In this document: piece by piece, positions 1-64,000 of the stretch
How the letters are laid out: every line of letters starts with the position of its first letter
Position numbering within the stretch: the first letter of the stretch is position 1
DNA from: an uncultured virus (IMG/VR IMGVR_UViG_2888331157_000001)
Taxonomy: Duplodnaviria; Heunggongvirae; Uroviricota; Caudoviricetes
Direction: 5' to 3' (one strand)
Length of the DNA stretch: 64,000 bases
IMG/VR virus record: IMGVR_UViG_2888331157_000001
Position numbers and translations under genes: made by a program
The notes under the pieces: model-generated
Databases searched by the model: none
What the model was told of the DNA's origin: nothing
The model's input: only the letters and a program-made list of their open reading frames with translations

Positions 1-1098
1 CTATTGGGATTTCCGCTGCTTAGGAACGGCCGGGGAAGACGCTTGTACGAATCCTGTACGAAGTGCGGCGTGTACTTTGTCCGTGGTGTCCTCGGCGTGG
101 GTGTAGGTCTTCTGCATCAATGTGATGTCAGCCCATCGTCCAGCTTTCCCCACCGTGCGCGCATCAAGCCGCTGGCGTACGAGCAACTCCGTTGCGAACC
201 CATGACGCCCTGCGGCGTGCGGCATGATCTCCGCGATCTTTGCTTTTTTGCAGGCCGTCTTCCATGCCTTGTAGCAGCCATCCTTGCCGGCATAGCCGAA
301 CATCTTCTCGATCTTGGTCCGTGTCTTCCCGTGCGGTCCCTTGCGCGGCCGACGCGGACGGAGGTTCGCCAGTTCGACAACCAGGTCCATCGGCAGGTCA
401 ACCCACTGCGCTTCTGTACCCTTCGCCTCCGGCATCCAGACGCGTGCGTTCTGCAGATCGAAATCGTCCGGCTTCAATGCTGTGGCTTGGCTGATGCGTG
501 CGCCGGTGGCGAACATGAAGTAGGCCATGGCGCGCAGATAGGGGTTCGCCTTCGTTCGAAACGCCAACAGCCATTCCCACGAGCCCGGAGTCTTCTCGAC
601 TCGGCTCTGCTTGCCGCGCTCGCGGTCCTGTTTCAGCCGTTCAGCTTTGGTGTAGGCCTTGATGCGGATAGGGGGGCATTTGCCGAGATCGTGCGCATTG
701 TTGATCACTGCGCGGATCGGCGTCACCACGTGACGTTGCCAAGAATCCGTGGCGCCGTTCGGGAAAATGATCGGGCCAAGGTTTCTGACTTCCTGAGGAG
801 TGATAGAGGGGACACTCCGGTCGGTCAGGTGCGGGAGGATCGCTTCGAGATCGTTCGCTTCCATAGGATTCGCCGGATAGAGCATCACGGCGTCCTCGAA
901 GGTCAGGGCCTTTTCTTCCCCAACGATATCACGTTTGATCTCTTTCCTTTCGAACTCTGCGAGCGCGACTTCTGCGTCCCTTTTTGGCGCTGTCGAAGGT
1001 ATTCCAGTGCTTTGCCGGTAGTATTTACCGGACGGTATCCGGTCGATCCGTCCTTTGAACCACCACCATCCGGTTCGTTCGTAGAGTTCGAGGGGCAA
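1..1098 (-). CDS. int: Tyrosine recombinase (phage integrase)
   Basis: Catalytic motifs ATGARISQA (R), PHAAGRHGFAT (H..R), GRW and KTYTH (Y); 365 aa; located at the phage edge. Confidence 0.93.
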   Translation of the reverse strand: MPLELYERTGWWWFKGRIDRIPSGKYYRQSTGIPSTAPKRDAEVALAEFERKEIKRDIVGEEKALTFEDAVMLYPANPMEANDLEAILPHLTDRSVPSITPQEVRNLGPIIFPNGATDSWQRHVVTPIRAVINNAHDLGKCPPIRIKAYTKAERLKQDRERGKQSRVEKTPGSWEWLLAFRTKANPYLRAMAYFMFATGARISQATALKPDDFDLQNARVWMPEAKGTEAQWVDLPMDLVVELANLRPRRPRKGPHGKTRTKIEKMFGYAGKDGCYKAWKTACKKAKIAEIMPHAAGRHGFATELLVRQRLDARTVGKAGRWADITLMQKTYTHAEDTTDKVHAALRTGFVQASSPAVPKQRKSQ

Positions 1099-1295
1099 TC
1101 TTCTGGTTCCTGGAATAGTCGGTCAATGTGCTCTGGCAGGAGTATCATCGCCTTTCCGAGCATCTTGCAAGCTCGGAGGCGCCGCGCGTCCGCTCGGATC
1201 GTTCGCGCCGACAGGTGGATGCCGCGCGCAGCGAACACTTCCACCCACTCCTCTGGCGTCTTCCCCTCCTCCAAGATGATGCTTGGCCCTGGCAT
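903..1295 (-). CDS. Excisionase-like small DNA-binding protein overlapping int
   Basis: Directly upstream of int; HTH-like N-terminus (TPEEW...SARTIRADARR...LLPEHIDRL); start coupled to the upstream stop. Confidence 0.6.
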   Translation of the reverse strand: MPGPSIILEEGKTPEEWVEVFAARGIHLSARTIRADARRLRACKMLGKAMILLPEHIDRLFQEPEDCPSNSTNEPDGGGSKDGSTGYRPVNTTGKALEYLRQRQKGTQKSRSQSSKGKRSNVISLGKKRP

Positions 1296-1780
1296 CAGTC
1301 GTCATACCCCGCAATCCAGAGCCGGTACCGGCCGTCAATTCGATTGAACTCGCCCGCCGCCCGCTCATCATGATCGAGCATTGCCCTGCTGGTGACCCCG
1401 CAAATCTCGCGTAGCCAGTCCGCGGCTTCCTCGGCCGACCCAGTTTCGCTGAAGGTCCAGAAACCGCGCTCCTGGCACATCATCGCTGCGCGTCGCGCGA
1501 GCGGACCGCCTTTGAGTTCGGGTTCGGTTTGTTCACTGGCGCCAGGGCTGGTCTCGCCTGATTGCTCAGCCGCAGGGAAGTCCGGTTTCTCTTCGGCCTG
1601 TGCTTGTGCGGCGCTTCCGGGCTTTTGCCCTGGCGTTTCGGCGGCCGGCGCGATCACGTCGAAGACAAGATTTTCGCCGATGATAAACACGTCGACCTTT
1701 TCGCAGTCGCTGATGTCGAGCAGGGTGCGCAGCGCGTCGGCCGTGGGGATGGAATAGCGATGGACGATCGTCGGTATCAT
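1295..1780 (-). CDS. Hypothetical phage protein
   Basis: Start MIPTIV overlaps upstream stop; C-terminal GGPLARRAAMMC...LREICGVTSRAMLD segment looks like a conserved phage domain. Confidence 0.65.
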   Translation of the reverse strand: MIPTIVHRYSIPTADALRTLLDISDCEKVDVFIIGENLVFDVIAPAAETPGQKPGSAAQAQAEEKPDFPAAEQSGETSPGASEQTEPELKGGPLARRAAMMCQERGFWTFSETGSAEEAADWLREICGVTSRAMLDHDERAAGEFNRIDGRYRLWIAGYDD

Positions 1781-1959
1781 CGCTGGCGAGCCCCTAGCAC
1801 AAGGCTTTGCCATGGATTCGGACGCTTGAACTCGCCGATGCGATTGAGATTGACCCATTGCGCGGCCCAATAACCGAACATGTAGAATTTGTACCGGGCC
1901 AGCGAATCCCATGCTTTGCGCTCGGCCTCGTCCATCTCGTGTCTCAGCCGATCGATCAC
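1777..1959 (-). CDS. Hypothetical protein
   Basis: GTG start overlaps upstream TGA; part of a coupled gene chain. Confidence 0.55.
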   Translation of the reverse strand: MIDRLRHEMDEAERKAWDSLARYKFYMFGYWAAQWVNLNRIGEFKRPNPWQSLVLGARQR

Positions 1960-2291
1960 AGCCCGATCTCCTCGAGGAAAGTTTCGAGCCCGACCGGTTT
2001 TTCCGGAGCCGAGAAATAGCCCTTGATATGGGCATCCCAGTGTTCGGCGAGTTTCGCCGATACCTGCCGGCGAGCACGCTTCATGCTCTCGATTTTGAGT
2101 TCGTCCGACGTGCGCGTGATGCGCCGATCCCACTTCCTGATCTCGCGCCAAAAGCCGCGATGCTCAATTCGAACAGCATCAGGCAACATCCGAAAACAAT
2201 CGCCGCAGACAGTCTCCTGATCCTCATGTTCGCGCTTGAAGGTGCGGCGGCAGCGCGGATTGATGCAGGGGATTCGCTCAGCGGAGACCAC
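1956..2291 (-). CDS. Hypothetical Zn-finger-like protein
   Basis: GGAGG before GTG; CxxxxC and CxxC pairs. Confidence 0.6.
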   Translation of the reverse strand: MVSAERIPCINPRCRRTFKREHEDQETVCGDCFRMLPDAVRIEHRGFWREIRKWDRRITRTSDELKIESMKRARRQVSAKLAEHWDAHIKGYFSAPEKPVGLETFLEEIGL

Positions 2292-2544
2292 GACGTGCCT
2301 CCGCGAGATATTTTGGAAACATCGCTTCGATGTGTTCCGGAACAGGTTCACCACGTGCTGCAGCAACCAGCGCTTCGCTCAGTTGGACGCCTAGGGAAGG
2401 TTCCCTGGGCTCATCATGCCGCGCCCGATACTGGCGTGCGGCCTTCTTCCCATGTCGGGCCTTGATGTGCTGGAAAACGTCATTGTGACCGATGAAAAGC
2501 ACGCCGGTGCAATGTGGGCAGGGAAAGGTACGCGCGTCAGCCAT
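2278..2544 (-). CDS. Hypothetical C2H2-like Zn-finger protein
   Basis: CPHC...HIKARH pattern; overlaps neighbours. Confidence 0.55.
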   Translation of the reverse strand: MADARTFPCPHCTGVLFIGHNDVFQHIKARHGKKAARQYRARHDEPREPSLGVQLSEALVAAARGEPVPEHIEAMFPKYLAEARRGLR

Positions 2545-2788
2545 GCCACACCGCCTTCTCGACGGCCGCCTTGCAGCCATCGAGTGTCGTCATCGCTCCA
2601 GTGCGGCCATCATCCCATATGCCATAATACGGCCCGTCGCCCAGGAACTGCTGAATGGCACCGCTGGTGCCGTGGAGCAGCCACAGGCGTGTCTTTTCTT
2701 GCTCGGTGCAGGTGCAGACATCACCCCTCTCATGGATCGTACAGACGCGCGAGAAACGCCAGCGTGTGAATTCCAGCAGCCCGCTCAT
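2537..2788 (-). CDS. Hypothetical protein
   Basis: ATGA coupling with the HerA-like gene. Confidence 0.55.
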   Translation of the reverse strand: MSGLLEFTRWRFSRVCTIHERGDVCTCTEQEKTRLWLLHGTSGAIQQFLGDGPYYGIWDDGRTGAMTTLDGCKAAVEKAVWHG

Positions 2789-4407
2789 TCGAGTCCGGCC
2801 GCGATGCGCAGCCCTCCTGCTTCCGAGATCAGGCTGTTCTTGCGCAGGATCGACATTCGCGTGTTCCAGCTACCGCCGCGCGGGACAACGCCGAGTTGAT
2901 GCGCCAAGGCGTCGATCGAGATGCCGGGCGTACGGCGGATGATCTTGAAGGCATCTGCCGAGGGCGTCGGAAGGTTCTGCTCCAACAAGTCCGCAGGCGC
3001 CAAACCTTCCGGTGCTGCCGGCGGGTTCGTCGGCACGACCAGATCACCTTCCTCGCGGACACGACCGCTGTCGAGCAAAGCGCGGCGACGGGTATTGAAG
3101 CTGCCGCCTCTCGCCTTGCGACCACAAGCAGCCGCCAAGCCGGCCCATGTCAACTTCGCGGGCCACACCCGCATCGCGACATCAAGGAAAGGATCGCCAC
3201 CTAAAGTCATCTGCTTGGCCGCAGCGGACGCCAAAGACTTCACCGCTTCGCGGGTCTTCGACTTCATAGTAGACAGCGGTGGGTTACTGCTAATGGTCAC
3301 CGGGGTAGGATTCGAGCCTGCGAACAACGGGTATTCTACCCGTTGCCTAGCCTCGCTCGGCTTTCCGGCCGTAGGCGCGATGTTTTCGATCGCACCCCTG
3401 ACTTTGATGAACGCATCATCCCACCCGTCACCATAACCGGTGCGATAACCTTTCTCCTCGCCTCGATCATAGCCGCGTTTCTCGGCTGCCTCGATATCGG
3501 CCGGCGCGGCGGTGCTTTTGACCGGCTTGGCGGCTTCTTCCTTCGCCTTGGCGGCGTCGACCATCATCTGGCGCAGCGCGGCGACGTCTACCCCTGTAAG
3601 AGCCGGCGCCACCACTGTCTCGCCAACCTCAGGCGTGCGGGAAGAATCGAACGTTCGGATCGGCAGGAACTTGACCAGTTCGAGTTCGTCGTCGGCCGGC
3701 GACCATACCCAGCCTTCGCCACGCTGGAGCTTCGGTAGGCTGCCCATCACCGCCCGCGCCTGGTCGGCGTCCGCGTTGCCCTTGACCCACTCCTCGATCG
3801 CCTTCCGGTCCTGCGGGCTGGTCAGCTTCAGCGCGATCAGCGTTCCGATCTGGCTGAGAACGTTCTTATGAATCACCGCCGGCCTCTGGCTGATCATGAC
3901 CGGCCGGAAGCCCTTGATGCGGCCGCGCCTGACGATCTTGTCGAAGGCGCCGAACAGGCGCTGCTCGCCGTCGGCTAGGCGCTGCGAAGCGATCTCATCG
4001 GCCTCGTCTACAATCAGGTGCAGCGCCGTCTTGTTCTTGGCGTAGAGGTTTTCCAGGAACGGCGTCAGGAACCGGTTCTTTTCTCCGTGTGTCATTTCAG
4101 ATGTGTCGATGATCGCCTGCACGTCACGCTCTGCAAGCGCGAGGGCAAGAGCCTTGCCCGTGTCAGCATCGGGTGTAATCGGCACGTCTGCATGCTCGCC
4201 GCCGAAGATCAGGACAGGGAAGCCGCCATTCTCGGAACCGTCTGCGCCGGATCGCAGGCCCCACCATGCGCCGGTTGGGTCAATGACGATCACGCGCCGG
4301 CCGAGCTCGAGCAGCTGTTCGACGGCGCTCTTCGCGGTGAAAGTCTTGCCGGCGCCGGTGGTGCCGACGATCGCTGTCGGGTGGTCGAGGTACCGGGTGA
4401 TATCCAT
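2785..4407 (-). CDS. HerA/FtsK-superfamily (DUF87-like) ATPase with C-terminal tandem wHTH-like repeats
   Basis: Walker A GTTGAGKT, IVIDPTG, Walker B LIVDEAD, GRIKG arginine finger, SQRP motif. Confidence 0.85.
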   Translation of the reverse strand: MDITRYLDHPTAIVGTTGAGKTFTAKSAVEQLLELGRRVIVIDPTGAWWGLRSGADGSENGGFPVLIFGGEHADVPITPDADTGKALALALAERDVQAIIDTSEMTHGEKNRFLTPFLENLYAKNKTALHLIVDEADEIASQRLADGEQRLFGAFDKIVRRGRIKGFRPVMISQRPAVIHKNVLSQIGTLIALKLTSPQDRKAIEEWVKGNADADQARAVMGSLPKLQRGEGWVWSPADDELELVKFLPIRTFDSSRTPEVGETVVAPALTGVDVAALRQMMVDAAKAKEEAAKPVKSTAAPADIEAAEKRGYDRGEEKGYRTGYGDGWDDAFIKVRGAIENIAPTAGKPSEARQRVEYPLFAGSNPTPVTISSNPPLSTMKSKTREAVKSLASAAAKQMTLGGDPFLDVAMRVWPAKLTWAGLAAACGRKARGGSFNTRRRALLDSGRVREEGDLVVPTNPPAAPEGLAPADLLEQNLPTPSADAFKIIRRTPGISIDALAHQLGVVPRGGSWNTRMSILRKNSLISEAGGLRIAAGLE

Positions 4408-4679
4408 CAGGACGGCCTCGCGTTCAAGGTGGGGATCTGTTCAAGGACTTTGCCTAGGATGGCCGTCTCGGAATTGAGCATGATGCGCACAGCAACCGCA
4501 GCGCAGCGTTCCATGGCCTCCTCGCCGTGATAAAGCTTAATCGCCGTCAAAATAGCTGCGATGCCAGTTGCGAGCGCTCCGACAGCCAAACCACTATGGG
4601 CGTCGTTGCCTATCCACGCTTTGGGGCAGTGGGTCTCTATTGCGGCGATGATTTCGTCTGTGAGCAAATTCGTCATCAC
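4407..4679 (-). CDS. Hypothetical protein
   Basis: Translationally coupled on both sides. Confidence 0.6.
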   Translation of the reverse strand: MMTNLLTDEIIAAIETHCPKAWIGNDAHSGLAVGALATGIAAILTAIKLYHGEEAMERCAAVAVRIMLNSETAILGKVLEQIPTLNARPS

Positions 4680-5806
4680 ATCACCAATGTCAGGTGGTCA
4701 GCCGCGCGGGTGACCGCCGTGTAAAGCCAGCGGCGGCGGTCATCGCCGAAGGCGCGGGATTCATCGAAGACGCAGACCTTCGGCCACTGGCTGCCCTGCG
4801 CCTTATGGGCCGTGATCGCCATTCCGAAGGTGAAGCGCTGCGTGCCGATCAGTTGCTTCCAAGGGATGCCGTCGGCTGAGCTGTCCGGCTTGAAGAACTC
4901 CGGCCGAACCCTGATCTCGATCTCCGGGCGCTCAGGACTGTCCGGATCGGCGACGGTATACCGCAGGACCTTCTTGCTCTGGCTGCGACCCGGCTTGGCC
5001 TTAGCGACGATCTTGTAGATCTCGCCGTTGGCGATGCGTTTCTCGCGATCGTTTCGCAGGCAGATCAGGCTTTCGCCGACCATCGGATTGGGGTCTGTAA
5101 ACCCATGCAGTTCCCGGAGCCGGGCATTGTAGCGCTGGCGGGAAACATTCTTGCCGACTATCACTATGTCGGCGTCGGTAACGCGGTGTTGCTCCAGATC
5201 CTCCCGCCGGCAGATGTGCAAGAAGTCCAGATCGCAGGGCGCATAGCTGCCGCCTGTCCGGATCTCGCTCGCAAGACGGATGATTGGGCTATCCTTCGCC
5301 TGCCGGTGCACATCGGTGAGCATGTAGTCGGGCTCGCCGGCCGTGAAATATCCGTGACCGGAGACAGGAGGGAGTTGAGCCGGATCGCCTAGGACGAGCA
5401 CCGGAACATCGAAGGACAACAGGTCCTTCGCAAGTTCCTCATTCACCATGGACACCTCGTCGACAATGACGAGTGACACGCCATCGAGCGCCGACCTGTT
5501 GAGTTCGAGGATCAAATTGCCGTCATCGTCGCGCAACGGCATGCCGTTGGCATCGTACTTCCCCTGATAGATCAAAGAGTGGATGGTCTTGGCGCCGACG
5601 CATCCCTTCTGGCGCATGACGCGCGCGGCTTTACCGGTGAACGCAGCGAACTTGACCTTCCCGTCTTCCTGTTCGGCGATATGGGTGGCGAGCGTGGATT
5701 TCCCTGTGCCAGCATAGCCCGCGAGATAGAAGGTCGGCGCGTAGCGCAGTCGCAGCCAAGCCGCCGCCTTCGAAAGAGCCTCGTTCTGTTGGGGCGCCCA
5801 CTGCAT
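4676..5806 (-). CDS. RecD/Dda-like SF1B 5'-3' DNA helicase
   Basis: GYAGTGKS, AFTGKAA, TIHSL, VDEVSMV, GDPAQLPPV, HRQ, TAHKAQGSQW, YTAVTRA. Confidence 0.93.
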   Translation of the reverse strand: MQWAPQQNEALSKAAAWLRLRYAPTFYLAGYAGTGKSTLATHIAEQEDGKVKFAAFTGKAARVMRQKGCVGAKTIHSLIYQGKYDANGMPLRDDDGNLILELNRSALDGVSLVIVDEVSMVNEELAKDLLSFDVPVLVLGDPAQLPPVSGHGYFTAGEPDYMLTDVHRQAKDSPIIRLASEIRTGGSYAPCDLDFLHICRREDLEQHRVTDADIVIVGKNVSRQRYNARLRELHGFTDPNPMVGESLICLRNDREKRIANGEIYKIVAKAKPGRSQSKKVLRYTVADPDSPERPEIEIRVRPEFFKPDSSADGIPWKQLIGTQRFTFGMAITAHKAQGSQWPKVCVFDESRAFGDDRRRWLYTAVTRAADHLTLVM

Positions 5807-6153
5807 CAGATTTCGCCCTGAAGTCGCCGAGCTACCGCAGCCAGGCCAACCGCCATGACGGTCGCGACATCCATCGACATCGCTGTCTGGCGCTGGTGCG
5901 CTTCACCAATTGCCTCGTTCCAAAAACAAGAGAGAGCATCGGCGAGCGTTGCGGCAGTTAGCGCCTCCGTAGCTGGCCTCGCTGCAAGCGCGGCCTCGGC
6001 AACCCTCGCCCTATCGAGATAGCGGTTGTTCGCCTCGAGAAGTTCGTTGACGCGCTTGTTGTGCGTCGTGGCGCGATCTTCCGCCTGGTTGAGCAGTTCG
6101 GCCACTCGAGCCGGAGCGAAAATGACGCGTTCAATAGTCCAGTCGCCAGCCAT
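5806..6153 (-). CDS. Hypothetical coiled-coil protein
   Basis: GGAG upstream; start overlaps upstream stop. Confidence 0.6.
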   Translation of the reverse strand: MAGDWTIERVIFAPARVAELLNQAEDRATTHNKRVNELLEANNRYLDRARVAEAALAARPATEALTAATLADALSCFWNEAIGEAHQRQTAMSMDVATVMAVGLAAVARRLQGEI

Positions 6154-6476
6154 CACGCGTTCTCCTTCACCGGAGCCACGATTTGAGTGGCGAAGCCGAT
6201 GACGGCGGTCGCCAGCGCGCGGAGCGAATGGCCATCTGTCAGGGTGCGTGGATCGCACTCGATGACCTTGCGGGCGATATCGGTGGCGCCGTCAAAGCTG
6301 AGCGGCGCCACGATGATGGAGCCTCCGGCGCCGACAAGCACGGCATCGCCGACCTGGAACGGAACTTCGACCGGGCCGTCTTTCGCAGGCAATTTGAGCG
6401 CGCCAGACCGGGTGACGGTTGCGACCTTCCAACCGTTCTCAAAAACGGCGACATCATGGGCATGGATCTCGATCAT
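6153..6476 (-). CDS. Hypothetical protein
   Basis: Coupled gene chain. Confidence 0.6.
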   Translation of the reverse strand: MIEIHAHDVAVFENGWKVATVTRSGALKLPAKDGPVEVPFQVGDAVLVGAGGSIIVAPLSFDGATDIARKVIECDPRTLTDGHSLRALATAVIGFATQIVAPVKENA

Positions 6477-6646
6477 CAGGCTCGCTCCGTCTTCAGAACT
6501 TTGATCTTCTTGATGAGAGAGGCGTTGCCCTCGGCGACGAGCGTCTTCTGAGCCTCAATCCTTGCTGCGGCTGACGACGGCGCATCGATGTCGGTGCTCG
6601 ATCCGTCGGTGAAGTGGACGCGAAAGGTTACTGGAGACCGGCTCAT
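6476..6646 (-). CDS. Small hypothetical protein (56 aa, MSRSPVTFRVHFTDG...)
   Basis: Below the ORF-track cut-off; ATG and TGA overlap both neighbours and fill the gap exactly. Confidence 0.6.
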   Translation of the reverse strand: MSRSPVTFRVHFTDGSSTDIDAPSSAAARIEAQKTLVAEGNASLIKKIKVLKTERA

Positions 6647-7035
6647 ATGCCGGCTACCGCGCGAGGGACGCGCCGCTTCGAGGCGTCCTCGTCCTTCGGC
6701 GCCTCGAAAGGTTCCAACGGATGCAGCGCTGCCTCCGACGAATGCAGAAGCTGGCGCTGGATACCAATCCGGCTCTCAGCGTAGGTCTTCGCCTTGCTGA
6801 TCTCGCGGGTGAAATGTGAGACCGCATTATTGTAGATGAACTCGGCCTGTTCGAGTTGGCTCGCGAGATCGCGGACGGACATATCCCGCTCACGCTCAAT
6901 CGTCATAATCGCCCGCGCAGCTTGGTCGATTGCCGAGCGGTGCTCGGCAATCTTGGCAGCGACCGGATCGGCCAGCACCGCATTCTGCGTGAGGTCGACG
7001 GTCAGTTCACGCTCAAGGTCTGCTTCGAGTGCCAT
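6643..7035 (-). CDS. Hypothetical coiled-coil protein
   Basis: GAGG SD; helical composition. Confidence 0.6.
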   Translation of the reverse strand: MALEADLERELTVDLTQNAVLADPVAAKIAEHRSAIDQAARAIMTIERERDMSVRDLASQLEQAEFIYNNAVSHFTREISKAKTYAESRIGIQRQLLHSSEAALHPLEPFEAPKDEDASKRRVPRAVAGI

Positions 7036-7038
7036 CGG

Positions 7039-8286
7039 TCAGCCCTCCTCGCCAGTATCGAAGCCGTCGAGGTAGGCCTGCAGCTTCTGCTCGTCGTTGC
7101 GGAACTCGGCGGGTACCGCCTTGCGGCTCAGTCCCTTCTTCCGAGCCTCAATGCCCTTGGCTCGTGCCTGGGTGATGGGGTCGGCGACGTCCGGTCCTGG
7201 AGTATGGCCAGACGTCGCCTTGCCCTCCGGACGGTCCTGTCCGGAGGGCTTTTCCGCGCTGGTAGTCTCAGCGGCATGATTGCGGGTTTGCGCGGAATTG
7301 GAATTAGTGCCGTCGCCCGACGGAGGTGCATTGTCGGGCGACGGCTTCGCCTCATCAGCAGTGGGGGTGGACTGCTTTCCCGAGGCACCGGCGCCGGCCG
7401 GAGAGGAGGTGCTGGCGTCCGATTTCTGATCCTTGGTTTCCGTCTTTGCGAAATCGTCGACGGCAGATTTCTGGTCGGCCGCCGCGCCATCGCCGACGGC
7501 CTGAATTGGTGGGAAAGTATCATCGAGAGACGCCATGCCGTCCTGCACGGCCTTCATCATGGCAATCACTCGGGCGATATCGGGCGCCAGCCATTCGGCG
7601 GCCTTGCGACCGATGATGGCTTCAACTCGGGCGATATCGACATGTTCGCGGAGACGTTCGGCAGTCGCGTTGCGCCACTTCGGCAGATCCTTCCCGATCT
7701 TGTCGACGAGCCCCTGCTTGGCCTCTTCGAAGGCAAAGTCCGCAAAAGTCTGGAGCGCATTGACGGTGACGTTGCGCAGCGCCTTCGAGGTTCCGATCTG
7801 GAACGCGATGTCGAGCCGCCGCGCGTCGTCGCCGCCGCCAATCTTGCCTGCGCCCTTCTGCTGCTGAAATGGCCGAACAAGCGAGAAGCCAGTTTCGAGA
7901 TCGAGGAACCGCGCATAGAACAGCCACGAATTGCCGAGATCCTGCACACGGACATCGAGGTCGCAGTTGCCATAAAGGCGCGCCAGGTCATTGGCGAGCT
8001 TGATGGACGGCCCTTCGATCCAGTCGATCCGGTTCTCTCTCTTGTTCCTGACCGGGAACCGGTAGTACCAGTCGGTTCCTGCTGCGGCGGCAAGGAACTT
8101 CAGCTTTCCGAGCACCTTCGACTCGTCGCGGAAGACAGCGACAGCCTGCGCACCGAACACCCGGTCGGTCGGCGTCTGGAACGGCGACGTGGCGACTACA
8201 TCGCCGCCGCGGCGGCTTTCACTCTCCCGGGCGAAGGTGTCCAGCGCACTGAAACGATCCTCGCGTTCAACTGTCTCGGTATTCAT
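7039..8286 (-). CDS. Putative single-strand annealing protein (phage recombinase) with low-complexity C-terminus
   Basis: Y.FP...IEGPSIKLANDLARLYGN motif; adjacent to YqaJ exonuclease as in exo/SSAP pairs. Confidence 0.65.
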   Translation of the reverse strand: MNTETVEREDRFSALDTFARESESRRGGDVVATSPFQTPTDRVFGAQAVAVFRDESKVLGKLKFLAAAAGTDWYYRFPVRNKRENRIDWIEGPSIKLANDLARLYGNCDLDVRVQDLGNSWLFYARFLDLETGFSLVRPFQQQKGAGKIGGGDDARRLDIAFQIGTSKALRNVTVNALQTFADFAFEEAKQGLVDKIGKDLPKWRNATAERLREHVDIARVEAIIGRKAAEWLAPDIARVIAMMKAVQDGMASLDDTFPPIQAVGDGAAADQKSAVDDFAKTETKDQKSDASTSSPAGAGASGKQSTPTADEAKPSPDNAPPSGDGTNSNSAQTRNHAAETTSAEKPSGQDRPEGKATSGHTPGPDVADPITQARAKGIEARKKGLSRKAVPAEFRNDEQKLQAYLDGFDTGEEG

Positions 8287-8301
8287 GTTGGCCTATTCCT
8301 T

Positions 8302-9213
8302 CTATCGATGATCGGCGACGCGCAGCGGCCGTTGTGTGGAGGCGGCCACGGTGTACTGCTTGCGCTGTTGGGTTTTCCAAGTGAGCTTCCAGCCGGGCAG
8401 CGTGGCCTCTTCGGCATCGCCCATCTTCGACTTGATCTCGGTGTCGATCTCTTCGACGCGCTCCTTGTCGGCCTTTTCGCGCACCTTGATATCGGCGCGT
8501 TCGGCGAGCAATGCGGGAAGGAAATTGTCGGTACTCAGATCGATGATCTTTGCCGGCACGCTCGCCGGATACATCGCGGCGATCACCTCGGCGTCGCACG
8601 CATAGTCGACGGCCGGCTGTCTGCCGGCGGCGACGTTGCTCCAGAACTGCTGGACAATCGTCCGAACCTTGTTTTCCGCGTCCGGATGCCGAGGAACCTC
8701 ATCGACGACGAGTTGGGCGGTGTATGTGTCGATCACCAGCGCTGCGACCAGGTTGGTGCGCGAATTGAGCAGCACGCCTTCGGAGATCGTCTGGAGCGCA
8801 TATTTCAGAGGCGCCTTGTCGTTCTCCCACTCGCGCTCATAGACCGGGCGAGCAATGACCTTGCACTGGATGTTGATGATGCCGGGCTCGGCAGGATCTT
8901 CTGCAACCGCATCAGGCGTTGCGCCCATACGAATTTCTGTATCGCGGAGGTAGACACCGGCCCGGCGAAGGTCCCATGTCGGGTAGGTTTCCCTCATGGC
9001 CTCGATGACAGCAGCTTCCAGCCACCGACCGCGCCGCATGGCATCGTTCTCGGCCTCACCGCCGATCATGCCGGTCTTCTCGGCATAGACACGCAGCGGC
9101 GACTTGAAGTGGTCGACGCCGGCAACGGCACCGATGTCTGAAGCCGTGAGGTCAAGCTGCCGAAGCGCCAACCACTCGTCACGAGACTTTGGGTAAAAAA
9201 CCTCGACGCTCAT
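8302..9213 (-). CDS. YqaJ-like (lambda-exo family) viral exonuclease
   Basis: RDEWLALRQLDLTASD, KSPLRVYAEKTG, RGRWLE, ATPD, IQCK. Confidence 0.9.
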   Translation of the reverse strand: MSVEVFYPKSRDEWLALRQLDLTASDIGAVAGVDHFKSPLRVYAEKTGMIGGEAENDAMRRGRWLEAAVIEAMRETYPTWDLRRAGVYLRDTEIRMGATPDAVAEDPAEPGIINIQCKVIARPVYEREWENDKAPLKYALQTISEGVLLNSRTNLVAALVIDTYTAQLVVDEVPRHPDAENKVRTIVQQFWSNVAAGRQPAVDYACDAEVIAAMYPASVPAKIIDLSTDNFLPALLAERADIKVREKADKERVEEIDTEIKSKMGDAEEATLPGWKLTWKTQQRKQYTVAASTQRPLRVADHR

Positions 9214-9587
9214 GGCCGGTCCTCGCCGGTCCATGGTTCCAGCCGCCAGCTTTCCTGCCAGAACGCAACGATTTCGCCAGATTTGACGAAGTTGGCGACA
9301 CGGACATCGAGACGAGAACCGAACGCACTTGCGTATATCGAGGCACCCTCTGTCGGTGCAAAGTGACGATGTGGCTCATCGGCCACTTCAAGGATGACGT
9401 GCGGAAGGCCTCCGTCCGAATATCCGAGACCAACGCGTGGGGTGACGATGTCACCGACCTTGAACGGGCACGGCGAGCGGTATCGTTCGCACGCCTCGAT
9501 CAGCGTGGCGACCTGTGCCTCCGGGATGGGACGCTTGTCCTGGGATTGAGCGAGGAGTGAGGCAAGGGTGACTGGTTCTGATGGCAT
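9210..9587 (-). CDS. Hypothetical protein (first gene of the PL transcript)
   Basis: GGAG SD; immediately downstream of the PL-like promoter. Confidence 0.6.
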   Translation of the reverse strand: MPSEPVTLASLLAQSQDKRPIPEAQVATLIEACERYRSPCPFKVGDIVTPRVGLGYSDGGLPHVILEVADEPHRHFAPTEGASIYASAFGSRLDVRVANFVKSGEIVAFWQESWRLEPWTGEDRP

Positions 9588-9608
9588 CGATTTTTCTCCG
9601 ATGCCATG

Positions 9609-9707
9609 AACGTAAGTTGGAAAACTCCAACTCGTCAAGCGGAAAGTTGGAATTCTCCAATTCTCGATTTCGATGACCAAACGCCACCGAGTTGGAAATC
9701 TTCTGAT
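9609..9707 (-). promoter_or_regulatory. PL-like promoter with three operator sites (OL)
   Basis: Minus-strand TTGACG (9638-9633) and TACGTT-like -10; operators AGTTGGAAAACTCCAACT 9615-9632, AGTTGGAATTCTCCAATT 9645-9662, weak copy 9690-9707. Confidence 0.8.
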
Positions 9708-9929
9708 CTGGCGGTCGCGCGCACGATCAGCGCCAAGACTTGATTCGTGGGGCGCTCTACGATGGATGAGGCGCCAAGCCTCATCCTGCCATGTAGTGAT
9801 TCCGAGCGTTACCGTAGAGCTCTACGTTGAAGGTTAGAGATAATCTCCAACCGAGCGCGCACGCCACGCGCCAGAGGCGCGCGCGTGGCTTCGCAGGACG
9901 GCATTCGTCAAGTCGCCGAAGGAAATATT

Positions 9930-10283
9930 TTAGTTCGCGATCTTGGCGCCCAGGGCGGCGCATAGGGAAAGAAGATTCGATCCCTCTGGCTGCGAACTAG
10001 CCAGCTTGGTCAGGTAGAACTGGCTGTTGTCGTAGAGCTTGCCGGAGAACGGCATCGGACCGATGTAGCCGCCAAAGCCATTCTTCGCGTTGACCGTCCC
10101 GCACACGACGATTTCTCCCGTCTGCTGACGGGATGATGCCAAGGCCGAAAATTTTGCACTGTCCGGATCCTTGAGGCCGCCGACGATCGTCGCCTTTACC
10201 GCCTCCTGGTCGGCCTGTGTCAGCGGCTGTGCATTGGCCGCAGTGGCGAGAAGCACAAAGAAAGCGCTCATCAATCGGGGCAT
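9930..10283 (-). CDS. Exported protein co-transcribed with cI (possible superinfection exclusion)
   Basis: Signal peptide ending ANA|Q; LKDPDSAKF...VCGTVNAKNGFGGY motif; TGATG overlap with cI. Confidence 0.7.
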   Translation of the reverse strand: MPRLMSAFFVLLATAANAQPLTQADQEAVKATIVGGLKDPDSAKFSALASSRQQTGEIVVCGTVNAKNGFGGYIGPMPFSGKLYDNSQFYLTKLASSQPEGSNLLSLCAALGAKIAN

Positions 10284-10954
10284 CAGCCGGCCCTCTGCAG
10301 GGACAACCGACCCTGAATGCCACCTTGCTGGCCGATTCGCTTCACAGCAGCCGGCGGCAGTGTCGCAAAAATCTCGCCAATCCAATCCAGCTTGACAGGA
10401 CCGATGGGCTCGATGTCGTTCCACGAGCGAAGGAAGATACCGCCCACACCACGCTCGATCGTCTTAATGTAGCGTCTCCCCGCAGTCGTCCGGACAGCAG
10501 CCTCAAGCCCGAAGAAACTTTCAATCGGCTTCCGCTGTTCACGATAGACGATGATGATGTGGTCGGGCCGATAAACCGGCAGCATAGAATTCCCCGTGAC
10601 CTTGAACGCGATCATTTCGTCGGGAACCGGAAAGGGAAGATCGACGTGATCCAAGCCTTCGGGCGGAACCTGCTCGAATTCAGGCTCAACCTCCGCTCCG
10701 GCACCAAGATAACCCATGATAGGCACTGTCCTGGGGATAGCCGGAGTCGCGATCAAAGCGGCAAAGTCTTTCGGGTCGAGTTGAAGCGCTCGCGCAACCT
10801 GTTCCGTCTTGTCGGTGCGGAACGACAGCTTCTTGCCGATTAGGATGTCGTTGAGAAAACTGCGCTCCAGCCCAGCGCTTTTCGCAGCTTCGAACGGATT
10901 CGTTTCGAGATCTTCCAGGCGGCTTCTGACGATTTTCTGCAGCGGGTTATCCAT
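10283..10954 (-). CDS. cI: CI-like repressor (HTH + S24 autopeptidase)
   Basis: N-terminal HTH, LGAG cleavage-site region, VTGNSMLP (Ser), YIKTI (Lys); divergent from cro. Confidence 0.9.
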   Translation of the reverse strand: MDNPLQKIVRSRLEDLETNPFEAAKSAGLERSFLNDILIGKKLSFRTDKTEQVARALQLDPKDFAALIATPAIPRTVPIMGYLGAGAEVEPEFEQVPPEGLDHVDLPFPVPDEMIAFKVTGNSMLPVYRPDHIIIVYREQRKPIESFFGLEAAVRTTAGRRYIKTIERGVGGIFLRSWNDIEPIGPVKLDWIGEIFATLPPAAVKRIGQQGGIQGRLSLQRAG

Positions 10955-11034
10955 GTTGGAATATTCCCACGACCGGCAATTCGACGCGCGTTGGATTTTT
11001 CCACTTGACGTAGTTGGAAAACTCCAACTATCGT
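10954..11034. promoter_or_regulatory. OR region and PR promoter
   Basis: Operators at 10954-10971, 10989-11006 and 11012-11029 (last is identical to the OL copy at 9615); TTGACG 11005-11010 and TATCGT 11029-11034. Confidence 0.85.
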
Positions 11035-11041
11035 TAGGCGC

Positions 11042-11320
11042 ATGGAAGCCGAACTGATCCGACATCTCGAACTTCTCCTCGCCGCTTACCGCGAAAAGGT
11101 GGATCGCGCCGAAAGCACGATCGGCCGCTTCTGCGCCGGCGACGGCGACTTCTTTGATCGGTTGCGGTCGGGAAAGGGATTCAACGTGCGAACATACGAC
11201 CGCGTCGCCCGCTGGTTTCTCTCGAATTGGCCGACAAACGCATCATGGCCGGACGATGTCCCTCGTCCGACCGATGATGCGTCTGTCGATGAAGCAGCTG
11301 TCCAAGAGGCTGCAGAATGA
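11042..11320 (+). CDS. cro: Cro-like regulator
   Basis: Divergent from cI; ESTIGR..GDG.FF.RL..G...WP...WP.DVPRP pattern of alphaproteobacterial Cro-like proteins. Confidence 0.8.
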   Translation: MEAELIRHLELLLAAYREKVDRAESTIGRFCAGDGDFFDRLRSGKGFNVRTYDRVARWFLSNWPTNASWPDDVPRPTDDASVDEAAVQEAAE

Positions 11321-11488
11321 TAACCGCGCGCGCTTGCAGAGCAGCCCGCGACAACCGGGGCCTTCCGACCCCGATCATGGTGGGCCCGTCGGCATCCGGT
11401 CTCGCGTTGGCCGGCGTGGCTCACCATCGTTTTTCACCTGACCGTTCATTGGTCGCCTCCAGTTCCGTCGATGGAATGGAGAATAGCG

Positions 11489-12016
11489 ATGAACGATTCC
11501 AGATACTTGGATACGCGCTCCAGGAGCGTGGATTCCTGCTCCACGCAGGAAATGGAGGGTCGTATGTCCACTAGCGTTGCGACCGCCGAAGAACTCACCC
11601 GGGGGTTGGGCGAGATGCTCGCCCCTCAGATGCCCACGAAATCGCAGATCGAAAAAGTCTATCGCGAATTGTCCAAGCTGCTGCCGGAAGTCAGCCGCCG
11701 GCGCGTTCGCGCGTTCTTCTTCGGCGAGGTCGCCAGGGTGGATTACGAAGAAATGCGGGCGCTCGAAGAACTGCGTGCGCTCGAGGAGGCTCGCCGTGAA
11801 CAACGAGAATTCGATGCCGCCACCAACCGGCTGGCGATTGCTCTTGCCAGCGAAGGTGCGTCGTTCACTCGCGCGCAGCTGGCTGCGCTGGAGAGGATCA
11901 AAGGCAAAACGGCTGCAGGTGCAGGCGGCAAACCTTTCGTTTCGAGCCCTGCTGGTTCGCGACCGGGCATCGCGCATCGCTATGTGGCTGCATCCGGAGC
12001 AAGGAAGGCCGCCTGA
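11489..12016 (+). CDS. CII-position HTH-like protein
   Basis: Position after cro; VSRRRVRAFFFGEVARVDYEEM helix motif; alternative start at 11564. Confidence 0.55.
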   Translation: MNDSRYLDTRSRSVDSCSTQEMEGRMSTSVATAEELTRGLGEMLAPQMPTKSQIEKVYRELSKLLPEVSRRRVRAFFFGEVARVDYEEMRALEELRALEEARREQREFDAATNRLAIALASEGASFTRAQLAALERIKGKTAAGAGGKPFVSSPAGSRPGIAHRYVAASGARKAA

Positions 12017-12897
12017 TGCCGCGCACAGCGAAAACATGGGCACGGCTGAGTTTGAACGACCAATTGGCAATGGTTCGTAGCCTAGTCGCTGAAGGCTTGG
12101 CGGTGAGCACGATGGCTTACCGGCTGTCGGCGCCACCGAAGAAGGTCGCCATGCTCGCGGCGCAAGTTCGGCGCGAGATCGAGCAGGAAGAGCGGGCATC
12201 GTATGAGCCGGCAGAGCCAGGGCAGGCCGGCGATATTGCGTCGAATGATCCCTGGAAAGCCTATTCCGGAACGCTCAACTGGAAGCTCATCGATCCATCC
12301 CAGCGCGATCTACTCTTGCGAGACGGTATTGCAGCTGGCTTGTCGGCGCAAAAGATAGCTGATCGCTTCCAGAATGCCTCTCGGTCTGCCGTCATCGGAC
12401 GCGCCCATCGGCTCAAGCTGAAATTCAAGAGCGCTGCATTCTCGCGACCAAAGCATCCCAAGGAGGTAAGAGCACCGTCCTCGAAGCCTGCCGAAAGCGC
12501 GCCGCGCAAGGCGCCAGGTCGCAAGATGAGATTGGTCGGCGGCGTTCCGCAAGTGGTGATCGGCGCCGGCCCGAAAGCAGCCAGCCAGTATGATTTCAAG
12601 GCACGTGCTGAGCAGCGCGCCGCCTCCGTTGGTCTGGCGGCGCATCTCGTATCCGGTGAAGCCAAACGGCCTGTCGATGACACAAGCGCGCCGGTCTCGC
12701 TTCGCCTTCAGCTCGTCGGTCTGACCGAGCGCACATGCAAGTGGCCACATGGTGATCCCATGTCTCCCGACTTCAATTTTTGCGGCAACGACACCTTCTT
12801 CGAAGGTCCGTATTGCCCCTACCACGCCCGCCTCGCTTTCACCCCCAAATCGGAACGCCAGATAGCCGCCATTCGGTCGGCGGAAAGGATTCGCTGA
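12016..12897 (+). CDS. gcrA: GcrA-family cell-cycle regulator homologue
   Basis: GLSAQKIA...SRSAVIGRAHRL and LTERTCKWPHGDP...FNFCG...PYCPYHARLAF match the GcrA N- and C-terminal signatures. Confidence 0.88.
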   Translation: MPRTAKTWARLSLNDQLAMVRSLVAEGLAVSTMAYRLSAPPKKVAMLAAQVRREIEQEERASYEPAEPGQAGDIASNDPWKAYSGTLNWKLIDPSQRDLLLRDGIAAGLSAQKIADRFQNASRSAVIGRAHRLKLKFKSAAFSRPKHPKEVRAPSSKPAESAPRKAPGRKMRLVGGVPQVVIGAGPKAASQYDFKARAEQRAASVGLAAHLVSGEAKRPVDDTSAPVSLRLQLVGLTERTCKWPHGDPMSPDFNFCGNDTFFEGPYCPYHARLAFTPKSERQIAAIRSAERIR

Positions 12898-13340
12898 TGA
12901 CCCGCATTCTGGAAGGAAAGAACCGCGCCTCTCCGAGCGAGGCGGCCAGCTTCATCGACAAGGTCGAGGAGCTGATGAAGGAAAAGACCAGCGAGCAAGG
13001 CACCTTCATGGCGAAGTGCAAAGCTATCAATGAGAGGATCAAGGAGGTTCTCGACGACGCGAAATCTCAAGGCGTCGCCAAGAAGCTCGTGAAGTCGATC
13101 GTCTCCGCCCGCGAGCACGAGGCGAAGGCCAAGGCCCTCCGCGACGATCTGGAGGACGAGGACCAAAAGTTCTTCGTCGATATCAGGAAGGTGCTTGGCG
13201 ATCTTGCCGACACTCCGTTGGGTGCGGCTGCGATGGATCGCCAGGAGCAAGGGGCCAGGGAAAAAGATCCCGTCGCCGCCGCGGCCGAGAAGGCATGGGG
13301 CGAACCTGATCCGATCAAGGAGCCGGCTACCTCACATTGA
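12897..13340 (+). CDS. GapR/DUF2312-like nucleoid-associated protein
   Basis: SFIDKVEELMKEK...INERIKEVLDDAKSQGV.KK.VK.IV..R resembles the GapR core. Confidence 0.65.
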   Translation: MTRILEGKNRASPSEAASFIDKVEELMKEKTSEQGTFMAKCKAINERIKEVLDDAKSQGVAKKLVKSIVSAREHEAKAKALRDDLEDEDQKFFVDIRKVLGDLADTPLGAAAMDRQEQGAREKDPVAAAAEKAWGEPDPIKEPATSH

Positions 13341-13482
13341 ATTTGAGGCAGCGAGAAGACGTCGCGTTCTCAGCGTGAGGTCCGGCCAGGGAACACGAGC
13401 CTGGGGATCGAGCAACAGCGCAACACCTACGGCGTGACCAGCCCGGGAGAGAAGCGGGCACGTTAATTCGAGGGCCAGCACC

Positions 13483-14088
13483 ATGATCATCAGCGGCTTG
13501 GACATCGCCCGCTTCACCGGCATTTCGCTGATCAATCCCGCGGCCGACCCGAGCACGTGGCGCACGTTCTGCCTTGTGCTCGAGAAGGAAACGACGTGGG
13601 TCAAAACGGCCAAATTCTCCCCTGCCCTGCGGGAGTTCTACCAAGATGAGGATCATCGCGCCGATTTCGTCGTGATCGAGACCCCGCTGGGGATCGTGAT
13701 GGACTACGGCGCCGGCGCCGCCAATCCCGGCGACAAGAGAAGCATCAACGCCGCCACGGTCGCTTCCCTCAACTCGCTGGCCGGCGCGGCGATCGGTGTG
13801 CTCGACGGTCTCGGCATCCCCTATGGCATGCTCCAACCGAGGAGCTGGCATACCTCATATTTCGGTTCGGGCTTCAAGCCGAAGGACGGGGACTGGAAAG
13901 CCGCATCCGTCGCGCATGCTCGCTTACAGAATGTTCCTCTGCCGGTCGGCAATCGGCAGGCACAGGAAGACTGCGCCGATGCGGTCGGTGCGGCCTGTTC
14001 GTGGACGTCGAAGGCCATCTTCGTGCCGGAGCATCATCAGCGCGCCTACATGGACTTGCGAATGAGCTACGGGAGAGTCGCAGCATGA
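13483..14088 (+). CDS. RuvC-like Holliday junction resolvase
   Basis: IISGLDIA..TG, VVIE, W..SYFG, DCADAVG. Confidence 0.75.
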   Translation: MIISGLDIARFTGISLINPAADPSTWRTFCLVLEKETTWVKTAKFSPALREFYQDEDHRADFVVIETPLGIVMDYGAGAANPGDKRSINAATVASLNSLAGAAIGVLDGLGIPYGMLQPRSWHTSYFGSGFKPKDGDWKAASVAHARLQNVPLPVGNRQAQEDCADAVGAACSWTSKAIFVPEHHQRAYMDLRMSYGRVAA

Positions 14089-14399
14089 AGCGCGCACTCG
14101 ACATCTTCCTCGTCCTCTTGGCCGTCACCATCATCGGCGCATTCGTCTGCTGCCGTGCCAGGGCAGAACAGTGCACCTCCTGGACCGCGCTCAAGCAGGT
14201 CCTCGCCGAGCAATGGGGCGAAGTGCCCATCGGCGGCGGCCTCGTCAGCCGCGACGTTATCGTCCAGGTGCTCGCCTCTCCGGATGGGGCGTCGTTCACC
14301 GTGGTGGAGATCAACAAAGCGGGGATCGCCTGTTCCATTGCCGCCGGTTTCGGCTGGGAGCCGGGCAAGAACCCACCAAAGCCAGGACGGCCATCCTGA
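14085..14399 (+). CDS. Hypothetical exported protein
   Basis: Signal peptide (ARA|E); two cysteines in the mature region. Confidence 0.6.
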   Translation: MKRALDIFLVLLAVTIIGAFVCCRARAEQCTSWTALKQVLAEQWGEVPIGGGLVSRDVIVQVLASPDGASFTVVEINKAGIACSIAAGFGWEPGKNPPKPGRPS

Positions 14400-15124
14400 T
14401 GCACGTTATCGTTTCCTCGCCAGTTTCACAGATCGCGACGAGCATTGCTGTTTCCTGCTCCATGGTCGATTTGCCGTGTGAGCTGGAGCCGTCCGTCCAA
14501 GAGTTCGGGTCCAAGCTCTTCCGCAATCCTGACGCTATCGGCGTCTTCTGGTCTCCAGGTCCGGCGAGTGCAGCCGAGCATTGCCGCCGCTTTCGGCTGG
14601 CAGACATTCGCAACCTACTTTTTGCGCTTGTTGAAGAAGGCGCGGGGTTTGAATTGGATGGCGACGGACGTGTGCTCGTCCTCGGCGCGGGCGCCGATGA
14701 AGTCCAGCGTTGGCCAATCGCGGCGGGTGAATTTGTAGCGCGGCTCCACGCTTTGCAACGGCGAGTGCGGCGCTCGGAATCGCCGTTTCTCCACTTCGGA
14801 GGGTGCCGGTACAACCGCATAGCTGCGCAGGTTCTCGGCCCGAGTGGCCAGATCAGCTTGACCGGCCAGGAGCAGGTTCTTTTCGAGACGCTGACGGCCA
14901 GGCCCAACATCGTATTCACCAAGGCGATGTGCCTTTTGGCGATGCACAACGGGCTCAATGATGCCCTGGAGAAGATCGTCGACGTCTACATCCACAAGCT
15001 CCGTCGAAAGCTCGCGGCCATTTGCCCGCAGATGCAGTTCATCGAGACTGTATGGGGCCAAGGATACCGGTTCGTTCCAGACGGCATCCCTCTCCTGATT
15101 GCTGTTGAGGGAGGCGCCCAATGA
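14399..15124 (+). CDS. CtrA-like OmpR-family regulator with degenerate receiver domain
   Basis: C-terminal LTGQE...KIVDVYIHKLRRKL...IETVWGQGY closely matches the CtrA wHTH; GAGADE...FVARLHALQRR marks the receiver end. Confidence 0.8.
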   Translation: MHVIVSSPVSQIATSIAVSCSMVDLPCELEPSVQEFGSKLFRNPDAIGVFWSPGPASAAEHCRRFRLADIRNLLFALVEEGAGFELDGDGRVLVLGAGADEVQRWPIAAGEFVARLHALQRRVRRSESPFLHFGGCRYNRIAAQVLGPSGQISLTGQEQVLFETLTARPNIVFTKAMCLLAMHNGLNDALEKIVDVYIHKLRRKLAAICPQMQFIETVWGQGYRFVPDGIPLLIAVEGGAQ

Positions 15125-15600
15125 GCGACCTCCGCGAACTGCGTGACATCCTGGCCGAATGCATGGTGTGCGAGCGCCTGGGCCAGAGCGCGATGCCATG
15201 GGCGCAACGCGCCGAGTTTCACGACGAGGCCTGCGAGCAGGATCGAATGCGCGCCGATCGGATGATGCGGCTTCTGGCGGAGCACGGTATCGCACTGGCC
15301 CGCGCCAGTGACCCGGAACCGAAGTTGCCACCGCCTACCGGCGACGTGATCTATCGCTATTGGCTGGTTGGCAAGGCGGCTGCACGATTGATCCGTCGTC
15401 ATGAAAAGCGCTGGCAGATTGTCCTGCTCGCTGACGGCGCCGAGACTATCGAGCAGGAATTCACGCTCGACGAGGTGATGCTCAAGGTCGGCCTCGTGCT
15501 TACCGATGCCCCCGAAGCGCTGGCAGTCAAGGGCCTTGGCAAACAACTGGCGGCCGTTGCCGAGATCTTCCGCATGGGCGCGGAGGGTATGACCACGTGA
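15121..15600 (+). CDS. Hypothetical protein
   Basis: GGAGG SD; ATGA coupling. Confidence 0.65.
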   Translation: MSDLRELRDILAECMVCERLGQSAMPWAQRAEFHDEACEQDRMRADRMMRLLAEHGIALARASDPEPKLPPPTGDVIYRYWLVGKAAARLIRRHEKRWQIVLLADGAETIEQEFTLDEVMLKVGLVLTDAPEALAVKGLGKQLAAVAEIFRMGAEGMTT

Positions 15601-15791
15601 CCGGCCCCTATGCACAGATCGGGCAAGCTTTGGATGTTTTGAACGAAGTCGTGGCTGACTGGTCCGTCGACCTGCTGCGGCGACAATCCGAGCTCCTGTC
15701 CCATGGCTATGACCATGCCGCGCAGCGTGACATCGAGGGTGCGCGCGACTGGCACGACCTCGCGAGACCAACGAGGTTCCCCAATGAATGA
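15597..15791 (+). CDS. Hypothetical protein
   Basis: GTGA coupling. Confidence 0.5.
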   Translation: MTGPYAQIGQALDVLNEVVADWSVDLLRRQSELLSHGYDHAAQRDIEGARDWHDLARPTRFPNE

Positions 15792-16071
15792 CGTCGATGC
15801 CAGATCGGTCGCGGTTTTCGGCGGCTATCACGGCGAATTCCGCAAAGTGCACAAAGCCGATTGGGAAGTCGTCCAGCGACACGGCAGACCGATCATCTAC
15901 ACGTCCGCGTACGAGGCCGAAATAGCTGCGTGGCGGGCACTTCGTGCGCACCTGTGCGGCGATATCGTCGGGAGCGGCCAGAAGGCGGGAACTGCCCTTT
16001 CCGAAGCCGAATCCAAGTTCAAGAAGTTGTTCCGCGGTGGCGGTAAAACAGTAACGGTGGAGCAGCGTTGA
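15784..16071 (+). CDS. Hypothetical protein
   Basis: GAGG SD; coupled. Confidence 0.55.
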   Translation: MNDVDARSVAVFGGYHGEFRKVHKADWEVVQRHGRPIIYTSAYEAEIAAWRALRAHLCGDIVGSGQKAGTALSEAESKFKKLFRGGGKTVTVEQR

Positions 16072-16072
16072 A

Positions 16073-17179
16073 GTGTCCCGCCGCATTGATCAGACAGAGA
16101 TAGACGACCTGAAATCCCGCACGGAGCTTTCCTCCGTGTTCGCGCAATTCGGTGTGCGCAGCCGCGACACTGGCAAGATAAAATGGGTGCCCTGCTGCTT
16201 CCACGGCGAAAAGACGCCCAGCCTAAAGATTGATGATACGCGCGGTCGATACCATTGCTTCGGCTGTGGCGCGTCTGGAGATCACTTCTCCGTCCTGACC
16301 GAACTCGGCGGCAAGACCTTCATGGAGGCCGTGGAAGTGTTGGGCGGCGTCCGCCTGATCACCGCCGAGGAGCGCAAGGAGATCGAGGCGCAGTCTCAGA
16401 AGTGGCAGAAGGAAGAAGCCGCCAAATCCGACCGAACCCGGAAAGATTGCCAGAAGCTGTTCGACGGGGCCAAGCCGATCGGCGGAACGCTTGCTGCAGC
16501 CTATCTGGAAGCGCGCGGCCTGCCTGTCGTCAAGCACTGGACTGCTGATTTACGGTTCGTCGCGGAGTTGCCCTATCACGGTTGGGTTTCAGCTGAGGCC
16601 GATTCGACATCCGACCTCGGTGCCTTCCCGGCCATGGTAGCGGCGATCCGCGATGCCAAGGGCCAGCTCATCGGCCTGCACCGTACCTATCTGGACAAGA
16701 GCGCTCCAAAGAAACTTGTGCCGCCGGGAGACCCGGCGCGAAACAAGGCGAAGAAGGTGCTGGGTGAACAGAAGGGCGGTACGATCCGTCTTTCGCCAGA
16801 GGGGCCATGCGTCGTCATTGGCGAGGGTATCGAGACAACTCGCGCATGGTTTGCACTCGGCCTCGCCGAGGAAGACGTCGCTTTGGCCGCCGCCGTGTCG
16901 CTGGGTAATTTGTCCGGTGGCGCAATGGGGTCATCGCCGCATCCTACCGACGACGATAAGCGGATTCCGAACGGCATACCGGACATGGACCGGCCCGGAA
17001 TGATCCTGCCGGCGATCGTGCGCAAAGCCATTTTGCTTGGTGACGGCGATAGCGACTGGGCGATGACCCGGGCAAGATTGCTGGTGGGCGGGCGCCGACT
17101 TCGCAATCTCGGGCTATCCGTGTGGGTGCAGATGGCTCCCAAGGGTCAGGACTTCGGCGACCTGGTTGAAGGTGCATGA
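16073..17179 (+). CDS. DNA primase (CHC2 zinc finger + Toprim)
   Basis: CCFHGEKTPS...YHCFGCGASGD; YLEARG; GLHRTYL; IGEGIET; GDGD. Confidence 0.9.
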   Translation: MSRRIDQTEIDDLKSRTELSSVFAQFGVRSRDTGKIKWVPCCFHGEKTPSLKIDDTRGRYHCFGCGASGDHFSVLTELGGKTFMEAVEVLGGVRLITAEERKEIEAQSQKWQKEEAAKSDRTRKDCQKLFDGAKPIGGTLAAAYLEARGLPVVKHWTADLRFVAELPYHGWVSAEADSTSDLGAFPAMVAAIRDAKGQLIGLHRTYLDKSAPKKLVPPGDPARNKAKKVLGEQKGGTIRLSPEGPCVVIGEGIETTRAWFALGLAEEDVALAAAVSLGNLSGGAMGSSPHPTDDDKRIPNGIPDMDRPGMILPAIVRKAILLGDGDSDWAMTRARLLVGGRRLRNLGLSVWVQMAPKGQDFGDLVEGA

Positions 17180-18516
17180 ACGCGATACCCCCACTACAGA
17201 CGTTCGAAGCCTTCGAGGCGGAAGTCACGGAAGCGCTCAAGCCGGCGTTCCGGTCGCACTTCGGCGCGATTACATGGAAGGACCGCAAGCGGCCCCGCCG
17301 GCGGCTGCAATATTTGGTCGAGGACTGGCTGACGACCACGGGAGTGTCGGTTATCGGCGGTCGGTCAAGCAGCGGCAAGTCGTTCTTCGCGCTTCACCTT
17401 GGCATGTGCATCGCGCGCGGCAAGGAGTTCTTCGGGCTCTCGGTACGGCGCTGTGGCGTTGTCTACCAGGCAGGTGAAGGTGGTCTCGGCCTGCTCGATC
17501 GCATGGAGGCTTACGCCCAGCATTTCGAGGTGCCGGAAAGCGAGGACATCCCGTTCGTGCTGCTGCCGGGCAAGCTCGACATCTTCACCAAGGACAAGAA
17601 GGACGTGGATAATTTCATCGCCGAGGTGAATCACTACTCGACCGACATGGAGAAACGAACCGGCGTCAGGGCCGGCTTCATCTGCATTGACACACTCAAG
17701 AAGGCGGCCCCCGGCATCGATGAGATCAGCGGCAAGGACAATGCCGTCGTGCTCGACAATGTCTACAGGATCGAACGTGACACGGGTTGCCACGTCTGCC
17801 TGGTCCATCACACCAATGCCGACGGCAAAAAGCTTCGCGGCCACACTTCGCTGCGTGATGACGTCGAGCAGGTGATCCTTATCGAGCACGACAAGGACAC
17901 AGGCATCCGCGACGCGGTGCTCGACAAGATCAAAGATGGCGAGGACGGCAGAAAAATCCGCTTCACGCTCATTGCCGTACCGGTGCGCAGCGACACCATG
18001 GAGGACGGCTCCACGAAGGAAATCACCTCATGTGCCATCGTAACCGTGAGCGAGAAGGAGAGGCTTAAGAAAGAACAGGAGAAACAAGGGGTATCCGTCA
18101 ATCCGACGGAGCGCCGAATCTTGATGAACCTGTTCGACGCCATCGACAGATATGGCAAGTTCGTCGCCGACGAGAAGGACGGACCTCGCGCGGCCCTCGG
18201 CAAGACGGTCGTGAAATGGGACTATTTCCGCGATGTATCTCTGGAGAAAATGCCTGACGTTTCCGAGGAGGAACGCAAGAAGGCCATCGAGCGGCTTCGG
18301 ACTGAATTCAGGCGTTCTAGCACGTTCCTCTTGAAGTCCGGTGTCATCGGCGTGGAGCGGCCCTTCATGTGGCACACGGGCAAGCCGATCCGCGGATTCC
18401 CCAAGACGATGCCAAACTACCGTGGTGGCGGTGCGCCCGAACTGCCTCTGGACAACAGTTCGACCTCACCCGGCATGGCGGAAATGATCGAAGGCGATGG
18501 GGAGATCCAGCTTTGA
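17176..18516 (+). CDS. Replicative helicase, RepA/AAA_25 (SF4) family
   Basis: GRSSSGKSF, VVYQAGEG, ICIDTL, LVHH, RGHTSL. Confidence 0.88.
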   Translation: MNAIPPLQTFEAFEAEVTEALKPAFRSHFGAITWKDRKRPRRRLQYLVEDWLTTTGVSVIGGRSSSGKSFFALHLGMCIARGKEFFGLSVRRCGVVYQAGEGGLGLLDRMEAYAQHFEVPESEDIPFVLLPGKLDIFTKDKKDVDNFIAEVNHYSTDMEKRTGVRAGFICIDTLKKAAPGIDEISGKDNAVVLDNVYRIERDTGCHVCLVHHTNADGKKLRGHTSLRDDVEQVILIEHDKDTGIRDAVLDKIKDGEDGRKIRFTLIAVPVRSDTMEDGSTKEITSCAIVTVSEKERLKKEQEKQGVSVNPTERRILMNLFDAIDRYGKFVADEKDGPRAALGKTVVKWDYFRDVSLEKMPDVSEEERKKAIERLRTEFRRSSTFLLKSGVIGVERPFMWHTGKPIRGFPKTMPNYRGGGAPELPLDNSSTSPGMAEMIEGDGEIQL

Positions 18517-18860
18517 TGAAGCCGATCTTCCGTCGCCGCCGGCATGACGACGCCGTTCGTTATGTCACCTACGTCATGTGGCTGGTGGGCTATTCGCAGC
18601 GTTCCATCGCTTTCGCGCTGGGAATGCGCACCAAGCAGGTCGCCGGCATCATCGAGAACTCGGAATATCGTGCGCGCTCCTCGATGTCGGACGAGGATCG
18701 CACGGCGAAGCTATCCGAGCTCGAAGCCATTCGCCTGGACGACGCCGGAGCGAAACTCGATGGCGGCATTCTCGATCGTATCGGCTTCACCGCCCGGCCG
18801 CTGGATCGCAGGCAGAGCCGCGCGAGCCTCAAGCGAAAGGTGCGAGGCCGTGCCGGGTAA
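18516..18860 (+). CDS. Hypothetical HTH-like protein
   Basis: GYSQRSIAFALGMRTKQV helix-turn-helix; coupled to the helicase. Confidence 0.55.
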   Translation: MKPIFRRRRHDDAVRYVTYVMWLVGYSQRSIAFALGMRTKQVAGIIENSEYRARSSMSDEDRTAKLSELEAIRLDDAGAKLDGGILDRIGFTARPLDRRQSRASLKRKVRGRAG

Positions 18861-19785
18861 CGACATCATCAAGCGGCGACTGAAATCGCTGCGCCAGCGC
18901 GAGCAAGAGAAGTCGGATGCGGCGGCAGCCCGCAAGGCTGCCATCGAACAGCGCGCGGCGGCCAACGGATTGTCGATCGAGATGCAAGAGGCCGTAGACG
19001 CGCCCAACACATACGCGACGGTGTGCCGGCCGATGCCCCTCTCATTCTACTATGGCGAGGGCTCTACGCCGGAGCGGGATGCCGCATTCATGGCGCGACG
19101 CGCTGCATTCTACGCCCTTTGTGCCAAGGCCTTCGGATTCGAGGGTTGGCACCTTGAGCCGTACGCCTACGAGATGAGTGTGGCCGACGCTGTCCTGCGA
19201 TCTGCCTTCGGCGGCCGTGACATGAAGTTGAGCCTGATCGATCAGGATCATGCCTCGATCGTGAACACCAGCGCTGCGCCGCTCGAATTCATGGTTGCGC
19301 AGAGGTGGCTCGAAACCCCGAAGGACCCGCCCGGGTATGGCATCCTGCGGTTCTCAGCAGCAGTCCGGTTCCGCGACGAGGTTGCCGGCTCGCAGTCGGG
19401 TGGCTTGAAGTCGCAGAACCTCGAAGGCGGTAGTGGCGGCTTCGGGCCACGCCTCGTGTCCGATTACGCCCTCGACTGCATATCGAAGGTGTCAGCAGTT
19501 CGTGCAAGGCTGCATCCAGGCCTATACCGGTTGCTCTACATGGTGGTGATCGACGATTTGTGGGTATGGGAGATCGATGCCAAGAAGGCTGTCCGCAACG
19601 CCAAGTCACGCCCCCCAGGGAAGCGCACACAGGCTCAGCGCATCTTTCACGAAGCGCGCCGGCGGCAACTGCAGGCGAGACGCGACCGCATCATCCTCAA
19701 GCTTCATAAGGCGCTCGACAGTGCGGCGGTCGTGTTTCGATACATGAGCGAAGCTGAGTACGACGCGCGCTGGGCGACGCGCTAG
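18850..19785 (+). CDS. Hypothetical protein in the late-regulator position
   Basis: Last gene of the rightward arm; function inferred from position only. Confidence 0.55.
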   Translation: MPGNDIIKRRLKSLRQREQEKSDAAAARKAAIEQRAAANGLSIEMQEAVDAPNTYATVCRPMPLSFYYGEGSTPERDAAFMARRAAFYALCAKAFGFEGWHLEPYAYEMSVADAVLRSAFGGRDMKLSLIDQDHASIVNTSAAPLEFMVAQRWLETPKDPPGYGILRFSAAVRFRDEVAGSQSGGLKSQNLEGGSGGFGPRLVSDYALDCISKVSAVRARLHPGLYRLLYMVVIDDLWVWEIDAKKAVRNAKSRPPGKRTQAQRIFHEARRRQLQARRDRIILKLHKALDSAAVVFRYMSEAEYDARWATR

Positions 19786-20096
19786 TCGGCACCAACGATC
19801 TTGTCGACAGCGGCATGCAGCTCCGTCGCTATGGTCCCTGCCCTCTCGCGCAGCGCGCGGACCTTGGCAAGATCCTCATCAGCTTCCGGCGTCCACGGCT
19901 GCAATCCGGCGCGCAGCGCGGCCATCGCAAGGCGGTCCTGCAAGGTCAACTCTGCCTCGGCATCGCGCTTACGGGTGAGCTGGCGGCCGGACAGGCCCAT
20001 CTGCTCGGCGGCAGCCGATACCTGCTTGCCGTTGAAGCCCATCCGCTCCAGCCAGATCGCGACTTCTGATGGGTTCCTGGTATCCATGTCAGTCAC
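19782..20096 (-). CDS. Small HTH protein
   Basis: W.ERMGF...AAAEQMGLSGRQL HTH. Confidence 0.65.
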   Translation of the reverse strand: MTDMDTRNPSEVAIWLERMGFNGKQVSAAAEQMGLSGRQLTRKRDAEAELTLQDRLAMAALRAGLQPWTPEADEDLAKVRALRERAGTIATELHAAVDKIVGAD

Positions 20097-20580
20097 TCCT
20101 AAGCCCTTGCGCCTGGTCCGTGATGGCGCGCGCTTTGACGTAGTTCTCCTCGATCGACAGCAGCCTGATCAGAACTTGCGCCGAGTGCGGAATATCCTGG
20201 GCACCATCGATCCATCCCATGACACGCGCCTGCGGTACGCCATAGATCTCGGCGAACTCCGTCGGCGTCAGGTCGGCGTCGACAAGAAGCTGCGCTAGAT
20301 CGGCGCCGGTGAGCCGATCGTATCCACCTGCCTTGCGAGGGTCGGACATGCGGGATTCGAGAACGGCCTTCATGACGCGCAATGCCATGAACTCGGCATC
20401 CCGCTCGTTGTCGAAGCGGGTAACTCGGTTCTCGCGATCGCGAACCTCGTCAGGAACAAGGCCGGGCAGCGCGAACTGCCCGGCGAAGCCCTTGCCGGAA
20501 GGGTGACGGATTGCCTTGGCAATCGGGCGTGATGCGGGTTTGTCTGCCATCACGTCTGCATAGGCGAGATTTTGAACCAT
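20089..20580 (-). CDS. Protein with C-terminal XRE HTH
   Basis: LTPTEFAEIYGVPQARVMGWIDGAQDIP. Confidence 0.7.
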   Translation of the reverse strand: MVQNLAYADVMADKPASRPIAKAIRHPSGKGFAGQFALPGLVPDEVRDRENRVTRFDNERDAEFMALRVMKAVLESRMSDPRKAGGYDRLTGADLAQLLVDADLTPTEFAEIYGVPQARVMGWIDGAQDIPHSAQVLIRLLSIEENYVKARAITDQAQGLRSD

Positions 20581-20619
20581 GTATATCACCATTCCGAGAG
20601 ATTGTTTGGGACGAAGCGT

Positions 20620-21894
20620 TCAGATGCGATGCGGCATCAGCACGCCTTTCCATCCTGCGATCGATCCGGTGATCAACGCCGGCGACATTCCGTCCGACAT
20701 CGCTATCGTCACATCGCGACCGTCCGGTGCGGCGGCGGTCAGAGCATCGAGCAGGTAGCTGGAGCTGAAGCCAATCTCGATGCGCTCACCGTCATATTGG
20801 CAATCGACCTCCATCGAGCCGCCGCCGACGTCAACCTCCTTGATAGAAATCGTGAGAACGCCGCGCTGGAAGACCAGCTTCACCGCGCCGGCGTTCTTCG
20901 ACCGGATCGCGGTCACCGCCGCTACGGCACCTGCAAGGCGGCTGGCACGCACCGTGGCCAACTTGTCGGTGGCTGTTGGAATGACGCGGGCGTAGTCGGG
21001 GAACGTGCCGTCGACCGTCTTAGACAGCAGCGTCACCGGTCCCCACATGACTGCATACTTGCCCTCGGCCACCATGACCTCAACCGTTGATGGGCAATTC
21101 TTGCCCTTCAAGAGACCGTGCATCAGGTGGAGTGACGCCGCCGGAAGGATGACATTGGGCAGGGCCTTGATGCCATCGACGTCATGGATCTCCTGCCGAT
21201 AGAGCCGGTGGCCATCGGTCGCGGTTAGTGCCAGCGTGTCGCGATCGACGACATGTAGAAATGCCCCGTTCAGATAGTAGCGGGTTTCCTCGGTGCTGAT
21301 CGCGTCCTTCACGGCATCGATGGCATTCCAGAACGCGGAGCCAGGCAGCACGATCTCGACAGGCTCCGATGAGAACCCAGCGACCTCCGGAAAGTCATCG
21401 ACTGGCAGCGAGTTGATCTCGAAGTTCGCCCGGCCGAGACGGACACTCAGGCGATCGCTGACGAAGCTGTTGCGCCGCTCGTCCTCGTAGAGGAGGTTGT
21501 CGCGCTCGTCGGTCATGTGCTCGCCTGTGTCCGGATCAATGACAGGCAGGCTCCGGATCGGCGCTTCCAGCATCTCCAGCGAAAGACGGTTGCGCTCCGT
21601 CTCCGGCAACTTGCGCAGAACATCACGCAGAGCGTGCGCCGGGATGGTAGTGGCGAACTCGTCGGACACGTTCGCCCGAACGTTCACCGATACCTGCATG
21701 TCTAGATTGGTAGCAGTAAGCGTGATGCAACGGTCAATGTCGGGCGTCTTGCTCATCCGGACGTTCGACAAGATCGGGATGGTGGCGTGCTTCTCGACGG
21801 CGCCGATGATGATGCTGAGGGCCGCGAGCATGTCGTCGCGCTCCATAAGTGCAGACGGGCCAGCGTGGGAATGGACGATAGTCATGGCGTTCAC
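20620..21894 (-). CDS. dnaN: DNA polymerase III beta sliding clamp homologue
   Basis: TIPILSNV, ATNLD, LPVDDFP, STEETRYYLNG, ATDGHRL, GTFPDYARVIP, IGFSSSYLLDAL, VLMP. Confidence 0.93.
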   Translation of the reverse strand: MNAMTIVHSHAGPSALMERDDMLAALSIIIGAVEKHATIPILSNVRMSKTPDIDRCITLTATNLDMQVSVNVRANVSDEFATTIPAHALRDVLRKLPETERNRLSLEMLEAPIRSLPVIDPDTGEHMTDERDNLLYEDERRNSFVSDRLSVRLGRANFEINSLPVDDFPEVAGFSSEPVEIVLPGSAFWNAIDAVKDAISTEETRYYLNGAFLHVVDRDTLALTATDGHRLYRQEIHDVDGIKALPNVILPAASLHLMHGLLKGKNCPSTVEVMVAEGKYAVMWGPVTLLSKTVDGTFPDYARVIPTATDKLATVRASRLAGAVAAVTAIRSKNAGAVKLVFQRGVLTISIKEVDVGGGSMEVDCQYDGERIEIGFSSSYLLDALTAAAPDGRDVTIAMSDGMSPALITGSIAGWKGVLMPHRI

Positions 21895-21958
21895 AGGTTC
21901 TCTCCAGGTTGCATGATTGCAGGGGCGGCGCCCGGCCGAAGCCGAGCGCCTAGACGTT

Positions 21959-22141
21959 TCAGCTTTGCGCCAGTTCGTAGCGATCGCCGTTCTTGTCGGT
22001 GGCGATAGTCGGTACGCCGTTGGCACCACCGGTGATCTTGTCCACGCCGAGCACCTTGATCGCCTTTCCCTCAGCGTCGACGGCGTTGATGGTAATGCGG
22101 CCGCCGGCGCGCTTGGCAGTCCAACCGTTAAGCTTGTTCAT
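21959..22141 (-). CDS. Small hypothetical protein
   Basis: GGAG SD; preceded by the hairpin element. Confidence 0.65.
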   Translation of the reverse strand: MNKLNGWTAKRAGGRITINAVDAEGKAIKVLGVDKITGGANGVPTIATDKNGDRYELAQS

Positions 22142-22183
22142 TTCGATCTCCGTTGCGGTGTCATTGTTGACTGGGGTTTTCGC

Positions 22184-24064
22184 TCACGCGCCGATCTTGG
22201 CGGCGAGTTCTCGACGTTTTGCCTTGTGCTCTTCCTCCTTCTTCTTGAGTGACTGTTTCTTGGCAGGCGCCGCCTTCTTGCCCTTCAACGCATAGCCCTT
22301 GATGCGCAGCGCAGCAGGCAGCCAGCCAGTCTCCTTCGCCTTGTCGGCCGCCTCGCGCGCCATGTCTGCCTTCTTGGCTTTGGACGAAGGATTGCCGGTC
22401 ATCTCCTTCATGGCCGCGTCGATCATGGGCTTGGTGCAGGCAGCGAACCAAGCTTCTGCATCGAAGGCCGCGACAGGATCGGCGGCGAAAGCGGTCATGA
22501 ACTCCGACCTGACCCGTTCGCGGATACCGTCGTTCGTATAATCTTTCTGGAACCACTTCTCCGTCAGGTCGATCGTCATGGCAAACAACCCGGCGACATG
22601 AGCGAGCAACTCATCGCCTGTCTTCTTCGACAGATATTCGAACGCTTTATGGATGCCTCGGCTCTTAGAGTCGCTGCGGGAACCATAACCGTATACGTCG
22701 ACACGCTGGACCTGCAGCCTGGTCGGGCGGCCGATGCCCATACAGTGTTCGTCCTGGTGCTCCAGCATCGAGGCGATGAGTGCCAGCGCCATATGCGGAT
22801 TGGCCTGCACGGCCACCTTGAGAGCTGCCGTTGACGTCTCGCCGATCTTGTCCTTGAGCGGCTGCGTTAGTGCCAGAGGGTCCTTCGTCGCCTTGGCTGC
22901 GGCAGCCAGCGGTTCGTCGCCATCATCCGCTTCGCCGTCTGCGTTGAGCTTGGCACCTGGCTTCAGGCAACCACGGCGGATGCGAAGTGTCTCCGCGTCG
23001 AAGACGATTCCGGTTGCCGCCACCTGCTCGGCCGAGAAGCAGTTCGCCTTGGCTTCAAGGGAATCGTATTCTGCGTTGAGCTTCTCAACCTCCGGATCGT
23101 CTTCCATCGCGCCTTCGAGTTCATCGGCGATGGCATCCATCCGAGCCGTTTCTTCGTTGGTGAGTTCGATGCCTGCCGGCGAGACAGCACGAACCGCATA
23201 GGCGTCGTTGATGCCAAGCTCCTCGGTTGTGGCAAAGAACGCCCAGCCTTCGGCAAGCGCTTCGGCGCGCAGCTTTTCGATGGCCTCCGCCTTCAGCCCA
23301 GGGATGAGGTCGGTACTGATCCACATCGAATCTTCGCCGAACAGATCCTCGTGGACGATACCGCCAGCCGCTTGGTAGGCGTCGACGCCGATAAAGCTGG
23401 CCAGGGCGCTGGTGGCTTCAACTGCTGTGTGCCGCATCGCGTTCTTGATGGCCCACGATTCGCCTCGATTGTAATTCCCGGCGTCATTGAAGTGTTTGAT
23501 CTGCGCGTCCTGATCGGGATTGGTGGTGTACGCGCAGGCCGCGCCGAAGTTGACCTTGCCATCCTCGAATGCCGCCAGGATTTCTGGATGCAGCCGCGCC
23601 AGCGCCAGCCGCCCCTTAACGTAACGATCAGTCTGGCCGAAATGGAGCGCAACATCCTCAACGGATTTTCCGCCCTCGACGAGTTTCAGGAATGCACGGA
23701 ACTCGTCGGCCGGCGTCATCTGCTCGCGGATCAGGTTTTCGGCGAGAGATAGTTCGGTAGCGGTTGCATCGTCGGTGTCCCGGATGGTGATTGGCACCGG
23801 GTGGTCTGACGGGAGTTTTCCCTCCTGCACGAGCTCGCCCAAGGCTATCCATCGGCGCCCGCCGGCAAAGATGCGGTAGAGCTGCCCTCCGAGATCGGCG
23901 TCGCCGGTGACTGGCGGCCGCACTGCAATCGGCTGGATGATGTCGTGCGCGAGGATCGAAGCCTTCATCTCCACGATTGCCTCGCGGCTGTGCTTCTTGC
24001 GGACGTTTGCAGCGTCGTCACGGATGAGACGGTCGAAAGGTACTTTCGGTTGTTCGGACTGCAT
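22184..24064 (-). CDS. Large ParB/RepB/Spo0J-domain protein
   Basis: NVRK, IIQPIAV, AGGRRW, LAENLIRE.M.PADE, HTH, RLALARL. Confidence 0.88.
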   Translation of the reverse strand: MQSEQPKVPFDRLIRDDAANVRKKHSREAIVEMKASILAHDIIQPIAVRPPVTGDADLGGQLYRIFAGGRRWIALGELVQEGKLPSDHPVPITIRDTDDATATELSLAENLIREQMTPADEFRAFLKLVEGGKSVEDVALHFGQTDRYVKGRLALARLHPEILAAFEDGKVNFGAACAYTTNPDQDAQIKHFNDAGNYNRGESWAIKNAMRHTAVEATSALASFIGVDAYQAAGGIVHEDLFGEDSMWISTDLIPGLKAEAIEKLRAEALAEGWAFFATTEELGINDAYAVRAVSPAGIELTNEETARMDAIADELEGAMEDDPEVEKLNAEYDSLEAKANCFSAEQVAATGIVFDAETLRIRRGCLKPGAKLNADGEADDGDEPLAAAAKATKDPLALTQPLKDKIGETSTAALKVAVQANPHMALALIASMLEHQDEHCMGIGRPTRLQVQRVDVYGYGSRSDSKSRGIHKAFEYLSKKTGDELLAHVAGLFAMTIDLTEKWFQKDYTNDGIRERVRSEFMTAFAADPVAAFDAEAWFAACTKPMIDAAMKEMTGNPSSKAKKADMAREAADKAKETGWLPAALRIKGYALKGKKAAPAKKQSLKKKEEEHKAKRRELAAKIGA

Positions 24065-24119
24065 GCGTGGTTTCTCCTGTATGGCATGATTGCCGGGTGG
24101 TGAGCGGCTGGCCGCCGCA

Positions 24120-24335
24120 TTACTTCCAGAGGATCAGATCCGATCCATCCAGAAACTGAAGACGTTCGTCGACAGACGTCGCCTTGCTGGTTGTGCCGGC
24201 GCCGTAGCGCACGAACACGATTCTTGCCTCGACGTTTACGGAGGTGACGATGCCCTGCTCGGGCCGGGCATTTGGGTGAGCCGCCGTGTAGATGACGGTG
24301 CGGCCGACCCAAGGGTGAGTAAAATCAACTGGCAT
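24120..24335 (-). CDS. Small hypothetical protein
   Basis: GGAGG SD; beta-rich. Confidence 0.55.
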   Translation of the reverse strand: MPVDFTHPWVGRTVIYTAAHPNARPEQGIVTSVNVEARIVFVRYGAGTTSKATSVDERLQFLDGSDLILWK

Positions 24336-24843
24336 CGGTGCCCTCCAGAACTTCAAAGCGTCCGTCTTCAAACTCCTCGCGGGGACGTGCCCACAGCGAA
24401 CCGTCATCGACGCTGCGATAGATGGCGACTTCCCGAAGATCGACCAAGGCGGTCTCGTCCTCGTCGACGGCTATGTCGCGCCAGTGTTCAGCCTGCATCT
24501 TACCGATGCCGATCAGCGCGTATGTGCTGCCCCGCTTCTTGTGACGGTGGGTTGGCGCGTCCTGCGAGCCCTGCACTGGATGGGATGCGAGCGCTTCGGC
24601 AACTTTCCCGCAATCTGCACCGCTCGTATGGCACCGAGGACAGCAAACATCGCTGTCGTCGCCGAAACTATCGGTGCCGCAATGCTTCGACGAGCCTACC
24701 CAGCCGCAATGATCACATGAGGCAAGATAGTAGGGCTCGCTTGCCTCGAGCGAGACGATCGGGCCAGAGTAGGCAGCCATCTGCTTGAGGTCTTCGAGAC
24801 GATGTTCCTCTGGCGTCATTGCGCCATCCTCATTGTCAGTCAT
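24325..24843 (-). CDS. Zn-ribbon + DUF1653-like protein
   Basis: CDHC...CPRC; THRHKKRGSTY...IYRSVDDGSLWARPREEF. Confidence 0.65.
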   Translation of the reverse strand: MTDNEDGAMTPEEHRLEDLKQMAAYSGPIVSLEASEPYYLASCDHCGWVGSSKHCGTDSFGDDSDVCCPRCHTSGADCGKVAEALASHPVQGSQDAPTHRHKKRGSTYALIGIGKMQAEHWRDIAVDEDETALVDLREVAIYRSVDDGSLWARPREEFEDGRFEVLEGTDAS

Positions 24844-25676
24844 GTTGATTTCCTTTCTGCCATGTTTGGCGGGACAGTGAAGTCGAACGCCATCTGGCCG
24901 GCCTTGGGTGGCGCGGCCTTTGAGACTTTGCGGATGATGGGCTCCGGCGCTTCGATTGCCGGCACTGCGATCGGCTCTGTCGGCGCCGGCGTTGCGATAT
25001 CGAACCGCTTCGGAAACAACCAAGCAGTCGGCGTCAACGAGTAGGCCCACTCTTGCAACGTCAGGGCGTTCCCATGCACTACGATGCCCGAAACGCCGGC
25101 AAGCGACGTCTGAATGTAGCAACCAGCCATCGCCTTGAACTCAACATCGATCATCTGCCAGTGGCAGTGCCGGGCAGGTTCGAAGCCCTGCTCGCGCATG
25201 ATCTCCGCAACGGCGAGAACCATGCCGCCCATGCCGGCGGCAGGCTCATGCGCGGTGAAGTAGCCGCGCGGTGAGGCCGCGATCATCTCGCCAAGGTCAG
25301 GCATGTTCACTCGGGCGATTAGGCTAGAGAGCTCATGCGGCGTGAAGAACTGGCCGTGGTCCTTCGAGCCGCCGATATCCATGTAGACCGGGCCGAGGAA
25401 GTCTTCGCACTTCGCCTCGAGCGCTTCGACCGTGTGGCCCAGCATCTCAACCAGCGCCGCCATAGTCTCCTTCGGGTGACGGCAGCGGCGGACGATCTTC
25501 ATGTATTCGTCCTCGTTCTGCTGCCAGGCATCACCGTGCAGGAACGCGCCGCGGATTGATCGATAGCCAGCTTCAAGGAATGCACGGAAGGCGTCGTATT
25601 GGGTCCAACCTTCCTGACGGCTCAGGGATTGGGCAAGGCGGACGAACGCCTTGCGGTGGGTGTCATGCGGATGCAT
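24840..25676 (-). CDS. Truncated HsdM-like N6-adenine methyltransferase family protein
   Basis: DFLG..Y, GQFFTP, EPAAGMGGM (motif I), IDVE, HGNAL; no NPP[FY] motif. Confidence 0.75.
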   Translation of the reverse strand: MHPHDTHRKAFVRLAQSLSRQEGWTQYDAFRAFLEAGYRSIRGAFLHGDAWQQNEDEYMKIVRRCRHPKETMAALVEMLGHTVEALEAKCEDFLGPVYMDIGGSKDHGQFFTPHELSSLIARVNMPDLGEMIAASPRGYFTAHEPAAGMGGMVLAVAEIMREQGFEPARHCHWQMIDVEFKAMAGCYIQTSLAGVSGIVVHGNALTLQEWAYSLTPTAWLFPKRFDIATPAPTEPIAVPAIEAPEPIIRKVSKAAPPKAGQMAFDFTVPPNMAERKST

Positions 25677-25729
25677 CCGCGATCTCCATCTTTGCCATAG
25701 TCGGCGGGTTCGATCAGGTTGGCCGGTAG

Positions 25730-26566
25730 CTATTTCTTGCGGGCGCCTACCTCCCGGGCGCGGTGTTCGAGCTTGGCGGTGGCCATGATGATCGGCTTCA
25801 ACTCAGTCGGAGCATGGTCATAGTCGCGGCCGTATTTCCCGTTGAGGCGGGGCAGCATAGCGCGCGGCACGGCCTCCCAATTCGACGGGTCGGTGTTGAG
25901 CCTGTCACCGTTTATGCATTTGAGCGCCATGCCGACAGGCAATTGACCATTGGCATCTTCCCACCGGATCTTCTGGACAGTCTGCCAGCGCGACTGTCGC
26001 GGAAGGCCATCATGGACCTTCCGTTCAAGATACCCTTCTTTGCTGAACCGCTCGGTTCCGATCGGTTTGTACTTCTCGGCAGCGGCACCCGTTATGCCGC
26101 CCTTCTTGAACTGGGTCTTGCGGGCATTCGGGTGGCGCCCGCCTTTGCCCGGAGGACACCGCTTTCCTTTGTTGACGGGCGTCATGCCCTTCTCGAAACA
26201 GCCTGTGCGGCCCGTCTTCCAGCCTTTCCGCTTGCGGAGAGCATGCAGGAATCTGGGATAGACATCCTCGCGGCCGAACTTGGTGCAGAACTCGCGGCAG
26301 TAGTCGGAGACGACCATGTCGGCGTTATCTCGAAGCCAGTTCATTTCCTCCGTCGAGAATTTTCGATGGCGACCGTAGAATCGACCCGGGGCACGCCCGA
26401 CGAACCATCCCTTGCGCTTCCTCAGCCCGTGGAGGTTGAGCGCGGAGATATCGTTTCTACGAAACAGCTCGACGAAAGCACTGTGATAGTCGCTGATGAT
26501 CATCGTGCGATTGGCTTCGAGCCAAGCCATCTCGTCGTCGCTGTAATGGATTGGCCGCCCCCTCAT
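25730..26566 (-). CDS. HNH endonuclease-like protein with duplicated N-terminal repeat
   Basis: Two (Y/F)S..EM.WL..N...LH.LRKRKGW repeats; FKKG repeats; NGDRLNTDPSNW (His degenerate). Confidence 0.75.
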   Translation of the reverse strand: MRGRPIHYSDDEMAWLEANRTMIISDYHSAFVELFRRNDISALNLHGLRKRKGWFVGRAPGRFYGRHRKFSTEEMNWLRDNADMVVSDYCREFCTKFGREDVYPRFLHALRKRKGWKTGRTGCFEKGMTPVNKGKRCPPGKGGRHPNARKTQFKKGGITGAAAEKYKPIGTERFSKEGYLERKVHDGLPRQSRWQTVQKIRWEDANGQLPVGMALKCINGDRLNTDPSNWEAVPRAMLPRLNGKYGRDYDHAPTELKPIIMATAKLEHRAREVGARKK

Positions 26567-26814
26567 TTCCCGTCGATCTCCCTGGGCCCGGAGAGCATTG
26601 GCAGGTCTTTGCGGAACCTGTCGCCGTGGTTTGCGACCAGCGTCGCAGCAGCAATTCCAAGGCGTGCGTTGTCGACGATCTTGTCCGCGATCTGGACCAT
26701 CGCCTCCGTGCGCTGGACTTCCGCTTCGAGCTCATCGCTGGTCAATCCCTCTTGCGAGAGACGCTCCATCTGCGCGAACAAATGATCGTTGAGATCGGTG
26801 ATACGGTTCTTCAT
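26563..26814 (-). CDS. Hypothetical phage protein
   Basis: MKNRITDLNDHLFAQMERL motif; AAGGAG SD. Confidence 0.7.
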   Translation of the reverse strand: MKNRITDLNDHLFAQMERLSQEGLTSDELEAEVQRTEAMVQIADKIVDNARLGIAAATLVANHGDRFRKDLPMLSGPREIDGK

Positions 26815-27052
26815 TGTAGATCTCCTTGCGGTGCCATAAGTGGCGGGGTGCGGCGGTCAGGCTGCGGTATCACTCTATCGGCGCAGGACCTTCGCGCCAA
26901 GACTCTCTCGGGTCGAGCAAGCTGCGGTACCGGAGCCGAACTGGAACGCTCCGGACGTCAACCTGCTCCTCGTACTTCTTGCCGGCCTGAGTGGCGTCCA
27001 CCCACTCAGCGCCGTCATAGTCAAAGTCTGCTCTGGCCATTGTCGATGCCTC

Positions 27053-28228
27053 CTAGGCTGCGGTGAGGTAGACAGACTCTCCGAACGGCGTCTTTGCCGC
27101 CAGATCATCGAACGTTCGACTGTCGCCAAACACCGCCCAGATCACCGGGCAATTCGGAGCCTTGCCGAAATCATGAACGTAGAGGTCGGTGAAGAAAACG
27201 ACGGCGGATGCGTCACCGGCATTCTTCGATATCCACTCGAAGACGCCAGAGAACGCGGTACCGCCGCCGCCTTTTGGATCGAGTGCAAGCTCGTCACCGG
27301 CTTCATACGTCTCGACGCGCTGCACCTTCGTGTCGGCGTAGATCACGGTGATGCGATCGACCATGCCGTCGCCGAACGCGCCATTGATCTCGGATGCAAA
27401 GGCAGTCAGCGCCTTGGCGTCGATCGAGCCCGAGGTGTCGACGCACACCACCAGATGAGCAACGCCATCCGATATGACGCCAGGCAGCACCATGTTCTGG
27501 TGCAAGAACCGGCGGTTCGGCCGCGCCCACGAGAAGTCCTTCACGTTGCTCTCGTCGATGAAACGCCGCAGCACTGAGCGCCAGTCGATCACGGGCCGGG
27601 TCAGGCGATTGATCAGCCGCTTCAAGCCGGCCGGCATATTGCCCGCCATCTTCCCGTTGGCGATCGCCGCCGCCTGCCGCACCCTCGTCTCGATGTCGGC
27701 CTTCGCGTCGGCCAGGCCGGCCTCATCGAATGGCGAGCACGCGTCGATCACGCCGCCGCATCCGCCCGGGTCGTTGCCCTGCTGCTGACCGCCGCCGCCA
27801 TTCTGTTGCGCTTCCTCTTCGAGGATACGACACACCTCCTCTGCACCCATGCCAGTGAAGCGCGGATTGAGCAGGCCGCCCTTGGGCATGGAGCCGACAT
27901 TGGTCTCGGACAACTCACCGTTGATGCAGTAGTCCGCCGCGATGTTCCAAAGCCGAGCGTCGCGCATCTGCCGGCGAATGTGGTGCTGCAGCGCGTTGTG
28001 CATCACCTCGTGCGCCAGAACGAAGATCAGCTCCTGCTTGGTCAGGCTCTCCACGAACGGGCCGTGGACGTAGAGCCGCTTCCCGTCGGTGGCCATCGTG
28101 TCGATGCGCGGATCGCCCGTGGCGTCGACCAGTTCGAGCTGGATGGCGAGCGTGGCGAAGAACGGATGATCCCACAGCAGCGACGTGCGGGCGGCGAGCA
28201 ATTTGTCTTCGACTGCTTTGCTAAGCAT
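27053..28228 (-). CDS. DUF2201-type metallopeptidase + VWA-like domain protein
   Basis: PFFATL, TMATDG, HEVMH (HExxH), WNIAADYCIN; MIDAS DTSGS, GGGTAF, FTD. Confidence 0.9.
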   Translation of the reverse strand: MLSKAVEDKLLAARTSLLWDHPFFATLAIQLELVDATGDPRIDTMATDGKRLYVHGPFVESLTKQELIFVLAHEVMHNALQHHIRRQMRDARLWNIAADYCINGELSETNVGSMPKGGLLNPRFTGMGAEEVCRILEEEAQQNGGGGQQQGNDPGGCGGVIDACSPFDEAGLADAKADIETRVRQAAAIANGKMAGNMPAGLKRLINRLTRPVIDWRSVLRRFIDESNVKDFSWARPNRRFLHQNMVLPGVISDGVAHLVVCVDTSGSIDAKALTAFASEINGAFGDGMVDRITVIYADTKVQRVETYEAGDELALDPKGGGGTAFSGVFEWISKNAGDASAVVFFTDLYVHDFGKAPNCPVIWAVFGDSRTFDDLAAKTPFGESVYLTAA

Positions 28229-28529
28229 CGGGATATTCCTTCTCAACTTGCTGATGGATCATGAACGCGACAGCGGCGGAAACTTCGGCAGCGGATAGCC
28301 GAGACTTCAGTAGCGTCGCGCAGGAGAGCTTTGACCAAGTGCTCGGTTGCTGATCGGCGCGGCACGTCAACACCAGCCAACAACGATCACGGCCACGGAG
28401 ATAGAGATAGTATCGGCGGTCTCCTGACATGCGCCCGAATTGCCAGAACATCGTCGGACCCAGGCTTGTCGAAAACGACGTGGTGAACCCTGTCGGAACA
28501 AGGTGCGAAAGCCATTGCGCCCGGGTCAC
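28221..28529 (-). CDS. Paralogue-array member 7
   Basis: WQF...RYYLYL...RCW; C-terminal LLKSRLSAAEVSAAVAFMI. Confidence 0.7.
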   Translation of the reverse strand: MTRAQWLSHLVPTGFTTSFSTSLGPTMFWQFGRMSGDRRYYLYLRGRDRCWLVLTCRADQQPSTWSKLSCATLLKSRLSAAEVSAAVAFMIHQQVEKEYPDA

Positions 28530-28804
28530 GACAGCCCTCCCTCGCGGATCGAAGCCGCCATGCAGGCAGCGATCTCCGAAGGCAGGAGCATTAGCTTGAG
28601 AATTGCCACCTGACGGTCGTTGACCGCATACCTCCTCACGTGACCACCGGGCGTGAACCGCTCACATCGGTATGCCGTGAACCCGCGCTCGCTCTCCCAA
28701 TAGCGGAGTTCATAGAAGACCAGAGGAGCAACTTGGCCGGGCTTCTTGAGGTGCCATTGGAAACGACCGGCATGCTGGCACACCGTGTAGTGCTTGAGCT
28801 TCAT
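28526..28804 (-). CDS. Paralogue-array member 6
   Basis: WHL...FYELRY...RGF; ILKLMLLPSEIAACMAASI. Confidence 0.7.
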   Translation of the reverse strand: MKLKHYTVCQHAGRFQWHLKKPGQVAPLVFYELRYWESERGFTAYRCERFTPGGHVRRYAVNDRQVAILKLMLLPSEIAACMAASIREGGLS

Positions 28805-29124
28805 GACTGATCTCGCGGATCGTAGATCGAGGCGGCCATGCAGCGGGCAAGCAATTCTGGTGGCAGGGCCGCCTGGAACGCATCGACCGTATCTGCTGAT
28901 ACGGGTCCCCGGAAATCTTCCCAGCTCCCTCGGCGAGAACGAATGAAACGGATGCCGAGCGCGAAAAACCGATGTGGTGGAGAGTAGATCAGTTCGTACG
29001 TCCAGCGAGGATAATCCCAGCCACGGGTATGCCAACGGAACCTGAACTGATCGCCTTTGCAGCGCGGTCCGAACAGTTCGCGACGGATGGTTTCGGCATC
29101 AATGCACTCGATCAAATTGGGCAT
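28801..29124 (-). CDS. Paralogue-array member 5
   Basis: FGP; FRW...TYELIY...RFF; AFQAALPPELLARCMAASI. Confidence 0.7.
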   Translation of the reverse strand: MPNLIECIDAETIRRELFGPRCKGDQFRFRWHTRGWDYPRWTYELIYSPPHRFFALGIRFIRSRRGSWEDFRGPVSADTVDAFQAALPPELLARCMAASIYDPRDQS

Positions 29125-29153
29125 GATGGGTTCCTGTTTCACCAGCGGCAATC

Positions 29154-29453
29154 TCAGAACGGAAGGTCTTCCTCTTCCGGCGGCGGCGCAGTCATCGCCC
29201 TCCGCATGCATCCGGCAACATCTTCATCGGAGAGCATTCCTTGGAAGGCTTGGCGCTGCTCAGGATCATCGATGCTGACGACCTCAACTACTTTTTGCCG
29301 AGAGAGTAAGAAGCGCCTCTCCGACAACATGAAGGTGAGGAAGTAGCGGTGTTCCAGGGCCGGCGACTTCCACTTGATCGGCTCGAACCACCAACGATTG
29401 ACATCCACCTTCTTGATTTCGAAATATTCATTGATGAACTCTTGCGTCATCAT
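29154..29453 (-). CDS. Paralogue-array member 4
   Basis: WWF...RYFLTF...RRF; AFQGMLSDEDVAGCMRRAM. Confidence 0.7.
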   Translation of the reverse strand: MMTQEFINEYFEIKKVDVNRWWFEPIKWKSPALEHRYFLTFMLSERRFLLSRQKVVEVVSIDDPEQRQAFQGMLSDEDVAGCMRRAMTAPPPEEEDLPF

Positions 29454-29776
29454 CGTCCGTGTCTCCTATGAAATTCGAGTGCCAGGCGGGTGGCCTCGGC
29501 TATGTCTTCGGGCTTGAGTTTGGCGCGCAGCATGGGTGTGACGCGACCGCTCAATGGTGGTGTTGCAACCGGCAGCGCAGCCAGTTTCGCGGCCTTCTCT
29601 TCATCGCCCGGATGGCCGGGCAATGCTTTCGTGCTGAACCGACGGCTGTCGAACCAGAAGGCGAGATGCCAGCGTGCGTACTCGCCGTTCGTGCGCAGGC
29701 CGGAAAAGCTCCACGCCAGCCGATCTTCGCGACAGGTTTTGCTGCTCGGGCCCCAGATGACCTTAATCTCAGCCAT
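29450..29776 (-). CDS. Paralogue-array member 3
   Basis: WGP; WSF...RWHLAF...RRF; MLRAKLKPEDIAEATRLAL. Confidence 0.7.
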   Translation of the reverse strand: MAEIKVIWGPSSKTCREDRLAWSFSGLRTNGEYARWHLAFWFDSRRFSTKALPGHPGDEEKAAKLAALPVATPPLSGRVTPMLRAKLKPEDIAEATRLALEFHRRHGR

Positions 29777-30162
29777 CAGCGTACCGCCTTCATTGCGAGA
29801 CGGGCGGCAAAGGCGATGTCCTCTTTCGACAGGCGAGGTTTCAGGATGTCGAGGTAAGTCCGGCCGTAGAGCATGGGCTTGTCCGGAACATACGCATCGA
29901 CAAAGGCGGGGTCGAGCAAGGGCTTCTCCCACTTCCCGCCGACCTTGATGGCCTCGGCCATCGGCAGGGCGAAAGCAGACCATTCTCTTTCCCGGACCTT
30001 GAACCGCACGCACCAGCGGCCCATCGAATTGTCCTCGCGGATGCCGAAGAAATGCCAATCAACCTGTCGGACCCAACCATGTGGCGGGTTGACGACAGCC
30101 TGACCTACTCGATCTTCCGACCGCCCGAACGGTCCATAGAGGGCGCGGAGGAAGACAGTCAT
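29776..30162 (-). CDS. Paralogue-array member 2
   Basis: YGP; WHF...RWCVRF...REW; ILKPRLSKEDIAFAARLAM. Confidence 0.7.
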   Translation of the reverse strand: MTVFLRALYGPFGRSEDRVGQAVVNPPHGWVRQVDWHFFGIREDNSMGRWCVRFKVREREWSAFALPMAEAIKVGGKWEKPLLDPAFVDAYVPDKPMLYGRTYLDILKPRLSKEDIAFAARLAMKAVR

Positions 30163-30506
30163 CCTTGCCGCCTCCCCGTGATGCCAAGGGCGGTGGCAAA
30201 GCCAATCTCCGCCGCCGGCAGCATCGCCTTGAGAGCGGTGAGTAAATCGCCACGAGGCAGGTCGCTGCGCCCAATGGCGACGTGCTGGTAGAAGCGCCGG
30301 ATTGTTGAGACGTGCGCTTGATCGCCGATATCCGATTTCAGCGCCTGGACGGTGAACTTCCGCGTCTCAGCCTTGTATCGCAGCCGGTAGCGCAAAAGCT
30401 GCTGGTTGCGGTTTTCGGCCACGAACTCCCACGCCAGGTCGAAGGCTGTATATTTGCCCTCGTAGTACCGCGTCGGGCCGGCAATCCATATGATTGGCGC
30501 ACTCAT
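30159..30506 (-). CDS. Paralogue-array member 1
   Basis: AGP; WEF...RYRLRY...RKF; ALKAMLPAAEIGFATALGI. Confidence 0.7.
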   Translation of the reverse strand: MSAPIIWIAGPTRYYEGKYTAFDLAWEFVAENRNQQLLRYRLRYKAETRKFTVQALKSDIGDQAHVSTIRRFYQHVAIGRSDLPRGDLLTALKAMLPAAEIGFATALGITGRRQG

Positions 30507-30724
30507 GACGGTTGCCTGTTCTGCTGTTGCCACCAGTGGAGATAGCAGTTCCGCTGCTCCGCCTTCGGACACCCTTCCCACCACAGCCGGCACGTCCCCG
30601 GCCCGGCTTGTGGATCACGGCCGCAGGTCTTGGCGCCCTTCCGAACCGGTCGGTATGACCATGTCGACTGCAGCGGGTCATCGAACAGGCGGGGCTCACC
30701 CGCCTGCTGTGCGTTCTTGTTCAT
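30503..30724 (-). CDS. Small Cys/Trp-rich hypothetical protein
   Basis: GAGG SD; stop overlaps the next ATG (ATGA). Confidence 0.45.
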   Translation of the reverse strand: MNKNAQQAGEPRLFDDPLQSTWSYRPVRKGAKTCGRDPQAGPGTCRLWWEGCPKAEQRNCYLHWWQQQNRQPS

Positions 30725-30735
30725 CACCGGCGACC

Positions 30736-31728
30736 TCAGTTGAAGGTGACGTCCTGATTGCGGACGGCCCAATCCGTGAACACCTGCGTATGAGAAAGCT
30801 TGTTGTCGCGCCGGACCGCATCGACCGTGAACATGATCTCGAACTCGCGACCTTGGATACGCTGTGCGTAGATCATGCCGTTCTCGAAGCTCTTGGCATC
30901 CACCTTGCGGGCCAGGCCGGAAGCCATGGCGTACTTGGCGGCAGGCTCAGATGGCACCGGTGCAGAGTTCGGATTAGCAAGCACCAGATCAAGCGAAGGA
31001 AGCTGCTGGTAGACGCGAATGAACCCCTCGAACTCGGCCGCGGCGCCATCACCAACAATTCCCCTCACCGCCTCACTGCGCAGCGCTTCGGGAGCTTTGA
31101 TCACCTTGGCAACGCTCTCCCAGGCACGCGGCGTCGGGAACGCACGTAGATCGGCCGCGCCTTCCATGTTGTGCAGGAGCGCCGGCCGAAAACGCAGAAA
31201 GGCAAGCAGCAGCGGATCCACGTCGATATCGATGAAATGCTGAACCGTGGTGTCGACATCCGGGTCGATATCGATGTGAGCGAAGCGGTTGGCCAGAGCG
31301 GAAGGCATACGCTGCGCAGCCGCCTTGTCGGACTGCCGGTTGCCTGCTGCAATGATGCGCCAGCCGGGAGGCATCGTGTATTCGCCGACCTTCCGGTCCA
31401 GCACGAGACCGAAGGCTGCAGCCTGCATCGAGGGAGCCGCAACGTTCAGTTCATCCAGGAAGAGAAACCCGCGCTCGCCGTCGCGCTCCACTTGCGGGAA
31501 CTCATCCGGCACCTTCCATTTGGCAGTCTCACCCTCGACCGAGGGAATACCCATCAGCGCGACCGGGTCACGTGTCGAGCAGCGAAAGTCGATCACGTTG
31601 ACGCCCTGCTCTTTGGCGAGCTGTTTGATGAGCGAGGACTTGCCCACGCCCGGCATGCCCCACAGGAATGCGGCGAGATCGGCGTAGATGTAGAGCGACA
31701 GCAGTTCTTTGGCGCGCTTGAGGTTCAT
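30736..31728 (-). CDS. MoxR-like AAA+ ATPase
   Basis: WGMPGVGKS, FLDELN, IIAAGN, ALANRF, FPTPRAW. Confidence 0.92.
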   Translation of the reverse strand: MNLKRAKELLSLYIYADLAAFLWGMPGVGKSSLIKQLAKEQGVNVIDFRCSTRDPVALMGIPSVEGETAKWKVPDEFPQVERDGERGFLFLDELNVAAPSMQAAAFGLVLDRKVGEYTMPPGWRIIAAGNRQSDKAAAQRMPSALANRFAHIDIDPDVDTTVQHFIDIDVDPLLLAFLRFRPALLHNMEGAADLRAFPTPRAWESVAKVIKAPEALRSEAVRGIVGDGAAAEFEGFIRVYQQLPSLDLVLANPNSAPVPSEPAAKYAMASGLARKVDAKSFENGMIYAQRIQGREFEIMFTVDAVRRDNKLSHTQVFTDWAVRNQDVTFN

Positions 31729-31743
31729 TGATAGAGTTCTCCA

Positions 31744-32052
31744 TTATTTGCCATGCTTGGCGGGTTGGGATGAGGCTAGGAGTGGGGGCAGCGGCTCCAG
31801 ACGCGGAAACGGCTGTCCTATCTTGTTGAATTCGATAGTGACCCGGCGGAGGGGGTAACCCCGCGACCGTGATCGGTCCTCCCGGATCGCGTCGATCTGC
31901 GCTTGCACGTAGATCCAGCGCTCGCCGTTATCGACGCGGGGTTTGTTGTCTTCCGAATGTGTGATCAGGAACCACGCATCGGAGATTAGCTCCTTGTGTA
32001 TTTCGCCGTCGATCTCGCGGCGGACGTACTCGCCGATCGATTCTCCTGGCAT
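31744..32052 (-). CDS. Hypothetical protein
   Basis: Fills the gap in the operon. Confidence 0.5.
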   Translation of the reverse strand: MPGESIGEYVRREIDGEIHKELISDAWFLITHSEDNKPRVDNGERWIYVQAQIDAIREDRSRSRGYPLRRVTIEFNKIGQPFPRLEPLPPLLASSQPAKHGK

Positions 32053-32055
32053 TGG

Positions 32056-32448
32056 TCAGAACCAGACGCGGCGGCGGAAAAGCACTGCTGGTCCGCAGAT
32101 AGGTGGCATGGTTGCGGCGTCGTAGTTGTCCGGGTCGTGAGTGCGGATGTTGTTGTGATAGATGTCCGTCGCACGGACGTTCCGGATCATCTTGCCGTTG
32201 ATCGCCGAGCGGTCCCCGACGAACATGTCGACATATTCGCCATCCACGAACACCCGGACGCGTTCCATGCGCTCTCCGGCGAGATGCGGCTCGATCACAG
32301 CACGAAGGGCATCGAGGCTTGGCCGAGCCGTCAACTGGGTTTGGCGCTGCTGCACCTCCCCTATCTCGGGAATGACAAAATAGTCGGTCAACATGTCGGC
32401 CGCCCAAGCAACGAGCCAGTTGGGATCGACTTCGCTAAGGTGAGGCAT
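32056..32448 (-). CDS. Hypothetical protein (DUF3846-like)
   Basis: PSLDALR...E.V...MFV......N.RAT...ICGPAVLF pattern. Confidence 0.55.
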   Translation of the reverse strand: MPHLSEVDPNWLVAWAADMLTDYFVIPEIGEVQQRQTQLTARPSLDALRAVIEPHLAGERMERVRVFVDGEYVDMFVGDRSAINGKMIRNVRATDIYHNNIRTHDPDNYDAATMPPICGPAVLFRRRVWF

Positions 32449-32452
32449 CGCA

Positions 32453-32638
32453 TCACTGCACCAGCGGTTGGTTGGCATCAATCTTGGCTTGGATACGAGC
32501 GATCCGCGCGTCATCTTCCGGTGTCGAACCGAAGAACGCGCAGTCGTCTCGCAAAGTATCCAGCCAGAGGCGCAGATCGGATATCTCGTGGAGCTCTAAC
32601 CGGCCCTCTCGATCGAGCAGTTCCTGCAGGTGGCTCAT
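32453..32638 (-). CDS. Hypothetical protein
   Basis: ATGA coupling. Confidence 0.55.
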   Translation of the reverse strand: MSHLQELLDREGRLELHEISDLRLWLDTLRDDCAFFGSTPEDDARIARIQAKIDANQPLVQ

Positions 32639-32844
32639 TGGATCACCGGCTGGTTGGCGACGATCGTCACATCCGCGTTCGTGGCGAGGTCGATCACGCG
32701 GATGCCCTCGATGCCGTCGACCTGGTCGTCAGCAAGCGTGGTCTGGTCGGCGTGATAGGCTGCGAGTGCAGCGGCGGGTGATGCAGCTGTGACGACGTGA
32801 TACTCCGTGCAGCGCGTCGACACGGCGACGTGGTAGCGTTTCAT
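32635..32844 (-). CDS. Hypothetical protein
   Basis: AAGGAG SD plus hairpin element. Confidence 0.65.
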   Translation of the reverse strand: MKRYHVAVSTRCTEYHVVTAASPAAALAAYHADQTTLADDQVDGIEGIRVIDLATNADVTIVANQPVIQ

Positions 32845-33113
32845 AACGGGTCTCCTTTTTTCGCATGATTGCGGGGCGTGCCTGGGTGGCACGGATGGTG
32901 GCTCACTCCGGTGAAGTGGCGCCCGTTTCGATTGCCCCAGTGCCAAGCTTTGCAGCCTAGGCAGTAAAAGATGCCGACGGGCGCAAACAAACCGAGCATG
33001 CCAACTGTGCGAAGCGCCCAAACGGCGTTCACTGCGTCAGCAGGGGTGGCGTACGGGACTTTCGGAGTACGCCGGCACTGCTTGCGCCGCTTTCCAAGAA
33101 AGCCGAGCGGCAT
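32841..33113 (-). CDS. Small Zn-finger-like protein
   Basis: K.PYAT...A....YCLGCKAWHW. Confidence 0.55.
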   Translation of the reverse strand: MPLGFLGKRRKQCRRTPKVPYATPADAVNAVWALRTVGMLGLFAPVGIFYCLGCKAWHWGNRNGRHFTGVSHHPCHPGTPRNHAKKGDPL

Positions 33114-33114
33114 G

Positions 33115-33438
33115 TTACCGGCCCTTCGCCTTCGCAAGAGCCGCATGGCCGGCGTCGGAAAGTACTTTCAGCCCTTTCCAGTTCTCGTTTAGGCCGCTGG
33201 TCTGCCGCTCGTCTATCTCGATGTCGATCTCATGCAGGATTGCCCCGAGCGCCGCGCGCATCTCCTTTGCGGCTGACAGCAGATAGGCGTTGGCAAGCGC
33301 GTCTCCGTTCGCCTTGCCACCCTTTGAGCCGATGCGGTGGACACCGCAGATGACGACTGCCGGGGTGGTGAGCGCTACAATGCGGACGAGGCGTCCATTG
33401 CTCACCGACCACGTGCCGTCCGTGGGTTGCGATTTCAT
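33115..33438 (-). CDS. Hypothetical phage protein
   Basis: T.GTW...ANAYLLSAAKEM.AAL...AALAKAKG; GGAG SD plus hairpin element. Confidence 0.7.
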   Translation of the reverse strand: MKSQPTDGTWSVSNGRLVRIVALTTPAVVICGVHRIGSKGGKANGDALANAYLLSAAKEMRAALGAILHEIDIEIDERQTSGLNENWKGLKVLSDAGHAALAKAKGR

Positions 33439-33484
33439 CGTGTTCTCCATGATCGCATGATTGCGGGGTTTGGAGGCGGCTGCT

Positions 33485-33745
33485 TCAGCCGCCGCCGGTA
33501 TCAATTTCGATTGATCTGGGAGTCATTTCCTCGTCCACCCAAAACAAATCGTCTTCGCCGCAAGCGACATAAAGCACGCAGTTTGGAAGGATGGTGGGTA
33601 GAAAATTACCTTTGGCATCGATCGATGTTACGCCACAGAATGGCTGATGATCAGTGCTCGATTGCGAAAACTGACGGCGGAGACTGTCCCGGGCGCAGTT
33701 TAGAAGATCAAGGTATTGCTCGCCGGTCATACGCATCGAGGTCAC
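33485..33745 (-). CDS. Hypothetical protein
   Basis: GTGA coupling with the upstream gene. Confidence 0.5.
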   Translation of the reverse strand: MTSMRMTGEQYLDLLNCARDSLRRQFSQSSTDHQPFCGVTSIDAKGNFLPTILPNCVLYVACGEDDLFWVDEEMTPRSIEIDTGGG

Positions 33746-34650
33746 GCCAAAAAACCGGAAACCTGATCGAGGATCTTCTTCGCCTCGGCCGCCACATCCT
33801 TGCGGACACCTTCGTTCTCGCGCAGCACTTGCGCGTCCCAGGCGGCGAGCGGACGCAGGCGATCGACCATGGCGGTCAGTTCCGGATCACCAGTGATGTT
33901 CAGCATCGGCAGCACTTCGATCAGGTCGCGGACGTTGAGGACGAGCGAGTCGCGGAAGGCGCCTTCCGTCTGGTCTCCTTTACGCGCGGCGGGGCGGTAG
34001 GCGGTAAGCCGTTCCGCCATCCTGCCGGCGACATCGGCGACACGGCGATAGACATCACGGACCGCGGTGGCCGCACCCTCGCGCACCTGGCGCTCGATAT
34101 CCGCCCGGATGACGTCCGCTTGAGCTTCGGACATTGAGACACGGAAGTCTTCCGGCGTCGGCACGGGCAGCTTGCGCAACTCCATGCTGTAGCGATCGCG
34201 CAGTGAGTCGACCGTTGGATAGTCGGCGTCCTTAAACAGGCCGGACATCCGGTCCGGAGCGCTGCGGACCAGTTCCGGATATGAGGCGATGAACTCGCCC
34301 ACGGCGTCCATGAATTTCTGCTTCTGGAGCGACAGCCAGCGGTCGTTCGCCATGATCGCGGCCGCATTCATGATCCGGCCGCCGCCATCCATCCAAGGCA
34401 GAGTGCGCTTGTCGAACTCGGCGCGCGTGGCGCTGACGATCGACTGGATCGGTTGCAACGCCTCCTTCGGCAGCAGCAGCTTGTTGAACCGGCCGGCGTC
34501 GGCAGACGCACCATGCTCGCGGTTCACTTCGTCGGTGATCTGGCGATCGAGGCGACGGCCAGACCACTGCGTGATGTGCAGCGACACGACCACGGCGCGC
34601 GCAGCGAGTGTGGCGGTGACGGATGACGGAATACGGGCATGAGCGTTCAT
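33742..34650 (-). CDS. DUF3150-like protein (frequent neighbour of MoxR/VWA genes in mobile elements)
   Basis: VSLHITQWSGRRLD...KLLL...TLPW...YP...F/Y; family call from memory. Confidence 0.65.
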   Translation of the reverse strand: MNAHARIPSSVTATLAARAVVVSLHITQWSGRRLDRQITDEVNREHGASADAGRFNKLLLPKEALQPIQSIVSATRAEFDKRTLPWMDGGGRIMNAAAIMANDRWLSLQKQKFMDAVGEFIASYPELVRSAPDRMSGLFKDADYPTVDSLRDRYSMELRKLPVPTPEDFRVSMSEAQADVIRADIERQVREGAATAVRDVYRRVADVAGRMAERLTAYRPAARKGDQTEGAFRDSLVLNVRDLIEVLPMLNITGDPELTAMVDRLRPLAAWDAQVLRENEGVRKDVAAEAKKILDQVSGFLA

Positions 34651-34742
34651 GCTTCTGGTCTCCATGGGTGCCATGATTGGCGGGGTTAAACGACAGAGCG
34701 ACCTATCGCTTGACGAGAACGTGCCGTGAACGTGGCACGGAG

Positions 34743-35117
34743 TCAAGGCGCTTCTTTGTACCGTGGCGTGTCAGGCAGCACGCCGACCATGCGCACGCGC
34801 GTGGCGTCGGCAATATCCTCACCTGTCAGCAGCGAGATCGCGGCGTCCACCAGCCTGTCACCCTTGAAGCGCGGGAAATCGAGCGAGGGATAGGCGTAAA
34901 TATCGGCAGGGATTTTGTATCGCTCGAAATTGGATGAATACGTCTGTGGCACGTCAAAGTATGGACGTGAACGCGCGGCGGCGCGGCGTGTGACCGCGTC
35001 GACCGTTACCTCTTGACGGCTCTGGAATCCGGCTTCGCCAATGAAGACGAACCAGAATTTCAGTTTTGAGGCTGTCACCTGCCGCGCGTAGGGACCAATC
35101 AAGAGATGTTCCATCAT
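34743..35117 (-). CDS. Outlying paralogue-array member 8
   Basis: IGP; FWFVF; C-terminal AAISLLTGEDIADATRVRM. Confidence 0.6.
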   Translation of the reverse strand: MMEHLLIGPYARQVTASKLKFWFVFIGEAGFQSRQEVTVDAVTRRAAARSRPYFDVPQTYSSNFERYKIPADIYAYPSLDFPRFKGDRLVDAAISLLTGEDIADATRVRMVGVLPDTPRYKEAP

Positions 35118-35356
35118 GGCTGGCTCGGGCGCAGCTCAGTCGTCTTCATGAACTCGATGAGACGCAGGCGCTCTTCCCGCTCCGTGTCCGTCTCGACACG
35201 CGGTCGCTCGAGCCAGGCAAGGACCATGGCGCGGTGTTCCTCGCTGTATGGGCGGCCATCCTCGAAGAAAAACGAGAACATGCAGGCGCCGGGGTCACCG
35301 GCGCGCAGATAGGAACCGTAGGCGGAGGCCGCGCCGTAAGCGTGGCGGCGGTTCAT
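35114..35356 (-). CDS. Hypothetical protein
   Basis: GGAGG SD; ATGA coupling. Confidence 0.6.
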   Translation of the reverse strand: MNRRHAYGAASAYGSYLRAGDPGACMFSFFFEDGRPYSEEHRAMVLAWLERPRVETDTEREERLRLIEFMKTTELRPSQP

Positions 35357-35700
35357 TGGTTGCAACCCTCCACCACGATCACTTCCCGCGGATTGGGAGG
35401 CACTACCGCGCCAGTCATGGCGTCCGAAAACGTGTCGCCCTGCCCGACGACATATTCGTCGCCTGTCCAGTCCACGGCCGAGACCGTGCAGACGGGCGCA
35501 TGCATGACAGTCCACCACGCTTGCGCGGCCATGGTGGATACGATGACAAGCGCGGCGACAAGCGAGCCGATAAGAATGATGGAGGCGCGCTGCGCTCGGA
35601 TTTCGCGCAGGCGCTGGCCCTCGAACTCGCCAACGAAGAACGGATTCCGGCCTTCAAGCGAAGCGGTATCGTTCACGGGAACACGGTCGGGATTCAGCAT
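35353..35700 (-). CDS. Hypothetical membrane-anchored protein
   Basis: Hydrophobic IILIGSLVAALVIVSTMAA segment. Confidence 0.6.
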   Translation of the reverse strand: MLNPDRVPVNDTASLEGRNPFFVGEFEGQRLREIRAQRASIILIGSLVAALVIVSTMAAQAWWTVMHAPVCTVSAVDWTGDEYVVGQGDTFSDAMTGAVVPPNPREVIVVEGCNQ

Positions 35701-35891
35701 GGCCAGCCGCTTTCGAGAACGCGGGCAGACTGGAGACGGGTGCGCTGCGCGCGGAAGAAATCGCATTCGCGCGCGAGATCTTCCTCGAACTCGCGGCGGT
35801 CGCGTTCACGTGGCGTTTCATACGCAGGATGATGCCGGAAGGCGGCAGCGCGCGCGGTGCGCCTGTCGTCCGGCTGGAAGACGGATTGCAT
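35694..35891 (-). CDS. Small hypothetical protein
   Basis: GGAGAG SD plus hairpin element. Confidence 0.55.
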   Translation of the reverse strand: MQSVFQPDDRRTARAAAFRHHPAYETPRERDRREFEEDLARECDFFRAQRTRLQSARVLESGWPC

Positions 35892-36175
35892 GACGGATTC
35901 TCTCCATTGGTGCCATAAGCGGCGGGAAAAGGCAGTTTACCGACGTGCCAAGGTCCGGGCGGAATCCTACCGCCATGGCTTCCTCACATTGCCCTTCAGC
36001 GGGCTATCTGCGTTGCGCTGGTGGCGTGGCGCGCAGCTTTCCGGCTTGCTTTATCCCTCGCCCGGCGACGAGTCCGCGTGCGTCGTGGCGGTTGTTGAGG
36101 CTCGACCCTTCCACGCGATTTCGGCCATGTGGCCGCGTCTGGACGGATTCCTCCCGTCCACACGTAGCGACATGC

Positions 36176-36208
36176 AAAAAAGGCCGCGCGACAGAAGCCG
36201 CGCGGCTG
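36176..36208 (-). terminator. Intrinsic terminator after the first gene of the leftward operon
   Basis: Minus strand GCCGCGCGGC-TTCT-GTCGCGCGGC-CTTTTT. Confidence 0.75.
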
Positions 36209-36231
36209 GAGTGATGGATATCAGGCGAGGA

Positions 36232-36930
36232 TTAGGCAGCTGCGCTGGCCAGACGGTCGGACGCTTCACGGTCAACCTTGATACGCTTGATCGTGGAAGC
36301 GGGCGCAGCGTCCTTGTCGGATTCCGGCTTGGCGACCTTCGGACGGCTGGCCTTCGGCGCGGCTTCCTTGGTCTCCTCGCCTTCCACTGGCTTGGTTTCG
36401 GCCTGCTTGATCTCGACCACGTTCGAGGTTGCGGCAGCGGGCTTCGCCTTGGCCGTCATCTCGCGGTATTTCTTGATCTGGGTGGCCATGAACAGGGCGA
36501 AGTTCTTGTCGTCCTGACCCGCGTCGTCGTCGTCAAGCGTGGCGTCCGCAATCTTGCCAATACGGTCGACAAGCGGTGCCTTGGCCTTGGCTTCGGTCGA
36601 TTTCTTGTCCTTTTCATAGTCCGCCGGCGACGTGGTGAATGCGGCCGGAAGGTCGGATTTCTTGCCCTTGGCATAAGTGAACACCAGCTTGACCGCGTCA
36701 AACGCGACCTTGCCGAACGCGGTCATCCACTTGACGACGGCGGCGCGGTAATTCTTGGGCGTGGCCGAGTAGATGGCGTTGCAGTAAATCGCGTCGTGAT
36801 GTTGCTCGACGTGGTTCAGCGCCGAATAGGCAAGCTGGTGCGTCTTTTCGGTGAAGGTGGCGGCGGTCTTGCCGTAGCTGGCAACGGCGGTCTTGAGGGA
36901 CTTGCCGGTCAGGATTGCGAAAGCGGTCAT
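36232..36930 (-). CDS. First gene of the leftward operon; conserved-looking phage early protein with Lys/Ala-rich tail
   Basis: GGAG SD plus hairpin; strong codon bias; L.H..QH.D...PKNYR.A...W..AFG...F.Y.K. Confidence 0.8.
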   Translation of the reverse strand: MTAFAILTGKSLKTAVASYGKTAATFTEKTHQLAYSALNHVEQHHDAIYCNAIYSATPKNYRAAVVKWMTAFGKVAFDAVKLVFTYAKGKKSDLPAAFTTSPADYEKDKKSTEAKAKAPLVDRIGKIADATLDDDDAGQDDKNFALFMATQIKKYREMTAKAKPAAATSNVVEIKQAETKPVEGEETKEAAPKASRPKVAKPESDKDAAPASTIKRIKVDREASDRLASAAA

Positions 36931-37521
36931 GTTCATTTCTCCGTAGGTGGCATAATTGCCGGGTTTCGGTCTCAAGCGACCGTGACAGGCGCGTTCAGCG
37001 CCGCACCTGTCAGAGTGGCTTGAGTGTGACGCCGCGCAGCTCGCACCGCGCGGCGTCTCTCCTTCTTTGCCATGATTGGCGATTTGCGGTCTTACCGTTG
37101 CCAGCGTGACCGCATTCATTTGCGAGATTGAAATCTGAATTGTTCTTTCTCGAACGACTCGCCCTTGCGAGTTGCTAGCCTTCCGGGGACGGCGGGCCGC
37201 TTGGTGGCGTCCCTTCAAGCGGGGTCGTTTAACCCTCGCACCGCGCATTTGTTCCCGTGCGCTCTACCGTCTCGCCTGCCCGCTTCGTTGCGCGGCGTAC
37301 CTTGGTAGCCCCATTGTTTCGATAAGTCGGCGCAATGGGAGCGCCCGTACGGCTGGCCTAGTGAGTCACCACTGGCATCGGACCGTCTGCTATAGGTTCA
37401 AGGCCGCGCCCCCTCGCCTGCCTGCCAATCGTCCAGCCTTGCCAGCCTGCCATCCAGAAGGATGACCGCTTGACGTTGCCAGCAACCGGCAAGCCCGAAG
37501 GCCGCTTGTCCTGTCACCACT

Positions 37522-37533
37522 CTGTCAAAGAAC
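37522..37533 (-). promoter_or_regulatory. boxA-like antitermination site
   Basis: Minus strand GTTCTTTGACAG about 30 nt after the predicted TSS. Confidence 0.55.
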
Positions 37534-37571
37534 TCGGCGAACTCGCCGCACCGCTAGGAAGCGATGGCCAA

Positions 37572-37626
37572 CACATAGAGGCATGCCGTCACCATGTCAA
37601 TATGCTTTTGCTATTTTATTCATTAT
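37572..37626 (-). promoter_or_regulatory. Sigma70-type promoter of the leftward operon
   Basis: TTGACA (37600-37595), 17-bp spacer, TATGTG; AT-rich UP-like tract at 37601-37626. Confidence 0.7.
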
Positions 37627-37873
37627 CCAGCCATCACGGCTTTATACATACCCCGCGCCTCATGCAAAGACCGTGTGCCTGGCATCGCATTGTCATGCTG
37701 CTACCCCTCGCCCTGCACCGCATTGTCATGGGTAGCCAATGGCCCGCTAGCCTGCCCTATCCCTGCCCATTGATGCGGCCCTGCCGCCTCTCCAGCCTGC
37801 CTGTTCATCGAGCATCGAAGTGCAACGACAACTGGCCGCACGACAGGCCAAGCCCCTCGCCTCGCCGGTCAGA

Positions 37874-37955
37874 AGGGAGGGGGGGCTAAATCTCTACGGG
37901 TCCATTGGGGGTGCCACCGCTGCGGGGTCAGGTTCACAAAATTTTTTCCGACAGG
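37874..37955. other. Probable cos/packaging-initiation site
   Basis: G-run GGGAGGGGGGG-CTAAATCTCT...ACCGCTGCGGGG...AAAATTTTTT, an arrangement typical of HK97-like cos regions; upstream of HNH/terS. Confidence 0.5.
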
Positions 37956-38080
37956 AGGAAGATTCGCGAAAAGCGGGTCAGAGCGACCGAAAAAACAGGG
38001 CAAAAACCCAGCATTTAGTACTGGTCCAATGAAAATTGTCAGGGCCGCGAAATTGATGGGTATTTTTGAAATTCACCTAA

Positions 38081-38280
38081 GCGGACAAATGCCGGACACC
38101 AGCCGGACAGATGGCGGACAAATGGCGGTTTTTGCCATTTGTCGATTTCGCAAAGCGCTGGACCAATTGAGGTTGTCAGCGTTCGGCCGGACAAAAGCCG
38201 GACAAACGGCGGACAAGTGACGATTCCGCCATGATCGATGGAACGGACAAACGGCGGACAAATGCTGGACATTTGGCGGT
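38081..38280 (+). repeat. Ten 11-bp-period GGACA-core direct repeats in three clusters
   Basis: GGACA at 38083, 38094, 38105, 38116; 38189, 38200, 38211; 38245, 38256, 38267. Confidence 0.9.
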
Positions 38281-38495
38281 TCTACGCGTGTGCGCACGGC
38301 CTTCAGCTATAACCTGAGAAGTAGGAGGCCCTCATAGGCCGACCTATCTTCGTCTCCCGTTAGAGCCCGTCATCGGAGGTTGTTGGGGGATGGCTGCTGC
38401 GCGCCACCCCGTTGACAGTCCCCCGCGTTTACGGTCAATTCCAGCCGCTGGCGAGAAAACCGCCCGGCTCCTCCCCTTCACAATCGAGCATTGGC

Positions 38496-38831
38496 ATGGT
38501 CCGAATGTTGAGACCGGCGATTCCTGTCGCCGATCTGCGCATAGCCCGGCCGCGCGAGAAGCGCGTCGATCCGGAGCTGAACACCCAGGCGTACAAGCGC
38601 TGGGCTGACGAGGTGAAACGTCGGGCGGGATACCGCTGCGAATATGTCAACGGCGGCCACCGCTGCCCAAGGTCCAGTGCCGACGGCGACAGGATGATCG
38701 CGGATCACATTCGCGAGCGGAAAGATGGCGGCGGGCTGCTCGATCCCAAGAACGGTCAATGCCTTTGCGTCTCCCACAACACCGCGAAGGGCATCGCCGC
38801 CCGAGCGGCGCGCATGAAGGAACAGTTCTGA
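38496..38831 (+). CDS. Terminase-associated HNH endonuclease
   Basis: YRCE...ADHI.E..DGG...D.KNGQCLCVSHN. Confidence 0.85.
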   Translation: MVRMLRPAIPVADLRIARPREKRVDPELNTQAYKRWADEVKRRAGYRCEYVNGGHRCPRSSADGDRMIADHIRERKDGGGLLDPKNGQCLCVSHNTAKGIAARAARMKEQF

Positions 38832-39085
38832 TGCAGATCGGAATGATAGAGGGTGCCACACGCATCCTTGGCAAATCGCAAGGCTACGCTGGCCTACCTC
38901 TACGTGACGAGATGACCAACTGCAGCGTCGGCGGCGAGAACACTCCTGCGATGATCACCGCCTGGCTCCCGACGCCGAAAGAGCTCGAAGCTCTCAATGC
39001 CGGCGCCGCGGTGCATGTCCGGCTGATCGGAACGGGGCATCCGCCTATCATGGTGGAAGTCGGCCCGGTACCGGGCGAGCACTGA
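38831..39085 (+). CDS. Hypothetical phage protein
   Basis: TGATG coupling; W.PTPKEL.ALN.G...HPPI motif. Confidence 0.65.
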   Translation: MQIGMIEGATRILGKSQGYAGLPLRDEMTNCSVGGENTPAMITAWLPTPKELEALNAGAAVHVRLIGTGHPPIMVEVGPVPGEH

Positions 39086-39086
39086 C

Positions 39087-39542
39087 ATGTCCACCGTCAA
39101 GCGAGCGCGAGGTCGGCCGCAGTTCAAGCCGTCCGCCACCCAACGTCGCACCGTCGAGCAGATGGTGTCCTGTGGTGACAGCAAGCGCATGATCGCGCGC
39201 GCCCTCAAGATCGACGAGGACACGCTCAACAAGCACTTCGTCGAGGAGTTAGAGAACGGCGCGGCCAGGAAACGCCGCGAAGTGATCGACATGGTCTACA
39301 AGGGGGCGAAGAAGGGAAACGCCACCCTGATCAAGCGCCTCGAGGAGATGACGCGGATCTCGGGCGCAAAGGAAGACCTCGACCAGCCTGAAAATCCGAA
39401 GGGCAAATCGGCGGCACCGACATCGCCGCGTGCGCCAAAGCGCGGCAAGAAGGAAATCCAGCGCGATGAGGCGCTGCTCGCTGGTCAAAACTCCGAGTGG
39501 GGTGAAGATCTCGCTCCGCTGCCGGGTACCAGGCCGAACTGA
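39087..39542 (+). CDS. terS: Terminase small subunit
   Basis: GRP.FKP, HTH, directly upstream of terL. Confidence 0.8.
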   Translation: MSTVKRARGRPQFKPSATQRRTVEQMVSCGDSKRMIARALKIDEDTLNKHFVEELENGAARKRREVIDMVYKGAKKGNATLIKRLEEMTRISGAKEDLDQPENPKGKSAAPTSPRAPKRGKKEIQRDEALLAGQNSEWGEDLAPLPGTRPN

Positions 39543-41449
39543 TGACTTGGTCGACCGCGCTTCCTGATTGGGAAGCGCGCATCGCTGCGCACAAGACCCT
39601 GATCCCGGATGGGCTGCCGATCGATGAACAGCGCGCCAATCGCGCGCTACGCATCTTCAAGCGGCTTCGGGTAACCGACATCCAGGGCATGCCGACCCTC
39701 GGCGAGGTCAGCCCGGAATGGATCTTCGACCTGGTCCGTGTCGTGTTCGGCGCGTTCGACTGCGAGCGGAAGCGCCAGCTGATCCGGTCGTTTCTCGTAC
39801 TGATCGCGAAGAAGAACGCCAAGTCAACCATCGCAGCGGGTATCATGGTCACGGCCCTGATCATGAACGAGCGCCCCATGGGCGAGTATCTGATCCTGGC
39901 GCCGACGAAGGACGTCGCTGACAACAGCTTCCTCCCGGCCTACGGTATGATCAAGAACGACTCGGAGCTGTTCAAGCGCTACAAGCCTTCGGACACGACG
40001 CGCGAGATCGTGAACCGCTTGGACGGCGCAACGCTGGCGGTGAAGTCGGCCGACGCAGATGTCGTGGGCGGTCAGAAGTCGATCAGCCGCTTCATCGACG
40101 AGCTCTGGCTCTTCGGCAAGAAGAGGGGCGCCGCCAACGTCCTGTCGGAAGCGGAAGGCTCCGCCGCCTCGCGGCCGGAGGGGTTCACGATCTACGCGTC
40201 GACGCACTCCGACGAACCGCCAACTGGCGTGTATCTGGAGAAGCTGACCTATTTCCGCTCGGTGCGCGACGGCAAGGTGGAGGACCGCACGTCCCTGCCG
40301 CTGATCTACGAGTACCCGGACTCGATGCTGAAGGCGAAGGCCTGGCAGAATCCGCAGACGTGGCACATTCCGAACCCCAGTCTTGGCTATTCGGTAGACC
40401 ACGAGTGGCTGACCACCGAGTTGCGGAAGAAGGAGATCGAGGGAACATCTGCCCTCAGCATCTTCGTTGCGAAGCACTTAAACGTCGAAGCTGGCATCGG
40501 CCTGAAGTCCGGGAGCTGGGCCGGCGCTGAGTTCTGGCTCGTCAATCCGAAGACCGGCGTCTCCAATGTCGATGCGACCCTGACTTTTCGTGAGGTGTTG
40601 CGCCGGTCGGAGGTCATCACGATTGGAATCGACGGCGGCGGACTGGATGATCTGCTCGGCCTCGCCGTCCTCGGCCGCGAGGCTGGAACGGGCAAGCTGC
40701 TGCTGTGGTGTCATGCGTGGGCGCATGAGATCGTGCGGGAGCGCCGGCCAGAGATTTCTTCTAAGCTCGATGAACTCGCCGCGCCCCCGCGCGAATTGGG
40801 GATGCCGCCTGAGCTTACCTTCGTCAAGAACCCCGGCGACGACGTTTATGAGCTGGCAGATATCGTCCGGACCGTCGAGCGATCCGGAAAGCTGGCGGAG
40901 AAGGAGGCGATCGGCGTCGACACCTTCGGTATCGCGGCAATCAAGAAGGCGCTGCAGAGTGAAGATGGCGGCTCCATCGCCGATGAGCGCATTGTAGGCA
41001 TCCCGCAAGGCTGGAAACTGAACGGCGCGATCAAGGATACCGAGCGGGATCTTGCCGGCAACGTCATCCTGCACAATGGCGGCGCCCTCATGCGCTTCGC
41101 GGTGGGAAACGCCAAGGTCGTTCCGCGAGGCAACGCGATCGCAATCGACAAACAGGAATCCGGGTCAGCCAAGATCGACCCTCTGATGGCGGCGCTGCAC
41201 GCGAAGGTACTCATGGGTCTGAATCCGCAGCCCACCGTTCGATCAGGCTGGGACACAGACGATGTTGAGGGACTGGAGGCCAGGATCGCAGCCGAGGTCG
41301 CAAGGTTGGCGCGAGACGACCAGGAGCGCATAGCGAGCGCTGCCGAGAAAGACCCCGATGAACTCGCTCGAAGGCGAGCGGCCGACGCCGCGCGCGCAGA
41401 AGCTTTCGAAATAGCCCGCCTTCGCGAAGCCGGCGTCGGCATCTACTGA
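39542..41449 (+). CDS. terL: Terminase large subunit
   Basis: IAKKNAKST, IDELW, NPSLG, GIDGGGLDDL, KIDP. Confidence 0.93.
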   Translation: MTWSTALPDWEARIAAHKTLIPDGLPIDEQRANRALRIFKRLRVTDIQGMPTLGEVSPEWIFDLVRVVFGAFDCERKRQLIRSFLVLIAKKNAKSTIAAGIMVTALIMNERPMGEYLILAPTKDVADNSFLPAYGMIKNDSELFKRYKPSDTTREIVNRLDGATLAVKSADADVVGGQKSISRFIDELWLFGKKRGAANVLSEAEGSAASRPEGFTIYASTHSDEPPTGVYLEKLTYFRSVRDGKVEDRTSLPLIYEYPDSMLKAKAWQNPQTWHIPNPSLGYSVDHEWLTTELRKKEIEGTSALSIFVAKHLNVEAGIGLKSGSWAGAEFWLVNPKTGVSNVDATLTFREVLRRSEVITIGIDGGGLDDLLGLAVLGREAGTGKLLLWCHAWAHEIVRERRPEISSKLDELAAPPRELGMPPELTFVKNPGDDVYELADIVRTVERSGKLAEKEAIGVDTFGIAAIKKALQSEDGGSIADERIVGIPQGWKLNGAIKDTERDLAGNVILHNGGALMRFAVGNAKVVPRGNAIAIDKQESGSAKIDPLMAALHAKVLMGLNPQPTVRSGWDTDDVEGLEARIAAEVARLARDDQERIASAAEKDPDELARRRAADAARAEAFEIARLREAGVGIY

Positions 41450-41461
41450 ACGAGGACCGAC

Positions 41462-41683
41462 ATGCGATTTGTCTCGGCCGCAGGACGCGGCTTGCGCCGC
41501 GCCGGCGTCGTTGCTGCGCGCGCCGTGCCGTCACTGTTCCGTGACTCGATTGGCTTGGTTGGAGCCGGCGCCTTCGTGTTCGGCGTTTGGCAGATTCACG
41601 TGCCGTCGGCATGGATCGCGGGAGGCATGATGCTGATGGTTGTGGCTTTCCGCCTCGCGGCCTCGTCCGCGGGAGATCGCTGA
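41462..41683 (+). CDS. Small membrane protein between terL and portal
   Basis: Two hydrophobic segments; GAGG SD. Confidence 0.65.
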   Translation: MRFVSAAGRGLRRAGVVAARAVPSLFRDSIGLVGAGAFVFGVWQIHVPSAWIAGGMMLMVVAFRLAASSAGDR

Positions 41684-43005
41684 TGCGCGGACTGTTCGCC
41701 GCCCTCACCTCACCCCGAGGGGAACGCAAGGACGATAGCCGCTACGGCCTCGTTGACGAGATGTGGGCCGATTTCTTTGGCGGCCTGCGCGCCTCGAAAT
41801 CTGGCGTATCGGTGAATTGGAAGTCGGCACTTTCGGTGACGACCGTGCTGGCATGTTGCCGCGTCCGCGCTGACGGCCTGGCCACGGTTCCGTGGAAGCT
41901 CTATCAGCGGACCGAAAAGACGGTGAACGGTAAAACGGTCGCTGGCCGACAAGAGGCTCGCGATCATCCGCTCTACGATCTCCTCGCAACTGCTCCCAAC
42001 GAGTGGATGACCAGCCTGGAGTTTCGGGAGACGCAGAACTTCCATGTCGACCTCGCAGGCCATTCGTACACTTTCAAGAATTGGGTGCCTGGCCTCCACA
42101 GCGGGCCGTACATCAGCGAGATGATCCTACTGGATCCGGCCCGAGTGACGCATCGGCAACTCAACGATGGGTCATTGGAGTATACGCTTCGCGGTCTGGA
42201 TGGGTCCACACAGACGCTGACACGCCAACATATTTGGCACGTCAAAGGTCCGTCCTGGGACACGATCGACGGCCTCAACATCGTGAATTTCGCCCGTGAG
42301 GCGATCGGCTTAGCCATTGCAGCCGAAGACAGTCACTCGTCATTCCATCGCAACGGCGTGAGGCCGAGCGGCATCATCGCGGCGGATGGCTCGCTGGATG
42401 AACCGCAACTGATCCGCCTTGCCGCTTGGGTTCGGCGGCATTTCGGCGGCGCTGACAACACCGGCAAGCTTCTCGTCCTCGACAAAGCGGCAAAATTCCA
42501 GCCCACGCAGATGACTGGCGTAGACAGCCAGCATCTCGAAACGCGAAAGTTTCAGGTCGAGCGCATCTGCGAAGTCCTTCGTGTAATGCCAATTATGATC
42601 GGTTTCTCGGGCGACAAGAACGCCACCTTCGCGTCTGCCGAGCAGATGTTTCTCGCCCACCTGGTGCATACCGTCAGACCCATCCATCGCCGATTTGGTG
42701 GTTCTGGTGACTTGTTCCTTCTCTCGAAGGACGAACGAAAGAAGGGCTACTACACCGGGTTCGTCGACTCCGATTTCTTGAGCCCGAGCCTCGAAGCCAA
42801 GGCCAAATACAATCAGATCGCGCTCGGCGGCCCCAACAATCCGGGCTGGCTCACACAGAACGATGTTCGCGGCTGGGATGAGATGGATGCGATGGAAGGC
42901 GCCGATCGCCTCTTCGCTCCCTCAGGTATGGCCGTCTTGGACGAACACGGAAAGCTTGTCCCGATTGTCGCGCCGTCGGCGCCTAAATCCCCTACTGGAG
43001 CGTGA
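41683..43005 (+). CDS. HK97-family portal protein
   Basis: V.ACC...A.VP.KLY, HPLY.LL..PN..MT..EF, NG.RPSG, DSQHLETRKF. Confidence 0.93.
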   Translation: MRGLFAALTSPRGERKDDSRYGLVDEMWADFFGGLRASKSGVSVNWKSALSVTTVLACCRVRADGLATVPWKLYQRTEKTVNGKTVAGRQEARDHPLYDLLATAPNEWMTSLEFRETQNFHVDLAGHSYTFKNWVPGLHSGPYISEMILLDPARVTHRQLNDGSLEYTLRGLDGSTQTLTRQHIWHVKGPSWDTIDGLNIVNFAREAIGLAIAAEDSHSSFHRNGVRPSGIIAADGSLDEPQLIRLAAWVRRHFGGADNTGKLLVLDKAAKFQPTQMTGVDSQHLETRKFQVERICEVLRVMPIMIGFSGDKNATFASAEQMFLAHLVHTVRPIHRRFGGSGDLFLLSKDERKKGYYTGFVDSDFLSPSLEAKAKYNQIALGGPNNPGWLTQNDVRGWDEMDAMEGADRLFAPSGMAVLDEHGKLVPIVAPSAPKSPTGA

Positions 43006-43703
43006 GCATGGAGCACCTTCTGTCCGGCCTCACAGAGGTCAAGTTCGCTGCCGGCGCCAAGGACGGTGTGTTCTCAGGCTACGGGTCGATCTTCGGGAAC
43101 ATCGATTCTCACGGCGATATCGTCGAGAAAGGCGCGTTCACCAAGACCCTGCGCGAATGGGAAGAGAGGGGCAAGCTCCCCAAGATGCTGCTCCAACACG
43201 GCGGCTTCTTCGGTCCGGTCGATGACATGTTGCCGATCGGCAAATGGACCTCGATGGAAGAGAACTCCAAGGGCCTGAAGGTCGAGGGCGAGTTGTTCGC
43301 GCTGAACACCGATCGCGGAGCGCTCATCTACGAGGGCCTGAAGAGTGGCGAGCTCGACGGCCTTTCCATCGGCTACAAGACCGTGAAGTATCGCATGGGA
43401 ACCAAGCCGCAAGATCCGACACGCTGGCTCGAAGAACTCAAACTCTTCGAAGTCTCGGTTGTGACGTTCGGCTCCAATGACAAAGCGACCATCGGCCAGG
43501 TCAAAGCCGCCAATCTTCTCAATCCTCGCGACCTCGAGCGCGAGCTCAAGACCATTCTCTCCGCGAACGACGCCGTGAGGGCCGTCGCTATCGTGAAGAA
43601 GCACCTTCAGCGTGAGGCTGAGGGCCACCCGTCCACCGATCCTCGTGATGAGGAAGCGGCGATGGAACTGCTCAACACGCTGAAGAAGCTGCGGGCAGCC
43701 TGA
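43002..43703 (+). CDS. HK97-family prohead protease
   Basis: FSGYGSIFGNIDSHGDIV.KGAF, ML.QH, GLSIGY, EVSVVTF. Confidence 0.93.
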   Translation: MSMEHLLSGLTEVKFAAGAKDGVFSGYGSIFGNIDSHGDIVEKGAFTKTLREWEERGKLPKMLLQHGGFFGPVDDMLPIGKWTSMEENSKGLKVEGELFALNTDRGALIYEGLKSGELDGLSIGYKTVKYRMGTKPQDPTRWLEELKLFEVSVVTFGSNDKATIGQVKAANLLNPRDLERELKTILSANDAVRAVAIVKKHLQREAEGHPSTDPRDEEAAMELLNTLKKLRAA

Positions 43704-43730
43704 CCCAACCCTACATCGCAGGAGGGCGAA

Positions 43731-45113
43731 ATGCCCGAGTTGAAGGATGTGCTGGATGATGTCCAGCGCGAGATGAAGAAGTTTGGCGAGGACACCAAGT
43801 CCGCGCAGGAATCCATGATGAAGGACCTCAAGGAGGTCCGAGAGCTTGCCGAAAAGGCAGGCAAGGCAGCCGGTGACGGAACCCAGCTCAAATCAGACCT
43901 GGACGCCCTGTCTCGCGGCGTCGAGGAAAAGCACGCCGCCATCGAAGCCAAGGTCAAGGATATTCTGGAGAAAGCGGCGAAGGAAGCCGATGCCATCCTG
44001 GAAATCCAGAAGAAGATTGGTCGGCCGGGCGGTGGTGGAACCTCCGACGATCAGGCCAAGTTCCTGAAGGAAGCGCTCGACTTCAAGCGCGTTGCGATGT
44101 CCCGCCGCGGCGAGCTGAAGACAACCACCATCCTGAAGCCCGAAGACGTCAACGCCGACGAATACAAGGCATATCAGGAAGCCTTCCGGATGTCGCTTCG
44201 GCGCCAGGAGAACCAGCTCTCCCAGGACGAGCAGAAGGCCATGTTGGTTGGGTCGGACCCGGACGGTGGATATCTGGTCCCCACCCAGACGTCTTCGCGC
44301 ATCATCACCAAGGTCTGGGAAACGTCGCCGATCGATGAACTCGCCTATCACGAGAGCGTTTCGACCGATGCTCTCGAAATCGCGATCGACGCGGATGAAG
44401 CCGGCGCTGGTTGGGTCGGCGAAACGGAATTGCGCCCCGAGACCAGCACGCCCCAGACCGGTGTGCAGCGCATCCCGGTCCACGAGATCTATGCAAAGCC
44501 CAAAGCCACGCAGCAGCTTCTCGAAGACGCAGGTATCGATGTCGAGGCTTGGCTTGCCAGCAAGGTCGCCGACAAGTTCGGCCGCATGCGTGCGACGGCC
44601 TTCATCATCGGCAACGGCATCAAGAAGCCGCGAGGCATCCTGACTTATCCGGCTGGCTCGAACGGTGTCCGTGGCACCATCCTGCAGGTGAAGTCCGGTC
44701 ATGCCACCCAGCTTACACCTGATGGCTTGATCACGCTCACGTTCTCCATCAAAGACAAGTACCTCGCCAATGCGAATTGGCTGATGAAGCGTGGTACCGT
44801 CGGCGCCGTCCTCCTCTTCAAGGACGCGCAGGGTCAGTACATCTGGCGGCCGGGCCTTCAGGCCGGAGCTCCCTCGATACTCCTCAGCTACAACGTCCGG
44901 CGCGCCGATGACATGCCGACCGTGGGTGCCGGCACTTTGCCGGTGGCCTTCGGCGATTTCCGCGCCGGTTACACCGTCGTCGACCGTCTGGGCATCCGGA
45001 CTCTTCGTGATCCGTATTCCTCGAAGCCGTTCGTCGAGTTCTACACGCGCCAGCGTGTGGGTGGCGACGTCGTCGACTTCGAGGCCTACGCCCTGCAGGT
45101 GGTCGGCACCTGA
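43731..45113 (+). CDS. Major capsid protein (HK97 fold, N-terminal delta domain)
   Basis: DGGYLVP, WVGE, GNGIKKPRGIL, D.QGQYIW.P, FGDF. Confidence 0.95.
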   Translation: MPELKDVLDDVQREMKKFGEDTKSAQESMMKDLKEVRELAEKAGKAAGDGTQLKSDLDALSRGVEEKHAAIEAKVKDILEKAAKEADAILEIQKKIGRPGGGGTSDDQAKFLKEALDFKRVAMSRRGELKTTTILKPEDVNADEYKAYQEAFRMSLRRQENQLSQDEQKAMLVGSDPDGGYLVPTQTSSRIITKVWETSPIDELAYHESVSTDALEIAIDADEAGAGWVGETELRPETSTPQTGVQRIPVHEIYAKPKATQQLLEDAGIDVEAWLASKVADKFGRMRATAFIIGNGIKKPRGILTYPAGSNGVRGTILQVKSGHATQLTPDGLITLTFSIKDKYLANANWLMKRGTVGAVLLFKDAQGQYIWRPGLQAGAPSILLSYNVRRADDMPTVGAGTLPVAFGDFRAGYTVVDRLGIRTLRDPYSSKPFVEFYTRQRVGGDVVDFEAYALQVVGT

Positions 45114-45130
45114 TCCACATCGTCTGAACC

Positions 45131-45158
45131 AAGGGCGCGGCGCTAGCCGCGCCTTTTC
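45131..45158 (+). terminator. Intrinsic terminator after the capsid gene
   Basis: GGCGCGGC-GCTA-GCCGCGCC-TTTT. Confidence 0.7.
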
Positions 45159-45199
45159 CCATTCGCTGCTCGGATACGGGCATTTCAACGGAGGGTCCC

Positions 45200-45628
45200 A
45201 TGCGGGACATCATCTCGAATCTTCATCTCGTTGCCGCCATTCCGCCGGCAGCGACGGCTCCGGCCGACAACACCCCTATCGTCTCGACTATCCTGGATCG
45301 TATGGGCTTCGAAAGTGTTGCCCTTGCCATCGTCGCCGGCACGCTTGTCGATGCCGATGCGACCTTCGCTGTCACGCTCGAACACGGCGACCAGGCCAAC
45401 CTTTCTGACGCATCGGCGGTGCAGGCGGACATGATGAACGGCGGCCTCGTGAACGCTGGCTTCACGTTCGCGGCCGACAACGCTTGCCGCAAGCTCGGCT
45501 ATGTCGGCGCAAAACGTTACGTTCGCGCGACAATCACGCCCGCGAACAATACCGGTGCCGCGCCAGTGGCTGCGCTGTGGATGCTCTCCCATATGAACCA
45601 GGCGCCGACCGCCAATCCCCCGGCATAA
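45200..45628 (+). CDS. Virion structural protein (possible capsid decoration)
   Basis: Follows the capsid gene; DRMGFES...GYVGAKRYVR motif. Confidence 0.65.
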   Translation: MRDIISNLHLVAAIPPAATAPADNTPIVSTILDRMGFESVALAIVAGTLVDADATFAVTLEHGDQANLSDASAVQADMMNGGLVNAGFTFAADNACRKLGYVGAKRYVRATITPANNTGAAPVAALWMLSHMNQAPTANPPA

Positions 45629-45647
45629 TCCACCCTTCCGAAACCGT

Positions 45648-45676
45648 GGCCGGCGCTATCGTCGCCGGCCTTTTTC
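45648..45676 (+). terminator. Intrinsic terminator
   Basis: GGCCGGCG-CTATCGT-CGCCGGCC-TTTTT. Confidence 0.7.
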
Positions 45677-45697
45677 AATCCTGATGGAGGCCGCGCT

Positions 45698-46324
45698 ATG
45701 CGCAAGGCTGTCGTTATCAACGCGTTCCCGTTCGCCTTCGATGGCATCAACATTCAGTTTCTGACCAAAGGCAGCACTTTCCCTCCCGATGGACAGCCTG
45801 CCGTGGCGGACTCCTCGCTCGATGGTCTGGTGAAGGCCGGATATCTGGAGGAAATCGATGGCGTCGTGATGGTTCCCGAGGAAGACGCCGCCATGAACCG
45901 CGCGATCATCGTCTCGATCGACAAGCGATTGACCGACGCTTCCGATGAAGAACTCATGAGCATCGTTGCAAGGTCAGGCGCACCTTTCAGCGGCAATCTT
46001 ATACGCGCAGAACTTGTTCTGGCGGCCAAGCGTCAGGTGGTCGCGGAAGCCCAGGGTGCCTCGCCGGTACTTGGTATGAAGGATGCGTCCGACGCTGACA
46101 CGTCACAGGCACCGGTATCGGAGAAGGTCGAACCTCAGTCCGGTGGTGATGGTGTCAAGGAAAGTGGCACCGGCGAAACAGGGCCGACGAAGGTCGATAC
46201 CGATCTCGATCTCGACGGCCTCAAGAAGGACGAACTCGAAGAGATCGCCAAAGACAAGGGAATCGACATCTCCGATGCGAAGACCAAGGCCGATATCGTC
46301 GCTCTGATCAAAGCCGCCGACTGA
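45698..46324 (+). CDS. Protein with C-terminal HeH/Rho-N-like motif
   Basis: LDGLKKDELEEIAKDKGI.....TKADIVALI. Confidence 0.65.
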   Translation: MRKAVVINAFPFAFDGINIQFLTKGSTFPPDGQPAVADSSLDGLVKAGYLEEIDGVVMVPEEDAAMNRAIIVSIDKRLTDASDEELMSIVARSGAPFSGNLIRAELVLAAKRQVVAEAQGASPVLGMKDASDADTSQAPVSEKVEPQSGGDGVKESGTGETGPTKVDTDLDLDGLKKDELEEIAKDKGIDISDAKTKADIVALIKAAD

Positions 46325-46329
46325 CTGTC

Positions 46330-47004
46330 GTGTTTGCCTGGAGCGGCCCGATGCGATCGAAGTTCGAAGTTGTCGTGGCCGCCACCGGCACCCTGCTGTC
46401 CATTGCGCAGCTTCGAACTGCGGCTGGCCTGTCCGGCACCGACACTAGTCGCGACACCGAGCTTCAGGATCTCGGCAAACGTGTTGCTGCCGAGATCGCT
46501 ATCGCCTGTCGCGTTCGCGGAGATGGCGTCGCTGAACCAACGCTTCTGGCGGAGACCGTGAGAGACACGTTCCGCGAGACGGGATGCGACACCGATCTGT
46601 TCCTTTCCAGGCTGTTCGCCTCGAGCATTTCTTCCATCGTCGAAGCCGGCAACACACTCGCGGCCACCGACACATATGTCGATGGCGGCGCCGGCATTGT
46701 GCGACGCATATCGGGTACACGCGACCTCAGATGGAGGCGCGGCGAAATTGTGATCGAGTACGTCGCCGGCTTTACGACAGTACCCTCCGATTTGATCGGC
46801 ATCGCAATGGATCTTTGCCGCCTTCGCCTATCGGCCGATGCCGTTGATCCGCTCGAGCGCGCCACCACCATCACCATTCCCGACGTCGAAACCCGTCGCA
46901 TCGAGAGGTGGGTGGGTGCTGTTCCAGGTTCTTCAGCAGGTCCATTGCCAGACGACATCATGAACCGGCTTGGACGATACATCACGCCGTCGTTTGCTGC
47001 CTGA
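46330..47004 (+). CDS. Head-tail adaptor (gp6-like)
   Basis: LLSIAQLR...D.EL; IEYVAGF..VP.DL; position. Confidence 0.75.
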   Translation: MFAWSGPMRSKFEVVVAATGTLLSIAQLRTAAGLSGTDTSRDTELQDLGKRVAAEIAIACRVRGDGVAEPTLLAETVRDTFRETGCDTDLFLSRLFASSISSIVEAGNTLAATDTYVDGGAGIVRRISGTRDLRWRRGEIVIEYVAGFTTVPSDLIGIAMDLCRLRLSADAVDPLERATTITIPDVETRRIERWVGAVPGSSAGPLPDDIMNRLGRYITPSFAA

Positions 47005-47336
47005 TGCCCAATCTCACCCCTGCCCAGCAGATCGCCGACCTCGATGCCGCGCTTGCGCGCCGGGGCACGTCGATCCAGCTTCGCAAGACGAATTCTGCAA
47101 CCGGCCAGGTGACGGTTCCGGCGAAGTGGCGCGGTTATCTCCCTCAAGAGGTGATTGGCATCATCCAGGCCGGCGACACGAAGGTCATTGTTTCGCCAAC
47201 CGGGCTGGAGGCGTTTGGTATCCCTCCGCAAAACGGGTTTGCAGTTCTCGCTGGCATCCCTCGCCGCATCATCGCTCCCACGCCCATTTACGATGGCGGC
47301 GTGCTCGTCCGGATCGAACTGGCGGTTCGCGGCTGA
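47004..47336 (+). CDS. Head closure/neck protein
   Basis: Position; coupled. Confidence 0.6.
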   Translation: MPNLTPAQQIADLDAALARRGTSIQLRKTNSATGQVTVPAKWRGYLPQEVIGIIQAGDTKVIVSPTGLEAFGIPPQNGFAVLAGIPRRIIAPTPIYDGGVLVRIELAVRG

Positions 47337-48010
47337 TGGCTCGGCTCCAGTCTGTCGGCGAGCTGTTCAAGATCGCCATGCAGGAAACGCTGGGCGAGAC
47401 ACACAGGCTGCTGATCAATACGGCGAAGCGCGAGCATGCCCGCGTCATGGAAACCGATCCGCGGCCGTCGAATTTCCGTCGCATCGTGGACGGACGGTCG
47501 GGTGAAGCGGAAGAAGCGGTGAAGCCGGCCGGCATCATCGTCTACCAGTACCCGCGCATCGAACAGGTCGTTCAATTCGCGATGGAGACCCTGTTCGATC
47601 GCTCGCCTGTCGACAGCGGCGACTACCGCAACGCTCACATGATCTTCATCGAGAACTCGCCGGCGCGGAACCTCGAAGAACTGCGCCCCAGCGATCAGGT
47701 GACGATTACCAATCCTCTTCCCTACGCACGGAAGATCGAGGTCGGCGCGATGACCATGCGCGTTCCGGGCACCGATCAGGTCTATCAGCAGGCGCGTCAG
47801 ATTGTGGCCTCGCGCTGGGGCAATGTGGCGAAAATCAAGTTCACATTCCGGGCGATCATCGGCGGCCATGTGGCCATCCAGGAACGCGCTGCAGCCCGGG
47901 GCCGGTATGTAGGCCGGCCAGCAACGGGTGACTTCGAACGGCAGTTGGCGCCGGCACTGCACAACCGCGCGGACCTCCGCTTTCCGGCGCTCGTAATTTC
48001 GGAGCTTTGA
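47336..48010 (+). CDS. HK97 gp10-like neck/tail completion protein
   Basis: SPVDSGDYRNAH...N..PYARKIE.G. Confidence 0.7.
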   Translation: MARLQSVGELFKIAMQETLGETHRLLINTAKREHARVMETDPRPSNFRRIVDGRSGEAEEAVKPAGIIVYQYPRIEQVVQFAMETLFDRSPVDSGDYRNAHMIFIENSPARNLEELRPSDQVTITNPLPYARKIEVGAMTMRVPGTDQVYQQARQIVASRWGNVAKIKFTFRAIIGGHVAIQERAAARGRYVGRPATGDFERQLAPALHNRADLRFPALVISEL

Positions 48011-48011
48011 C

Positions 48012-48506
48012 GTGCCAGAAGTCGCCGCCGACGGTCCTATCCGCACCTTCTTTGAGGCCGGCTGGGGAGCTACCACGCGCGTTGCGTACGAAAACGAGCC
48101 ACCTGCCGCGCCGTGGCCGCCGGTCAACGGCGCGAGCGAGCTGGTTCCTTGGGCCTTCCTCGAAATCGTGGTCACCGGCAGCGAGCTGGCGGGAGCCACA
48201 GGGCTTAAGGGTCGTCGCCTTTGGCGCGACTATGGCCTGATCCACGTACACGTCTTCGTGCCGATCGGTAGCGGGAAGGTAGCCGCGAACAGTCTGGCAA
48301 AGGATGCCGGCGAGATTTTCCGAGCTGCTGCATTCCATGAAGGACCTGATGGCCGCGCGATCCGGACACTTGCACCCATGGTGTCCGCCGGCGGCTCGGC
48401 CGGCGATGACCAACGGCTCGGCCAGATCACCGGCACCAACAGCATTCACAGCGACTGGTTCCGGGCAACCATGACTGTCGAGTTCAATTACTTCTACCGC
48501 GGCTAG
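48012..48506 (+). CDS. Tail terminator protein
   Basis: VAYEN...G.IHVHVFVP.G.G...A....IF; directly before the tail tube gene. Confidence 0.7.
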   Translation: MPEVAADGPIRTFFEAGWGATTRVAYENEPPAAPWPPVNGASELVPWAFLEIVVTGSELAGATGLKGRRLWRDYGLIHVHVFVPIGSGKVAANSLAKDAGEIFRAAAFHEGPDGRAIRTLAPMVSAGGSAGDDQRLGQITGTNSIHSDWFRATMTVEFNYFYRG

Positions 48507-48538
48507 CCGCTCAATCCACAATCTGACGGAGAACGACG

Positions 48539-49771
48539 ATGACCGGCTACGCCGAGCAGTGGAATGCCTATGTCGCGTACAAGGCGCAGGCCGCCCGAGG
48601 CACCCAGGCATCGGGTGCTGGCGCATTGATCCTGCCGCAGGCCGGCGGCCAGGGCGGCCGCCTGACCAAAAACACGATCGCAGACCCGATTATCCGTCGT
48701 GACGCGATGCAGATTCGTGGCCGCCATGGTTCGCAGAAGACGGCCGGCACCTATAACGGTGCCGTTTCGATCGGTGCTCTCGATCCAATCTTTGCCGCGC
48801 TTATGCGCACAGCTTGGTCAAGCGCGGATCTTGCCATCACTCAGGCCGATATGACGTCGGTCACCACCACGGCGAACACCATCGTTGCGACTTCCGGTGA
48901 CTGGATCGCGCGGGGCCTCCGCGTCGGCAATGTCATCCGCGCGACCGGCCTGCCGGATGCCGCCAACAACGGCAAGAACCTACGCATCACCGGCCTGACT
49001 GGCTCCACGATCACCGTCGCGGAAACGCTTGTGGTCAATGCGGCGGCCGACACCACCTTCACGATCACGCGTCCCGGCCGGGTGCTCACCAATCCCGGCG
49101 CCGGCGCTCTGGTGAAGACCTACTTCACCGTCGAGGAACACGAGTACGATCTCGATGCTTCTGAGGTGTTCACCGACTGCGTGTTTTCGCGGCTCCGGAT
49201 CTCGATGAACCCCGATGGCGTGCTGACCACGGAACTCGGCTGGACCGGCACCGGCAAATTCGAGACGAAGTCCGGTGTCGATGCTCCGTATTTCACCGCT
49301 CCGACAGAGCCGTCCGGTCTCTCTCTCGCTGCGGTCGACGCAACACTGCGCGTCGGCACCGAAGATATCCTCGAGCTCACATCGTTCGACATAACCGTCG
49401 ATCTCCAGCCGAACGCTCCGTCGGTCACCGGTCCGAGCAAGTACGCACCGGATGTGTTCCTCGGAGTGCAGATGATCTCGATGAATCTGACCGCGCTGCG
49501 CAAGGACTTGCTCGACGTTGCGGACTTCATCGCCGAGACGCCGCTTTCTCTGCATTTCCTGGCTCAGGAGAACGAAGCTTCGCCGGCCGACTTCTTCGCA
49601 CTCACCATCCCGAACTTCACATATGGCGGCGTCGACAAGTCGGCGTTGTCGAAGCAAGGCGGCCCGCGAACGGTCACCCGCAACGTGCCGTCCGATCTGG
49701 TCGGCATCGATACGCGCGGCGGTGCGTTCCCGGCCACGCAGATTACGATGCAGGTTTCGAACGCAACCTAA
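48539..49771 (+). CDS. Major tail tube protein
   Basis: Position and size; inserted GLRVG..I...G...NNG...IT domain. Confidence 0.8.
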   Translation: MTGYAEQWNAYVAYKAQAARGTQASGAGALILPQAGGQGGRLTKNTIADPIIRRDAMQIRGRHGSQKTAGTYNGAVSIGALDPIFAALMRTAWSSADLAITQADMTSVTTTANTIVATSGDWIARGLRVGNVIRATGLPDAANNGKNLRITGLTGSTITVAETLVVNAAADTTFTITRPGRVLTNPGAGALVKTYFTVEEHEYDLDASEVFTDCVFSRLRISMNPDGVLTTELGWTGTGKFETKSGVDAPYFTAPTEPSGLSLAAVDATLRVGTEDILELTSFDITVDLQPNAPSVTGPSKYAPDVFLGVQMISMNLTALRKDLLDVADFIAETPLSLHFLAQENEASPADFFALTIPNFTYGGVDKSALSKQGGPRTVTRNVPSDLVGIDTRGGAFPATQITMQVSNAT

Positions 49772-49781
49772 GGAGAAACGG

Positions 49782-49994
49782 ATGTCCCAGAAGGAAAAGG
49801 CGGTGCGCGAGGCCGCCAGCGCATTGTCGGCCGCCATCGCCGAGGCCCGCTCGGCCGGGCTGCATGTCCAATGGCCCCACTCCCACGAGGGCCTTCTCGC
49901 CATCGCTATCAGCGAGACGAAAAAAGCCACCGAGGAGAAGGCCGACACGGCCCCGACGAAGGCCAGCGAAAAAAAGGCCGGACCGGCGGCTTAA
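49782..49994 (+). CDS. Small hypothetical protein
   Basis: AAGGAG SD. Confidence 0.55.
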   Translation: MSQKEKAVREAASALSAAIAEARSAGLHVQWPHSHEGLLAIAISETKKATEEKADTAPTKASEKKAGPAA

Positions 49995-50094
49995 CGGAAT
50001 CCCGTCCCACCGGGCAGCAACAGCGGCGCCGCTCGGCGGCCGGTGCGTGGGAGCATCGGCCGCCACCTGTCTCCCACCAGAAGGAATTGCCCCA

Positions 50095-50547
50095 ATGACT
50101 GTCAAAACTGACAGCCCTGCCATCGACATCACCAATTTTCTCCCGACGCACGATTTCCGGCTACAGATCATCGCGCCGAACGGCGTGCCCACCGGCTGGT
50201 GGTGGACGCTGGCAGCGGCATCGCACGAGAAGAACGTCGGCTTCACCGAGGCTCGTGCGGCCAAGAACCTTGAACGGGCGAAAGTTATCCGCGAAGCGCA
50301 GTTCAACGGCCAGCGGTACGAGGCCGAGGCCAAGACCCCGGAGCAGGATCGGCGCGAGGACGTTCAGTGGATCGTCGCCCGCACGCTAGACTTCACCCCC
50401 ATTAGGATCGGGGATGGGTTGTTCAACTACAGCGACAAGGCAGTCGAGGACCTGTTGATCCGTCCGGAGCTGACGTTCGCTGCCATGCAGATCATCAAGG
50501 CGCTCAACGACGACGCCCGTTTTATCAAGCGCTCCGAGGCTCCCTAA
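50095..50547 (+). CDS. Tail assembly chaperone (gpG-like)
   Basis: Between tail tube and tape measure; AAGGA SD. Confidence 0.75.
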   Translation: MTVKTDSPAIDITNFLPTHDFRLQIIAPNGVPTGWWWTLAAASHEKNVGFTEARAAKNLERAKVIREAQFNGQRYEAEAKTPEQDRREDVQWIVARTLDFTPIRIGDGLFNYSDKAVEDLLIRPELTFAAMQIIKALNDDARFIKRSEAP

Positions 50548-50912
50548 AGAGCTACGCGGAGCGCTCTTTCGCGCTTGATGCGAAGGCGCCTGACGGCGTC
50601 TCGCAACGCCAGAGGCTGGAGGGCCTTCTGGAAAGGACACGCCGCCCTGAACAGCGTGCCAGATACGAAGCTGAACTTCAGCTTCCACGAATGCCGGTCG
50701 AAGTGGCTTACGTCTGGGCGATGTTCTGGCGGCTGCGCAACAGGGTGCGCAACGTCAACACGCACCAACCGATCACCTGGGACGATATCTACAAGTACCG
50801 GGATCTTGTGATGGCTCATATCGGGCCATTCGAAATCGAGCTGATCGAACTGCTCGACGATCTTTTCCTGAAAGCACAAGCAGAAGCGAAAAACGAGGAA
50901 GGAGGCGACTGA
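50520..50912 (+). CDS. Tail assembly chaperone gpT-like frame, reached by probable -1 frameshift
   Basis: The -1 frame is open from the CGT TTT site at about 50518-50523 to the stop at 50912. Confidence 0.65.
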   Translation, partial: FYQALRGSLKSYAERSFALDAKAPDGVSQRQRLEGLLERTRRPEQRARYEAELQLPRMPVEVAYVWAMFWRLRNRVRNVNTHQPITWDDIYKYRDLVMAHIGPFEIELIELLDDLFLKAQAEAKNEEGGD

Positions 50913-50913
50913 A

Positions 50914-53900
50914 ATGAACACCGTCGTCACCGAACTCGTCATCGATGGTCGCGGAGCCGAAGTCGGCTCCGCGGCGTATGTGCGCGCCATGCAGATTGCG
51001 CAGGCGGCCGTGGATCGGCTGCGCGATCGCGAGGAAGCGCTGAAGACCGCCAGCGATGCCAACGCGGCCTCGATGATCTCCGCATCGACCTCGACCCAGC
51101 GCGCGGCCTCCGCTTTTGATCGACTGAAAGCATCCATCGACCCCGCCTTTGCAGCAGCCAAGGGCCTCGAGCGGGACATCCTGACGCTTGACCGCGCGGT
51201 TACTCGACTTGGCGTGACCGAGCAGGAAGCCGCGCGACTGATGGACATGGTTGTCCTGAAGCACGATGCGGCCGCGCAAGCCGCTAGGCGCCAGACAGAA
51301 GAGTACCTTCGCCTGGCAGCTGCCGGCAGAGAGGCACAACAGGCCGACCGCGCGCAGGGAGCCTACAACCAGAATTTGGGCGTCCGTGATCCGGCCAGCT
51401 TCGTGGGAGCGGCGCGCGCTTCCGCCGGCACCTTTTCGACGGAACTTGACCGGCTGGATGAGATCAGTCGGCAAAAGGCACAGCAGATCGGGCTCAACTT
51501 CGCGCGCGATCTTGATTCCTCGCTTGTCGCCGGCACAGGGAAGTCGGCTCGCGATGCCGCCACCGTGTTTTCCGCCGAGCTCGACCAACTGGACGAGATT
51601 GCCAGACTGCGCGCGCTTGAGGCCGGCTCCGCGTTCACCGCCGGCCTGAACGCGCGTCTCGGAATTGGTGCGAATGCTGGCTCCGCTCGCGATTCGGCCG
51701 GGGTCTTCGCACAGCAGGCCCGCGAAACTGAGGATTATGGGCGCCAGGTGGCGATGGTCCGCGCGCAGATCGATCCACTCAGCGTGGCCATCGAGCACCT
51801 GAACAATGAACTCGCGATGTACGCGACGATGATGCAGCGTGGCGATCTCACGACGCAGCAATTCGCCGCCGCCCAGCGAATGGCTCAAGCCCGCATGGAC
51901 GAGTTCCGCATGCACGCAGAAGCCGGCCGACGCAGCCAGGCTTTGGGTGGCAACATGATGTCTTCGATCAACGCCGCGCAGCAGTTGCAGGACATCGCTA
52001 TTACCTCCGCCATGGGCCAGTCGATTCCGACAATCGCCCTGCAGCAGGGAACACAATTTGGCATGGCGGCCATGATGACCGGTGGCGGTGGCAGCGCAGT
52101 TGGCCTGTTGAACTCGATCAAGTCCTCGTTCGCGACACTTGCCAACCCTATCATGCTCGGCAGCGTCGCCTTCACGGCCGTCACAGCCGCGGCGATCCAG
52201 TTTTTCTCCACAGGCCGCGAGGGCGCGAAAGACCTGACTGCTCTCCTGAAGGAGCACAATGAAGCCCTCAAGGCATCGGAAGACGGGTACAAGAAGCTCG
52301 ACAACGTCGCGCGCGGGACGGGTCGGCCATCCCAACTTGTCTCAGGCTTCCAGTCGCAGCAAGCGATCGAAGCGCTGCGCAAGGGTTTTTCGCGTGATTC
52401 GGCGCTCGGAACCCTCGATCCTCAGCTTCTGATCGCTCGCGACCTTCCTGGTCCGTTCAGCAGCGACCCGACCGCCGTCAAATATATGGTGCAGGCATCC
52501 GATGCTGCGCTCGGCCTTGAGGACGTCCTCACCAGGCTGATGAAGGGCATCGAGGCCGGGAATGCCCCGGTGGCAAAGTTCAATGACGAGCTTGCAGCCA
52601 TGGGCCAGGCTCCGGGCGCGTCCAAGGAGTTGAAGACTCGCATCGCCGAGATCCTGGAGATCACGAAGGCGCTGGGTGAAGCGCAACTGGCAATTCAGGC
52701 TTACGACCGCAACTTTGGCCCCGGTGGCTTGCTGCGCGGCGCCAGCGAGTTCAATCAGAAGGACATGCAGGCGCTGGAGCGCTTTCGCATGGAGGAGAAC
52801 AGCCGCCTCACTCAGATGCGCCGTCAATACGACGCTGATGTCGGTGGGATCGGTGCAAAATCACCGGATCAACTCGCGGCGGCCGCGCGAGCCCGGGAGA
52901 GCGCGACCTTCAACATGGATGAAACCGCATCCGTGCGGCGGCTCAGGATCGAGAATGCGGCCACACTCGAGCGGGCTCGTGCTGAACAAGACCTGAAGGA
53001 TTCGCAGGAGAGCCGTATCCGAGGCTACGAGCAGTCGCTGTCGCAGCAGCGCGAAGAAATCGCCCTGATCGGGAAGACAGCGAGCGAGACCGCCTCGCTC
53101 CAGTTCCAGACAAGCGCGCTCCAGAACTTGCGCGAGGAGGCGGCCCGCAACGGGATCACCACCGAGGAGGAATTCCTCAAGTATTTCGGCAAAGAGATCG
53201 AGCTCATCGACGAGGCCGCCGCCAAGCTGAAGGTCTATGTGGAGTTGCTGGGCAAAGCGCGTCTTCGCGACGATTTGGGTTTTGACACTCGCCAGCTTGG
53301 GCGCTCCGAACTCGACCAGTCGGTTGCCGGCAAGCTCAAGCAGTACGGCTTGTCCGAAGACCTCGACGGCCAGGATGCCGCGCTAGTTCGCTCGAACGAA
53401 CTGTTGAAGAAGCAGGTTGAGCTCTGGAAGGACATCCGCAAGAGCGGGATGGATGCCTACAGCGACATCTTCGATCTGGCTATCGACGGCTTCGACAATT
53501 GGCAGGATCGTCTCAGCGATATCGCTAAGGACATGGCGAAAAACCTGTACAACATGTCGATCAAGAACCCGTTCATCAACGAGCGGTACCCCGAGGCAAA
53601 CCTACCCACTCTGAACCAGACTGGCGGTATTGGCGGCTTCTTTTCCACCATGCTCGGATTGACGCCGAATCCTGCCGCCGGTGCGCAGAGCGTCGGCGCC
53701 ATGACGGTCAACGCAGGCTCCGTCATCGTCACAGGATCGATCGGCGCGAGCGGCGGCGACGGCCTGTTGAAACGCATTTTCTCGCCGGCAAACGGCAATG
53801 GCGGTGGCCTCAAGTCTTCCGACTTCGCGCCTATGTCACTGTCCGGGATTGGATCGCCTAGCGGCTCCGCCTACGGGACCGATCTCGCCTCGAACATTCG

Positions 53901-54879
53901 CTCGCTTGCCTCCAATATAGGAGCAAAGCCGCGCGAGCTCGCAGCGCTAATGTCCTTCGAAAGCGGCCTCCGTTCCGACGTCTGGGGTGGTGCCGGAAAG
54001 AATTACTATGGCCTGATCCAGGCTGGTGAGAGCGAACGTTCGTCATACGGGATCAATCCAGGCGGGTCGCTTGCCGACCAATTCGCCGGCATCGAGCGGT
54101 TCTTCAAGGGCCGCGGCTTCAAGCCCGGCATGTCCGGGCTCGATCTTTATTCAACGGTCAATGCCGGCAGTCCAGGTCGATACAATGCATCCGACGCCGC
54201 GAACGGCGGTACATGGGGCACTGTTGCCGACAAGTGGAACCTCCAGATGGGGCCGCATTTCGCGAAAGCGGATGCGCTGCTCGGCTCATCAAATCGCGCC
54301 GCTCAGGCGCTCGACAATCTTGCGACCAAGTCCGTCGACCTCAATGGCGGGTTTGACCTCCTTGGCAAGGGATTGATGGGGCAGAACGGGCAAGGCGGCA
54401 TATTGTCCTTCCTCGGAAGCGCCAACTTCAAACCGAACACCACCCTGTCCGCCTATCTTGGTTACGGTGGCCAGCAGCAGAGCGGAGGCGGGTTTCTGGG
54501 CGGCATTTTCGGCATCTTGGGCAAGCTATTCGGGCTGCCGGGATTTGCCGTCGGCACCGATTTTGCACCAGGCGGCCTCGCGCGCATCAATGAACGAGGC
54601 CTGGGCGAGATTGTCGACCTCCCGCGCGGGTCGCGCGTCATTCCGCACGACGTGTCGATGCGCATGGCCTCGCAACCAACGCAAGTCGTCAACACCATCC
54701 AGGTCATCAACAACGCCGGTGCCAGCATCCGCCAGGAGCAAGAGGATGATGGTCAGGGTGGGCGCCGCACGCAGCTCATCATCGAGGAGCGTGTCGGTAG
54801 CGCGATCGCGCGCAAGGGCGGCGCCGCGAACAAGGCTTTGGCCAGTATGGGCCTTGCCCGGCCGATGAAGGTGCGCTGA
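50914..54879 (+). CDS. Tape measure protein with lysozyme-like domain
   Basis: 1321 aa, Ala-rich helical; QLQDI..S..MGQ..IALQQG.Q; ALMSFESG...YYGLIQ; C-terminal FA.G...GE. Confidence 0.92.
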   Translation: MNTVVTELVIDGRGAEVGSAAYVRAMQIAQAAVDRLRDREEALKTASDANAASMISASTSTQRAASAFDRLKASIDPAFAAAKGLERDILTLDRAVTRLGVTEQEAARLMDMVVLKHDAAAQAARRQTEEYLRLAAAGREAQQADRAQGAYNQNLGVRDPASFVGAARASAGTFSTELDRLDEISRQKAQQIGLNFARDLDSSLVAGTGKSARDAATVFSAELDQLDEIARLRALEAGSAFTAGLNARLGIGANAGSARDSAGVFAQQARETEDYGRQVAMVRAQIDPLSVAIEHLNNELAMYATMMQRGDLTTQQFAAAQRMAQARMDEFRMHAEAGRRSQALGGNMMSSINAAQQLQDIAITSAMGQSIPTIALQQGTQFGMAAMMTGGGGSAVGLLNSIKSSFATLANPIMLGSVAFTAVTAAAIQFFSTGREGAKDLTALLKEHNEALKASEDGYKKLDNVARGTGRPSQLVSGFQSQQAIEALRKGFSRDSALGTLDPQLLIARDLPGPFSSDPTAVKYMVQASDAALGLEDVLTRLMKGIEAGNAPVAKFNDELAAMGQAPGASKELKTRIAEILEITKALGEAQLAIQAYDRNFGPGGLLRGASEFNQKDMQALERFRMEENSRLTQMRRQYDADVGGIGAKSPDQLAAAARARESATFNMDETASVRRLRIENAATLERARAEQDLKDSQESRIRGYEQSLSQQREEIALIGKTASETASLQFQTSALQNLREEAARNGITTEEEFLKYFGKEIELIDEAAAKLKVYVELLGKARLRDDLGFDTRQLGRSELDQSVAGKLKQYGLSEDLDGQDAALVRSNELLKKQVELWKDIRKSGMDAYSDIFDLAIDGFDNWQDRLSDIAKDMAKNLYNMSIKNPFINERYPEANLPTLNQTGGIGGFFSTMLGLTPNPAAGAQSVGAMTVNAGSVIVTGSIGASGGDGLLKRIFSPANGNGGGLKSSDFAPMSLSGIGSPSGSAYGTDLASNIRSLASNIGAKPRELAALMSFESGLRSDVWGGAGKNYYGLIQAGESERSSYGINPGGSLADQFAGIERFFKGRGFKPGMSGLDLYSTVNAGSPGRYNASDAANGGTWGTVADKWNLQMGPHFAKADALLGSSNRAAQALDNLATKSVDLNGGFDLLGKGLMGQNGQGGILSFLGSANFKPNTTLSAYLGYGGQQQSGGGFLGGIFGILGKLFGLPGFAVGTDFAPGGLARINERGLGEIVDLPRGSRVIPHDVSMRMASQPTQVVNTIQVINNAGASIRQEQEDDGQGGRRTQLIIEERVGSAIARKGGAANKALASMGLARPMKVR

Positions 54880-55298
54880 TGGCTTTACCTCTCTATCCCA
54901 GCGAACTGCCGGCGCCTTTGCGCGATACCTATCAAATCGGGTTCGGTGAGGGGCGGTTCAAATCCAAGAACGATGCTGGCCCTGGCAATGTCCGCGGCCG
55001 ATTTTCGTCCACTGTGCATTCGGTCCCGTTTTCGACCCTTCTCGACACCACGCAGGTCGGCCGCTTCCGCTACTTCTATTTTGAGGAAACGAAAGAGGGG
55101 AAATTGCCGTTCCTGATCCCCGATCATTCTGGCGACAGCTATGTGTGGTTGGACGATGATGAAACGTCGTTGCTCTACGAGGATGGAACTCCGATCCTGA
55201 TGGCGGAGACGTGGTTGGTGCTGTTCGACAGTCTGCCAACCATCAAGCCACGCGACATCTACTGGACTGTCTCTTTCACGTTGGTGGTGATGCCGTGA
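54879..55298 (+). CDS. Distal tail protein
   Basis: YPSELP; directly after tape measure. Confidence 0.7.
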   Translation: MALPLYPSELPAPLRDTYQIGFGEGRFKSKNDAGPGNVRGRFSSTVHSVPFSTLLDTTQVGRFRYFYFEETKEGKLPFLIPDHSGDSYVWLDDDETSLLYEDGTPILMAETWLVLFDSLPTIKPRDIYWTVSFTLVVMP

Positions 55299-55822
55299 GC
55301 CGAGCGATCTCGCTGAATGCCGCGCGCCAGATCGACGCATTGGCGACCGATGCTGTTGCGGTCTTCCTGGTCATCATCGAGCATATCGATCTTGAAGAGC
55401 CGCTGCGGATTTCGTCCGACAATGCTGAACGCCTTTCCACGGAACCACTGACCTACGGCACGCGATCGACCTACGGATCAATCGATGGAACCCCCAGGCC
55501 GTTCTACTTCACCGGCATGCAGGTGATCCCACCCGATGATGAGGAGGATGGCGAGCCGACGGCGACGCTCGTTTTGGACGTGCTGGATACCGACATCGTG
55601 GGGCTCCTGACATCGACCACGATCCCAGCGACGGGGCGGATTGCCATCGTCATGGCCGACACGCCCAACCTGATCGAATTCGAGACTGCCGGGCTTAGCC
55701 TGAAGGGCGCCAATGGCGATTGGGGACAAGTCGCACTGAGGTTATCGATGAAGGATCTCTACGACGAGCCATATCCGGCGACACGCATGTCGAAGGAGCG
55801 CTTCCCGGGGTTGCACCGATGA
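55295..55822 (+). CDS. Tail tip/hub protein (DUF1833-like)
   Basis: IEH.DL.EPLRI...EPYP....ERFPGL. Confidence 0.7.
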   Translation: MSRAISLNAARQIDALATDAVAVFLVIIEHIDLEEPLRISSDNAERLSTEPLTYGTRSTYGSIDGTPRPFYFTGMQVIPPDDEEDGEPTATLVLDVLDTDIVGLLTSTTIPATGRIAIVMADTPNLIEFETAGLSLKGANGDWGQVALRLSMKDLYDEPYPATRMSKERFPGLHR

Positions 55823-56217
55823 ACTGGGCAGCCCCCTTCGTTGGCATTCCCGACCTTTCCAAGGGTCGGTCACATGCTGGTGCCGATTGCTGGGGTCTGG
55901 CGATGCTGGTCTATCGCGAGGTCAAAGGCCTCGAACTGCCGGATTACGCCGCCGAGTATCTGAGCGATCGCGACCATGCCGAGATCGGCGCTATTGCGCG
56001 GCGGGAGAAAGCCGCCGCGCGCTGGCGTTTGGTCGCTGAGGTAAAGGAGTTCGACCTCTTGCTGTTCGTAGTTGCCCGACACGACAGCCATGTCGGCATC
56101 CATGTGGGGCCGGGTCAGATGCTGCATGTCGTCAAGGACGACCACGCCAAGATCGGCCGGTACGACGCCGCGCCGTGGGCCGGCCGCCTTGTCGGCGCAT
56201 ACCGTTGGGTCGGATAG
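55819..56217 (+). CDS. NlpC/P60 tail assembly peptidase
   Basis: GADCWGL, HVGI, MLH. Confidence 0.88.
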   Translation: MNWAAPFVGIPDLSKGRSHAGADCWGLAMLVYREVKGLELPDYAAEYLSDRDHAEIGAIARREKAAARWRLVAEVKEFDLLLFVVARHDSHVGIHVGPGQMLHVVKDDHAKIGRYDAAPWAGRLVGAYRWVG

Positions 56218-56223
56218 CCACTC

Positions 56224-59200
56224 ATGAATGATCTGACCGAGAAGTCAGGCGTGCCCGTCACGCTGGCACCCTATGCCATGGACTTGGATCGAGGGCGCGA
56301 AGAGATCGTCGTGCCGGCGGGCTTGACCGTGGCGGAGATCGTGGCTGTCGTACTGCCCGATCTACCATATGCCGCACTTCCACGTGTTCGCGTTGCGCTG
56401 GTATCGTCGAAGGGCAGCGCCATCATTCCGCAAGCCAATTGGCATCTGGTGCGGCCCTATCCGAGCACCAGGGTCGTCATCACCATCGGGCACGGCGCAG
56501 GCGCGCTGACGCTACTGGTGCAGATTGCGGCCTCCGCCATCTCGAATGCCCTTGGCGGTGTTCTGGCGGGCACGTTTGGCCTCAGCGCGGCGACGTGGGC
56601 CAGCATCATCGGTTTCGGCATCACCGCCATTGGCGGTATTCTGATCAACGCCCTCTTCCAGCCGAAAAAGCAGTCCAACAAGGACAGGGACAGCTTCGTC
56701 ATCGACAGCTGGCAGAACGAGTACCGCCAGGACGAACCGATCCCGGTCCCGCTCGGAGAGCTCAGGCATTCCCCACCCTTTGCCGCCGCGTCCTACATCG
56801 AGGTCGTTGGCGACATCCTCTACAATCGCGCCGTCTTCTGTCACGGTCTAGGGACGCAGGAGCTTTGGGATCACAAGATCGGTGATACCTCAATCACGGA
56901 CTACGATGAGTTTCAGATCGAGCACCGCGGGGCGGTGGGATATCCCGACAGCTCGGTACCATTCACGCTCTACACCCAGCAGGTGATCGAGGATTCGATC
57001 GGCACGGATTTGGTGCTGGAGTGGGAGCGTGACGACGCCGGAAATATGCTGCGCTCGGAGACGTTGCAGCCTGCCAAGACCGTGAAGCGGACCACCGGGC
57101 TCAATGCAACACACGCCATTGTCATCTTGCAGTTTCCAAGCGGTCTCGGAAAGATCACGAATAAGGGTAAGCGCAGCTCGCAAACAGCAAAATTCAGAGT
57201 GGGGATCCGCAAAGCCGGCACCTCAATCGTGATTCCCAAGCCGGACATTTCGGTTACGAACCTGAAGTTCGCCGGGTTCTATCGTGCGGTCAGGATCGAC
57301 TTTCCCGAGCGAGGGGCATGGGAAATTCAGATCACTCGCCTGACCGTCTCGGAGCCACTGGAATGGGACGATGATACGCTTGCGCTGACCTGCACGTGGG
57401 CAGCTCTCCAGACTTTCCGGCCGGAATATCCATTCAACACGTCGACCCCTCTGTGCCTGACGGCAATGAGGGTCAAGGCCACCCACCAGATGAACGGTCA
57501 GGTGCAGACCTACAACTGCATGACGCGCCGCGTCACAGATGGTTTCGGCCATGGGTGGCCGACGAACGTCCCGCGCAACCCAGCCATATCTGCACTCTAC
57601 GTGCTGCTGGGACCTGGGCTCTACACGGCTGAGGCGCCTAGCAAAATCGATTGGGCGAAGTTCGCCGAATGGCGTGACTTCTGCACGCTCAAGGGACTGA
57701 AATTCGACCTCGTCATTGGCAACCGCCAATCGCTTGGTGACACGCTGAAGATGATCGGTGCTGCCGGTCGCGCGCGGGTCTACTTCGACGGATCTTGGTG
57801 GACCGCGGTCATAGACAAGCCTCGCACCGTCCCGATCGATGTCATCACGCCACGCAACGCATCGAACGTGAAATTCGAGGTTGCGTATGCCGAACTACCC
57901 GACGCGCTGCGCATCAAATTTCAAGACGGCACGAACAATTTCCAGCCGGCCGAGCGTATCGTTCGTCGCCCTGGATTGGCCGGCGCGATCGTGACAACCG
58001 AAGCCATGGAGATGCCAGGCAAGACCGATCCAGACGAAATCTACCGCGAGGCTGTCCGCCGCTTCTATGAACTCCAGTTTCGCAACGTGGCCTACAGCGC
58101 GACACAGGACGGCTATGCGCGCTCGGCAACACGGGGAGATCTTGTCCTGGCGTCGAAGGACATCCTTCGCCGGGCGATGGCCTCTGCCCGCGTCAAGGCT
58201 GTGCGTGGGAACCTGATCGAGATCGATGAAGCCTGGCAGATCAAGAACGGCGTCACCTATGCCGTCGGTTTCCGTGTGCTCGGCGACGAAAGCTCGTCAT
58301 TGGGGCAACATGTGGTGCGACAGATCATTGCACTCCCGGGAGAGACGCGGGCAATCGTTTTGAAAGGAGACGGCTTGCTCCCCGATGCTGGGGCCATCAT
58401 CATGCTTGGGGAGTACGGTTCGGAGAGCATTCCGTTGATCCTGGCCGGCATTCAGCGGCGCGACGACGGCGGCTCCGACCTGACTCTGCTTCCCTCGGCG
58501 CCGGAGATCGACCAACTCACCGATGCCACCACGATCCCCGCATGGGAAAGCAAGGTCGGCGATATCGTCGATCAATCAGGCATCGTACCCAGTGCGCCTA
58601 AGATCGTCTGGGTTAGATACGACGCCGGCTCGTCAAAGACGTTGGTGCGGCTGGAGCCTGCGCCGACCAATGTGGTGGAACTGTCCAGCTACACCGTTCG
58701 CCATCGGCCGGCTGGTTCGCCCACATGGTCAACGGCAACATCGCCAGTATCTAGTGCCAGTGTCGAACTGGTCGGGTATGTCGTCGGTAACCAGATCGAG
58801 CTGCAGGTGCAGGCCACATCGGCATGGGGAACCGCCGGCACGTGGAGCGCGATCGTTGCGGTTACTATCGCCGGTACATCACTGCCGTCGTCGTTGCCCG
58901 CTTCGAGCATTCAGATCGTCGGCAAGCTTGGCCAGGCAGAGATCACATTTGCGACCGGCCCAGACCCGAACACGGATGAGGTCCGCATCTATCGTGATGG
59001 TGCCGCGCTGCCAGCGACTGTTCCGGTCTCCCCGAATGGATCGTTTGGCAGGATCGATGGAGATTCGACGCGCGCCACGCTCGCCACGAACGGCAGCTTT
59101 GATGCTGACGCGAACTGGGCCAAGGGAACGGGCTGGGCGATTGCCAGTGGCCAAGCGACGAAGACGGCGGGAACAGCTTCCGATTTAAGCCAAGCCGCCG

Positions 59201-59535
59201 CAATGACCGCTGGCAAGGTCTATCGTGGCGCCGCTACTGTTTCGGGAAGGACCGCCGGCACGATCACGCCCAAGCTCACGGGCGGGGCTACTGCGTCCGG
59301 CCCCGCCGTCGCTGCGAACGGACAATTCCTATTCCGGCTCACGGCCGGTGCTTCTCCGACCACGCTGGTTTTCAGCGCCGATAGCACGTTCAACGGATCG
59401 ATCGATGACGTCGTTCTTTTCGAAGAGACGGCAGCTTGCCTCACGCAGGGCATCCATACCTACAAGCTCGAACCGCTAAACGCTGACCGCAGGGCCGGGC
59501 CTCAGTCTGCCGACAAAACTGTCGCGGTCATCTGA
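56224..59535 (+). CDS. Central tail tip/host specificity protein (J-like) with FN3 and CBM-like C-terminal domains
   Basis: IPVPLG, RNPA, GDLV; FN3-like segment; NGSFD..NW.KGTGW...IDDV. Confidence 0.85.
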   Translation: MNDLTEKSGVPVTLAPYAMDLDRGREEIVVPAGLTVAEIVAVVLPDLPYAALPRVRVALVSSKGSAIIPQANWHLVRPYPSTRVVITIGHGAGALTLLVQIAASAISNALGGVLAGTFGLSAATWASIIGFGITAIGGILINALFQPKKQSNKDRDSFVIDSWQNEYRQDEPIPVPLGELRHSPPFAAASYIEVVGDILYNRAVFCHGLGTQELWDHKIGDTSITDYDEFQIEHRGAVGYPDSSVPFTLYTQQVIEDSIGTDLVLEWERDDAGNMLRSETLQPAKTVKRTTGLNATHAIVILQFPSGLGKITNKGKRSSQTAKFRVGIRKAGTSIVIPKPDISVTNLKFAGFYRAVRIDFPERGAWEIQITRLTVSEPLEWDDDTLALTCTWAALQTFRPEYPFNTSTPLCLTAMRVKATHQMNGQVQTYNCMTRRVTDGFGHGWPTNVPRNPAISALYVLLGPGLYTAEAPSKIDWAKFAEWRDFCTLKGLKFDLVIGNRQSLGDTLKMIGAAGRARVYFDGSWWTAVIDKPRTVPIDVITPRNASNVKFEVAYAELPDALRIKFQDGTNNFQPAERIVRRPGLAGAIVTTEAMEMPGKTDPDEIYREAVRRFYELQFRNVAYSATQDGYARSATRGDLVLASKDILRRAMASARVKAVRGNLIEIDEAWQIKNGVTYAVGFRVLGDESSSLGQHVVRQIIALPGETRAIVLKGDGLLPDAGAIIMLGEYGSESIPLILAGIQRRDDGGSDLTLLPSAPEIDQLTDATTIPAWESKVGDIVDQSGIVPSAPKIVWVRYDAGSSKTLVRLEPAPTNVVELSSYTVRHRPAGSPTWSTATSPVSSASVELVGYVVGNQIELQVQATSAWGTAGTWSAIVAVTIAGTSLPSSLPASSIQIVGKLGQAEITFATGPDPNTDEVRIYRDGAALPATVPVSPNGSFGRIDGDSTRATLATNGSFDADANWAKGTGWAIASGQATKTAGTASDLSQAAAMTAGKVYRGAATVSGRTAGTITPKLTGGATASGPAVAANGQFLFRLTAGASPTTLVFSADSTFNGSIDDVVLFEETAACLTQGIHTYKLEPLNADRRAGPQSADKTVAVI

Positions 59536-59561
59536 CCATTCTCTGAACATCGAGGTTTATC

Positions 59562-61523
59562 ATGAGCATAGATGGCATCCGCGCCGTCGATAAAGAGCCT
59601 TTGGCTGCCGTCGACTACCTGTTCGGGTTTTCCGCGGCCAATGGCCAGCGCATCGGGCCGAGACCGATCGGAATGCAGGCGATTTCCCAGCAGGTTGCGT
59701 CGTCGCTGCCGCTTGGGACAGTGAAGTCCTATTCGTCTGTTGCAGCCATGAATGCCGATGTCACGCCCACGGTCGGAACCCTCGCCTATGCCGAGTGGAA
59801 GACCTACAGGAAGACTACGGCATCAGGCTCGACTGGATGGGAAGTGTTTCTGAACTTCATTCCAGGCACGCAGGTGATCAACGCAGTGGTGACGGGTGGC
59901 ACGGCGAGCGCCGTTGTTGCCATCTCAGCAATCCCGGTTTCGGCGACCCCGTATATTCAGTTCATCGTCGTTGGCCCTTTCACCGCCGCTAGCATCGGCC
60001 CGATGACGCTTGCCATCAATGGAGATACACCGCGCGCACTCGTCACCAATGTCGGAGAGGCGATAACTCCCGGCTACATCAAACGCGGCATGGCGGCCAT
60101 CGTTCATATCGACAGTGCTGGTAGCTACCGGTTTTTCAGCTATGGCGATGCGACCGCGATCCAGGCGGCGGCAGAGGCAGCCATGACTTCGGCTCAAAAG
60201 TGGGCAGAAGGAACCGTGCCGGGCGGGGCGGGAACGAAATCGGCGAAAGAATGGGCGGATGCCGCGCTGGCGGGAGGAATATTCAACATCCCTGCCGTCG
60301 CGATCGTCGGTGACGGTGTCAGGACTCGGTTCCCCTTGGGGTTGGTGCCGGCGAGCAAAAACAATGTCTTCCTGACCGCGACGGGGCTGGTGCAGCACGT
60401 CGGTGAGTATTCCGTCGATGGGACCGATCTGGTGTTCGCCATCGCGCCGCCCATTGGCTATGGCGGCGAGGCCCGCATTCTGGCAATTACACGGGCAATT
60501 CCTTACGCAGGCGACGGCACCATTACCCCGGCCTCTTTCTCGGAGGAGGCGACACGGTTCATCGGCGGCACGCGTGGTAACATCAGGCCCACAGTCGAGG
60601 GCAGCTCGGTCGTTGGAACTGCCACCTACACAACCCAGCGCGGCCAGTATCGCCTCGCCAACGACTGGGTCAAGTTCACGGCGGAGATCGATTGGACCGG
60701 GGCAACGGGCACCGGCGATACCTACATTCGCCTGAACAATGTGCCGGCCTCCGCCTTCATCAACACGCCGGTCGCAATTCAAGCCTCTGCGATCGATTAC
60801 GGCGTCGGAAAAGAGCTACAGGGCGTTATCCTGGCCGGAACGAACGTTGTCCTGCTACAGGCACGGACTGGGTCGGGGGCAGGCTCGACCGCCGTCCCCG
60901 TCGACCCCGCAGGCACGATCCGAATTGTGGGCAGCTATCCGGCCGCATCCGATGCCTTTTCGGACATTCTGTTCATGGGCGACTCGATAACCTTGGGCGT
61001 CCGGCCCGGTGTCGGTGAATACGACACCTTCCGACACAAGGTGCAGAACGCACTGGGCTGGGCCATGGCGCACAATTCCGGCGTTGGCGGAGAGAACGCA
61101 AGCGAGCAGGAGGCCCGTATGGCTGCGGCCCTGGCGGCCTCGGGCGCCAGGGCCGTTTGCATCATGACCGGCATCAACGACTTCTTCGATCCGCTGCCCT
61201 ACGCGACAATGGGCGCCAAGATCACGTCGATGATCACGATGGCGCAGGCTGCCGGAGCAAGGGTCACGCTTTGCTCGCCGTCGGCAACGCAGGACGCCGG
61301 CATGATCGCCAATTTCGGTCCGTGGCTGAACACCATCCAGACCTGCGGCGCACTGCCGGGGGTTGTCTATGTGCCGGTCTACGAGCGGTTCGGATTCCTG
61401 CGCGCGACCATGCCGCCGGCCAGCTATGCCGCGCTTTTCGTGGATGTGCAGCACATTGGCCCTGCCGGCCACGATATTGTCACGGCGCTCATGGCCGCCA
61501 CCCCTGGCGCCTGCCGGCCTTAA
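59562..61523 (+). CDS. Tail fibre/spike with C-terminal SGNH hydrolase
   Basis: GDSIT, GVGG, GIND and DVQH blocks. Confidence 0.82.
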   Translation: MSIDGIRAVDKEPLAAVDYLFGFSAANGQRIGPRPIGMQAISQQVASSLPLGTVKSYSSVAAMNADVTPTVGTLAYAEWKTYRKTTASGSTGWEVFLNFIPGTQVINAVVTGGTASAVVAISAIPVSATPYIQFIVVGPFTAASIGPMTLAINGDTPRALVTNVGEAITPGYIKRGMAAIVHIDSAGSYRFFSYGDATAIQAAAEAAMTSAQKWAEGTVPGGAGTKSAKEWADAALAGGIFNIPAVAIVGDGVRTRFPLGLVPASKNNVFLTATGLVQHVGEYSVDGTDLVFAIAPPIGYGGEARILAITRAIPYAGDGTITPASFSEEATRFIGGTRGNIRPTVEGSSVVGTATYTTQRGQYRLANDWVKFTAEIDWTGATGTGDTYIRLNNVPASAFINTPVAIQASAIDYGVGKELQGVILAGTNVVLLQARTGSGAGSTAVPVDPAGTIRIVGSYPAASDAFSDILFMGDSITLGVRPGVGEYDTFRHKVQNALGWAMAHNSGVGGENASEQEARMAAALAASGARAVCIMTGINDFFDPLPYATMGAKITSMITMAQAAGARVTLCSPSATQDAGMIANFGPWLNTIQTCGALPGVVYVPVYERFGFLRATMPPASYAALFVDVQHIGPAGHDIVTALMAATPGACRP

Positions 61524-61534
61524 GGACCGCTGAC

Positions 61535-62392
61535 ATGACGACACTTCTTAACCCGAACCTCATCGGTCAAATCACGGCCATAGGCAAATCGCTGCTCACG
61601 GCGGCCAACTCAAGCGCCGCCAGAGATGTTCTGGAACTCGCCTACGGTACGGCTCCCTATCCGCCGGGGCACCTTAACGGTCTCGAACTGTCCAACAACA
61701 CAGCCGATGCGGTGAACGACATCGACGTGGCGGCTGGTGTCTGTTCGGACAGCACAGGGATCGCCAACATTGTGCTTGGCGCCATGACGAAGAGGATGGA
61801 TGCCAACTGGTCCGGTGGAAGTGGCAACGGCGCTCTGGATACGGGAGCGCTTGTCGATGGCTGGTATCATGTCTTCGCCATCCTGAAGCCGACGCCAGCT
61901 ACATCCGATCTGCTGGTTTCCCAATCGGTAAATGCGCCAACGCTCCCCACCGGCTACACCATGTTTCGCCGGATTGGCTCGGTGCTGCGCGATGCCGGTT
62001 CCCTGGTCAAGTTTCGGCAGTGGGGAGACATCTTCAAGTGGGACGTGCCGCGCCGCAGTTTCACGAACACTGCCGCGGTGGCGCTGGGGCCTTTGGCGCT
62101 CGACGTGCCGCCCGGTGTTCGCGTCAGCCCGATCCTGTCGTCAAACATACTGCTGTCGGCCGTAGGCAATGCGGTCCAGCTGATGGGCGACGGCGAGGGC
62201 ACGACAGCGGCCATGGCCATCTGCCGGGCCAATATCGCGTCAAGCAACACCTTCACCAACCTCACCGGACCTGGTGCGTTCCTAACCAACACGGTCCGGC
62301 AAGTTCAGTTTCAGCAACTGCTGACGACGGGAACGCTTGGTTCCTCCACCGTCGATGTGATGGGTTGGCGCGATCTGCGCGGCAGAGGGTAG
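61535..62392 (+). CDS. Tail fibre-like protein
   Basis: IGKSLLTAANSSAARDVL; DGWYHVF; PTLPTGYT.FRRIGS. Confidence 0.75.
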   Translation: MTTLLNPNLIGQITAIGKSLLTAANSSAARDVLELAYGTAPYPPGHLNGLELSNNTADAVNDIDVAAGVCSDSTGIANIVLGAMTKRMDANWSGGSGNGALDTGALVDGWYHVFAILKPTPATSDLLVSQSVNAPTLPTGYTMFRRIGSVLRDAGSLVKFRQWGDIFKWDVPRRSFTNTAAVALGPLALDVPPGVRVSPILSSNILLSAVGNAVQLMGDGEGTTAAMAICRANIASSNTFTNLTGPGAFLTNTVRQVQFQQLLTTGTLGSSTVDVMGWRDLRGRG

Positions 62393-62406
62393 GCAACGTT
62401 TATTCG

Positions 62407-62940
62407 TCATTCAACTACTTCTATGGAAAACCACGTTCCATTATTTCCGTAAATCTTAGTTGGCGAACCCGTTAATTTTGGGCGTATATGCCACGCCTGT
62501 AATTGAAACGTGTCTCCAGTTTTTACGGGAATGACTGCTGTCGATACGTTTTGATCGGGAGTAGTACCAAAAGTTGCTCGTCCGTTCTGGGCAGCATAGC
62601 CGTCGAAAAGCGCATTGTTTTTAGTAATGAGTGTCTGCCGTGAGCCCTTAGCGTCGTGGTCCCATACTATTTGTCCCGAGAGACGAACAAATTGTACGCC
62701 ATCAGGAATTACGAATTGATGGTTTTCTGCGTCCCACAAGCCGCTCGTGTCGTATTCGACCTCAGGGAATTCAACCTTCACCCACTGTGTGACTGAATAG
62801 CTATTCGGAACGATCTGTTCGGCATCGGCGGTCTTGTGAACCATCGCGCCGCGAAAATCCCCTGCCGCCACGGCCGACGAAAAGAATGTGAAAGCAGCGG
62901 CAACGCTGGATGCGATGATTTTTTTCATTCCCCAGTCCAT
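62407..62940 (-). CDS. Antisense moron: exported protein with C1q/tail-fibre-tip-like beta fold
   Basis: Signal peptide MKKIIASSVAAAFTFFSSAVAA; visibly AT-richer DNA; opposite strand to the tail genes. Confidence 0.7.
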   Translation of the reverse strand: MDWGMKKIIASSVAAAFTFFSSAVAAGDFRGAMVHKTADAEQIVPNSYSVTQWVKVEFPEVEYDTSGLWDAENHQFVIPDGVQFVRLSGQIVWDHDAKGSRQTLITKNNALFDGYAAQNGRATFGTTPDQNVSTAVIPVKTGDTFQLQAWHIRPKLTGSPTKIYGNNGTWFSIEVVE

Positions 62941-63065
62941 TGTTTTTTTGCAGTAGCGGCAAAGTAAACAGGAACATCGCCGATGGGCAAATCCGGGGCT
63001 GAACTTTTCGTTGGATCCAATTTACCGTTACGCCCTGCGCTGGAGCGGGTAATAGTTAAGTCTCT

Positions 63066-63326
63066 TCAGCGAACCCCGTGCCACGTTTCGTCATCAACCG
63101 ATTCCACTTCGGTAAAGGGCCGGTAGGTCCAAGAGCCGTCTTGAAACCGCCTCATGCAGTTGCCTTCGATCAGATTGCCGGCCTCATCGCGGATTTTTCG
63201 TCCGAACGGCATATAGGGCGACCACTCGAAAGGGTCGGTCCGCCACCACATCCACCAGCGCTTCGGATGCGCTAGCTGCCAACGGTCCAGCCGCTGGCAG
63301 AGAAGTTCGTATAGGTTTTCGGGCAT
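63066..63326 (-). CDS. Hypothetical Trp-rich protein
   Basis: GGGGAG SD before MPENLY. Confidence 0.5.
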   Translation of the reverse strand: MPENLYELLCQRLDRWQLAHPKRWWMWWRTDPFEWSPYMPFGRKIRDEAGNLIEGNCMRRFQDGSWTYRPFTEVESVDDETWHGVR

Positions 63327-63591
63327 GCACGCTCCCCAATCTGATCGGGGAGTTGGAAAGCCATCATGTGTGAAAGCCGCATGCGTCTTTAGGCGCAAGC
63401 CCTGGACATACGCGCATGCCTCCCCGACCGAAGATCGAGAAAGAAACGCCCTCCGACCTGAATCGGAGAGCGCTCTTTTTGGGTTTTATCCCAACACATG
63501 ATGGGGTTTCCACGCCCCAGCCCCCTCAAAACGTGAGCCGACAGCAGAAATAAGCCGAAAATCGGCTTCCTGCAATCTGAAAGGAAAGAAC

Positions 63592-64000
63592 ATGACCAGC
63601 AACGTGCCCACCGGCGCGGCGACTACTGTTGCGCGGACCAAGTGGCGTCTCGCACGCAGCTTGGCGGTGCTGCGTGACCAGATCAATGCGCTCTCTCCGA
63701 ACCGGTCGAAGGTCGCCGATGGTACAGTCGGCGACACCGCCCACTCGGCGCGCCGGTCAGACCATAATCCGAACGCCCTCGGAGTGGTGCAGGCCATCGA
63801 TCTGACCGATGATCCATCGCACGGCGTTGACAATCGCAGGCTCGCGCAAGCTCTGCTCGACAGCCGCGATAGCCGCATCAAGTACGTGATCGCCGACAGC
63901 GAGATCGCATCGGGCGCTGCCGGCCCTTCGCCGTGGATCTGGCGGAAATACGTCGGCACCAACGCGCACCGGCATCATGTTCATATCTCGGTCGCCGACG
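63592..64000 (+). CDS. Endolysin, M15-like Zn peptidase domain (partial, runs off the window)
   Basis: AAGGA SD; WRLARSL..LRDQIN..P.R....DGTVGD.AH...SDHNP...AID...H.HHVHIS; absent from the ORF track because it has no stop in the window. Confidence 0.75.
   Translation, partial: MTSNVPTGAATTVARTKWRLARSLAVLRDQINALSPNRSKVADGTVGDTAHSARRSDHNPNALGVVQAIDLTDDPSHGVDNRRLAQALLDSRDSRIKYVIADSEIASGAAGPSPWIWRKYVGTNAHRHHVHISVAD

Follow-up and report, generated by a model that had tools for sequence, protein, structure and literature searches.

The stretch of DNA analysed here, referred to as the window, comprises 64,000 nucleotides of an uncultured virus (IMG/VR IMGVR_UViG_2888331157_000001) and holds a siphovirus-type prophage (temperate siphovirus) with a long leftward early operon (Table 1). 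A sigma-70-like TTGACA-17-TATGTG sequence was spotted by eye near 37600-37565, and strong terminator-like hairpins are located at 36206-36183 and 20484-20461. The dnaN-like, ParB-like, MTase-like and MoxR-like labels that operon genes had received in an earlier reading of the sequence (the original prediction) are backed by Pfam and PHROGs. The first gene, gene A, encodes a protein with a conserved N-terminal domain of about 110 aa and a Lys/Ala/Pro-rich tail.

The operon carries 13 copies of a small hairpin, all on the minus strand and all at the positions originally predicted. They are marked by a CCC prefix (11 of 13), a 3' A (13 of 13) and a GGAG or GGAA 4-8 nt downstream (13 of 13), the last of which bears out the claimed association with Shine-Dalgarno (SD) sequences. 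As had also been proposed, copies occur in upstream coding tails: the copy before the 69-aa gene lies within that of the upstream 90-aa gene and the copy before the 172-aa gene within that of the MTase-like gene. At the MoxR-like gene, the stop codon of the upstream gene is found 3 nt past the hairpin. The copy before the 60-aa gene is the weakest of the 13 and has the prefix CCA.

Table 1 Hairpin copies and associated features in the window. The table indicates the feature, its coordinates, the strand, the stem-loop-stem sequence, the covariance model score and further details.
Feature	Coordinates	Strand	Stem-loop-stem	Score (bits)	Details
Leftward early operon bearing all copies	20461..37600	-			about 32 genes
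Gene A, first operon gene	36235..36930	-			232 aa; phrog_1448
Copy 0 (leader)	37069..37080	-	GCCA-ATCA-TGGC	27.8	
Copy before gene A	36949..36960	-	GGCA-ATTA-TGCC	31.5	ATG 36930
Copy before 65-aa gene	35912..35923	-	GCCG-CTTA-TGGC	22.7	ATG 35891; G.U closing pair
Copy before DUF3150-like 302-aa gene	34670..34681	-	GCCA-ATCA-TGGC	33.7	ATG 34650
Copy before 107-aa gene	33454..33465	-	CGCA-ATCA-TGCG	30.0	ATG 33438
Copy before 69-aa gene	32862..32873	-	CGCA-ATCA-TGCG	31.0	ATG 32844
Copy before MoxR-like AAA ATPase gene	31750..31761	-	GCCA-AGCA-TGGC	29.3	ATG 31728
Copy before 83-aa gene	26833..26844	-	GCCA-CTTA-TGGC	29.1	ATG 26814; phrog_2044
Copy before N6-MTase-like 278-aa gene	25694..25705	-	GCCG-ACTA-TGGC	26.1	ATG 25676; G.U closing pair
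Copy before 172-aa gene	24859..24870	-	GCCA-AACA-TGGC	25.4	ATG 24843
Copy before ParB-like 626-aa gene	24083..24094	-	GGCA-ATCA-TGCC	31.5	ATG 24064
Copy before 60-aa gene	22160..22171	-	GTCA-ACAA-TGAC	18.4	ATG 22141; E 0.062
Copy before DNA polymerase III beta-clamp-like gene	21910..21921	-	TGCA-ATCA-TGCA	27.1	GTG 21894

The motif tags almost every operon cistron that lacks translational coupling to the preceding gene: of 10 genes lying 15 nt or more from the upstream stop codon, 9 have the motif, compared to 2 of 21 genes lying closer. The distance between motif and upstream stop codon is variable (-140 to +30 nt). Within the window, the covariance model detected no copy ahead of genes in other transcription units, in agreement with the predicted confinement to the leftward operon, and neither pattern nor covariance model search revealed a copy in the putative promoter region 37100-38500.

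The bare 12-nt hairpin (NNCR-NNNA-TGNN with four pairs) is common, with 28 matches on the plus and 52 on the minus strand of the window. The pattern CCCNNCRNNNATGNNA gave 13 matches in the window, consisting of 11 of the noted copies and two unpaired, unrelated sequences on the plus strand. In 100 shuffles it reached a mean of 1.38 (sd 1.2) and in none of them 13; the array is not due to chance. Of 112 genome-wide occurrences of the core with two complementary outer pairs (12 Mb, both strands), 11 are in the 15-kb operon, all on a single strand; if GGAG 3-8 nt downstream is included, 10 of 12 genome-wide matches lie in the operon. Applied to the window, covariance model R1 recovered each of the 13 copies on the minus strand together with one weak plus-strand match (E 0.28). 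In the whole 6-Mb genome, 12 of its 16 matches at E<=1, the best 11 included, are located in the operon. The motif is essentially missing from the host genome outside the prophage.

Arrays of the motif were found in about 20 related phages and prophages, on contigs titled Rhizobium, Ensifer and Devosia, often ahead of orthologous genes. They precede conserved genes (gene A and the DUF3150-like, MoxR-like and dnaN-like genes) as well as genes that vary from phage to phage (ParB-like, MTase-like and many small ORFs). The element had been proposed to mark a phage-specific post-transcriptional regulon. Such a regulon is probably the best-fitting reading (see below), whereas the specificity has to be given up since these relatives also carry the element. 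A different repeated module, a palindrome plus SD, is located before the genes of a more distant phage that shares the MoxR/VWA/DUF3150 genes, and every lineage seems to keep a tag of its own. An Rfam search gave no match for the element, in line with the original remark that it was not recognised as a described motif, nor did its sequence strings turn up in the papers searched.

The consensus reads (a)CCC-NNCA-(AUC)A-UGNN-A, followed by 2-8 A/C-rich bases and GGAG(A). It comprises a 4-bp stem and a 4-nt loop (consensus AUCA) with fixed C-A...A-U-G bases and CCC 5' of the stem. Hairpin and SD are 2-8 nt apart (mode 5-6), with A or C at 303 of 341 linker bases, and the motif AUG precedes the start codon by 17-27 nt (mode 22-23). 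The hairpin lies about 20-31 nt 5' of the start codon, near the 5' edge of the region covered by the 30S subunit. Among 118 distinct copies, conservation is limited to -5..+22, with at most 0.12 bits per position at -50..-6, which counts against a two-part promoter. CC at -2/-1 is conserved in 98-99%, and the closing C-G as well as the loop A and UG in 118/118, whereby the 66 copies of set A1 were chosen by a pattern fixing this C and the ATG and the 52 copies of set A5 were not. The invariance claimed for the loop A and UG was thus retained, whereas the 3' A, invariant in the window, is conserved in 81% of the 118 copies. The operon strand holds 168 of 170 model matches from 19 sources. A stop-start coupling through an upstream ORF, apparent in the window, was rejected as it is not conserved.

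The two outer stem pairs change compensatorily, also at orthologous sites. In set A1, 94.3% of cells pair compared to 71.6% in shuffles (0/500), and pair 2 is GC in 38, CG in 26, UA in 2 and unpaired in 0 copies, although selection of this set demanded a paired pair 2. For an unbiased test, a sequence-only model was applied to 11 unseen loci and yielded the 52 distinct copies of set A5. Here, 95.7% of cells pair compared to 73.3% in shuffles (0/500), pair 2 is GC in 33 and CG in 19 copies and never unpaired, and pair 1 is GC in 21, CG in 18, UA in 3, UG in 1 and other in 9 copies. The covariation that had been noted in the window is hence confirmed in both sets. Gene A orthologues show five stem classes across 11 distinct upstream regions, and DUF3150-like orthologues, which have the motif at 16 of 17 sites, also show five. 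According to folding predictions, the hairpin forms (mean dG -3.8 kcal/mol; median probability of inner pairs 0.84 in a 90-nt context) and the SD is only moderately likely to be unpaired (median 0.44).

The most likely reading, at a probability of roughly 0.45, is that the hairpin is an mRNA operator for a phage-encoded RNA-binding translation regulator. The data above establish the element with its placement, conservation and covariation; from there we infer action in RNA, reading by a protein and the sign of the effect. The hairpin would be placed within the polycistronic early mRNA, just ahead of a strong GGAG(A) SD, and one phage-encoded RNA-binding factor would recognise the fixed loop and closing bases, so that the outer pairs would need only to pair. 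The bound factor may repress or time ribosome loading jointly at all tagged cistrons, an arrangement that would constitute a translational regulon with one reader and many operators. Recurrence of the element in phages of other bacteria points to a shared reader controlling the tagged genes jointly. A specific reader is preferred over bare structure because of the fixed unpaired and closing bases, the near-absence from the host genome and the lineages' own tags.

Several points speak against the operator. Copies in coding tails would be unwound by ribosomes on the upstream gene, and the model accounts for the invariant AUG no further than as a recognition base triplet. Moreover, the wobble pattern leaves the strand unfixed. 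G.U closing pairs had been taken to work on the mRNA-sense strand only; they are not decisive, as C.A outer pairs in the relatives (15/66 in A1, 9/52 in the unseen loci) outnumber them (3/66 and 2/52). A sense-strand C.A is a legal U.G (T.G) on the opposite strand, and the structure is therefore possible on either strand. The assignment to mRNA is made because of the fixed orientation and the SD spacing of 2-8 nt.

Based on co-occurrence, gene A is a candidate for the reader of the motif. It occurs at all motif-bearing loci in which the operon start is covered and is missing from five motif-less loci with the MoxR/VWA/DUF3150 trio. This co-occurrence is confounded by kinship, because the motif-bearing phages are closer relatives; identity of the DUF3150-like protein is 49-66% in motif-bearing compared to 30-41% in motif-less phages. 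One gene A orthologue lacks an upstream hairpin. For the gene A model (pLDDT 67.5), a convincing fold match was not found, and none of the operon proteins matched a known RNA-binding family in Pfam, NCBIfam or PHROGs.

Phage proteins that bind short RNA sites or hairpins where translation is initiated include T4 RegA, the MS2 and PP7 coat proteins and T4 gp43. RegA silences numerous early mRNAs simultaneously, and what the MS2 coat protein recognises is a 4-nt loop (AUUA or AUCA) whose adenines are fixed, on a stem that may vary in sequence. These sites overlap the SD or start codon, whereas the present element is located 5' of the SD, and RegA sites are not known to be hairpins. Homologues of RegA or the coat proteins were not detected among the operon proteins (Pfam, PHROGs). 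A precedent for the operator is Aca2, which, according to the description in PMC13551039, binds 5'-UTR hairpins adjoining the RBS and thereby represses translation. For the Aca motifs, the same source describes that the phage-encoded regulator blocks ribosome binding and that a single protein is able to recognise related sites in DNA and RNA. The Aca2 and Aca1 5'-UTR motifs, as described there, resemble the present element in being small conserved hairpins beside the RBS of phage early genes. They occur once, at the operon 5' UTR (two hairpins for Aca2), and not in 13 copies inside an operon; furthermore, they come together with an aca gene of the HTH type and a matching inverted repeat in the promoter, whereas neither an HTH family nor a promoter copy was found here.

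With a low but appreciable probability, the element could instead be an RNA processing or stability signal, that is, a hairpin-adjacent cutting site for a host or phage endoribonuclease or a protective 5'-terminal stem. The cut may fall in the CCC or the A/C-rich flank, or in GGAG, in the manner of T4 RegB, which cuts GGAG within early-gene SDs; 5' stem-loops, in turn, shield mRNAs from RNase E. Either route would split the operon into segments of differing lifetimes, which fits the restriction to a single long operon with some 32 genes, the presence at nearly every uncoupled cistron boundary and the fixed single-stranded flanks beside a small stable stem. The varying distance to the upstream stop codon does not fit, and the operon proteins include no candidate nuclease family apart from two HNH DNA-endonuclease-like genes that are not in all relatives.

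Somewhat more doubtful is a self-acting translation element, which the ribosome itself would read without a phage factor. It might be an insulator or standby site in which the hairpin and its A/C-rich flanks leave the SD single-stranded, a hairpin stacked on the SD:anti-SD helix or an upstream AUG attracting ribosomes. The A/C-rich linker, which is unable to pair with GGAG, the constant SD spacing, the invariant AUG and the placement exactly where translational coupling is missing are in line with this. A structural insulator, however, leaves unexplained the fixed loop and flank bases and why one sequence is shared per genome and another in the other lineage, and the predicted accessibility of the SD is only moderate. 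Relative to the gene start, the motif AUG is spread evenly over the three frames in the relatives (19/16/17), and its use as a start codon would therefore often yield interfering out-of-frame uORFs. In addition, neither the host's own genes nor the phage late genes use the element.

A DNA-level site is unlikely. It would be an orientation-specific operator repeated along the operon or an ssDNA hairpin, recognised by a DNA-binding protein of the phage that would silence transcription or make it pause and might, like Aca2, bind RNA too. The core forms an inverted repeat, C.A mismatches in the outer pairs are T.G on the opposite strand, and the gene A model holds a helix-helix-strand-strand stretch. 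Stoperators likewise consist of a single short site repeated many times along operons; the copies occupy small gaps between genes and share one orientation relative to transcription. They are, however, asymmetric duplex-DNA repressor sites in both genome arms without stem covariation. Compensatory change in both arms, as seen for the present element, is unexpected for a sequence-reading dimer on duplex DNA. The stoperators of the L5-like (Cluster A) mycobacteriophages are named in PMC3203893. Loop and flanks of the present element are asymmetric, the putative promoter region is free of copies, and the tight link to the SD has no obvious reason in DNA. Moreover, extrusion as a cruciform needs arms longer than the 4 bp available. 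With very low probability, and in keeping with the cassette-boundary alternative of the original prediction, the 25-30-nt gene-start module mainly serves, or arose, as a recombination linker providing microhomology for cassette swaps among related phages, with incidental covariation: the motif does precede both conserved and differing genes, but microhomology needs no stem and predicts sequence identity instead of compensatory change, and the motif is kept at orthologous, syntenic genes without evident exchange.

The closest described analogue is the start-associated sequences (SAS) found in mycobacteriophages of Cluster K. The SAS motif GGGATAGGAGCCC is asymmetric, spans 13 bp and includes the SD itself (Pope et al. 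2011, PMC3203893). As far as that account goes, both are short motifs with 11-19 repeats per genome in one orientation a few bases upstream of starts, are found in the non-structural genome half only, are nearly missing from the host and recur in related phages ahead of genes from different families. The present element differs in being located upstream of the SD, in having no sequence likeness to SAS, in its clearly covarying stem and in the host phylum. SAS function is given there as still unknown, with a proposed role in translation initiation and a host or phage reader; the extended SAS (ESAS) are presented as 17-bp inverted repeats without compensatory changes, for which the authors favoured DNA binding (PMC3203893).

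If the hairpin is an operator, feedback on the whole operon could be exerted through copy 0, the leader copy ahead of the first gene. As originally noted, this copy lacks the CCC (ATC in its place) and has an SD without an ATG 5-12 nt past it; it may be a decoy, as was proposed at the time. The hairpin is followed by AAGGAGAG and then a GC-rich hairpin; a long ORF is absent downstream, and its own ATG (37073) starts a 33-codon Arg-rich frame. Lambda N/boxB nut sites are also small phage mRNA hairpins read by a phage protein, and the frame is Arg-rich like N-type peptides but not conserved in the relatives compared. In lambda boxB, however, a 5-bp stem carries a pentaloop and is accompanied by boxA, and a phage has one or two such sites at a distance from the RBS, in contrast to the 4-bp stem, 4-nt loop and 13 copies close to the RBS of the present element. 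Leader copies comparable to copy 0, again followed by a GC-rich hairpin, are present in two other phages.

All 13 hairpins lie where the original prediction had placed them, on the minus strand of the leftward early operon of a prophage that the PHROGs annotation locates inside the window. The operon was resolved into 32 genes defined from ORFs, start codons and Shine-Dalgarno (SD) sequences, beginning with a 232-aa gene (36235..36930, minus strand; phrog_1448; hereafter gene A) and including many small genes to which no family was assigned. No near-identical phage was found when 15.4 kb were compared with GenBank (Megablast), and a search with the ParB-like protein returned only relatives at 34% identity or less.

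Features of the prophage and its leftward operon. Positions refer to the window; empty cells indicate that no value was recorded.
Feature	Position	Strand	Basis or remark
Primase and helicase-like gene	16073-18513	+	PHROGs
Leftward operon	~37.1 kb down to 20484-20461	-	Strong terminator-like hairpin at 20484-20461
Motif copies with TGA-start overlap	21910, 22160, 24859, 26833, 31750, 33454	-	
Beta-clamp-like, ParB-like, N6-MTase-like and HNH genes of the operon		-	Pfam, PHROGs
DUF2201 metallopeptidase/VWA-like and MoxR-like ATPase genes of the operon		-	Pfam, PHROGs
DUF3150-like gene of the operon (302 aa)		-	Atlas lead
Terminator-like hairpin	36183-36206	-	Directly after gene A; 10 pairs, 9 G-C, then T-run
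Terminase gene	39542-41446	+	PHROGs
Portal, protease and major head genes		+	PHROGs
Tape measure gene	50914-54876	+	PHROGs; tail genes also on + strand

Read in the mRNA sense, the element consists of (a)CCC, a 4-bp stem NNCA/UGNN, the loop NNNA, which is AUCA in most cases, and an A on the 3' side, followed by 2-8 A/C-rich bases, GGAG(A) and a start codon 5-10 nt further on. The bare 12-nt hairpin definition is common in the window, with 52 matches on the minus and 28 on the plus strand. The string CCCNNCRNNNATGNNA occurs 13 times in the window compared to 1.38 +/- 1.2 times in 100 shuffles, and 11 of the 13 occurrences are claimed copies. Requiring complementary outer pairs around this core gave 112 matches on both strands of the 6.02-Mb genome, 11 of which fall in the 15-kb operon on a single strand; with a downstream GGAG added, the operon accounted for 10 of 12 genome matches. 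A covariance model (R1) recovered all 13 copies on the minus strand of the window, with no other match better than E 0.28. Applied to the 6.02-Mb genome at E<=1, the same model placed 12 of its 16 matches in the prophage operon, including the best 11, and the four elsewhere were weak. Beyond the prophage, the host genome contained only weak or unpaired motif matches. The element is confined to the leftward operon, as had been proposed, and was found neither before the late operon nor before the rightward replication genes.

The base pairing of the stem is supported by two sets of copies. In the training alignment of 66 copies 94.3% of cells pair compared to 71.6% in shuffles (0/500). The selection of these copies had demanded a paired pair 2, and an unbiased test was therefore conducted on unseen loci, for which a sequence-only model (R2) was searched over 11 loci outside the training set and returned 52 distinct copies. 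Here, 95.7% of cells pair compared to 73.3% in shuffles (0/500). Pair 2 was GC in 33 and CG in 19 of the unseen copies and never unpaired, pair 1 was GC in 21, CG in 18, UA in 3, UG in 1 and other in 9, and slid registers reached a pairing of only 10-40%. Counting with a pattern blind to pairing, we observed a paired pair 2 in 69 of 80 SD-linked matches versus 49 of 101 matches without SD. Compensatory classes also occur at orthologous sites: GGCA/TGCC, GCCA/TGGC, GCCG/TGGC, CGCA/TGCG and CGCA/TGCA before gene A orthologues, and five stem classes before the DUF3150-like orthologues, 16 of 17 of which carry the motif. Folding of 90-nt contexts predicts the hairpin with a mean of -3.8 kcal/mol and a median inner-pair probability of 0.84. 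Counted from the first base of the stem, the 118 copies of both sets are conserved only between positions -5 and +22. The hairpin motif is a genuine cis element of early phage mRNAs that is both conserved and backed by structural evidence.

The choice of strand is less straightforward. The original prediction had argued that the wobble in the closing pair works only in the mRNA sense. This holds within the window, where two G.U closing pairs and zero mismatches were counted, and fails across relatives: in the frequent CGCA...TGCA class, the outer pair is C.A when read in the mRNA sense (15/66 and 9/52 copies) and would be U.G on the opposite strand, and G.U closing pairs are rarer than these C.A pairs (3/66 and 2/52). 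We place the element in the mRNA because of its fixed orientation, its distance of 2-8 nt to the SD and its use exactly at uncoupled starts, which suggest that it acts at the mRNA level.

The latter feature became apparent from the arrangement of the operon genes. The motif is present at 9 of 10 genes that start at least 15 nt past the upstream stop codon and at 2 of 21 genes that begin closer to this stop codon or overlap the upstream gene, mostly by ATGA or GTGA; it therefore marks starts that are unable to rely on translational coupling. In both tagged genes of the small-gap group, the copy sits in the coding tail of the upstream gene, a placement that had been noted before. A fixed relation to the upstream stop codon was rejected, as the distance ranges from -140 to +30.

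To determine the distribution of the element, a strict-pattern scan was carried out on 401 genomes of the same family (the genome containing the window and 400 others). Nearly all showed 0-3 matches per strand and few showed at least 4 on one strand; in one of the genomes, G078, the count was at chance level. From five high-count genomes that were followed up, arrays were confirmed in three (G303, G074 and G146), which belong to three other genera. Further arrays came from exact-pattern scans of IMG/VR and of one genome per species, and from scans guided by the gene A and DUF3150-like proteins, resulting in a total of approximately 20 distinct array-bearing contigs, counted by contig name. The records concerned include those titled Rhizobium sp. 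CF080, Ensifer sp. MPMI2T and Devosia MAG. Among the genomes of 185,579 species, the exact pattern was detected at 15 loci, with arrays only in Devosia (11 matches), Rhizobium (8) and Ensifer (4 on the same strand); the remaining 12 loci hold single matches, which are attributed to chance, as are those in other phyla. Taking all sources together, the model gave 170 matches, 168 of which lie on the operon strand, and in loci oriented on gene A no match was found more than ~120 nt upstream of this gene. The motif-bearing elements have gene A and the DUF3150-like, MoxR-like ATPase and VWA-like genes in common (43-68% identity), and most of them also contain the clamp-like gene (28-37% identity). 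A different viral element, represented by seven IMG/VR loci (L008, L009, L012, L013, L015, L017 and L018), carries one perfect copy (CCCGCCAATCATGGCA-acaGGAG) before one gene, and neither an array nor the conserved early genes were found in it. The genome G108 contains the identical string CCTACGATAATGCCAAGGCGGAG on five contigs, which is likely a multi-copy mobile gene unrelated to the motif.

More distant phages with DUF3150/MoxR/VWA genes, in which the DUF3150-like protein shows 30-41% identity, were also inspected. The motif is absent from these loci (L064-L070; no R1 match at E<=0.05), and three of four that were inspected for other repeats (L064, L066 and L068) contain other repeated start-linked sequences; none were seen in L069. 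On the plus strand of L066 (452-9968), six copies of a 45-nt module (CGTCACGTAACGTGACAGATCAACCGAAGGA...ATG) contain the palindrome GTCACGTAACGTGAC ~12 nt ahead of an AAGGA SD, and the sites include the starts of the MoxR-like, VWA-like and DUF3150-like genes. Five extra TGTCACGTnACGTGACA palindromes occur in this locus besides the module copies. In L064, AGGAGGCCCGACCG is repeated before at least four plus-strand genes, and in L068 TAAC(C)A..AGGAGT likewise precedes at least four; both repeated SD contexts resemble motifs of the type of the start-associated sequences (SAS) of Cluster K mycobacteriophages. The presence of lineage-specific tags on orthologous genes suggests a co-evolution with a phage-encoded partner.

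We further compared the element with known structures. The original prediction did not recognise it as a described motif, and in agreement with this, no Rfam 15 family reached its gathering threshold anywhere in the window. Relaxing the cutoff to E<=1 for 20400-38500 added only P6 sRNA and mir-4847, both unrelated, below threshold and located outside the motif copies. The former, a Pseudomonas sRNA, matches 36984-37057 on the plus strand opposite the leader with 31.9 bits compared to a gathering score of 50, and is probably due to chance. Four 12-nt motif strings searched in ~8.4 million texts, a collection excluding subscription journals and supplements, were found only in an unrelated Borrelia CRISPRi paper. 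A literature keyword search for repeated stem-loops before phage SDs gave none that was relevant among the matches listed, as judged by title and start of the abstract.

The nearest published case, functionally and descriptively, are the SAS and extended SAS (ESAS), which share the genomic logic of the element and differ in sequence and SD position (PMC3203893). The SAS likewise occur in many copies in one orientation, only at the starts of non-structural genes, and are rare in the host. Their 13-bp consensus GGGATAGGAGCCC includes the SD and lies 3-7 bp from the start codon, whereas the present element (CCC-NNCA-NNNA-TGNN-A) is located 2-8 nt upstream of a separate GGAG(A) and shows no likeness to the SAS sequence presented there (PMC3203893). 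The ESAS are described as 17-bp imperfect inverted repeats with a variable spacer, the departures from which do not support RNA pairing; here, in contrast, the arms comprise 4 bp, the loop is fixed at 4 nt and compensatory changes are strong (PMC3203893).

The closest demonstrated mechanism is that of Aca2, which belongs to the HTH proteins, binds 5'-UTR hairpins and blocks the RBS (PMC13551039). The Aca2/Aca1 motif is described there as part of the 5' UTR of the acr-aca operon, which codes for the Aca regulator (an HTH or RHH protein) and has a similar inverted repeat in its promoter; the sites are single and located at the operon 5' end together with the HTH gene (PMC13551039), whereas no such gene was found here. 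HTH, RHH and Aca families were detected neither among 33 operon proteins with Pfam nor among 17 with NCBIfam, and the putative promoter region 37100-38500 contains no motif copy.

Other known elements fit less well. Lambda-type nut sites comprise a 5-bp stem with a GNRA-like pentaloop and a boxA partner and occur once or twice per phage, unlike the 4-bp stem, the 4-nt AUCA loop, the lack of a conserved upstream box and the 13 copies observed here. L5-type stoperators are asymmetric duplex-DNA sites bound by the phage repressor, from which the covarying stem and the confinement to one operon differ. Host intergenic repeats (REP/BIME, RIME, MITE-like) are dispersed through the intergenic regions of the host chromosome and were rejected on the basis of the 12 of 16 genome matches in the operon and the 0-3 matches per strand in other genomes. 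A sigma-70-type or two-part phage promoter, for which a second conserved element ~17-35 bp upstream would be expected, was rejected with at most 0.12 bits at all positions from -50 to -6 (118 copies); a promoter scan of 20000-39000 showed no excess over shuffles (4 vs 4.8).

A specific reader that would recognise the motif, rather than bare structure, is suggested by three features: the unpaired and closing bases are fixed, the motif is nearly absent from host genes, and all copies of one genome are uniform. This is supported by the motif-less distant phages with the same DUF3150/MoxR/VWA genes. The only candidate that we name, and a weak one based on co-occurrence, is the product of gene A. 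Every motif-bearing locus that extends to the start of the operon contains this gene and five motif-less loci do not, a co-occurrence confounded by kinship; the orthologue in L032 has no hairpin upstream. The protein comprises a conserved N-terminal domain and a Lys/Ala/Pro-rich tail. It had no match in Pfam or NCBIfam, a best E of only 0.15 in a PDB profile search and, for its predicted structure (pLDDT 67.5), no Foldseek match at E<=0.001, while VIA-align reached a best Z of 6.5 for a helical hairpin only and Atlas placed it in unnamed viral clusters only. No known nucleic-acid-binding family was matched by its sequence or by this predicted structure.

It may be speculated that temperate phages of this group tag the RBSs of independently translated early genes with a lineage-specific mini-hairpin, and that a single phage-encoded RNA-binding protein, possibly the conserved first-gene product, reads this tag. 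One reader with many operators would constitute a translational regulon, an RNA-level counterpart of stoperators, in which the leader copy would give feedback; tag and reader would co-evolve and thereby insulate phage lineages from each other, for instance from the L066 type with its GTCACGTAACGTGAC module. We consider this reading as a whole tentative, with a probability of roughly 0.3; the multi-operator translational regulon is a testable reading. Start-associated motifs that recur in the early regions of phages were described as long ago as 2011 and still lack a mechanism, and the element joins this poorly understood class as a new variant. Beyond the mycobacteriophage example, it offers clear compensatory evidence for a hairpin, a fixed SD distance, a tagging rule (uncoupled genes), ~20 natural variants with orthologous sites and a short list of candidate readers encoded by conserved genes, which makes the question directly testable. 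Were a phage protein to read the tag, translation would be controlled at many sites inside one operon; such a system could provide a compact natural part (16-nt tag plus reader) for co-regulating many cistrons and help to locate the starts of early genes when prophages of rhizobia and related bacteria are annotated. A reading by the ribosome or a host RNase would instead make the tag a determinant of initiation or mRNA decay that has so far gone unrecognised in these bacteria.

The invariant AUG of the motif opens a frame of 6-9 codons in the window. In six copies, with frames of 7-9 codons, the TGA overlaps the gene start (ATGA/GTGA), and of the 12 copies for which a start was assigned, 8 have the gene in frame +2 relative to the motif ATG. 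Among 52 further copies with assigned starts, the three frames are distributed 19/16/17 and the TGA-start overlap occurs in 6 of 52, far below the rate in the window. Stop-start coupling by such a uORF was rejected as a general mechanism, as relatives use the three frames equally, and is kept as a local oddity. It is more plausible to regard the AUG as one part of the recognition site of a putative reader.

The leader copy (37069-37080) is located ~120 nt upstream of gene A's own copy; downstream of it come an SD and a GC-rich hairpin. L004 and L005/L029 likewise contain an extra copy ahead of a stable hairpin, which in L004 has a T-run; the sequence downstream of the L004 and L005 copies differs from that in the window. 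A function as a feedback sensing site is speculation. The ATG of the leader copy opens a 33-codon arginine-rich frame (MAKKERRRAVRAARRH...; 36975-37073, minus strand) without a good SD; it was rejected as an N-like reader, as no tblastn relative was found in 10 other elements. Gene A is directly followed by the strong terminator-like hairpin, and a 340-nt gap without a called gene precedes the next tagged gene. In several relatives, hairpins resembling terminators lie immediately upstream of the copy that belongs to gene A. Termination control may thus be layered on top. A leader of ~470 nt (37090-37565, minus strand) extends between a sigma-70-like promoter, assigned by eye, and the leader copy. 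Five related loci (L001, L022, L023, L025 and L026) share blocks such as ATTGCAGC..AAAGGGCAGG..CCTGCCTTTTG..GAAGCAAT.CGCTTCA just upstream of gene A's hairpin together with terminator-like hairpins, an arrangement that may point to attenuation or antitermination. In the region that separates the leftward operon from the late genes, at 38060-38300 read on the minus strand, dense TTGTCCG(C/G) repeats (at least 10 by eye) look like iterons or operators of a DNA-binding protein.

Follow-up and report, generated by a model that had tools for sequence, protein, structure and literature searches.

What do the small genes that separate a MoxR-type ATPase gene from its VWA partner gene in a prophage encode, and do their products work with the enzymes on either side of them? 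The window, i.e., the whole stretch of DNA analysed here (64,000 nucleotides, viral record IMGVR_UViG_2888331157_000001), covers a prophage of a 6.02-Mb genome that carries eight highly diverged copies of one small gene family, seven of which lie between the MoxR and VWA genes.

Organization of the array and its operon

The first-pass annotation had described seven consecutive, mostly translationally coupled ORFs at this site, and we found them as described: seven tightly packed minus-strand ORFs of 92-128 aa spanning 28221-30506 (copies A to G, Table 1), with overlaps of 4 nt at the A/B, C/D, E/F and F/G junctions and of 1 nt at B/C, and a single 29-nt gap between D and E. The stop of G overlaps the VWA start codon (ATG, 28228) by 8 nt, and all seven C-terminal strings quoted in that annotation were found in the translations. 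Searching the whole 6.02-Mb genome yielded exactly eight family matches, all within the MoxR/VWA operon, the eighth being copy H, beyond the seven originally listed.

The flanking genes are also as that annotation proposed, a MoxR-type AAA+ ATPase on one side and a DUF2201_N/DUF2201 zincin-VWA protein on the other. The ATPase matched phrog_1297 (1.2e-87) and the Pfam families AAA (7.9e-7) and AAA_5 (1.6e-5), is 31% identical to gp24 of coliphage N4 (E 5e-45), and represents a type found in 835 phage records. The VWA protein matched DUF2201_N (4.2e-45), DUF2201 (4.5e-23) and phrog_1314 (1.9e-98) and is 29% identical to N4 gp25 (E 6e-44). Both its HExxH motif (H73, E74, H77) and its MIDAS (D264, S266, S268, T324, D348) are intact; among its homologues the MIDAS is invariant (79/79), with H73 kept in 71 and E74 in 70 of the 79. 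The third protein of the module matched PF11348 at E 0.024 and 14.4 bits, under the 24.9-bit cut-off, and is referred to here as DUF3150-like; 7 of 18 of its homologues match this family at E <=0.01, one of them above the cut-off, and homologues are present in 59 of 80 VWA loci. A strong terminator-like hairpin likely marks the upstream limit of a transcription unit that includes H, the DUF3150-like gene, MoxR, A to G and VWA.

The surroundings of this unit bear on one possible role of the small proteins, namely that they serve a virion-assembly chaperone/protease as clients or substrates, either scaffolds or processed pro-peptides, with MoxR-VWA maturing structural proteins. Virion assembly and peptidolytic processing were proposed for the jumbo-phage MoxR/metallopeptidase-vWA pair in the section of Iyer et al. 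2021 considered here (PMC7824862), which also cites an archaeal-virus MoxR-vWA system needed for tail assembly. We consider such a role very improbable here: the leftward operon also holds ParB-like, DnaN-like, HNH and methylase-like genes and diverges from the terminase-portal-capsid-tail block at 38-61 kb, and 119 plasmid records (30 typed conjugative) carry VWA homologues, although plasmids make no virions.

Table 1. Coordinates of the small-family genes and of the module features in the window.
Feature	Position	Strand	Description
Zincin-VWA protein	27053-28228	-	DUF2201_N (HEVMH) fused to VWA domain DUF2201 (MIDAS DTSGS...T...D)
Family member G	28221-28529	-	102 aa; most diverged copy; leave-out profile 16.8 bits
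Family member F	28526-28804	-	92 aa; ATGA overlap with E; leave-out profile 40.2 bits
Family member E	28801-29124	-	107 aa; leave-out profile 41.6 bits; modelled
Family member D	29154-29453	-	99 aa, pI 4.9; ends EEEDLPF; leave-out profile 26.7 bits
Family member C	29450-29776	-	108 aa; leave-out profile 71.5 bits; modelled
Family member B	29776-30162	-	128 aa; ATGA overlap with A; leave-out profile 68.6 bits
Family member A	30159-30506	-	115 aa; first in array; leave-out profile 56.0 bits
MoxR-type AAA+ ATPase	30736-31728	-	330 aa; Walker A GMPGVGKS, Walker B LFLDELN
DUF3150-like protein	33742-34746	-	Third module protein; probable start 34650
Family member H	34743-35117	-	124 aa; immediately upstream of DUF3150-like gene; leave-out profile 27.6 bits
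Terminator-like hairpin	36183-36206	-	Strong; 10 pairs, 9 G-C, T run; upstream of operon

The small genes form a family of diverged paralogues

An alignment of 121 family members bore out the proposed common skeleton, which reads W-x-F, then [WY]-x-L-x-[FY]-x4-R-x-F, then L-x3-L-x-P-E-D-I-A. Conservation is high at G9-P10 (88%), L38 (91%), R45 (93%), L87 (91%) and A93 (89%), and residues are aromatic in 100% of the members at position 22, 97% at 24, 93% at 36, 93% at 40 and 98% at 47. That the ORFs are diverged paralogues was corroborated by leave-out profiles, each built after removal of all window proteins and of every sequence with 30% or more identity to the copy under test: the eight real copies scored 16.8-71.5 bits, compared with at most 9.7 bits for the best of 200 shuffles. 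Copy G, the weakest member, with no relative besides its own cluster, scored 16.8 bits against at most 5.7 for its shuffles. In a comparison between subgroups, a profile of the D/E/F/G types matched C with an hhalign probability of 95.4% (E 2e-8).

The family is rare, accounting for 182 of 1.84 billion representatives, and was met only in temperate phages of Rhizobiales-type bacteria. It is also strongly basic, with a median pI of 10.0 and a pI >8 in 90% of the proteins (n=201). None of the 121 members matched Pfam and only one gave a stray match in NCBIfam; none of the eight small proteins matched PHROGs or PADLOC, the latter giving no match for the MoxR, VWA or DUF3150-like proteins either, and across these four resources no match of the small proteins to known defence or anti-defence families was found. 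We also considered an origin from a truncated DUF3150 gene, and rejected it, as hhalign of the family profile (121 sequences) against a DUF3150-like profile (43 sequences) gave a probability of 0.25% and an E of 0.25.

Compared with their counterparts in the close relative L115, the small copies have an omega of 0.10-0.49 and are real genes under purifying selection. Their dN in the same comparison is 0.16-0.60, versus 0.07-0.09 for MoxR, VWA and DUF3150, meaning that they evolve 2-6 times faster than the flanking enzymes. The products of the eight genes make up an undescribed family of small, mostly basic alpha+beta proteins that is lineage-specific and evolves fast, and the arrays are made of old, distinct subfamilies, tightly coupled, with variable inserts and tails.

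Linkage to the MoxR/VWA module in related phages

Among 300 other genomes of the same taxonomic family 3 matched, all 8 matches lying beside VWA/MoxR/DUF3150 homologues, and in 700 other genomes no family member was found away from the MoxR/VWA module. Of 80 genomic VWA loci, the family was present in all eight with a VWA identity of at least 52%, and in 72 the MoxR/DUF3150/VWA module was found without it; in the nearest array-less clade the MoxR and VWA genes abut, with no sub-threshold family matches. The arrangement of the window recurred in two distinct related viral contigs (L003 and L004), in a metagenome contig and a fragment (L115 and L116), and in L119, which was reached from a diverged representative (P0141). 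Every locus with visible neighbours had its array linked to MoxR/VWA genes, and every locus seen held at least one member in the MoxR-VWA gap, the last one abutting or overlapping the VWA start. The comparison across related phages that had been suggested further revealed that array length and content vary, from 1 to 7 copies in the ATPase-VWA gap.

Within this variation the order of the subfamilies is broadly conserved: A, then B/C, then D/E, then F. An A-type gene directly follows MoxR in L026, L034, L038 and L039, as it does in L115 and L119 judging by position and sequence only; the B orthologue of L115 is 75% identical, and H-type orthologues occupy the same position in L026 and L038. Not all members sit in the gap: some follow VWA (L035, L039, L040 and L004) and others are beside the DUF3150-like gene (the window, L026, L038, L039 and L004). 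The family is confined to the N4 gp24/gp25-type MoxR/zincin-VWA/DUF3150-like operon of Rhizobiales-type temperate phages. Since shared ancestry would by itself make genes co-occur inside a single lineage of phages, such co-occurrence does not count as independent evidence.

The corresponding gap of the N4-like phage VBP47 is occupied by an HNH gene and two small genes known only by their annotation as hypothetical, and the MoxR-VWA slot may therefore simply be a plasticity region. This would suit a possible, if doubtful, alternative in which the small proteins are independent host-takeover or counter-defence effectors (binders, decoys or inhibitors) that act alone and merely piled up in the intergenic slots of an operon that is conserved and early, with no physical link to MoxR/VWA. 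Their fast evolution, copy-number variation and lineage restriction, the several slots they occupy, the contents of the VBP47 gap and the many loci in which the module is complete without them are all consistent with such effectors. The constant presence of a member in the gap, up against the VWA start, argues against them, as do the failure to find members away from the module in the 700 genomes and the lack of matches to defence or anti-defence families in the searches above.

The C-terminus of copy D resembles the tip of host SSB

The C-terminus of copy D reads EEEDLPF and that of the host SSB ELDDEIPF; of the genome's 37,536 frames with a length of 80 aa or more, these two are the only ones to end in [DE][DE][ILVM]PF. 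The D orthologues of L034 and L115 end in DPDDIPF and EDDGIPF, respectively, and an SSB-type tail is kept in all three full-length D-type orthologues; elsewhere in the family only one F-like representative (P0116) carries such a tail. D itself had no Pfam match and lacks the OB-fold SSB domain PF00436, whose sole match in the genome is at C1:4955655-4955963. The SSB C-terminal hexapeptide is a known interaction motif, according to the part of the literature consulted (PMC5872125), and by its sequence the tail of D appears to be a look-alike, or mimic, of the host SSB tip. Were the small proteins independent effectors, this tail could serve as a free decoy for SSB partners.

A comparable ending was described for prophage DUF669 proteins, which, in the portion of that report covered here (PMC13687109), bind ssDNA, lack the bacterial SSB fold and carry DDDIPF-like ends, leading its authors to suggest that the protein plugs into host SSB-partner interactions. 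D differs from them in having no Pfam match and in belonging to a different small family. SSB and D-type genes showed no clear complementary pattern across the 14 listed loci (13 distinct ones, since L003 and L031 hold the same phage DNA): SSB was found only in L003/L031, and 9 of the 14 had neither gene within the stretch seen.

A common predicted fold

AlphaFold2 models were obtained for C (pLDDT 88.8, pTM 0.73) and for E (pLDDT 89.9, pTM 0.79), the alignment for E leaving out the A, B and C types. The C model consists of a four-stranded beta-meander, an insert helix, a short strand and two C-terminal helices, and the E model of an N-terminal helix, four strands, a short strand and two helices. 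Two independently aligned subgroups hence give the same confident predicted fold, with a modelled core in which a four-stranded beta-meander is packed by the C-terminal helix pair. The suggested check for a common fold, which could have turned up unrelated folds, ended in agreement between the two AlphaFold2 models. No clear match to this predicted fold was found among solved or viral structures.

The helix pair had been proposed to be a conserved docking helix. Its conservation stands, with conserved hydrophobic positions at L83, L87, A93 and position 100; the docking role is weakened. In the simplest arrangement these hydrophobics would rest against the aromatic face that is conserved on the sheet, so that the conserved residues resemble the core of the fold more than a docking surface, and no conserved exposed docking patch was evident among the conserved positions of the 121-member alignment.

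The structural searches raise another explanation, that the small proteins bind nucleic acids as part of phage DNA metabolism and have a beta-sheet-plus-helix fold like those of PC4, Whirly and PUR proteins, D being a miniature counterpart of SSB that directs SSB-partner enzymes of the host to phage DNA. The C model weakly resembles PUR-alpha (3k44, Z 4.8, rmsd 1.8 over 45 residues; 3nm7, Z 4.5) and Whirly proteins, and the Atlas structure list contains PC4 rows; the basic character of the family, the DNA-type genes in the same operon and the ends of the DUF669 proteins would fit as well. We nevertheless regard this explanation as unlikely. All matches of the C model are below Z 5, with Foldseek E values of at least 0.086, and they did not recur for the E model (best Z 4.5, with no PUR, PC4 or Whirly row), whereas the Atlas model has a pLDDT of 0.40 and feature scores at chance level. 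Moreover, the conserved aromatics seem to fit a buried core and not a binding platform, D is acidic, and the distribution of SSB and D-type genes is not clearly complementary.

Comparison with known systems

The closest known system is the N4 gp24/gp25 pair (PHROG 1297 and 1314; DUF2201_N and DUF2201; often with a DUF3150-like third gene), to which the MoxR and VWA of the window are homologous, in the same operon. The N4 genes are 167 nt apart, whereas in the window 2.5 kb of seven family genes separate MoxR from VWA; most genomic loci also differ from the window in that the two genes are adjacent or split only by DUF3150. The adaptors of AAA+ proteases (SspB, ClpS and MecA) are small proteins that bind the machine through one surface and a substrate through another, and in this way widen or redirect substrate choice. 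The logic proposed for the array is alike, but here a MoxR ATPase and a separate zincin-VWA protein take the place of Clp or Lon, and no sequence or fold relation between the array family and these adaptors was found.

The vWA-MoxR ternary conflict systems (Kaur, Burroughs, Iyer and Aravind 2020, PMC7159879) likewise combine a MoxR ATPase, a vWA co-chaperone and diversifying proteins thought to set specificity; as presented in the part of that paper drawn on here, MoxR remodels substrate peptides that vWA domains have captured, and it is the variable third components by which the ternary systems are defined. Those systems are cellular; their partners are of the VMAP, iSTAND, FtsH or beta-propeller kind, and their vWA proteins bear effector domains. 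The module of the window is of a type borne by phages and plasmids, with a zincin domain on its vWA protein. When 24 proteins of the operon were scanned with Pfam, none of these partner or effector domains was found, and a bpMoxR match at E 0.0096 and 15.4 bits stayed under the 27-bit cut-off.

The small proteins as possible partners of the MoxR/VWA machine

We tentatively prefer to view the small proteins as protein-binding partners, be they adaptors, baits or clients, that can be exchanged on the MoxR/VWA-peptidase machine, a reading which we hold to be quite possible though somewhat short of an even chance. The variable surface or tail of each paralogue would engage a different host protein, the conserved skeleton being read as the fold core, and the ATPase and zincin-VWA protein would remodel or cleave the engaged protein early in infection or induction. 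D would be the clearest case: SSB recruits enzymes of replication and repair through its C-terminal tip, and D, whose tail copies this peptide, would capture partners of SSB or compete for them. Counted for partners of this kind were the selected genes, the common fold, the linkage, the coupling into the VWA gene, the D tail, the principle drawn from the vWA-MoxR ternary systems and the anti-defence lead given below; counted against them were the 72 loci without the family, the members outside the gap, the contents of the VBP47 gap, the shared ancestry behind the linkage and the failure to see a conserved exposed docking patch. That defence proteins are targets of the array proteins is speculation, and the single, indirect pointer to it is that a phage MoxR ATPase gene was needed to overcome a predicted defence system, according to the portion of a preprint considered here (bioRxiv 10.1101/2025.11.20.689424).

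A broader proposal, which we think improbable as it stands, is that the N4 gp24/gp25-type MoxR and zincin-VWA pair constitutes a phage- and plasmid-borne programmable remodeller/protease whose targets are set by exchangeable small partners, for the Rhizobiales phage lineage studied here the present family, each paralogue delivering a different host protein and the D-type SSB-tail mimic passing on to the machine repair, restart or nuclease proteins that interact with SSB. If this were true, the delivery of SSB-interacting proteins by D-type copies would disarm DNA-based defences of the host.

Seven coupled ORFs encode a family of diverged paralogues

The seven minus-strand ORFs that we call A to G, in order of transcription, encode proteins of 115, 128, 108, 99, 107, 92 and 102 amino acids, with start/stop overlaps of 4, 1, 4, 4 and 4 nt and one 29-nt gap between them, and the final ORF stops 8 nt into the VWA gene. 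The array reported in the first-pass annotation is real, its ORFs, overlaps and every quoted C-terminal string being present in the translations. Pairwise BLAST in a seven-sequence database linked B with C (E 6e-8), A with C (1e-6), E with F (1e-4), D with E (2e-3) and A with G (0.04). An eighth member, H, was spotted by eye and then confirmed by profile, and a whole-genome profile search returned exactly eight matches, A to H.

To these we applied leave-out profiles, from which the window proteins and every sequence with 30% or more identity to the query had been removed, using 200 shuffles as control. Although the training set had been recruited by a profile that contained the window proteins, a caveat on all these values, the scores were 71.5 bits for C, 68.6 for B, 56.0 for A, 41.6 for E, 40.2 for F, 27.6 for H, 26.7 for D and 16.8 for G, with shuffles at 9.7 or below. 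A profile of D-, E-, F- and G-type sequences only also found C (probability 95.4%, E 2e-8). The proposed paralogy therefore stands, since all eight proteins score above every shuffle, with G as the weakest member and an orphan, and the skeleton first noticed by eye proved to be a family signature across the aligned members.

We searched 1.84 billion representatives with a profile of 16 sequences (eight from the window and eight from two related viral contigs) and obtained 182 proteins at E <=1e-3 and 56 at E <=1e-10. Among the 150 matches listed, 146 were 70-154 aa long and matched over nearly their full length; four long ones (990-1981 aa), tandem Tudor, pentaxin/LamG or other repeat proteins that summed weak stretches, are non-members. 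None of 121 family sequences matched Pfam, one stray match was found in NCBIfam for the same 121, and neither PHROGs nor PADLOC held a family for the small proteins. Close relatives of C numbered seven among 5.8 billion clusters, one of them labelled hypothetical protein in an Aquamicrobium MAG. The best PDB sequence-profile match, Rai1 (E 0.024), was judged chance, leaving no PDB sequence relative, and the idea that the proteins are truncated DUF3150 was dropped after homology to DUF3150 was tested and rejected. We found no paper on the small family in the literature on phage MoxR, DUF2201, DUF3150 and anti-defence. This small-protein family is undescribed; the phage module to which it is tied is known, though its role is unexplained.

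A common predicted fold with variable inserts and tails

AlphaFold2 models of C (121-row alignment; pLDDT 88.8, pTM 0.73) and of E (45-row alignment without A-, B- and C-type sequences; pLDDT 89.9, pTM 0.79) share a predicted core of four antiparallel strands, a short strand and two C-terminal helices, in line with the common fold first suggested; model C adds an insert helix and model E an N-terminal helix. Foldseek searches of the PDB and BFVD with both models gave nothing at E <=1e-3. In a wide VIA-align search the best Z was 4.9 for model C and 4.5 for model E, none of the rows (WD40 blades, PUR-alpha, levivirus coats, SpoVG, RWD/polo-box-like) was outstanding, and no fold is named; likeness to PUR-alpha, Whirly and PC4 appeared in weak rows for C and was not seen for E. 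ESM Atlas structure rows were given no weight, their feature scores of 0.80 lying at chance level and the Atlas model having a pLDDT of 0.40.

Conservation falls on alternating aromatics in three of the strands, on one nearly invariant arginine and on hydrophobic residues of the C-terminal helices. Most simply, these positions are the fold core and the variable parts are the inserts, the tails and the opposite face of the sheet, a pattern compatible with diversified binders. As a group the proteins are basic (median pI 10.0, 90% above 8, n=201), D being an exception at pI 4.9. That the small proteins bind nucleic acid we consider unlikely.

D carries an SSB-like tail

The C-terminus of D reads EEEDLPF and that of the single host SSB (L111 1282-1824) reads ELDDEIPF; a genome-wide scan of 37,536 stop-to-stop frames (80 aa or longer) found the ending [DE][DE][ILVM]PF in these two proteins and in no other. 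D-type orthologues in two related loci end in DPDDIPF (L034) and EDDGIPF (L115), and an F-like representative protein (P0116) ends in NDDLPF. The SSB C-terminal hexapeptide is described as a conserved interaction motif (PMC5872125), and an SSB-tip motif has been noted on prophage DUF669 proteins (PMC13687109). Judged from sequence, the D-type tails suggest that in at least one subfamily the shared scaffold displays a peptide recognisable as a binder of host proteins.

Several E/F-type members (P0096, P0140, P0151 and L035:3740-4135) have C-terminal extensions with short hydrophobic motifs, e.g. ...HIPF..., ...YLPFRK and ...LPMLP, which may be further docking peptides. The window prophage has no SSB gene, and a related phage (L003/L031, the same phage DNA) encodes an SSB (PF00436, 3.4e-36) and lacks a D-type member; across loci, complementarity of phage SSB genes and D-type members followed no clear pattern.

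The array lies within a prophage operon

The window content is that of a temperate siphovirus-type prophage. In the direction of transcription its leftward operon reads H, the DUF3150-like gene, several small genes, MoxR, A to G and VWA, followed by small genes, HNH_3, methylase-like, ParB-like and DnaN-like genes. The prophage thus encodes its own DnaN-like clamp and a ParB_N protein, co-operonic with the MoxR/VWA module.

Features of the prophage and of the array region (window coordinates unless stated)
Feature	Coordinates	Remarks
Window	C1:1220641-1284640 of G000	genome 6.02 Mb, two contigs
Integrase	1-1098	
Helicase, YqaJ-type exonuclease, primase, AAA_25 helicase genes		same prophage
DnaN-like sliding clamp	20620-22029	all three beta-clamp domains; leftward operon of the MoxR/VWA module
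ParB-like protein	22184-24064	ParB_N, 626 aa; leftward operon of the MoxR/VWA module
VWA (zincin-VWA protein)	27053-28228	
Array A-G	28221-30506	minus strand
C-terminus of D	29154-29174	
89-codon frame	30503-30772	coding status doubtful
MoxR-A spacer	30507-30735	229 nt, MoxR stop to A start
Hairpin in spacer	~30686-30706	minus strand
MoxR AAA+ ATPase	30736-31728	
DUF3150-like gene	33742-34746	
H	34743-35117	
Terminator-like hairpin	36206-36183	strong; leftward operon begins after hairpin
HNH, terminase, portal, prohead protease, capsid, tail tube, tape measure	from 38.4 kb	plus strand
GpJ-like tip protein, GDSL-esterase tail fibre		plus-strand block from 38.4 kb

An A-type gene directly follows MoxR in four of five relatives checked (L026, L034, L038 and L039), and in L115, which also has an A-type gene, the spacer is several hundred nt. 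Within the window spacer is a perfect G+C-rich hairpin of 8 bp (CAGGCGGG / CCCGCCTG) that lacks a T run, and the 89-codon frame overlaps the spacer. Positions 27000-32000 (5 kb) occur word for word (share 1.00) in 20 public runs from 10 studies under five or more organism labels, cold-seep and pig metagenome libraries among them; the 20 are contigs whose library type is uncertain, none being recorded as RNA; the strain or prophage is thus either widespread or a frequent contaminant.

Family members lie at MoxR/VWA modules in the loci found

Of 300 further genomes in the same taxonomic family, three gave profile matches, and a search of 400 genomes of the class gave none with family members. 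All eight matches in the three genomes adjoin VWA, MoxR or DUF3150 homologues, in support of the proposed linkage to the module. We fetched 80 genomic loci starting from the VWA protein, and further loci via single proteins. The family was present in 8/8 loci with a VWA identity of 52-60% (record names Mesorhizobium, Hoeflea, Brucella tritici, Rhizobium, Peteryoungia, Phyllobacteriaceae and Rhizobiaceae), and the same layout was seen in viral contigs L003 and L004, metagenome contig L115, fragment L116 and viral contig L119, the last reached via the diverged representative P0141. It was found in none of the 72 loci with a VWA identity of 48% or less, relaxed thresholds included, where the usual order is MoxR, DUF3150, VWA or MoxR and then VWA directly. 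Single-protein scans of viral contigs with representatives P0134 and P0116 gave no locus. In tblastn searches B had no match among 50,697 phage records and C none among 72,556 plasmids, and megablast of the region found nothing in phages or plasmids. Array-bearing phages have clade-specific VWA residues (282-291 NGAFGDGMxD, A325 and insert 371-376), which were set aside as evidence because common descent alone would produce them.

When arrays were compared across related phages, the MoxR-VWA gap contained from one member (L026) to seven (the window), with a broadly kept subfamily order in which A leads, B and C follow in variable sequence, D or E comes next and F is last. Members also lie downstream of VWA and before or after the DUF3150-like gene, and so insertion between MoxR and VWA holds as a description of the main site but not of the only one. 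Second clusters occur up to ~3 kb downstream of VWA in some relatives (L039 10892-12045, a tandem of three; L038 10247-10531; L004 8173-9014), and the window has no member there.

Genes may have been inserted repeatedly at the junction of ATPase and VWA. That the small proteins act alone in such a plasticity slot we hold to be rather doubtful; even then they would be a new fold family of phage host-directed proteins. In N4-like phage VBP47 (L117 3559-6732) the ATPase is followed by a gene for an HNH endonuclease and by two small genes annotated as hypothetical, and beyond them a 433-aa gene, also annotated hypothetical, sits at the expected place of the VWA partner. The ATPase-VWA gap of phage N4 itself (L118 939-3307) is 167 nt.

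Array genes evolve faster than the flanking enzymes

Orthologues were compared between the window and L115, where dS is near saturation and the dN and omega values are therefore rough. The array genes are constrained, yet they change several times faster than the flanking enzymes.

Divergence of module and array genes between the window and L115 (dN and omega rough)
Gene	Protein identity	dN	omega
MoxR	87%	0.09	0.11
VWA	87%	0.07	0.08
DUF3150	87%	0.08	0.14
A	68%	0.24	0.24
B	75%	0.16	0.10
C	55%	0.45	0.49
D	70%	0.21	0.23
E-like	48%	0.49	0.40
F-like	40%	0.60	0.22

The flanking machine and its possible adaptors

The ATPase matches phrog_1297 (1e-87) and is 31% identical to N4 gp24, and its VWA partner (DUF2201_N plus DUF2201; phrog_1314, 2e-98) is 29% identical to N4 gp25. 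The five MIDAS residues are invariant in all 79 VWA homologues (loci L003-L110), as are H77 and H82; within HExxH, H73 is kept in 71 and E74 in 70, being lost in 8 and 9, respectively. With about one homologue in ten lacking H73 or E74 and the MIDAS universal, the VWA/MIDAS function seems to be more general than proteolysis.

Homologues of the ATPase are present in 835 phage records, and those of VWA in 119 plasmid records. The literature is divided on what such pairs do. For the peptidase-vWA form in jumbo phages, Iyer et al. 2021 (PMC7824862) propose virion assembly and processing. Such a role for the small proteins is very unlikely in view of the operon context and the plasmid copies.

MoxR-vWA pairs are described by Kaur et al. 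2020 (PMC7159879) as a chaperone with a peptide-capturing co-chaperone and variable third components. Our tentative reading, which we regard as quite possible, is that the small proteins bind on behalf of the MoxR/VWA machine. According to a 2025 preprint reporting a transposon screen (10.1101/2025.11.20.689424), a MoxR ATPase gene of phage Bas54, which we liken to the window ATPase as a MoxR ATPase only and with no orthology implied, is needed against a predicted defence system. Since a phage MoxR ATPase is thereby implicated in overcoming a predicted defence, the array may help explain the machine's target choice.

The MoxR/zincin-VWA pair is among the most widespread unexplained phage gene pairs, and fast-evolving small proteins restricted to its operon would supply candidate partners or targets for it. 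The machine would then be experimentally approachable with eight ready-made baits, of which the one with the SSB-like tip points towards the host replication and repair interactome.

Follow-up and report, generated by a model that had tools for sequence, protein, structure and literature searches.

What occupies the roughly 630 bases between the promoter and the first start codon of the early operon of this prophage? The window (the whole stretch of DNA analyzed here, 64,000 nucleotides) is almost entirely one prophage of ∼67 kb, with an integrase gene at 1-1098, a repressor-like gene at 10283-11065 followed by replication genes, and terminase, portal, protease, capsid, and tail genes from 39087 onward. 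Likely att sites are formed by a 16-nt direct repeat at tRNA-Arg(CCG), found 361 bases before the window on G000 C1 and at window-relative position 66874; by this repeat, both prophage ends lie just outside the window. The prophage also encodes GcrA-like, GapR-like, and beta-clamp genes (12016-12897, 12780-13340, and 20620-22029). The leader opens a long series of small early genes on the minus strand, whose start stands back to back with the packaging genes, and it lies 0.3 to 1.4 kb from those genes and from a set of 11-nt repeats at 38080-38281. These tandem repeats, between the promoter and an HNH gene, are a possible packaging or origin site, and other short repeats occupy the corresponding place in some relatives.

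A conserved, untranslated RNA at the head of the early operon

The initial annotation described the leader as a gene-free stretch tiled with inverted repeats and proposed a large functional RNA, such as a put-like antiterminator, a protein sponge, or an anti-defense decoy. Its landmarks are in place: the −35 element TTGACA lies at 37600-37595 and the first ATG at 36930, and seven of the eight inverted repeats are exactly where it put them, the eighth being one base off (CCCATTG starts at 37310). The absence of a gene also holds, as the open frame upstream of the ATG runs for 111 codons in the window and for 30, 11, and 4 codons in the relatives L055, L056, and L006, and no reading frame conserved across leaders was found.

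The folding comparison with shuffled sequences that the annotation had suggested gave z = −4.87 for the minus strand of 36930-37600, with none of 20 shuffles equally stable. The claim of dense structure throughout stands for the strand as a whole, but the excess of folding energy is confined to the 3' end: among 200-nt windows, 36931-37130 reached z −6.9 and 37031-37230 z −2.6, whereas the conserved core (z +0.8 to −1.3) fell among the values for 25 control windows taken in the early operon (mean −0.5, standard deviation 1.5, lowest −4.0). Since the excess sits in the last 200 to 300 bases and the middle resembles the controls, energy alone is insufficient as a case for an RNA.

Loci were gathered from genomes, IMG/VR, and metagenomes with the first gene of the operon (gene 1; PHROG 1448; 36232-36930, minus strand) as the anchor, so phages lacking both gene 1 and the leader would be missed. 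Relatives of gene 1 are early genes of phiKMV-like phages; the protein had no Pfam or PDB match and no named Atlas cluster at ≥0.9, and its N-terminal part gave a confident structure model. After duplicates (L003, L007, L011-L018, L042, L044, L048, L054, L058, and L059), contigs that were too short (L009, L053, and L060), and one weak match (L010) were left out, 35 leaders were kept, one of them identical to that of the window. They fall into 33 clusters at 90% identity and 22 at 75%, and most are just 52 to 63% like the window. The named relatives lie within genomes of Rhizobium, Ensifer, Pararhizobium, Hoeflea, Brucella (B. tritici and B. pecoris), Pseudovibrio, and Roseibium. The 35 leaders share one layout, identically ordered and oriented, at the operon's 5' end: a promoter, short hairpins, an rRNA-type boxA, a rod of ∼120 nt, and then one of two modules, A or B. 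In 15 of the 17 loci tested, the opposite strand carries a terminase gene upstream; 11 of these genes are gpA-type, and 4 belong to another type.

The comparison supports a large functional RNA, through covariation among relatives and a strand bias in tetraloops: in the sense direction, 55 of 143 are GNRA or UUCG loops, compared with 3 of 115 for the opposite strand, which identifies the minus strand as the working strand. Two of the individual repeats fared less well, CCGCTTG/CAAGCGG and TGCGGTC/GACCGCA being lost in the closest relative, L055.

The element is present once per genome, with no second copy and none at the late genes. No convincing copy of either module was found outside this slot in 150 genomes of the family, 150 of the order, and, for module A only, 150 of the phylum; four weak module matches away from the slot all lacked an upstream boxA. 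Distant relatives of gene 1 in RHph_Y1_20 and LKD16 are without a module. BLAST of the window's leader against named phages gave no match, and the leaders of two relatives gave none or a chance 25-mer. A pattern scan returned 24 matches, of which 21 were inspected and look like chance and the other 3 are known members; among the 80 listed of the 82 matches from a second scan, only two known members bear a module. Public RNA runs (4 of 24) yielded only contigs of depth 2 to 6, scattered across gene 1, the leader, and beyond, one of which (X18, 183 nt) spans 37221-37403, the conserved core, though such coverage does not establish transcription or transcript ends.

The Rfam scan likewise suggested by the annotation returned, at the gathering scores of the family models, no match in the window and only a tRNA in 10 loci, and the core had no match at E values up to 10. 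We found no description of the leader RNA in the literature, including the available text of PMC8632103, PMC13753749, PMC4604424, PMC5737381, and 10.1101/2024.12.08.627333. The six supplementary files of PMC10690425 that were searched contained no match to five motifs, and the RNA may stand unnamed among the 10,000 candidates of that study. On comparative grounds, the leader is a real, conserved, uncatalogued structured noncoding RNA that combines a boxA of the rRNA type with an exchangeable pseudoknot module.

Three candidate identities were rejected. The hatchet ribozyme has no Rfam match at E values up to 10, and the similar words in module B form a pseudoknot instead. Pseudomonas sRNA P6 (RF01683, a 510-position model) scored 31.9 bits against a cutoff of 50, over a single hairpin on the opposite strand, and the pattern of that hairpin found only this phage in IMG/VR. 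A likeness to group I intron motifs fails across leaders at the P7-like pairing.

A promoter, boxA, and rod laid out as in rRNA leaders

The leader begins with a host-type (sigma-70) promoter, ATTGAC-N17-CTATGT (37573-37601, minus strand), recognized by its match to the host-type consensus CTTGAC-N16-18-CTATAT, with which the host rRNA promoter (GTTGAC-N18-CTATAT) agrees. It is the only minus-strand match of at least 10 of 12 positions in the window, and its position suggests a transcription start near 37565. Promoter scores of at least 7 occurred in 21 of 35 leaders and 5 of 35 controls. An E. coli-type promoter scan did not list this promoter, no second strong promoter was found downstream, and no operator shared between it and the repressor region was found. 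Two short hairpins, predicted by folding, follow in the position of a boxB (37535-37565, minus strand); their pairs are kept in L055, and their loop sequences differ among relatives.

Directly downstream is a boxA, GTTCTTTGACA (37523-37533, minus strand), 10 of whose 11 bases match both boxA sites of the host rRNA leaders. The family word, GTTCTTTGA(A/C)A, occurs with at most one mismatch in 28 of 35 leaders and in 0 of 31 control stretches, with a chance expectation of about 1e-4 per 700 nt; 15 leaders are exact, 13 have one mismatch, 6 have two, and 1 has three, boxA having been placed by hand in 6 leaders (L028, L029, L036, L043, L046, and L052). Both host rRNA leaders carry GTTCTTTGAAA with two hairpins before it and a long rod after it, and the host encodes a NusB-family gene. 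The available text of PMC13753749 gives the boxA consensus as UGCUCUUUAACA in E. coli and AUGAUCUUUGAAA in B. subtilis. Two unrelated phage contigs, L105 and L162 (around 1500), have a promoter, hairpin, and boxA leading into tRNA-like sequence or directly into a gene; this arrangement without a module indicates that boxA can work alone. A host repeat of ∼300 nt is present in 16 copies on G000 C1, 90 to 97% alike (e.g., C1:1074938-1075239, L096); at least 4 copies end in a boxA-like word, and the copy tested had no Rfam match.

Domain I, which follows boxA, is a predicted rod of ∼120 nt (37395-37518, minus strand) with a conserved G-U, G-U, U-A motif that sets GGU at 37487-37485 opposite AUU near 37429-37427. 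In an alignment of 8 relatives, from which the window was excluded, 20 of 29 predicted pairs show compensatory double changes and the wobble motif is nearly invariant. The consensus rod fold was obtained with this 8-sequence subset and was absent from a sequence-only alignment of 28 leaders. A GATT lies inside the rod in 34 of 35 leaders.

These elements recall the leader of rRNA operons (boxB-boxA-boxC, served by NusA/B/E/G, SuhB, and S4, as outlined in the available text of PMC8632103 and PMC13753749), with which the phage leader shares a host-type promoter, hairpins, a near-identical boxA, a long rod, and a long untranslated RNA. It differs in that a pseudoknot module and protein genes follow rather than rRNA, and its rod sequence is unlike that of the rRNA leader by eye. 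The sequence features tested fit the proposal that the first 170 bases of the phage leader would work like an rRNA leader.

Two interchangeable modules and the 3' end of the leader

The window carries module A. Its stem P4 (37347-37387, minus strand; strands 37387-37383 and 37352-37347) has 89% of cells paired and both sides changed in 4 of 6 pairs over 11 sequences, the window's own P4 having a one-base irregularity; it encloses hairpin P5 (37375-37357), parsed by eye, with a UGAC-type loop. An H-type pseudoknot follows (37310-37345, minus strand), whose stem P6 (37345-37341 with 37333-37329) is 100% paired with double changes in 3 of 4 pairs. The repeat CCCATTG/CAATGGG, originally read as a hairpin, is really the second helix of this pseudoknot, in which the loop CCCAUU (37339-37334) pairs with the downstream AAUGGG (37315-37310), preceded by an invariant GACUU. 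Loops form a mean of 5.8 Watson-Crick pairs with their own partners, and at least 5 in 10 of 12 leaders (3 in L008 and 4 in L020), compared with a mean of 2.7, and at least 5 in 0 of 124 combinations, with the partners of other leaders. Two near-duplicates were omitted from this test; such controls remove relatedness incompletely, and the loops nonetheless differ among many lineages. The consensus structure strings are partly out of register, and only the P6 and P4 helices were taken from them. The 3' half of the module (37155-37309, minus strand) comprises AAGGU, a variable, putatively multihairpin stretch, and a candidate GCUAGC hairpin; it shares short blocks with L006 and L055 and has large insertions and deletions among relatives.

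Model searches assigned module A to 14 leaders, 11 of them training sequences, and module B, for which the model covers the core only, to 16 (12 strong, 10 of them in training, and 4 weak). Two more leaders were assigned to B by eye, and 3 were assigned to neither. The module B pseudoknot is 97.8% paired, compared with 11 to 51% when the partners are slid. Both modules have a common build, with a UGAC-loop hairpin, a pseudoknot with a GAC..AAA linker, and then AAGGU. Eight closely related loci indicate that the module has been exchanged: both flanks and the gene are 73 to 92% alike regardless of the module carried, and A and B, only 46 to 56% alike, sit in flanks of 77 to 92% identity. An apparent hybrid, by eye, follows the boxA at 811 in L043 and joins a B-type core to a 3' stretch like that of the A-type leaders L020 and L023.

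Between the module and gene 1, the minus strand carries an A-rich linker with a local hairpin and a start-less copy of the ribosome-binding-site (RBS) hairpin (37058-37154; copy at 37081-37058). A GC-rich hairpin without a U-tract comes next (37028-37057), at the site of an intrinsic terminator in many relatives; a hairpin with a U-tract precedes gene 1 in 15 of 35 leaders, the window not among them. A long, nearly unbranched hairpin of 21 pairs (36971-37024, minus strand) is a candidate RNase III-type processing stem. Such a stem precedes the gene 1 RBS in 27 of 35 leaders, compared with 10 of 135 control stretches downstream of gene starts; a laxer count separates poorly (31/35 versus 59/102). 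Several relatives carry small inserted ORFs in the gap separating the RNA from gene 1. An intrinsic terminator with a 10-pair stem and U-tract follows gene 1 (36183-36206, minus strand), and a stricter script, which missed this one, placed terminators there in 17 of 33 loci. Gene 1 is also followed by another structured intergenic stretch (35891-36232, minus strand), an 80-nt part of which recurs in L050 and L031 at 79 to 81% identity.

The RBS hairpin itself (NNCA-ANYA-UGNN), followed by GGAGA, lies at 36938-36963 before gene 1 and has 12 minus-strand copies in the window, 11 of them before start codons. Of its copies across the 35 loci, 75 are in sense orientation and 6 lie on the opposite strand, with four stem variants. 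In the window (21909-36962, minus strand), 11 early genes have it directly before their Shine-Dalgarno sequence, and its stems covary and include G-U pairs; it may serve as a translational operator bound by a protein or as a point at which recombination shuffles genes. The start-less copy noticed in the initial annotation is thus present, but the sponge that it suggested is weakened by its occurrence in only 3 of 34 other leaders (L006, L026, and L055, the last spotted by eye).

Possible functions of the leader RNA

Our preferred reading, tentative and at a little short of even confidence, is that the element serves the main early operon as an antitermination leader encoded in RNA, which loads the host Nus complex and aids passage of intrinsic terminators. 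Host polymerase would start at ∼37565, and boxA very probably loads the NusB-S10/NusA/NusG/SuhB complex as on rRNA, keeping Rho off 630 untranslated bases, by analogy with E. coli and B. subtilis. In E. coli, the boxA complex obstructs Rho, displaces NusA from the exit channel, and acts as a folding chaperone, according to the available text of PMC13753749 and PMC8632103, and its loading would explain the survival of so long an untranslated stretch. The rod and pseudoknot module, whose structure is shown by covariation, would fold behind boxA. In what is the weakest step, they may then act in cis on the elongating polymerase, which would pass the terminators around gene 1 without a phage N protein, while the long stem before the gene 1 RBS could let the leader be cut from the message. 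Modules A and B would be two interchangeable solutions to one job.

We favor a cis role because terminators follow, neither an N-like gene nor a second strong promoter was found, the module is nearly always present, and its two forms share a build; presence in nearly all leaders suits an essential role better than optional cargo. Against antitermination stand the missing U-tract of the window's hairpin before gene 1, the single copy per genome, and the module-free promoter, hairpin, and boxA of L105 and L162.

Known antitermination systems offer partial parallels. The HK022 put sites and B. subtilis EAR are also structured RNAs placed early in terminator-containing operons with no known antiterminator protein, and to our knowledge few RNA-only antiterminators have been reported. 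The put element is ∼65 nt with two hairpins in the available text of PMC8632103, whereas the phage leader is ∼600 nt (conserved unit, ∼400 to 600 nt), combines boxA, rod, and pseudoknot, and occurs once. No put- or EAR-type Rfam match was found. Of the proposed put-like antiterminator, the antitermination role gains a basis in the rRNA-type boxA (37533-37523) that the annotation had missed; the element is not put, since its size and build differ and no second copy was found in the genome. The lambda pL leader (nutL, N) likewise has a boxA in the leader of the main early operon and a candidate processing stem. Here, the hairpins precede boxA, which is the rRNA order and the reverse of nut as given in the available text of PMC8632103. 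Unlike lambda, the phage leader has no conserved boxB loop and no recognized N. Proteins of the N type are short and poorly covered by Pfam; no antiterminator family was found among the 52 and 68 prophage proteins scanned, and many small ORFs of the prophage are without a family.

The same architecture would also suit a stand-alone RNA, made in the manner of rRNA and released to act in trans very early in infection as a decoy or sponge for a host defense or regulatory protein; boxA would then merely protect and chaperone its synthesis, with a terminator or the long stem setting the 3' end. A module of 230 to 300 nt that contains large insertions and is flanked by a terminator and a processing stem would fit a released RNA equally well, and in rRNA operons and CRISPR arrays it is untranslated RNA that follows boxA (available text of PMC13753749). 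The 3' boundary signals (terminators in 15 of 35 leaders and long stems in 27 of 35) and the low A-to-B similarity within far more similar flanks, the pattern of a swapped cassette, lead us to regard this plausible, if less favored, reading as nearly as likely as a cis role; the small ORFs inserted between RNA and gene 1 point the same way. It accounts less readily for a module that is almost never missing and for the shared topology of A and B, and neither modules away from the slot in the genomes sampled nor a target was identified. Large pseudoknotted prophage RNAs of similar length do exist in GOLLD and ROOL (659 nt to over 800 nt, of function not established in the available text of 10.1101/2024.12.08.627333), from which the phage leader differs in lacking an Rfam match, in lying away from tRNA islands, in its fixed place at the head of the early operon, and in its much smaller conserved core.

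A pseudoknot module that cleaves itself or senses a ligand, so as to process or switch the early transcript, is improbable. A compact pseudoknot with invariant unpaired bases (GACUU) would be in keeping with either, and module B locally resembles the hatchet ribozyme sequence in the available text of PMC4604424; yet the similar words occur in another pairing context, no family of ribozymes or riboswitches matched at E values up to 5 to 10, and no metabolic gene lies downstream. Very unlikely, and largely refuted by the covariation, is the idea that the repeats act as DNA (packaging or origin signals by the genome end) or arise incidentally in a GC-rich intergenic stretch, for despite the proximity of packaging genes and of the 11-nt repeats at 38080-38281, and a core that energy alone does not set apart from shuffles, the G-U pairs persist, tetraloops are strand biased, the pseudoknot covaries, and the element is kept beside two unrelated terminase types.

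Returning to a boxA-dependent leader, we consider it possible, at rather less than even confidence, that the element represents a new class, either an RNA-only antiterminator or an early anti-defense RNA. In such a class, temperate phages of the Rhizobiales would borrow the rRNA complex through boxA for a pseudoknotted RNA with two sequence-unrelated, interchangeable forms that modifies polymerase or neutralizes a host factor, at the genome end likely to be read first. With two natural folds that swap in one slot beside terminators, the choice between action in cis on polymerase and action in trans becomes a question that can be asked directly. If the preferred reading is true, the leader would illustrate how temperate phages of the Alphaproteobacteria can express long early operons with no recognized N protein.
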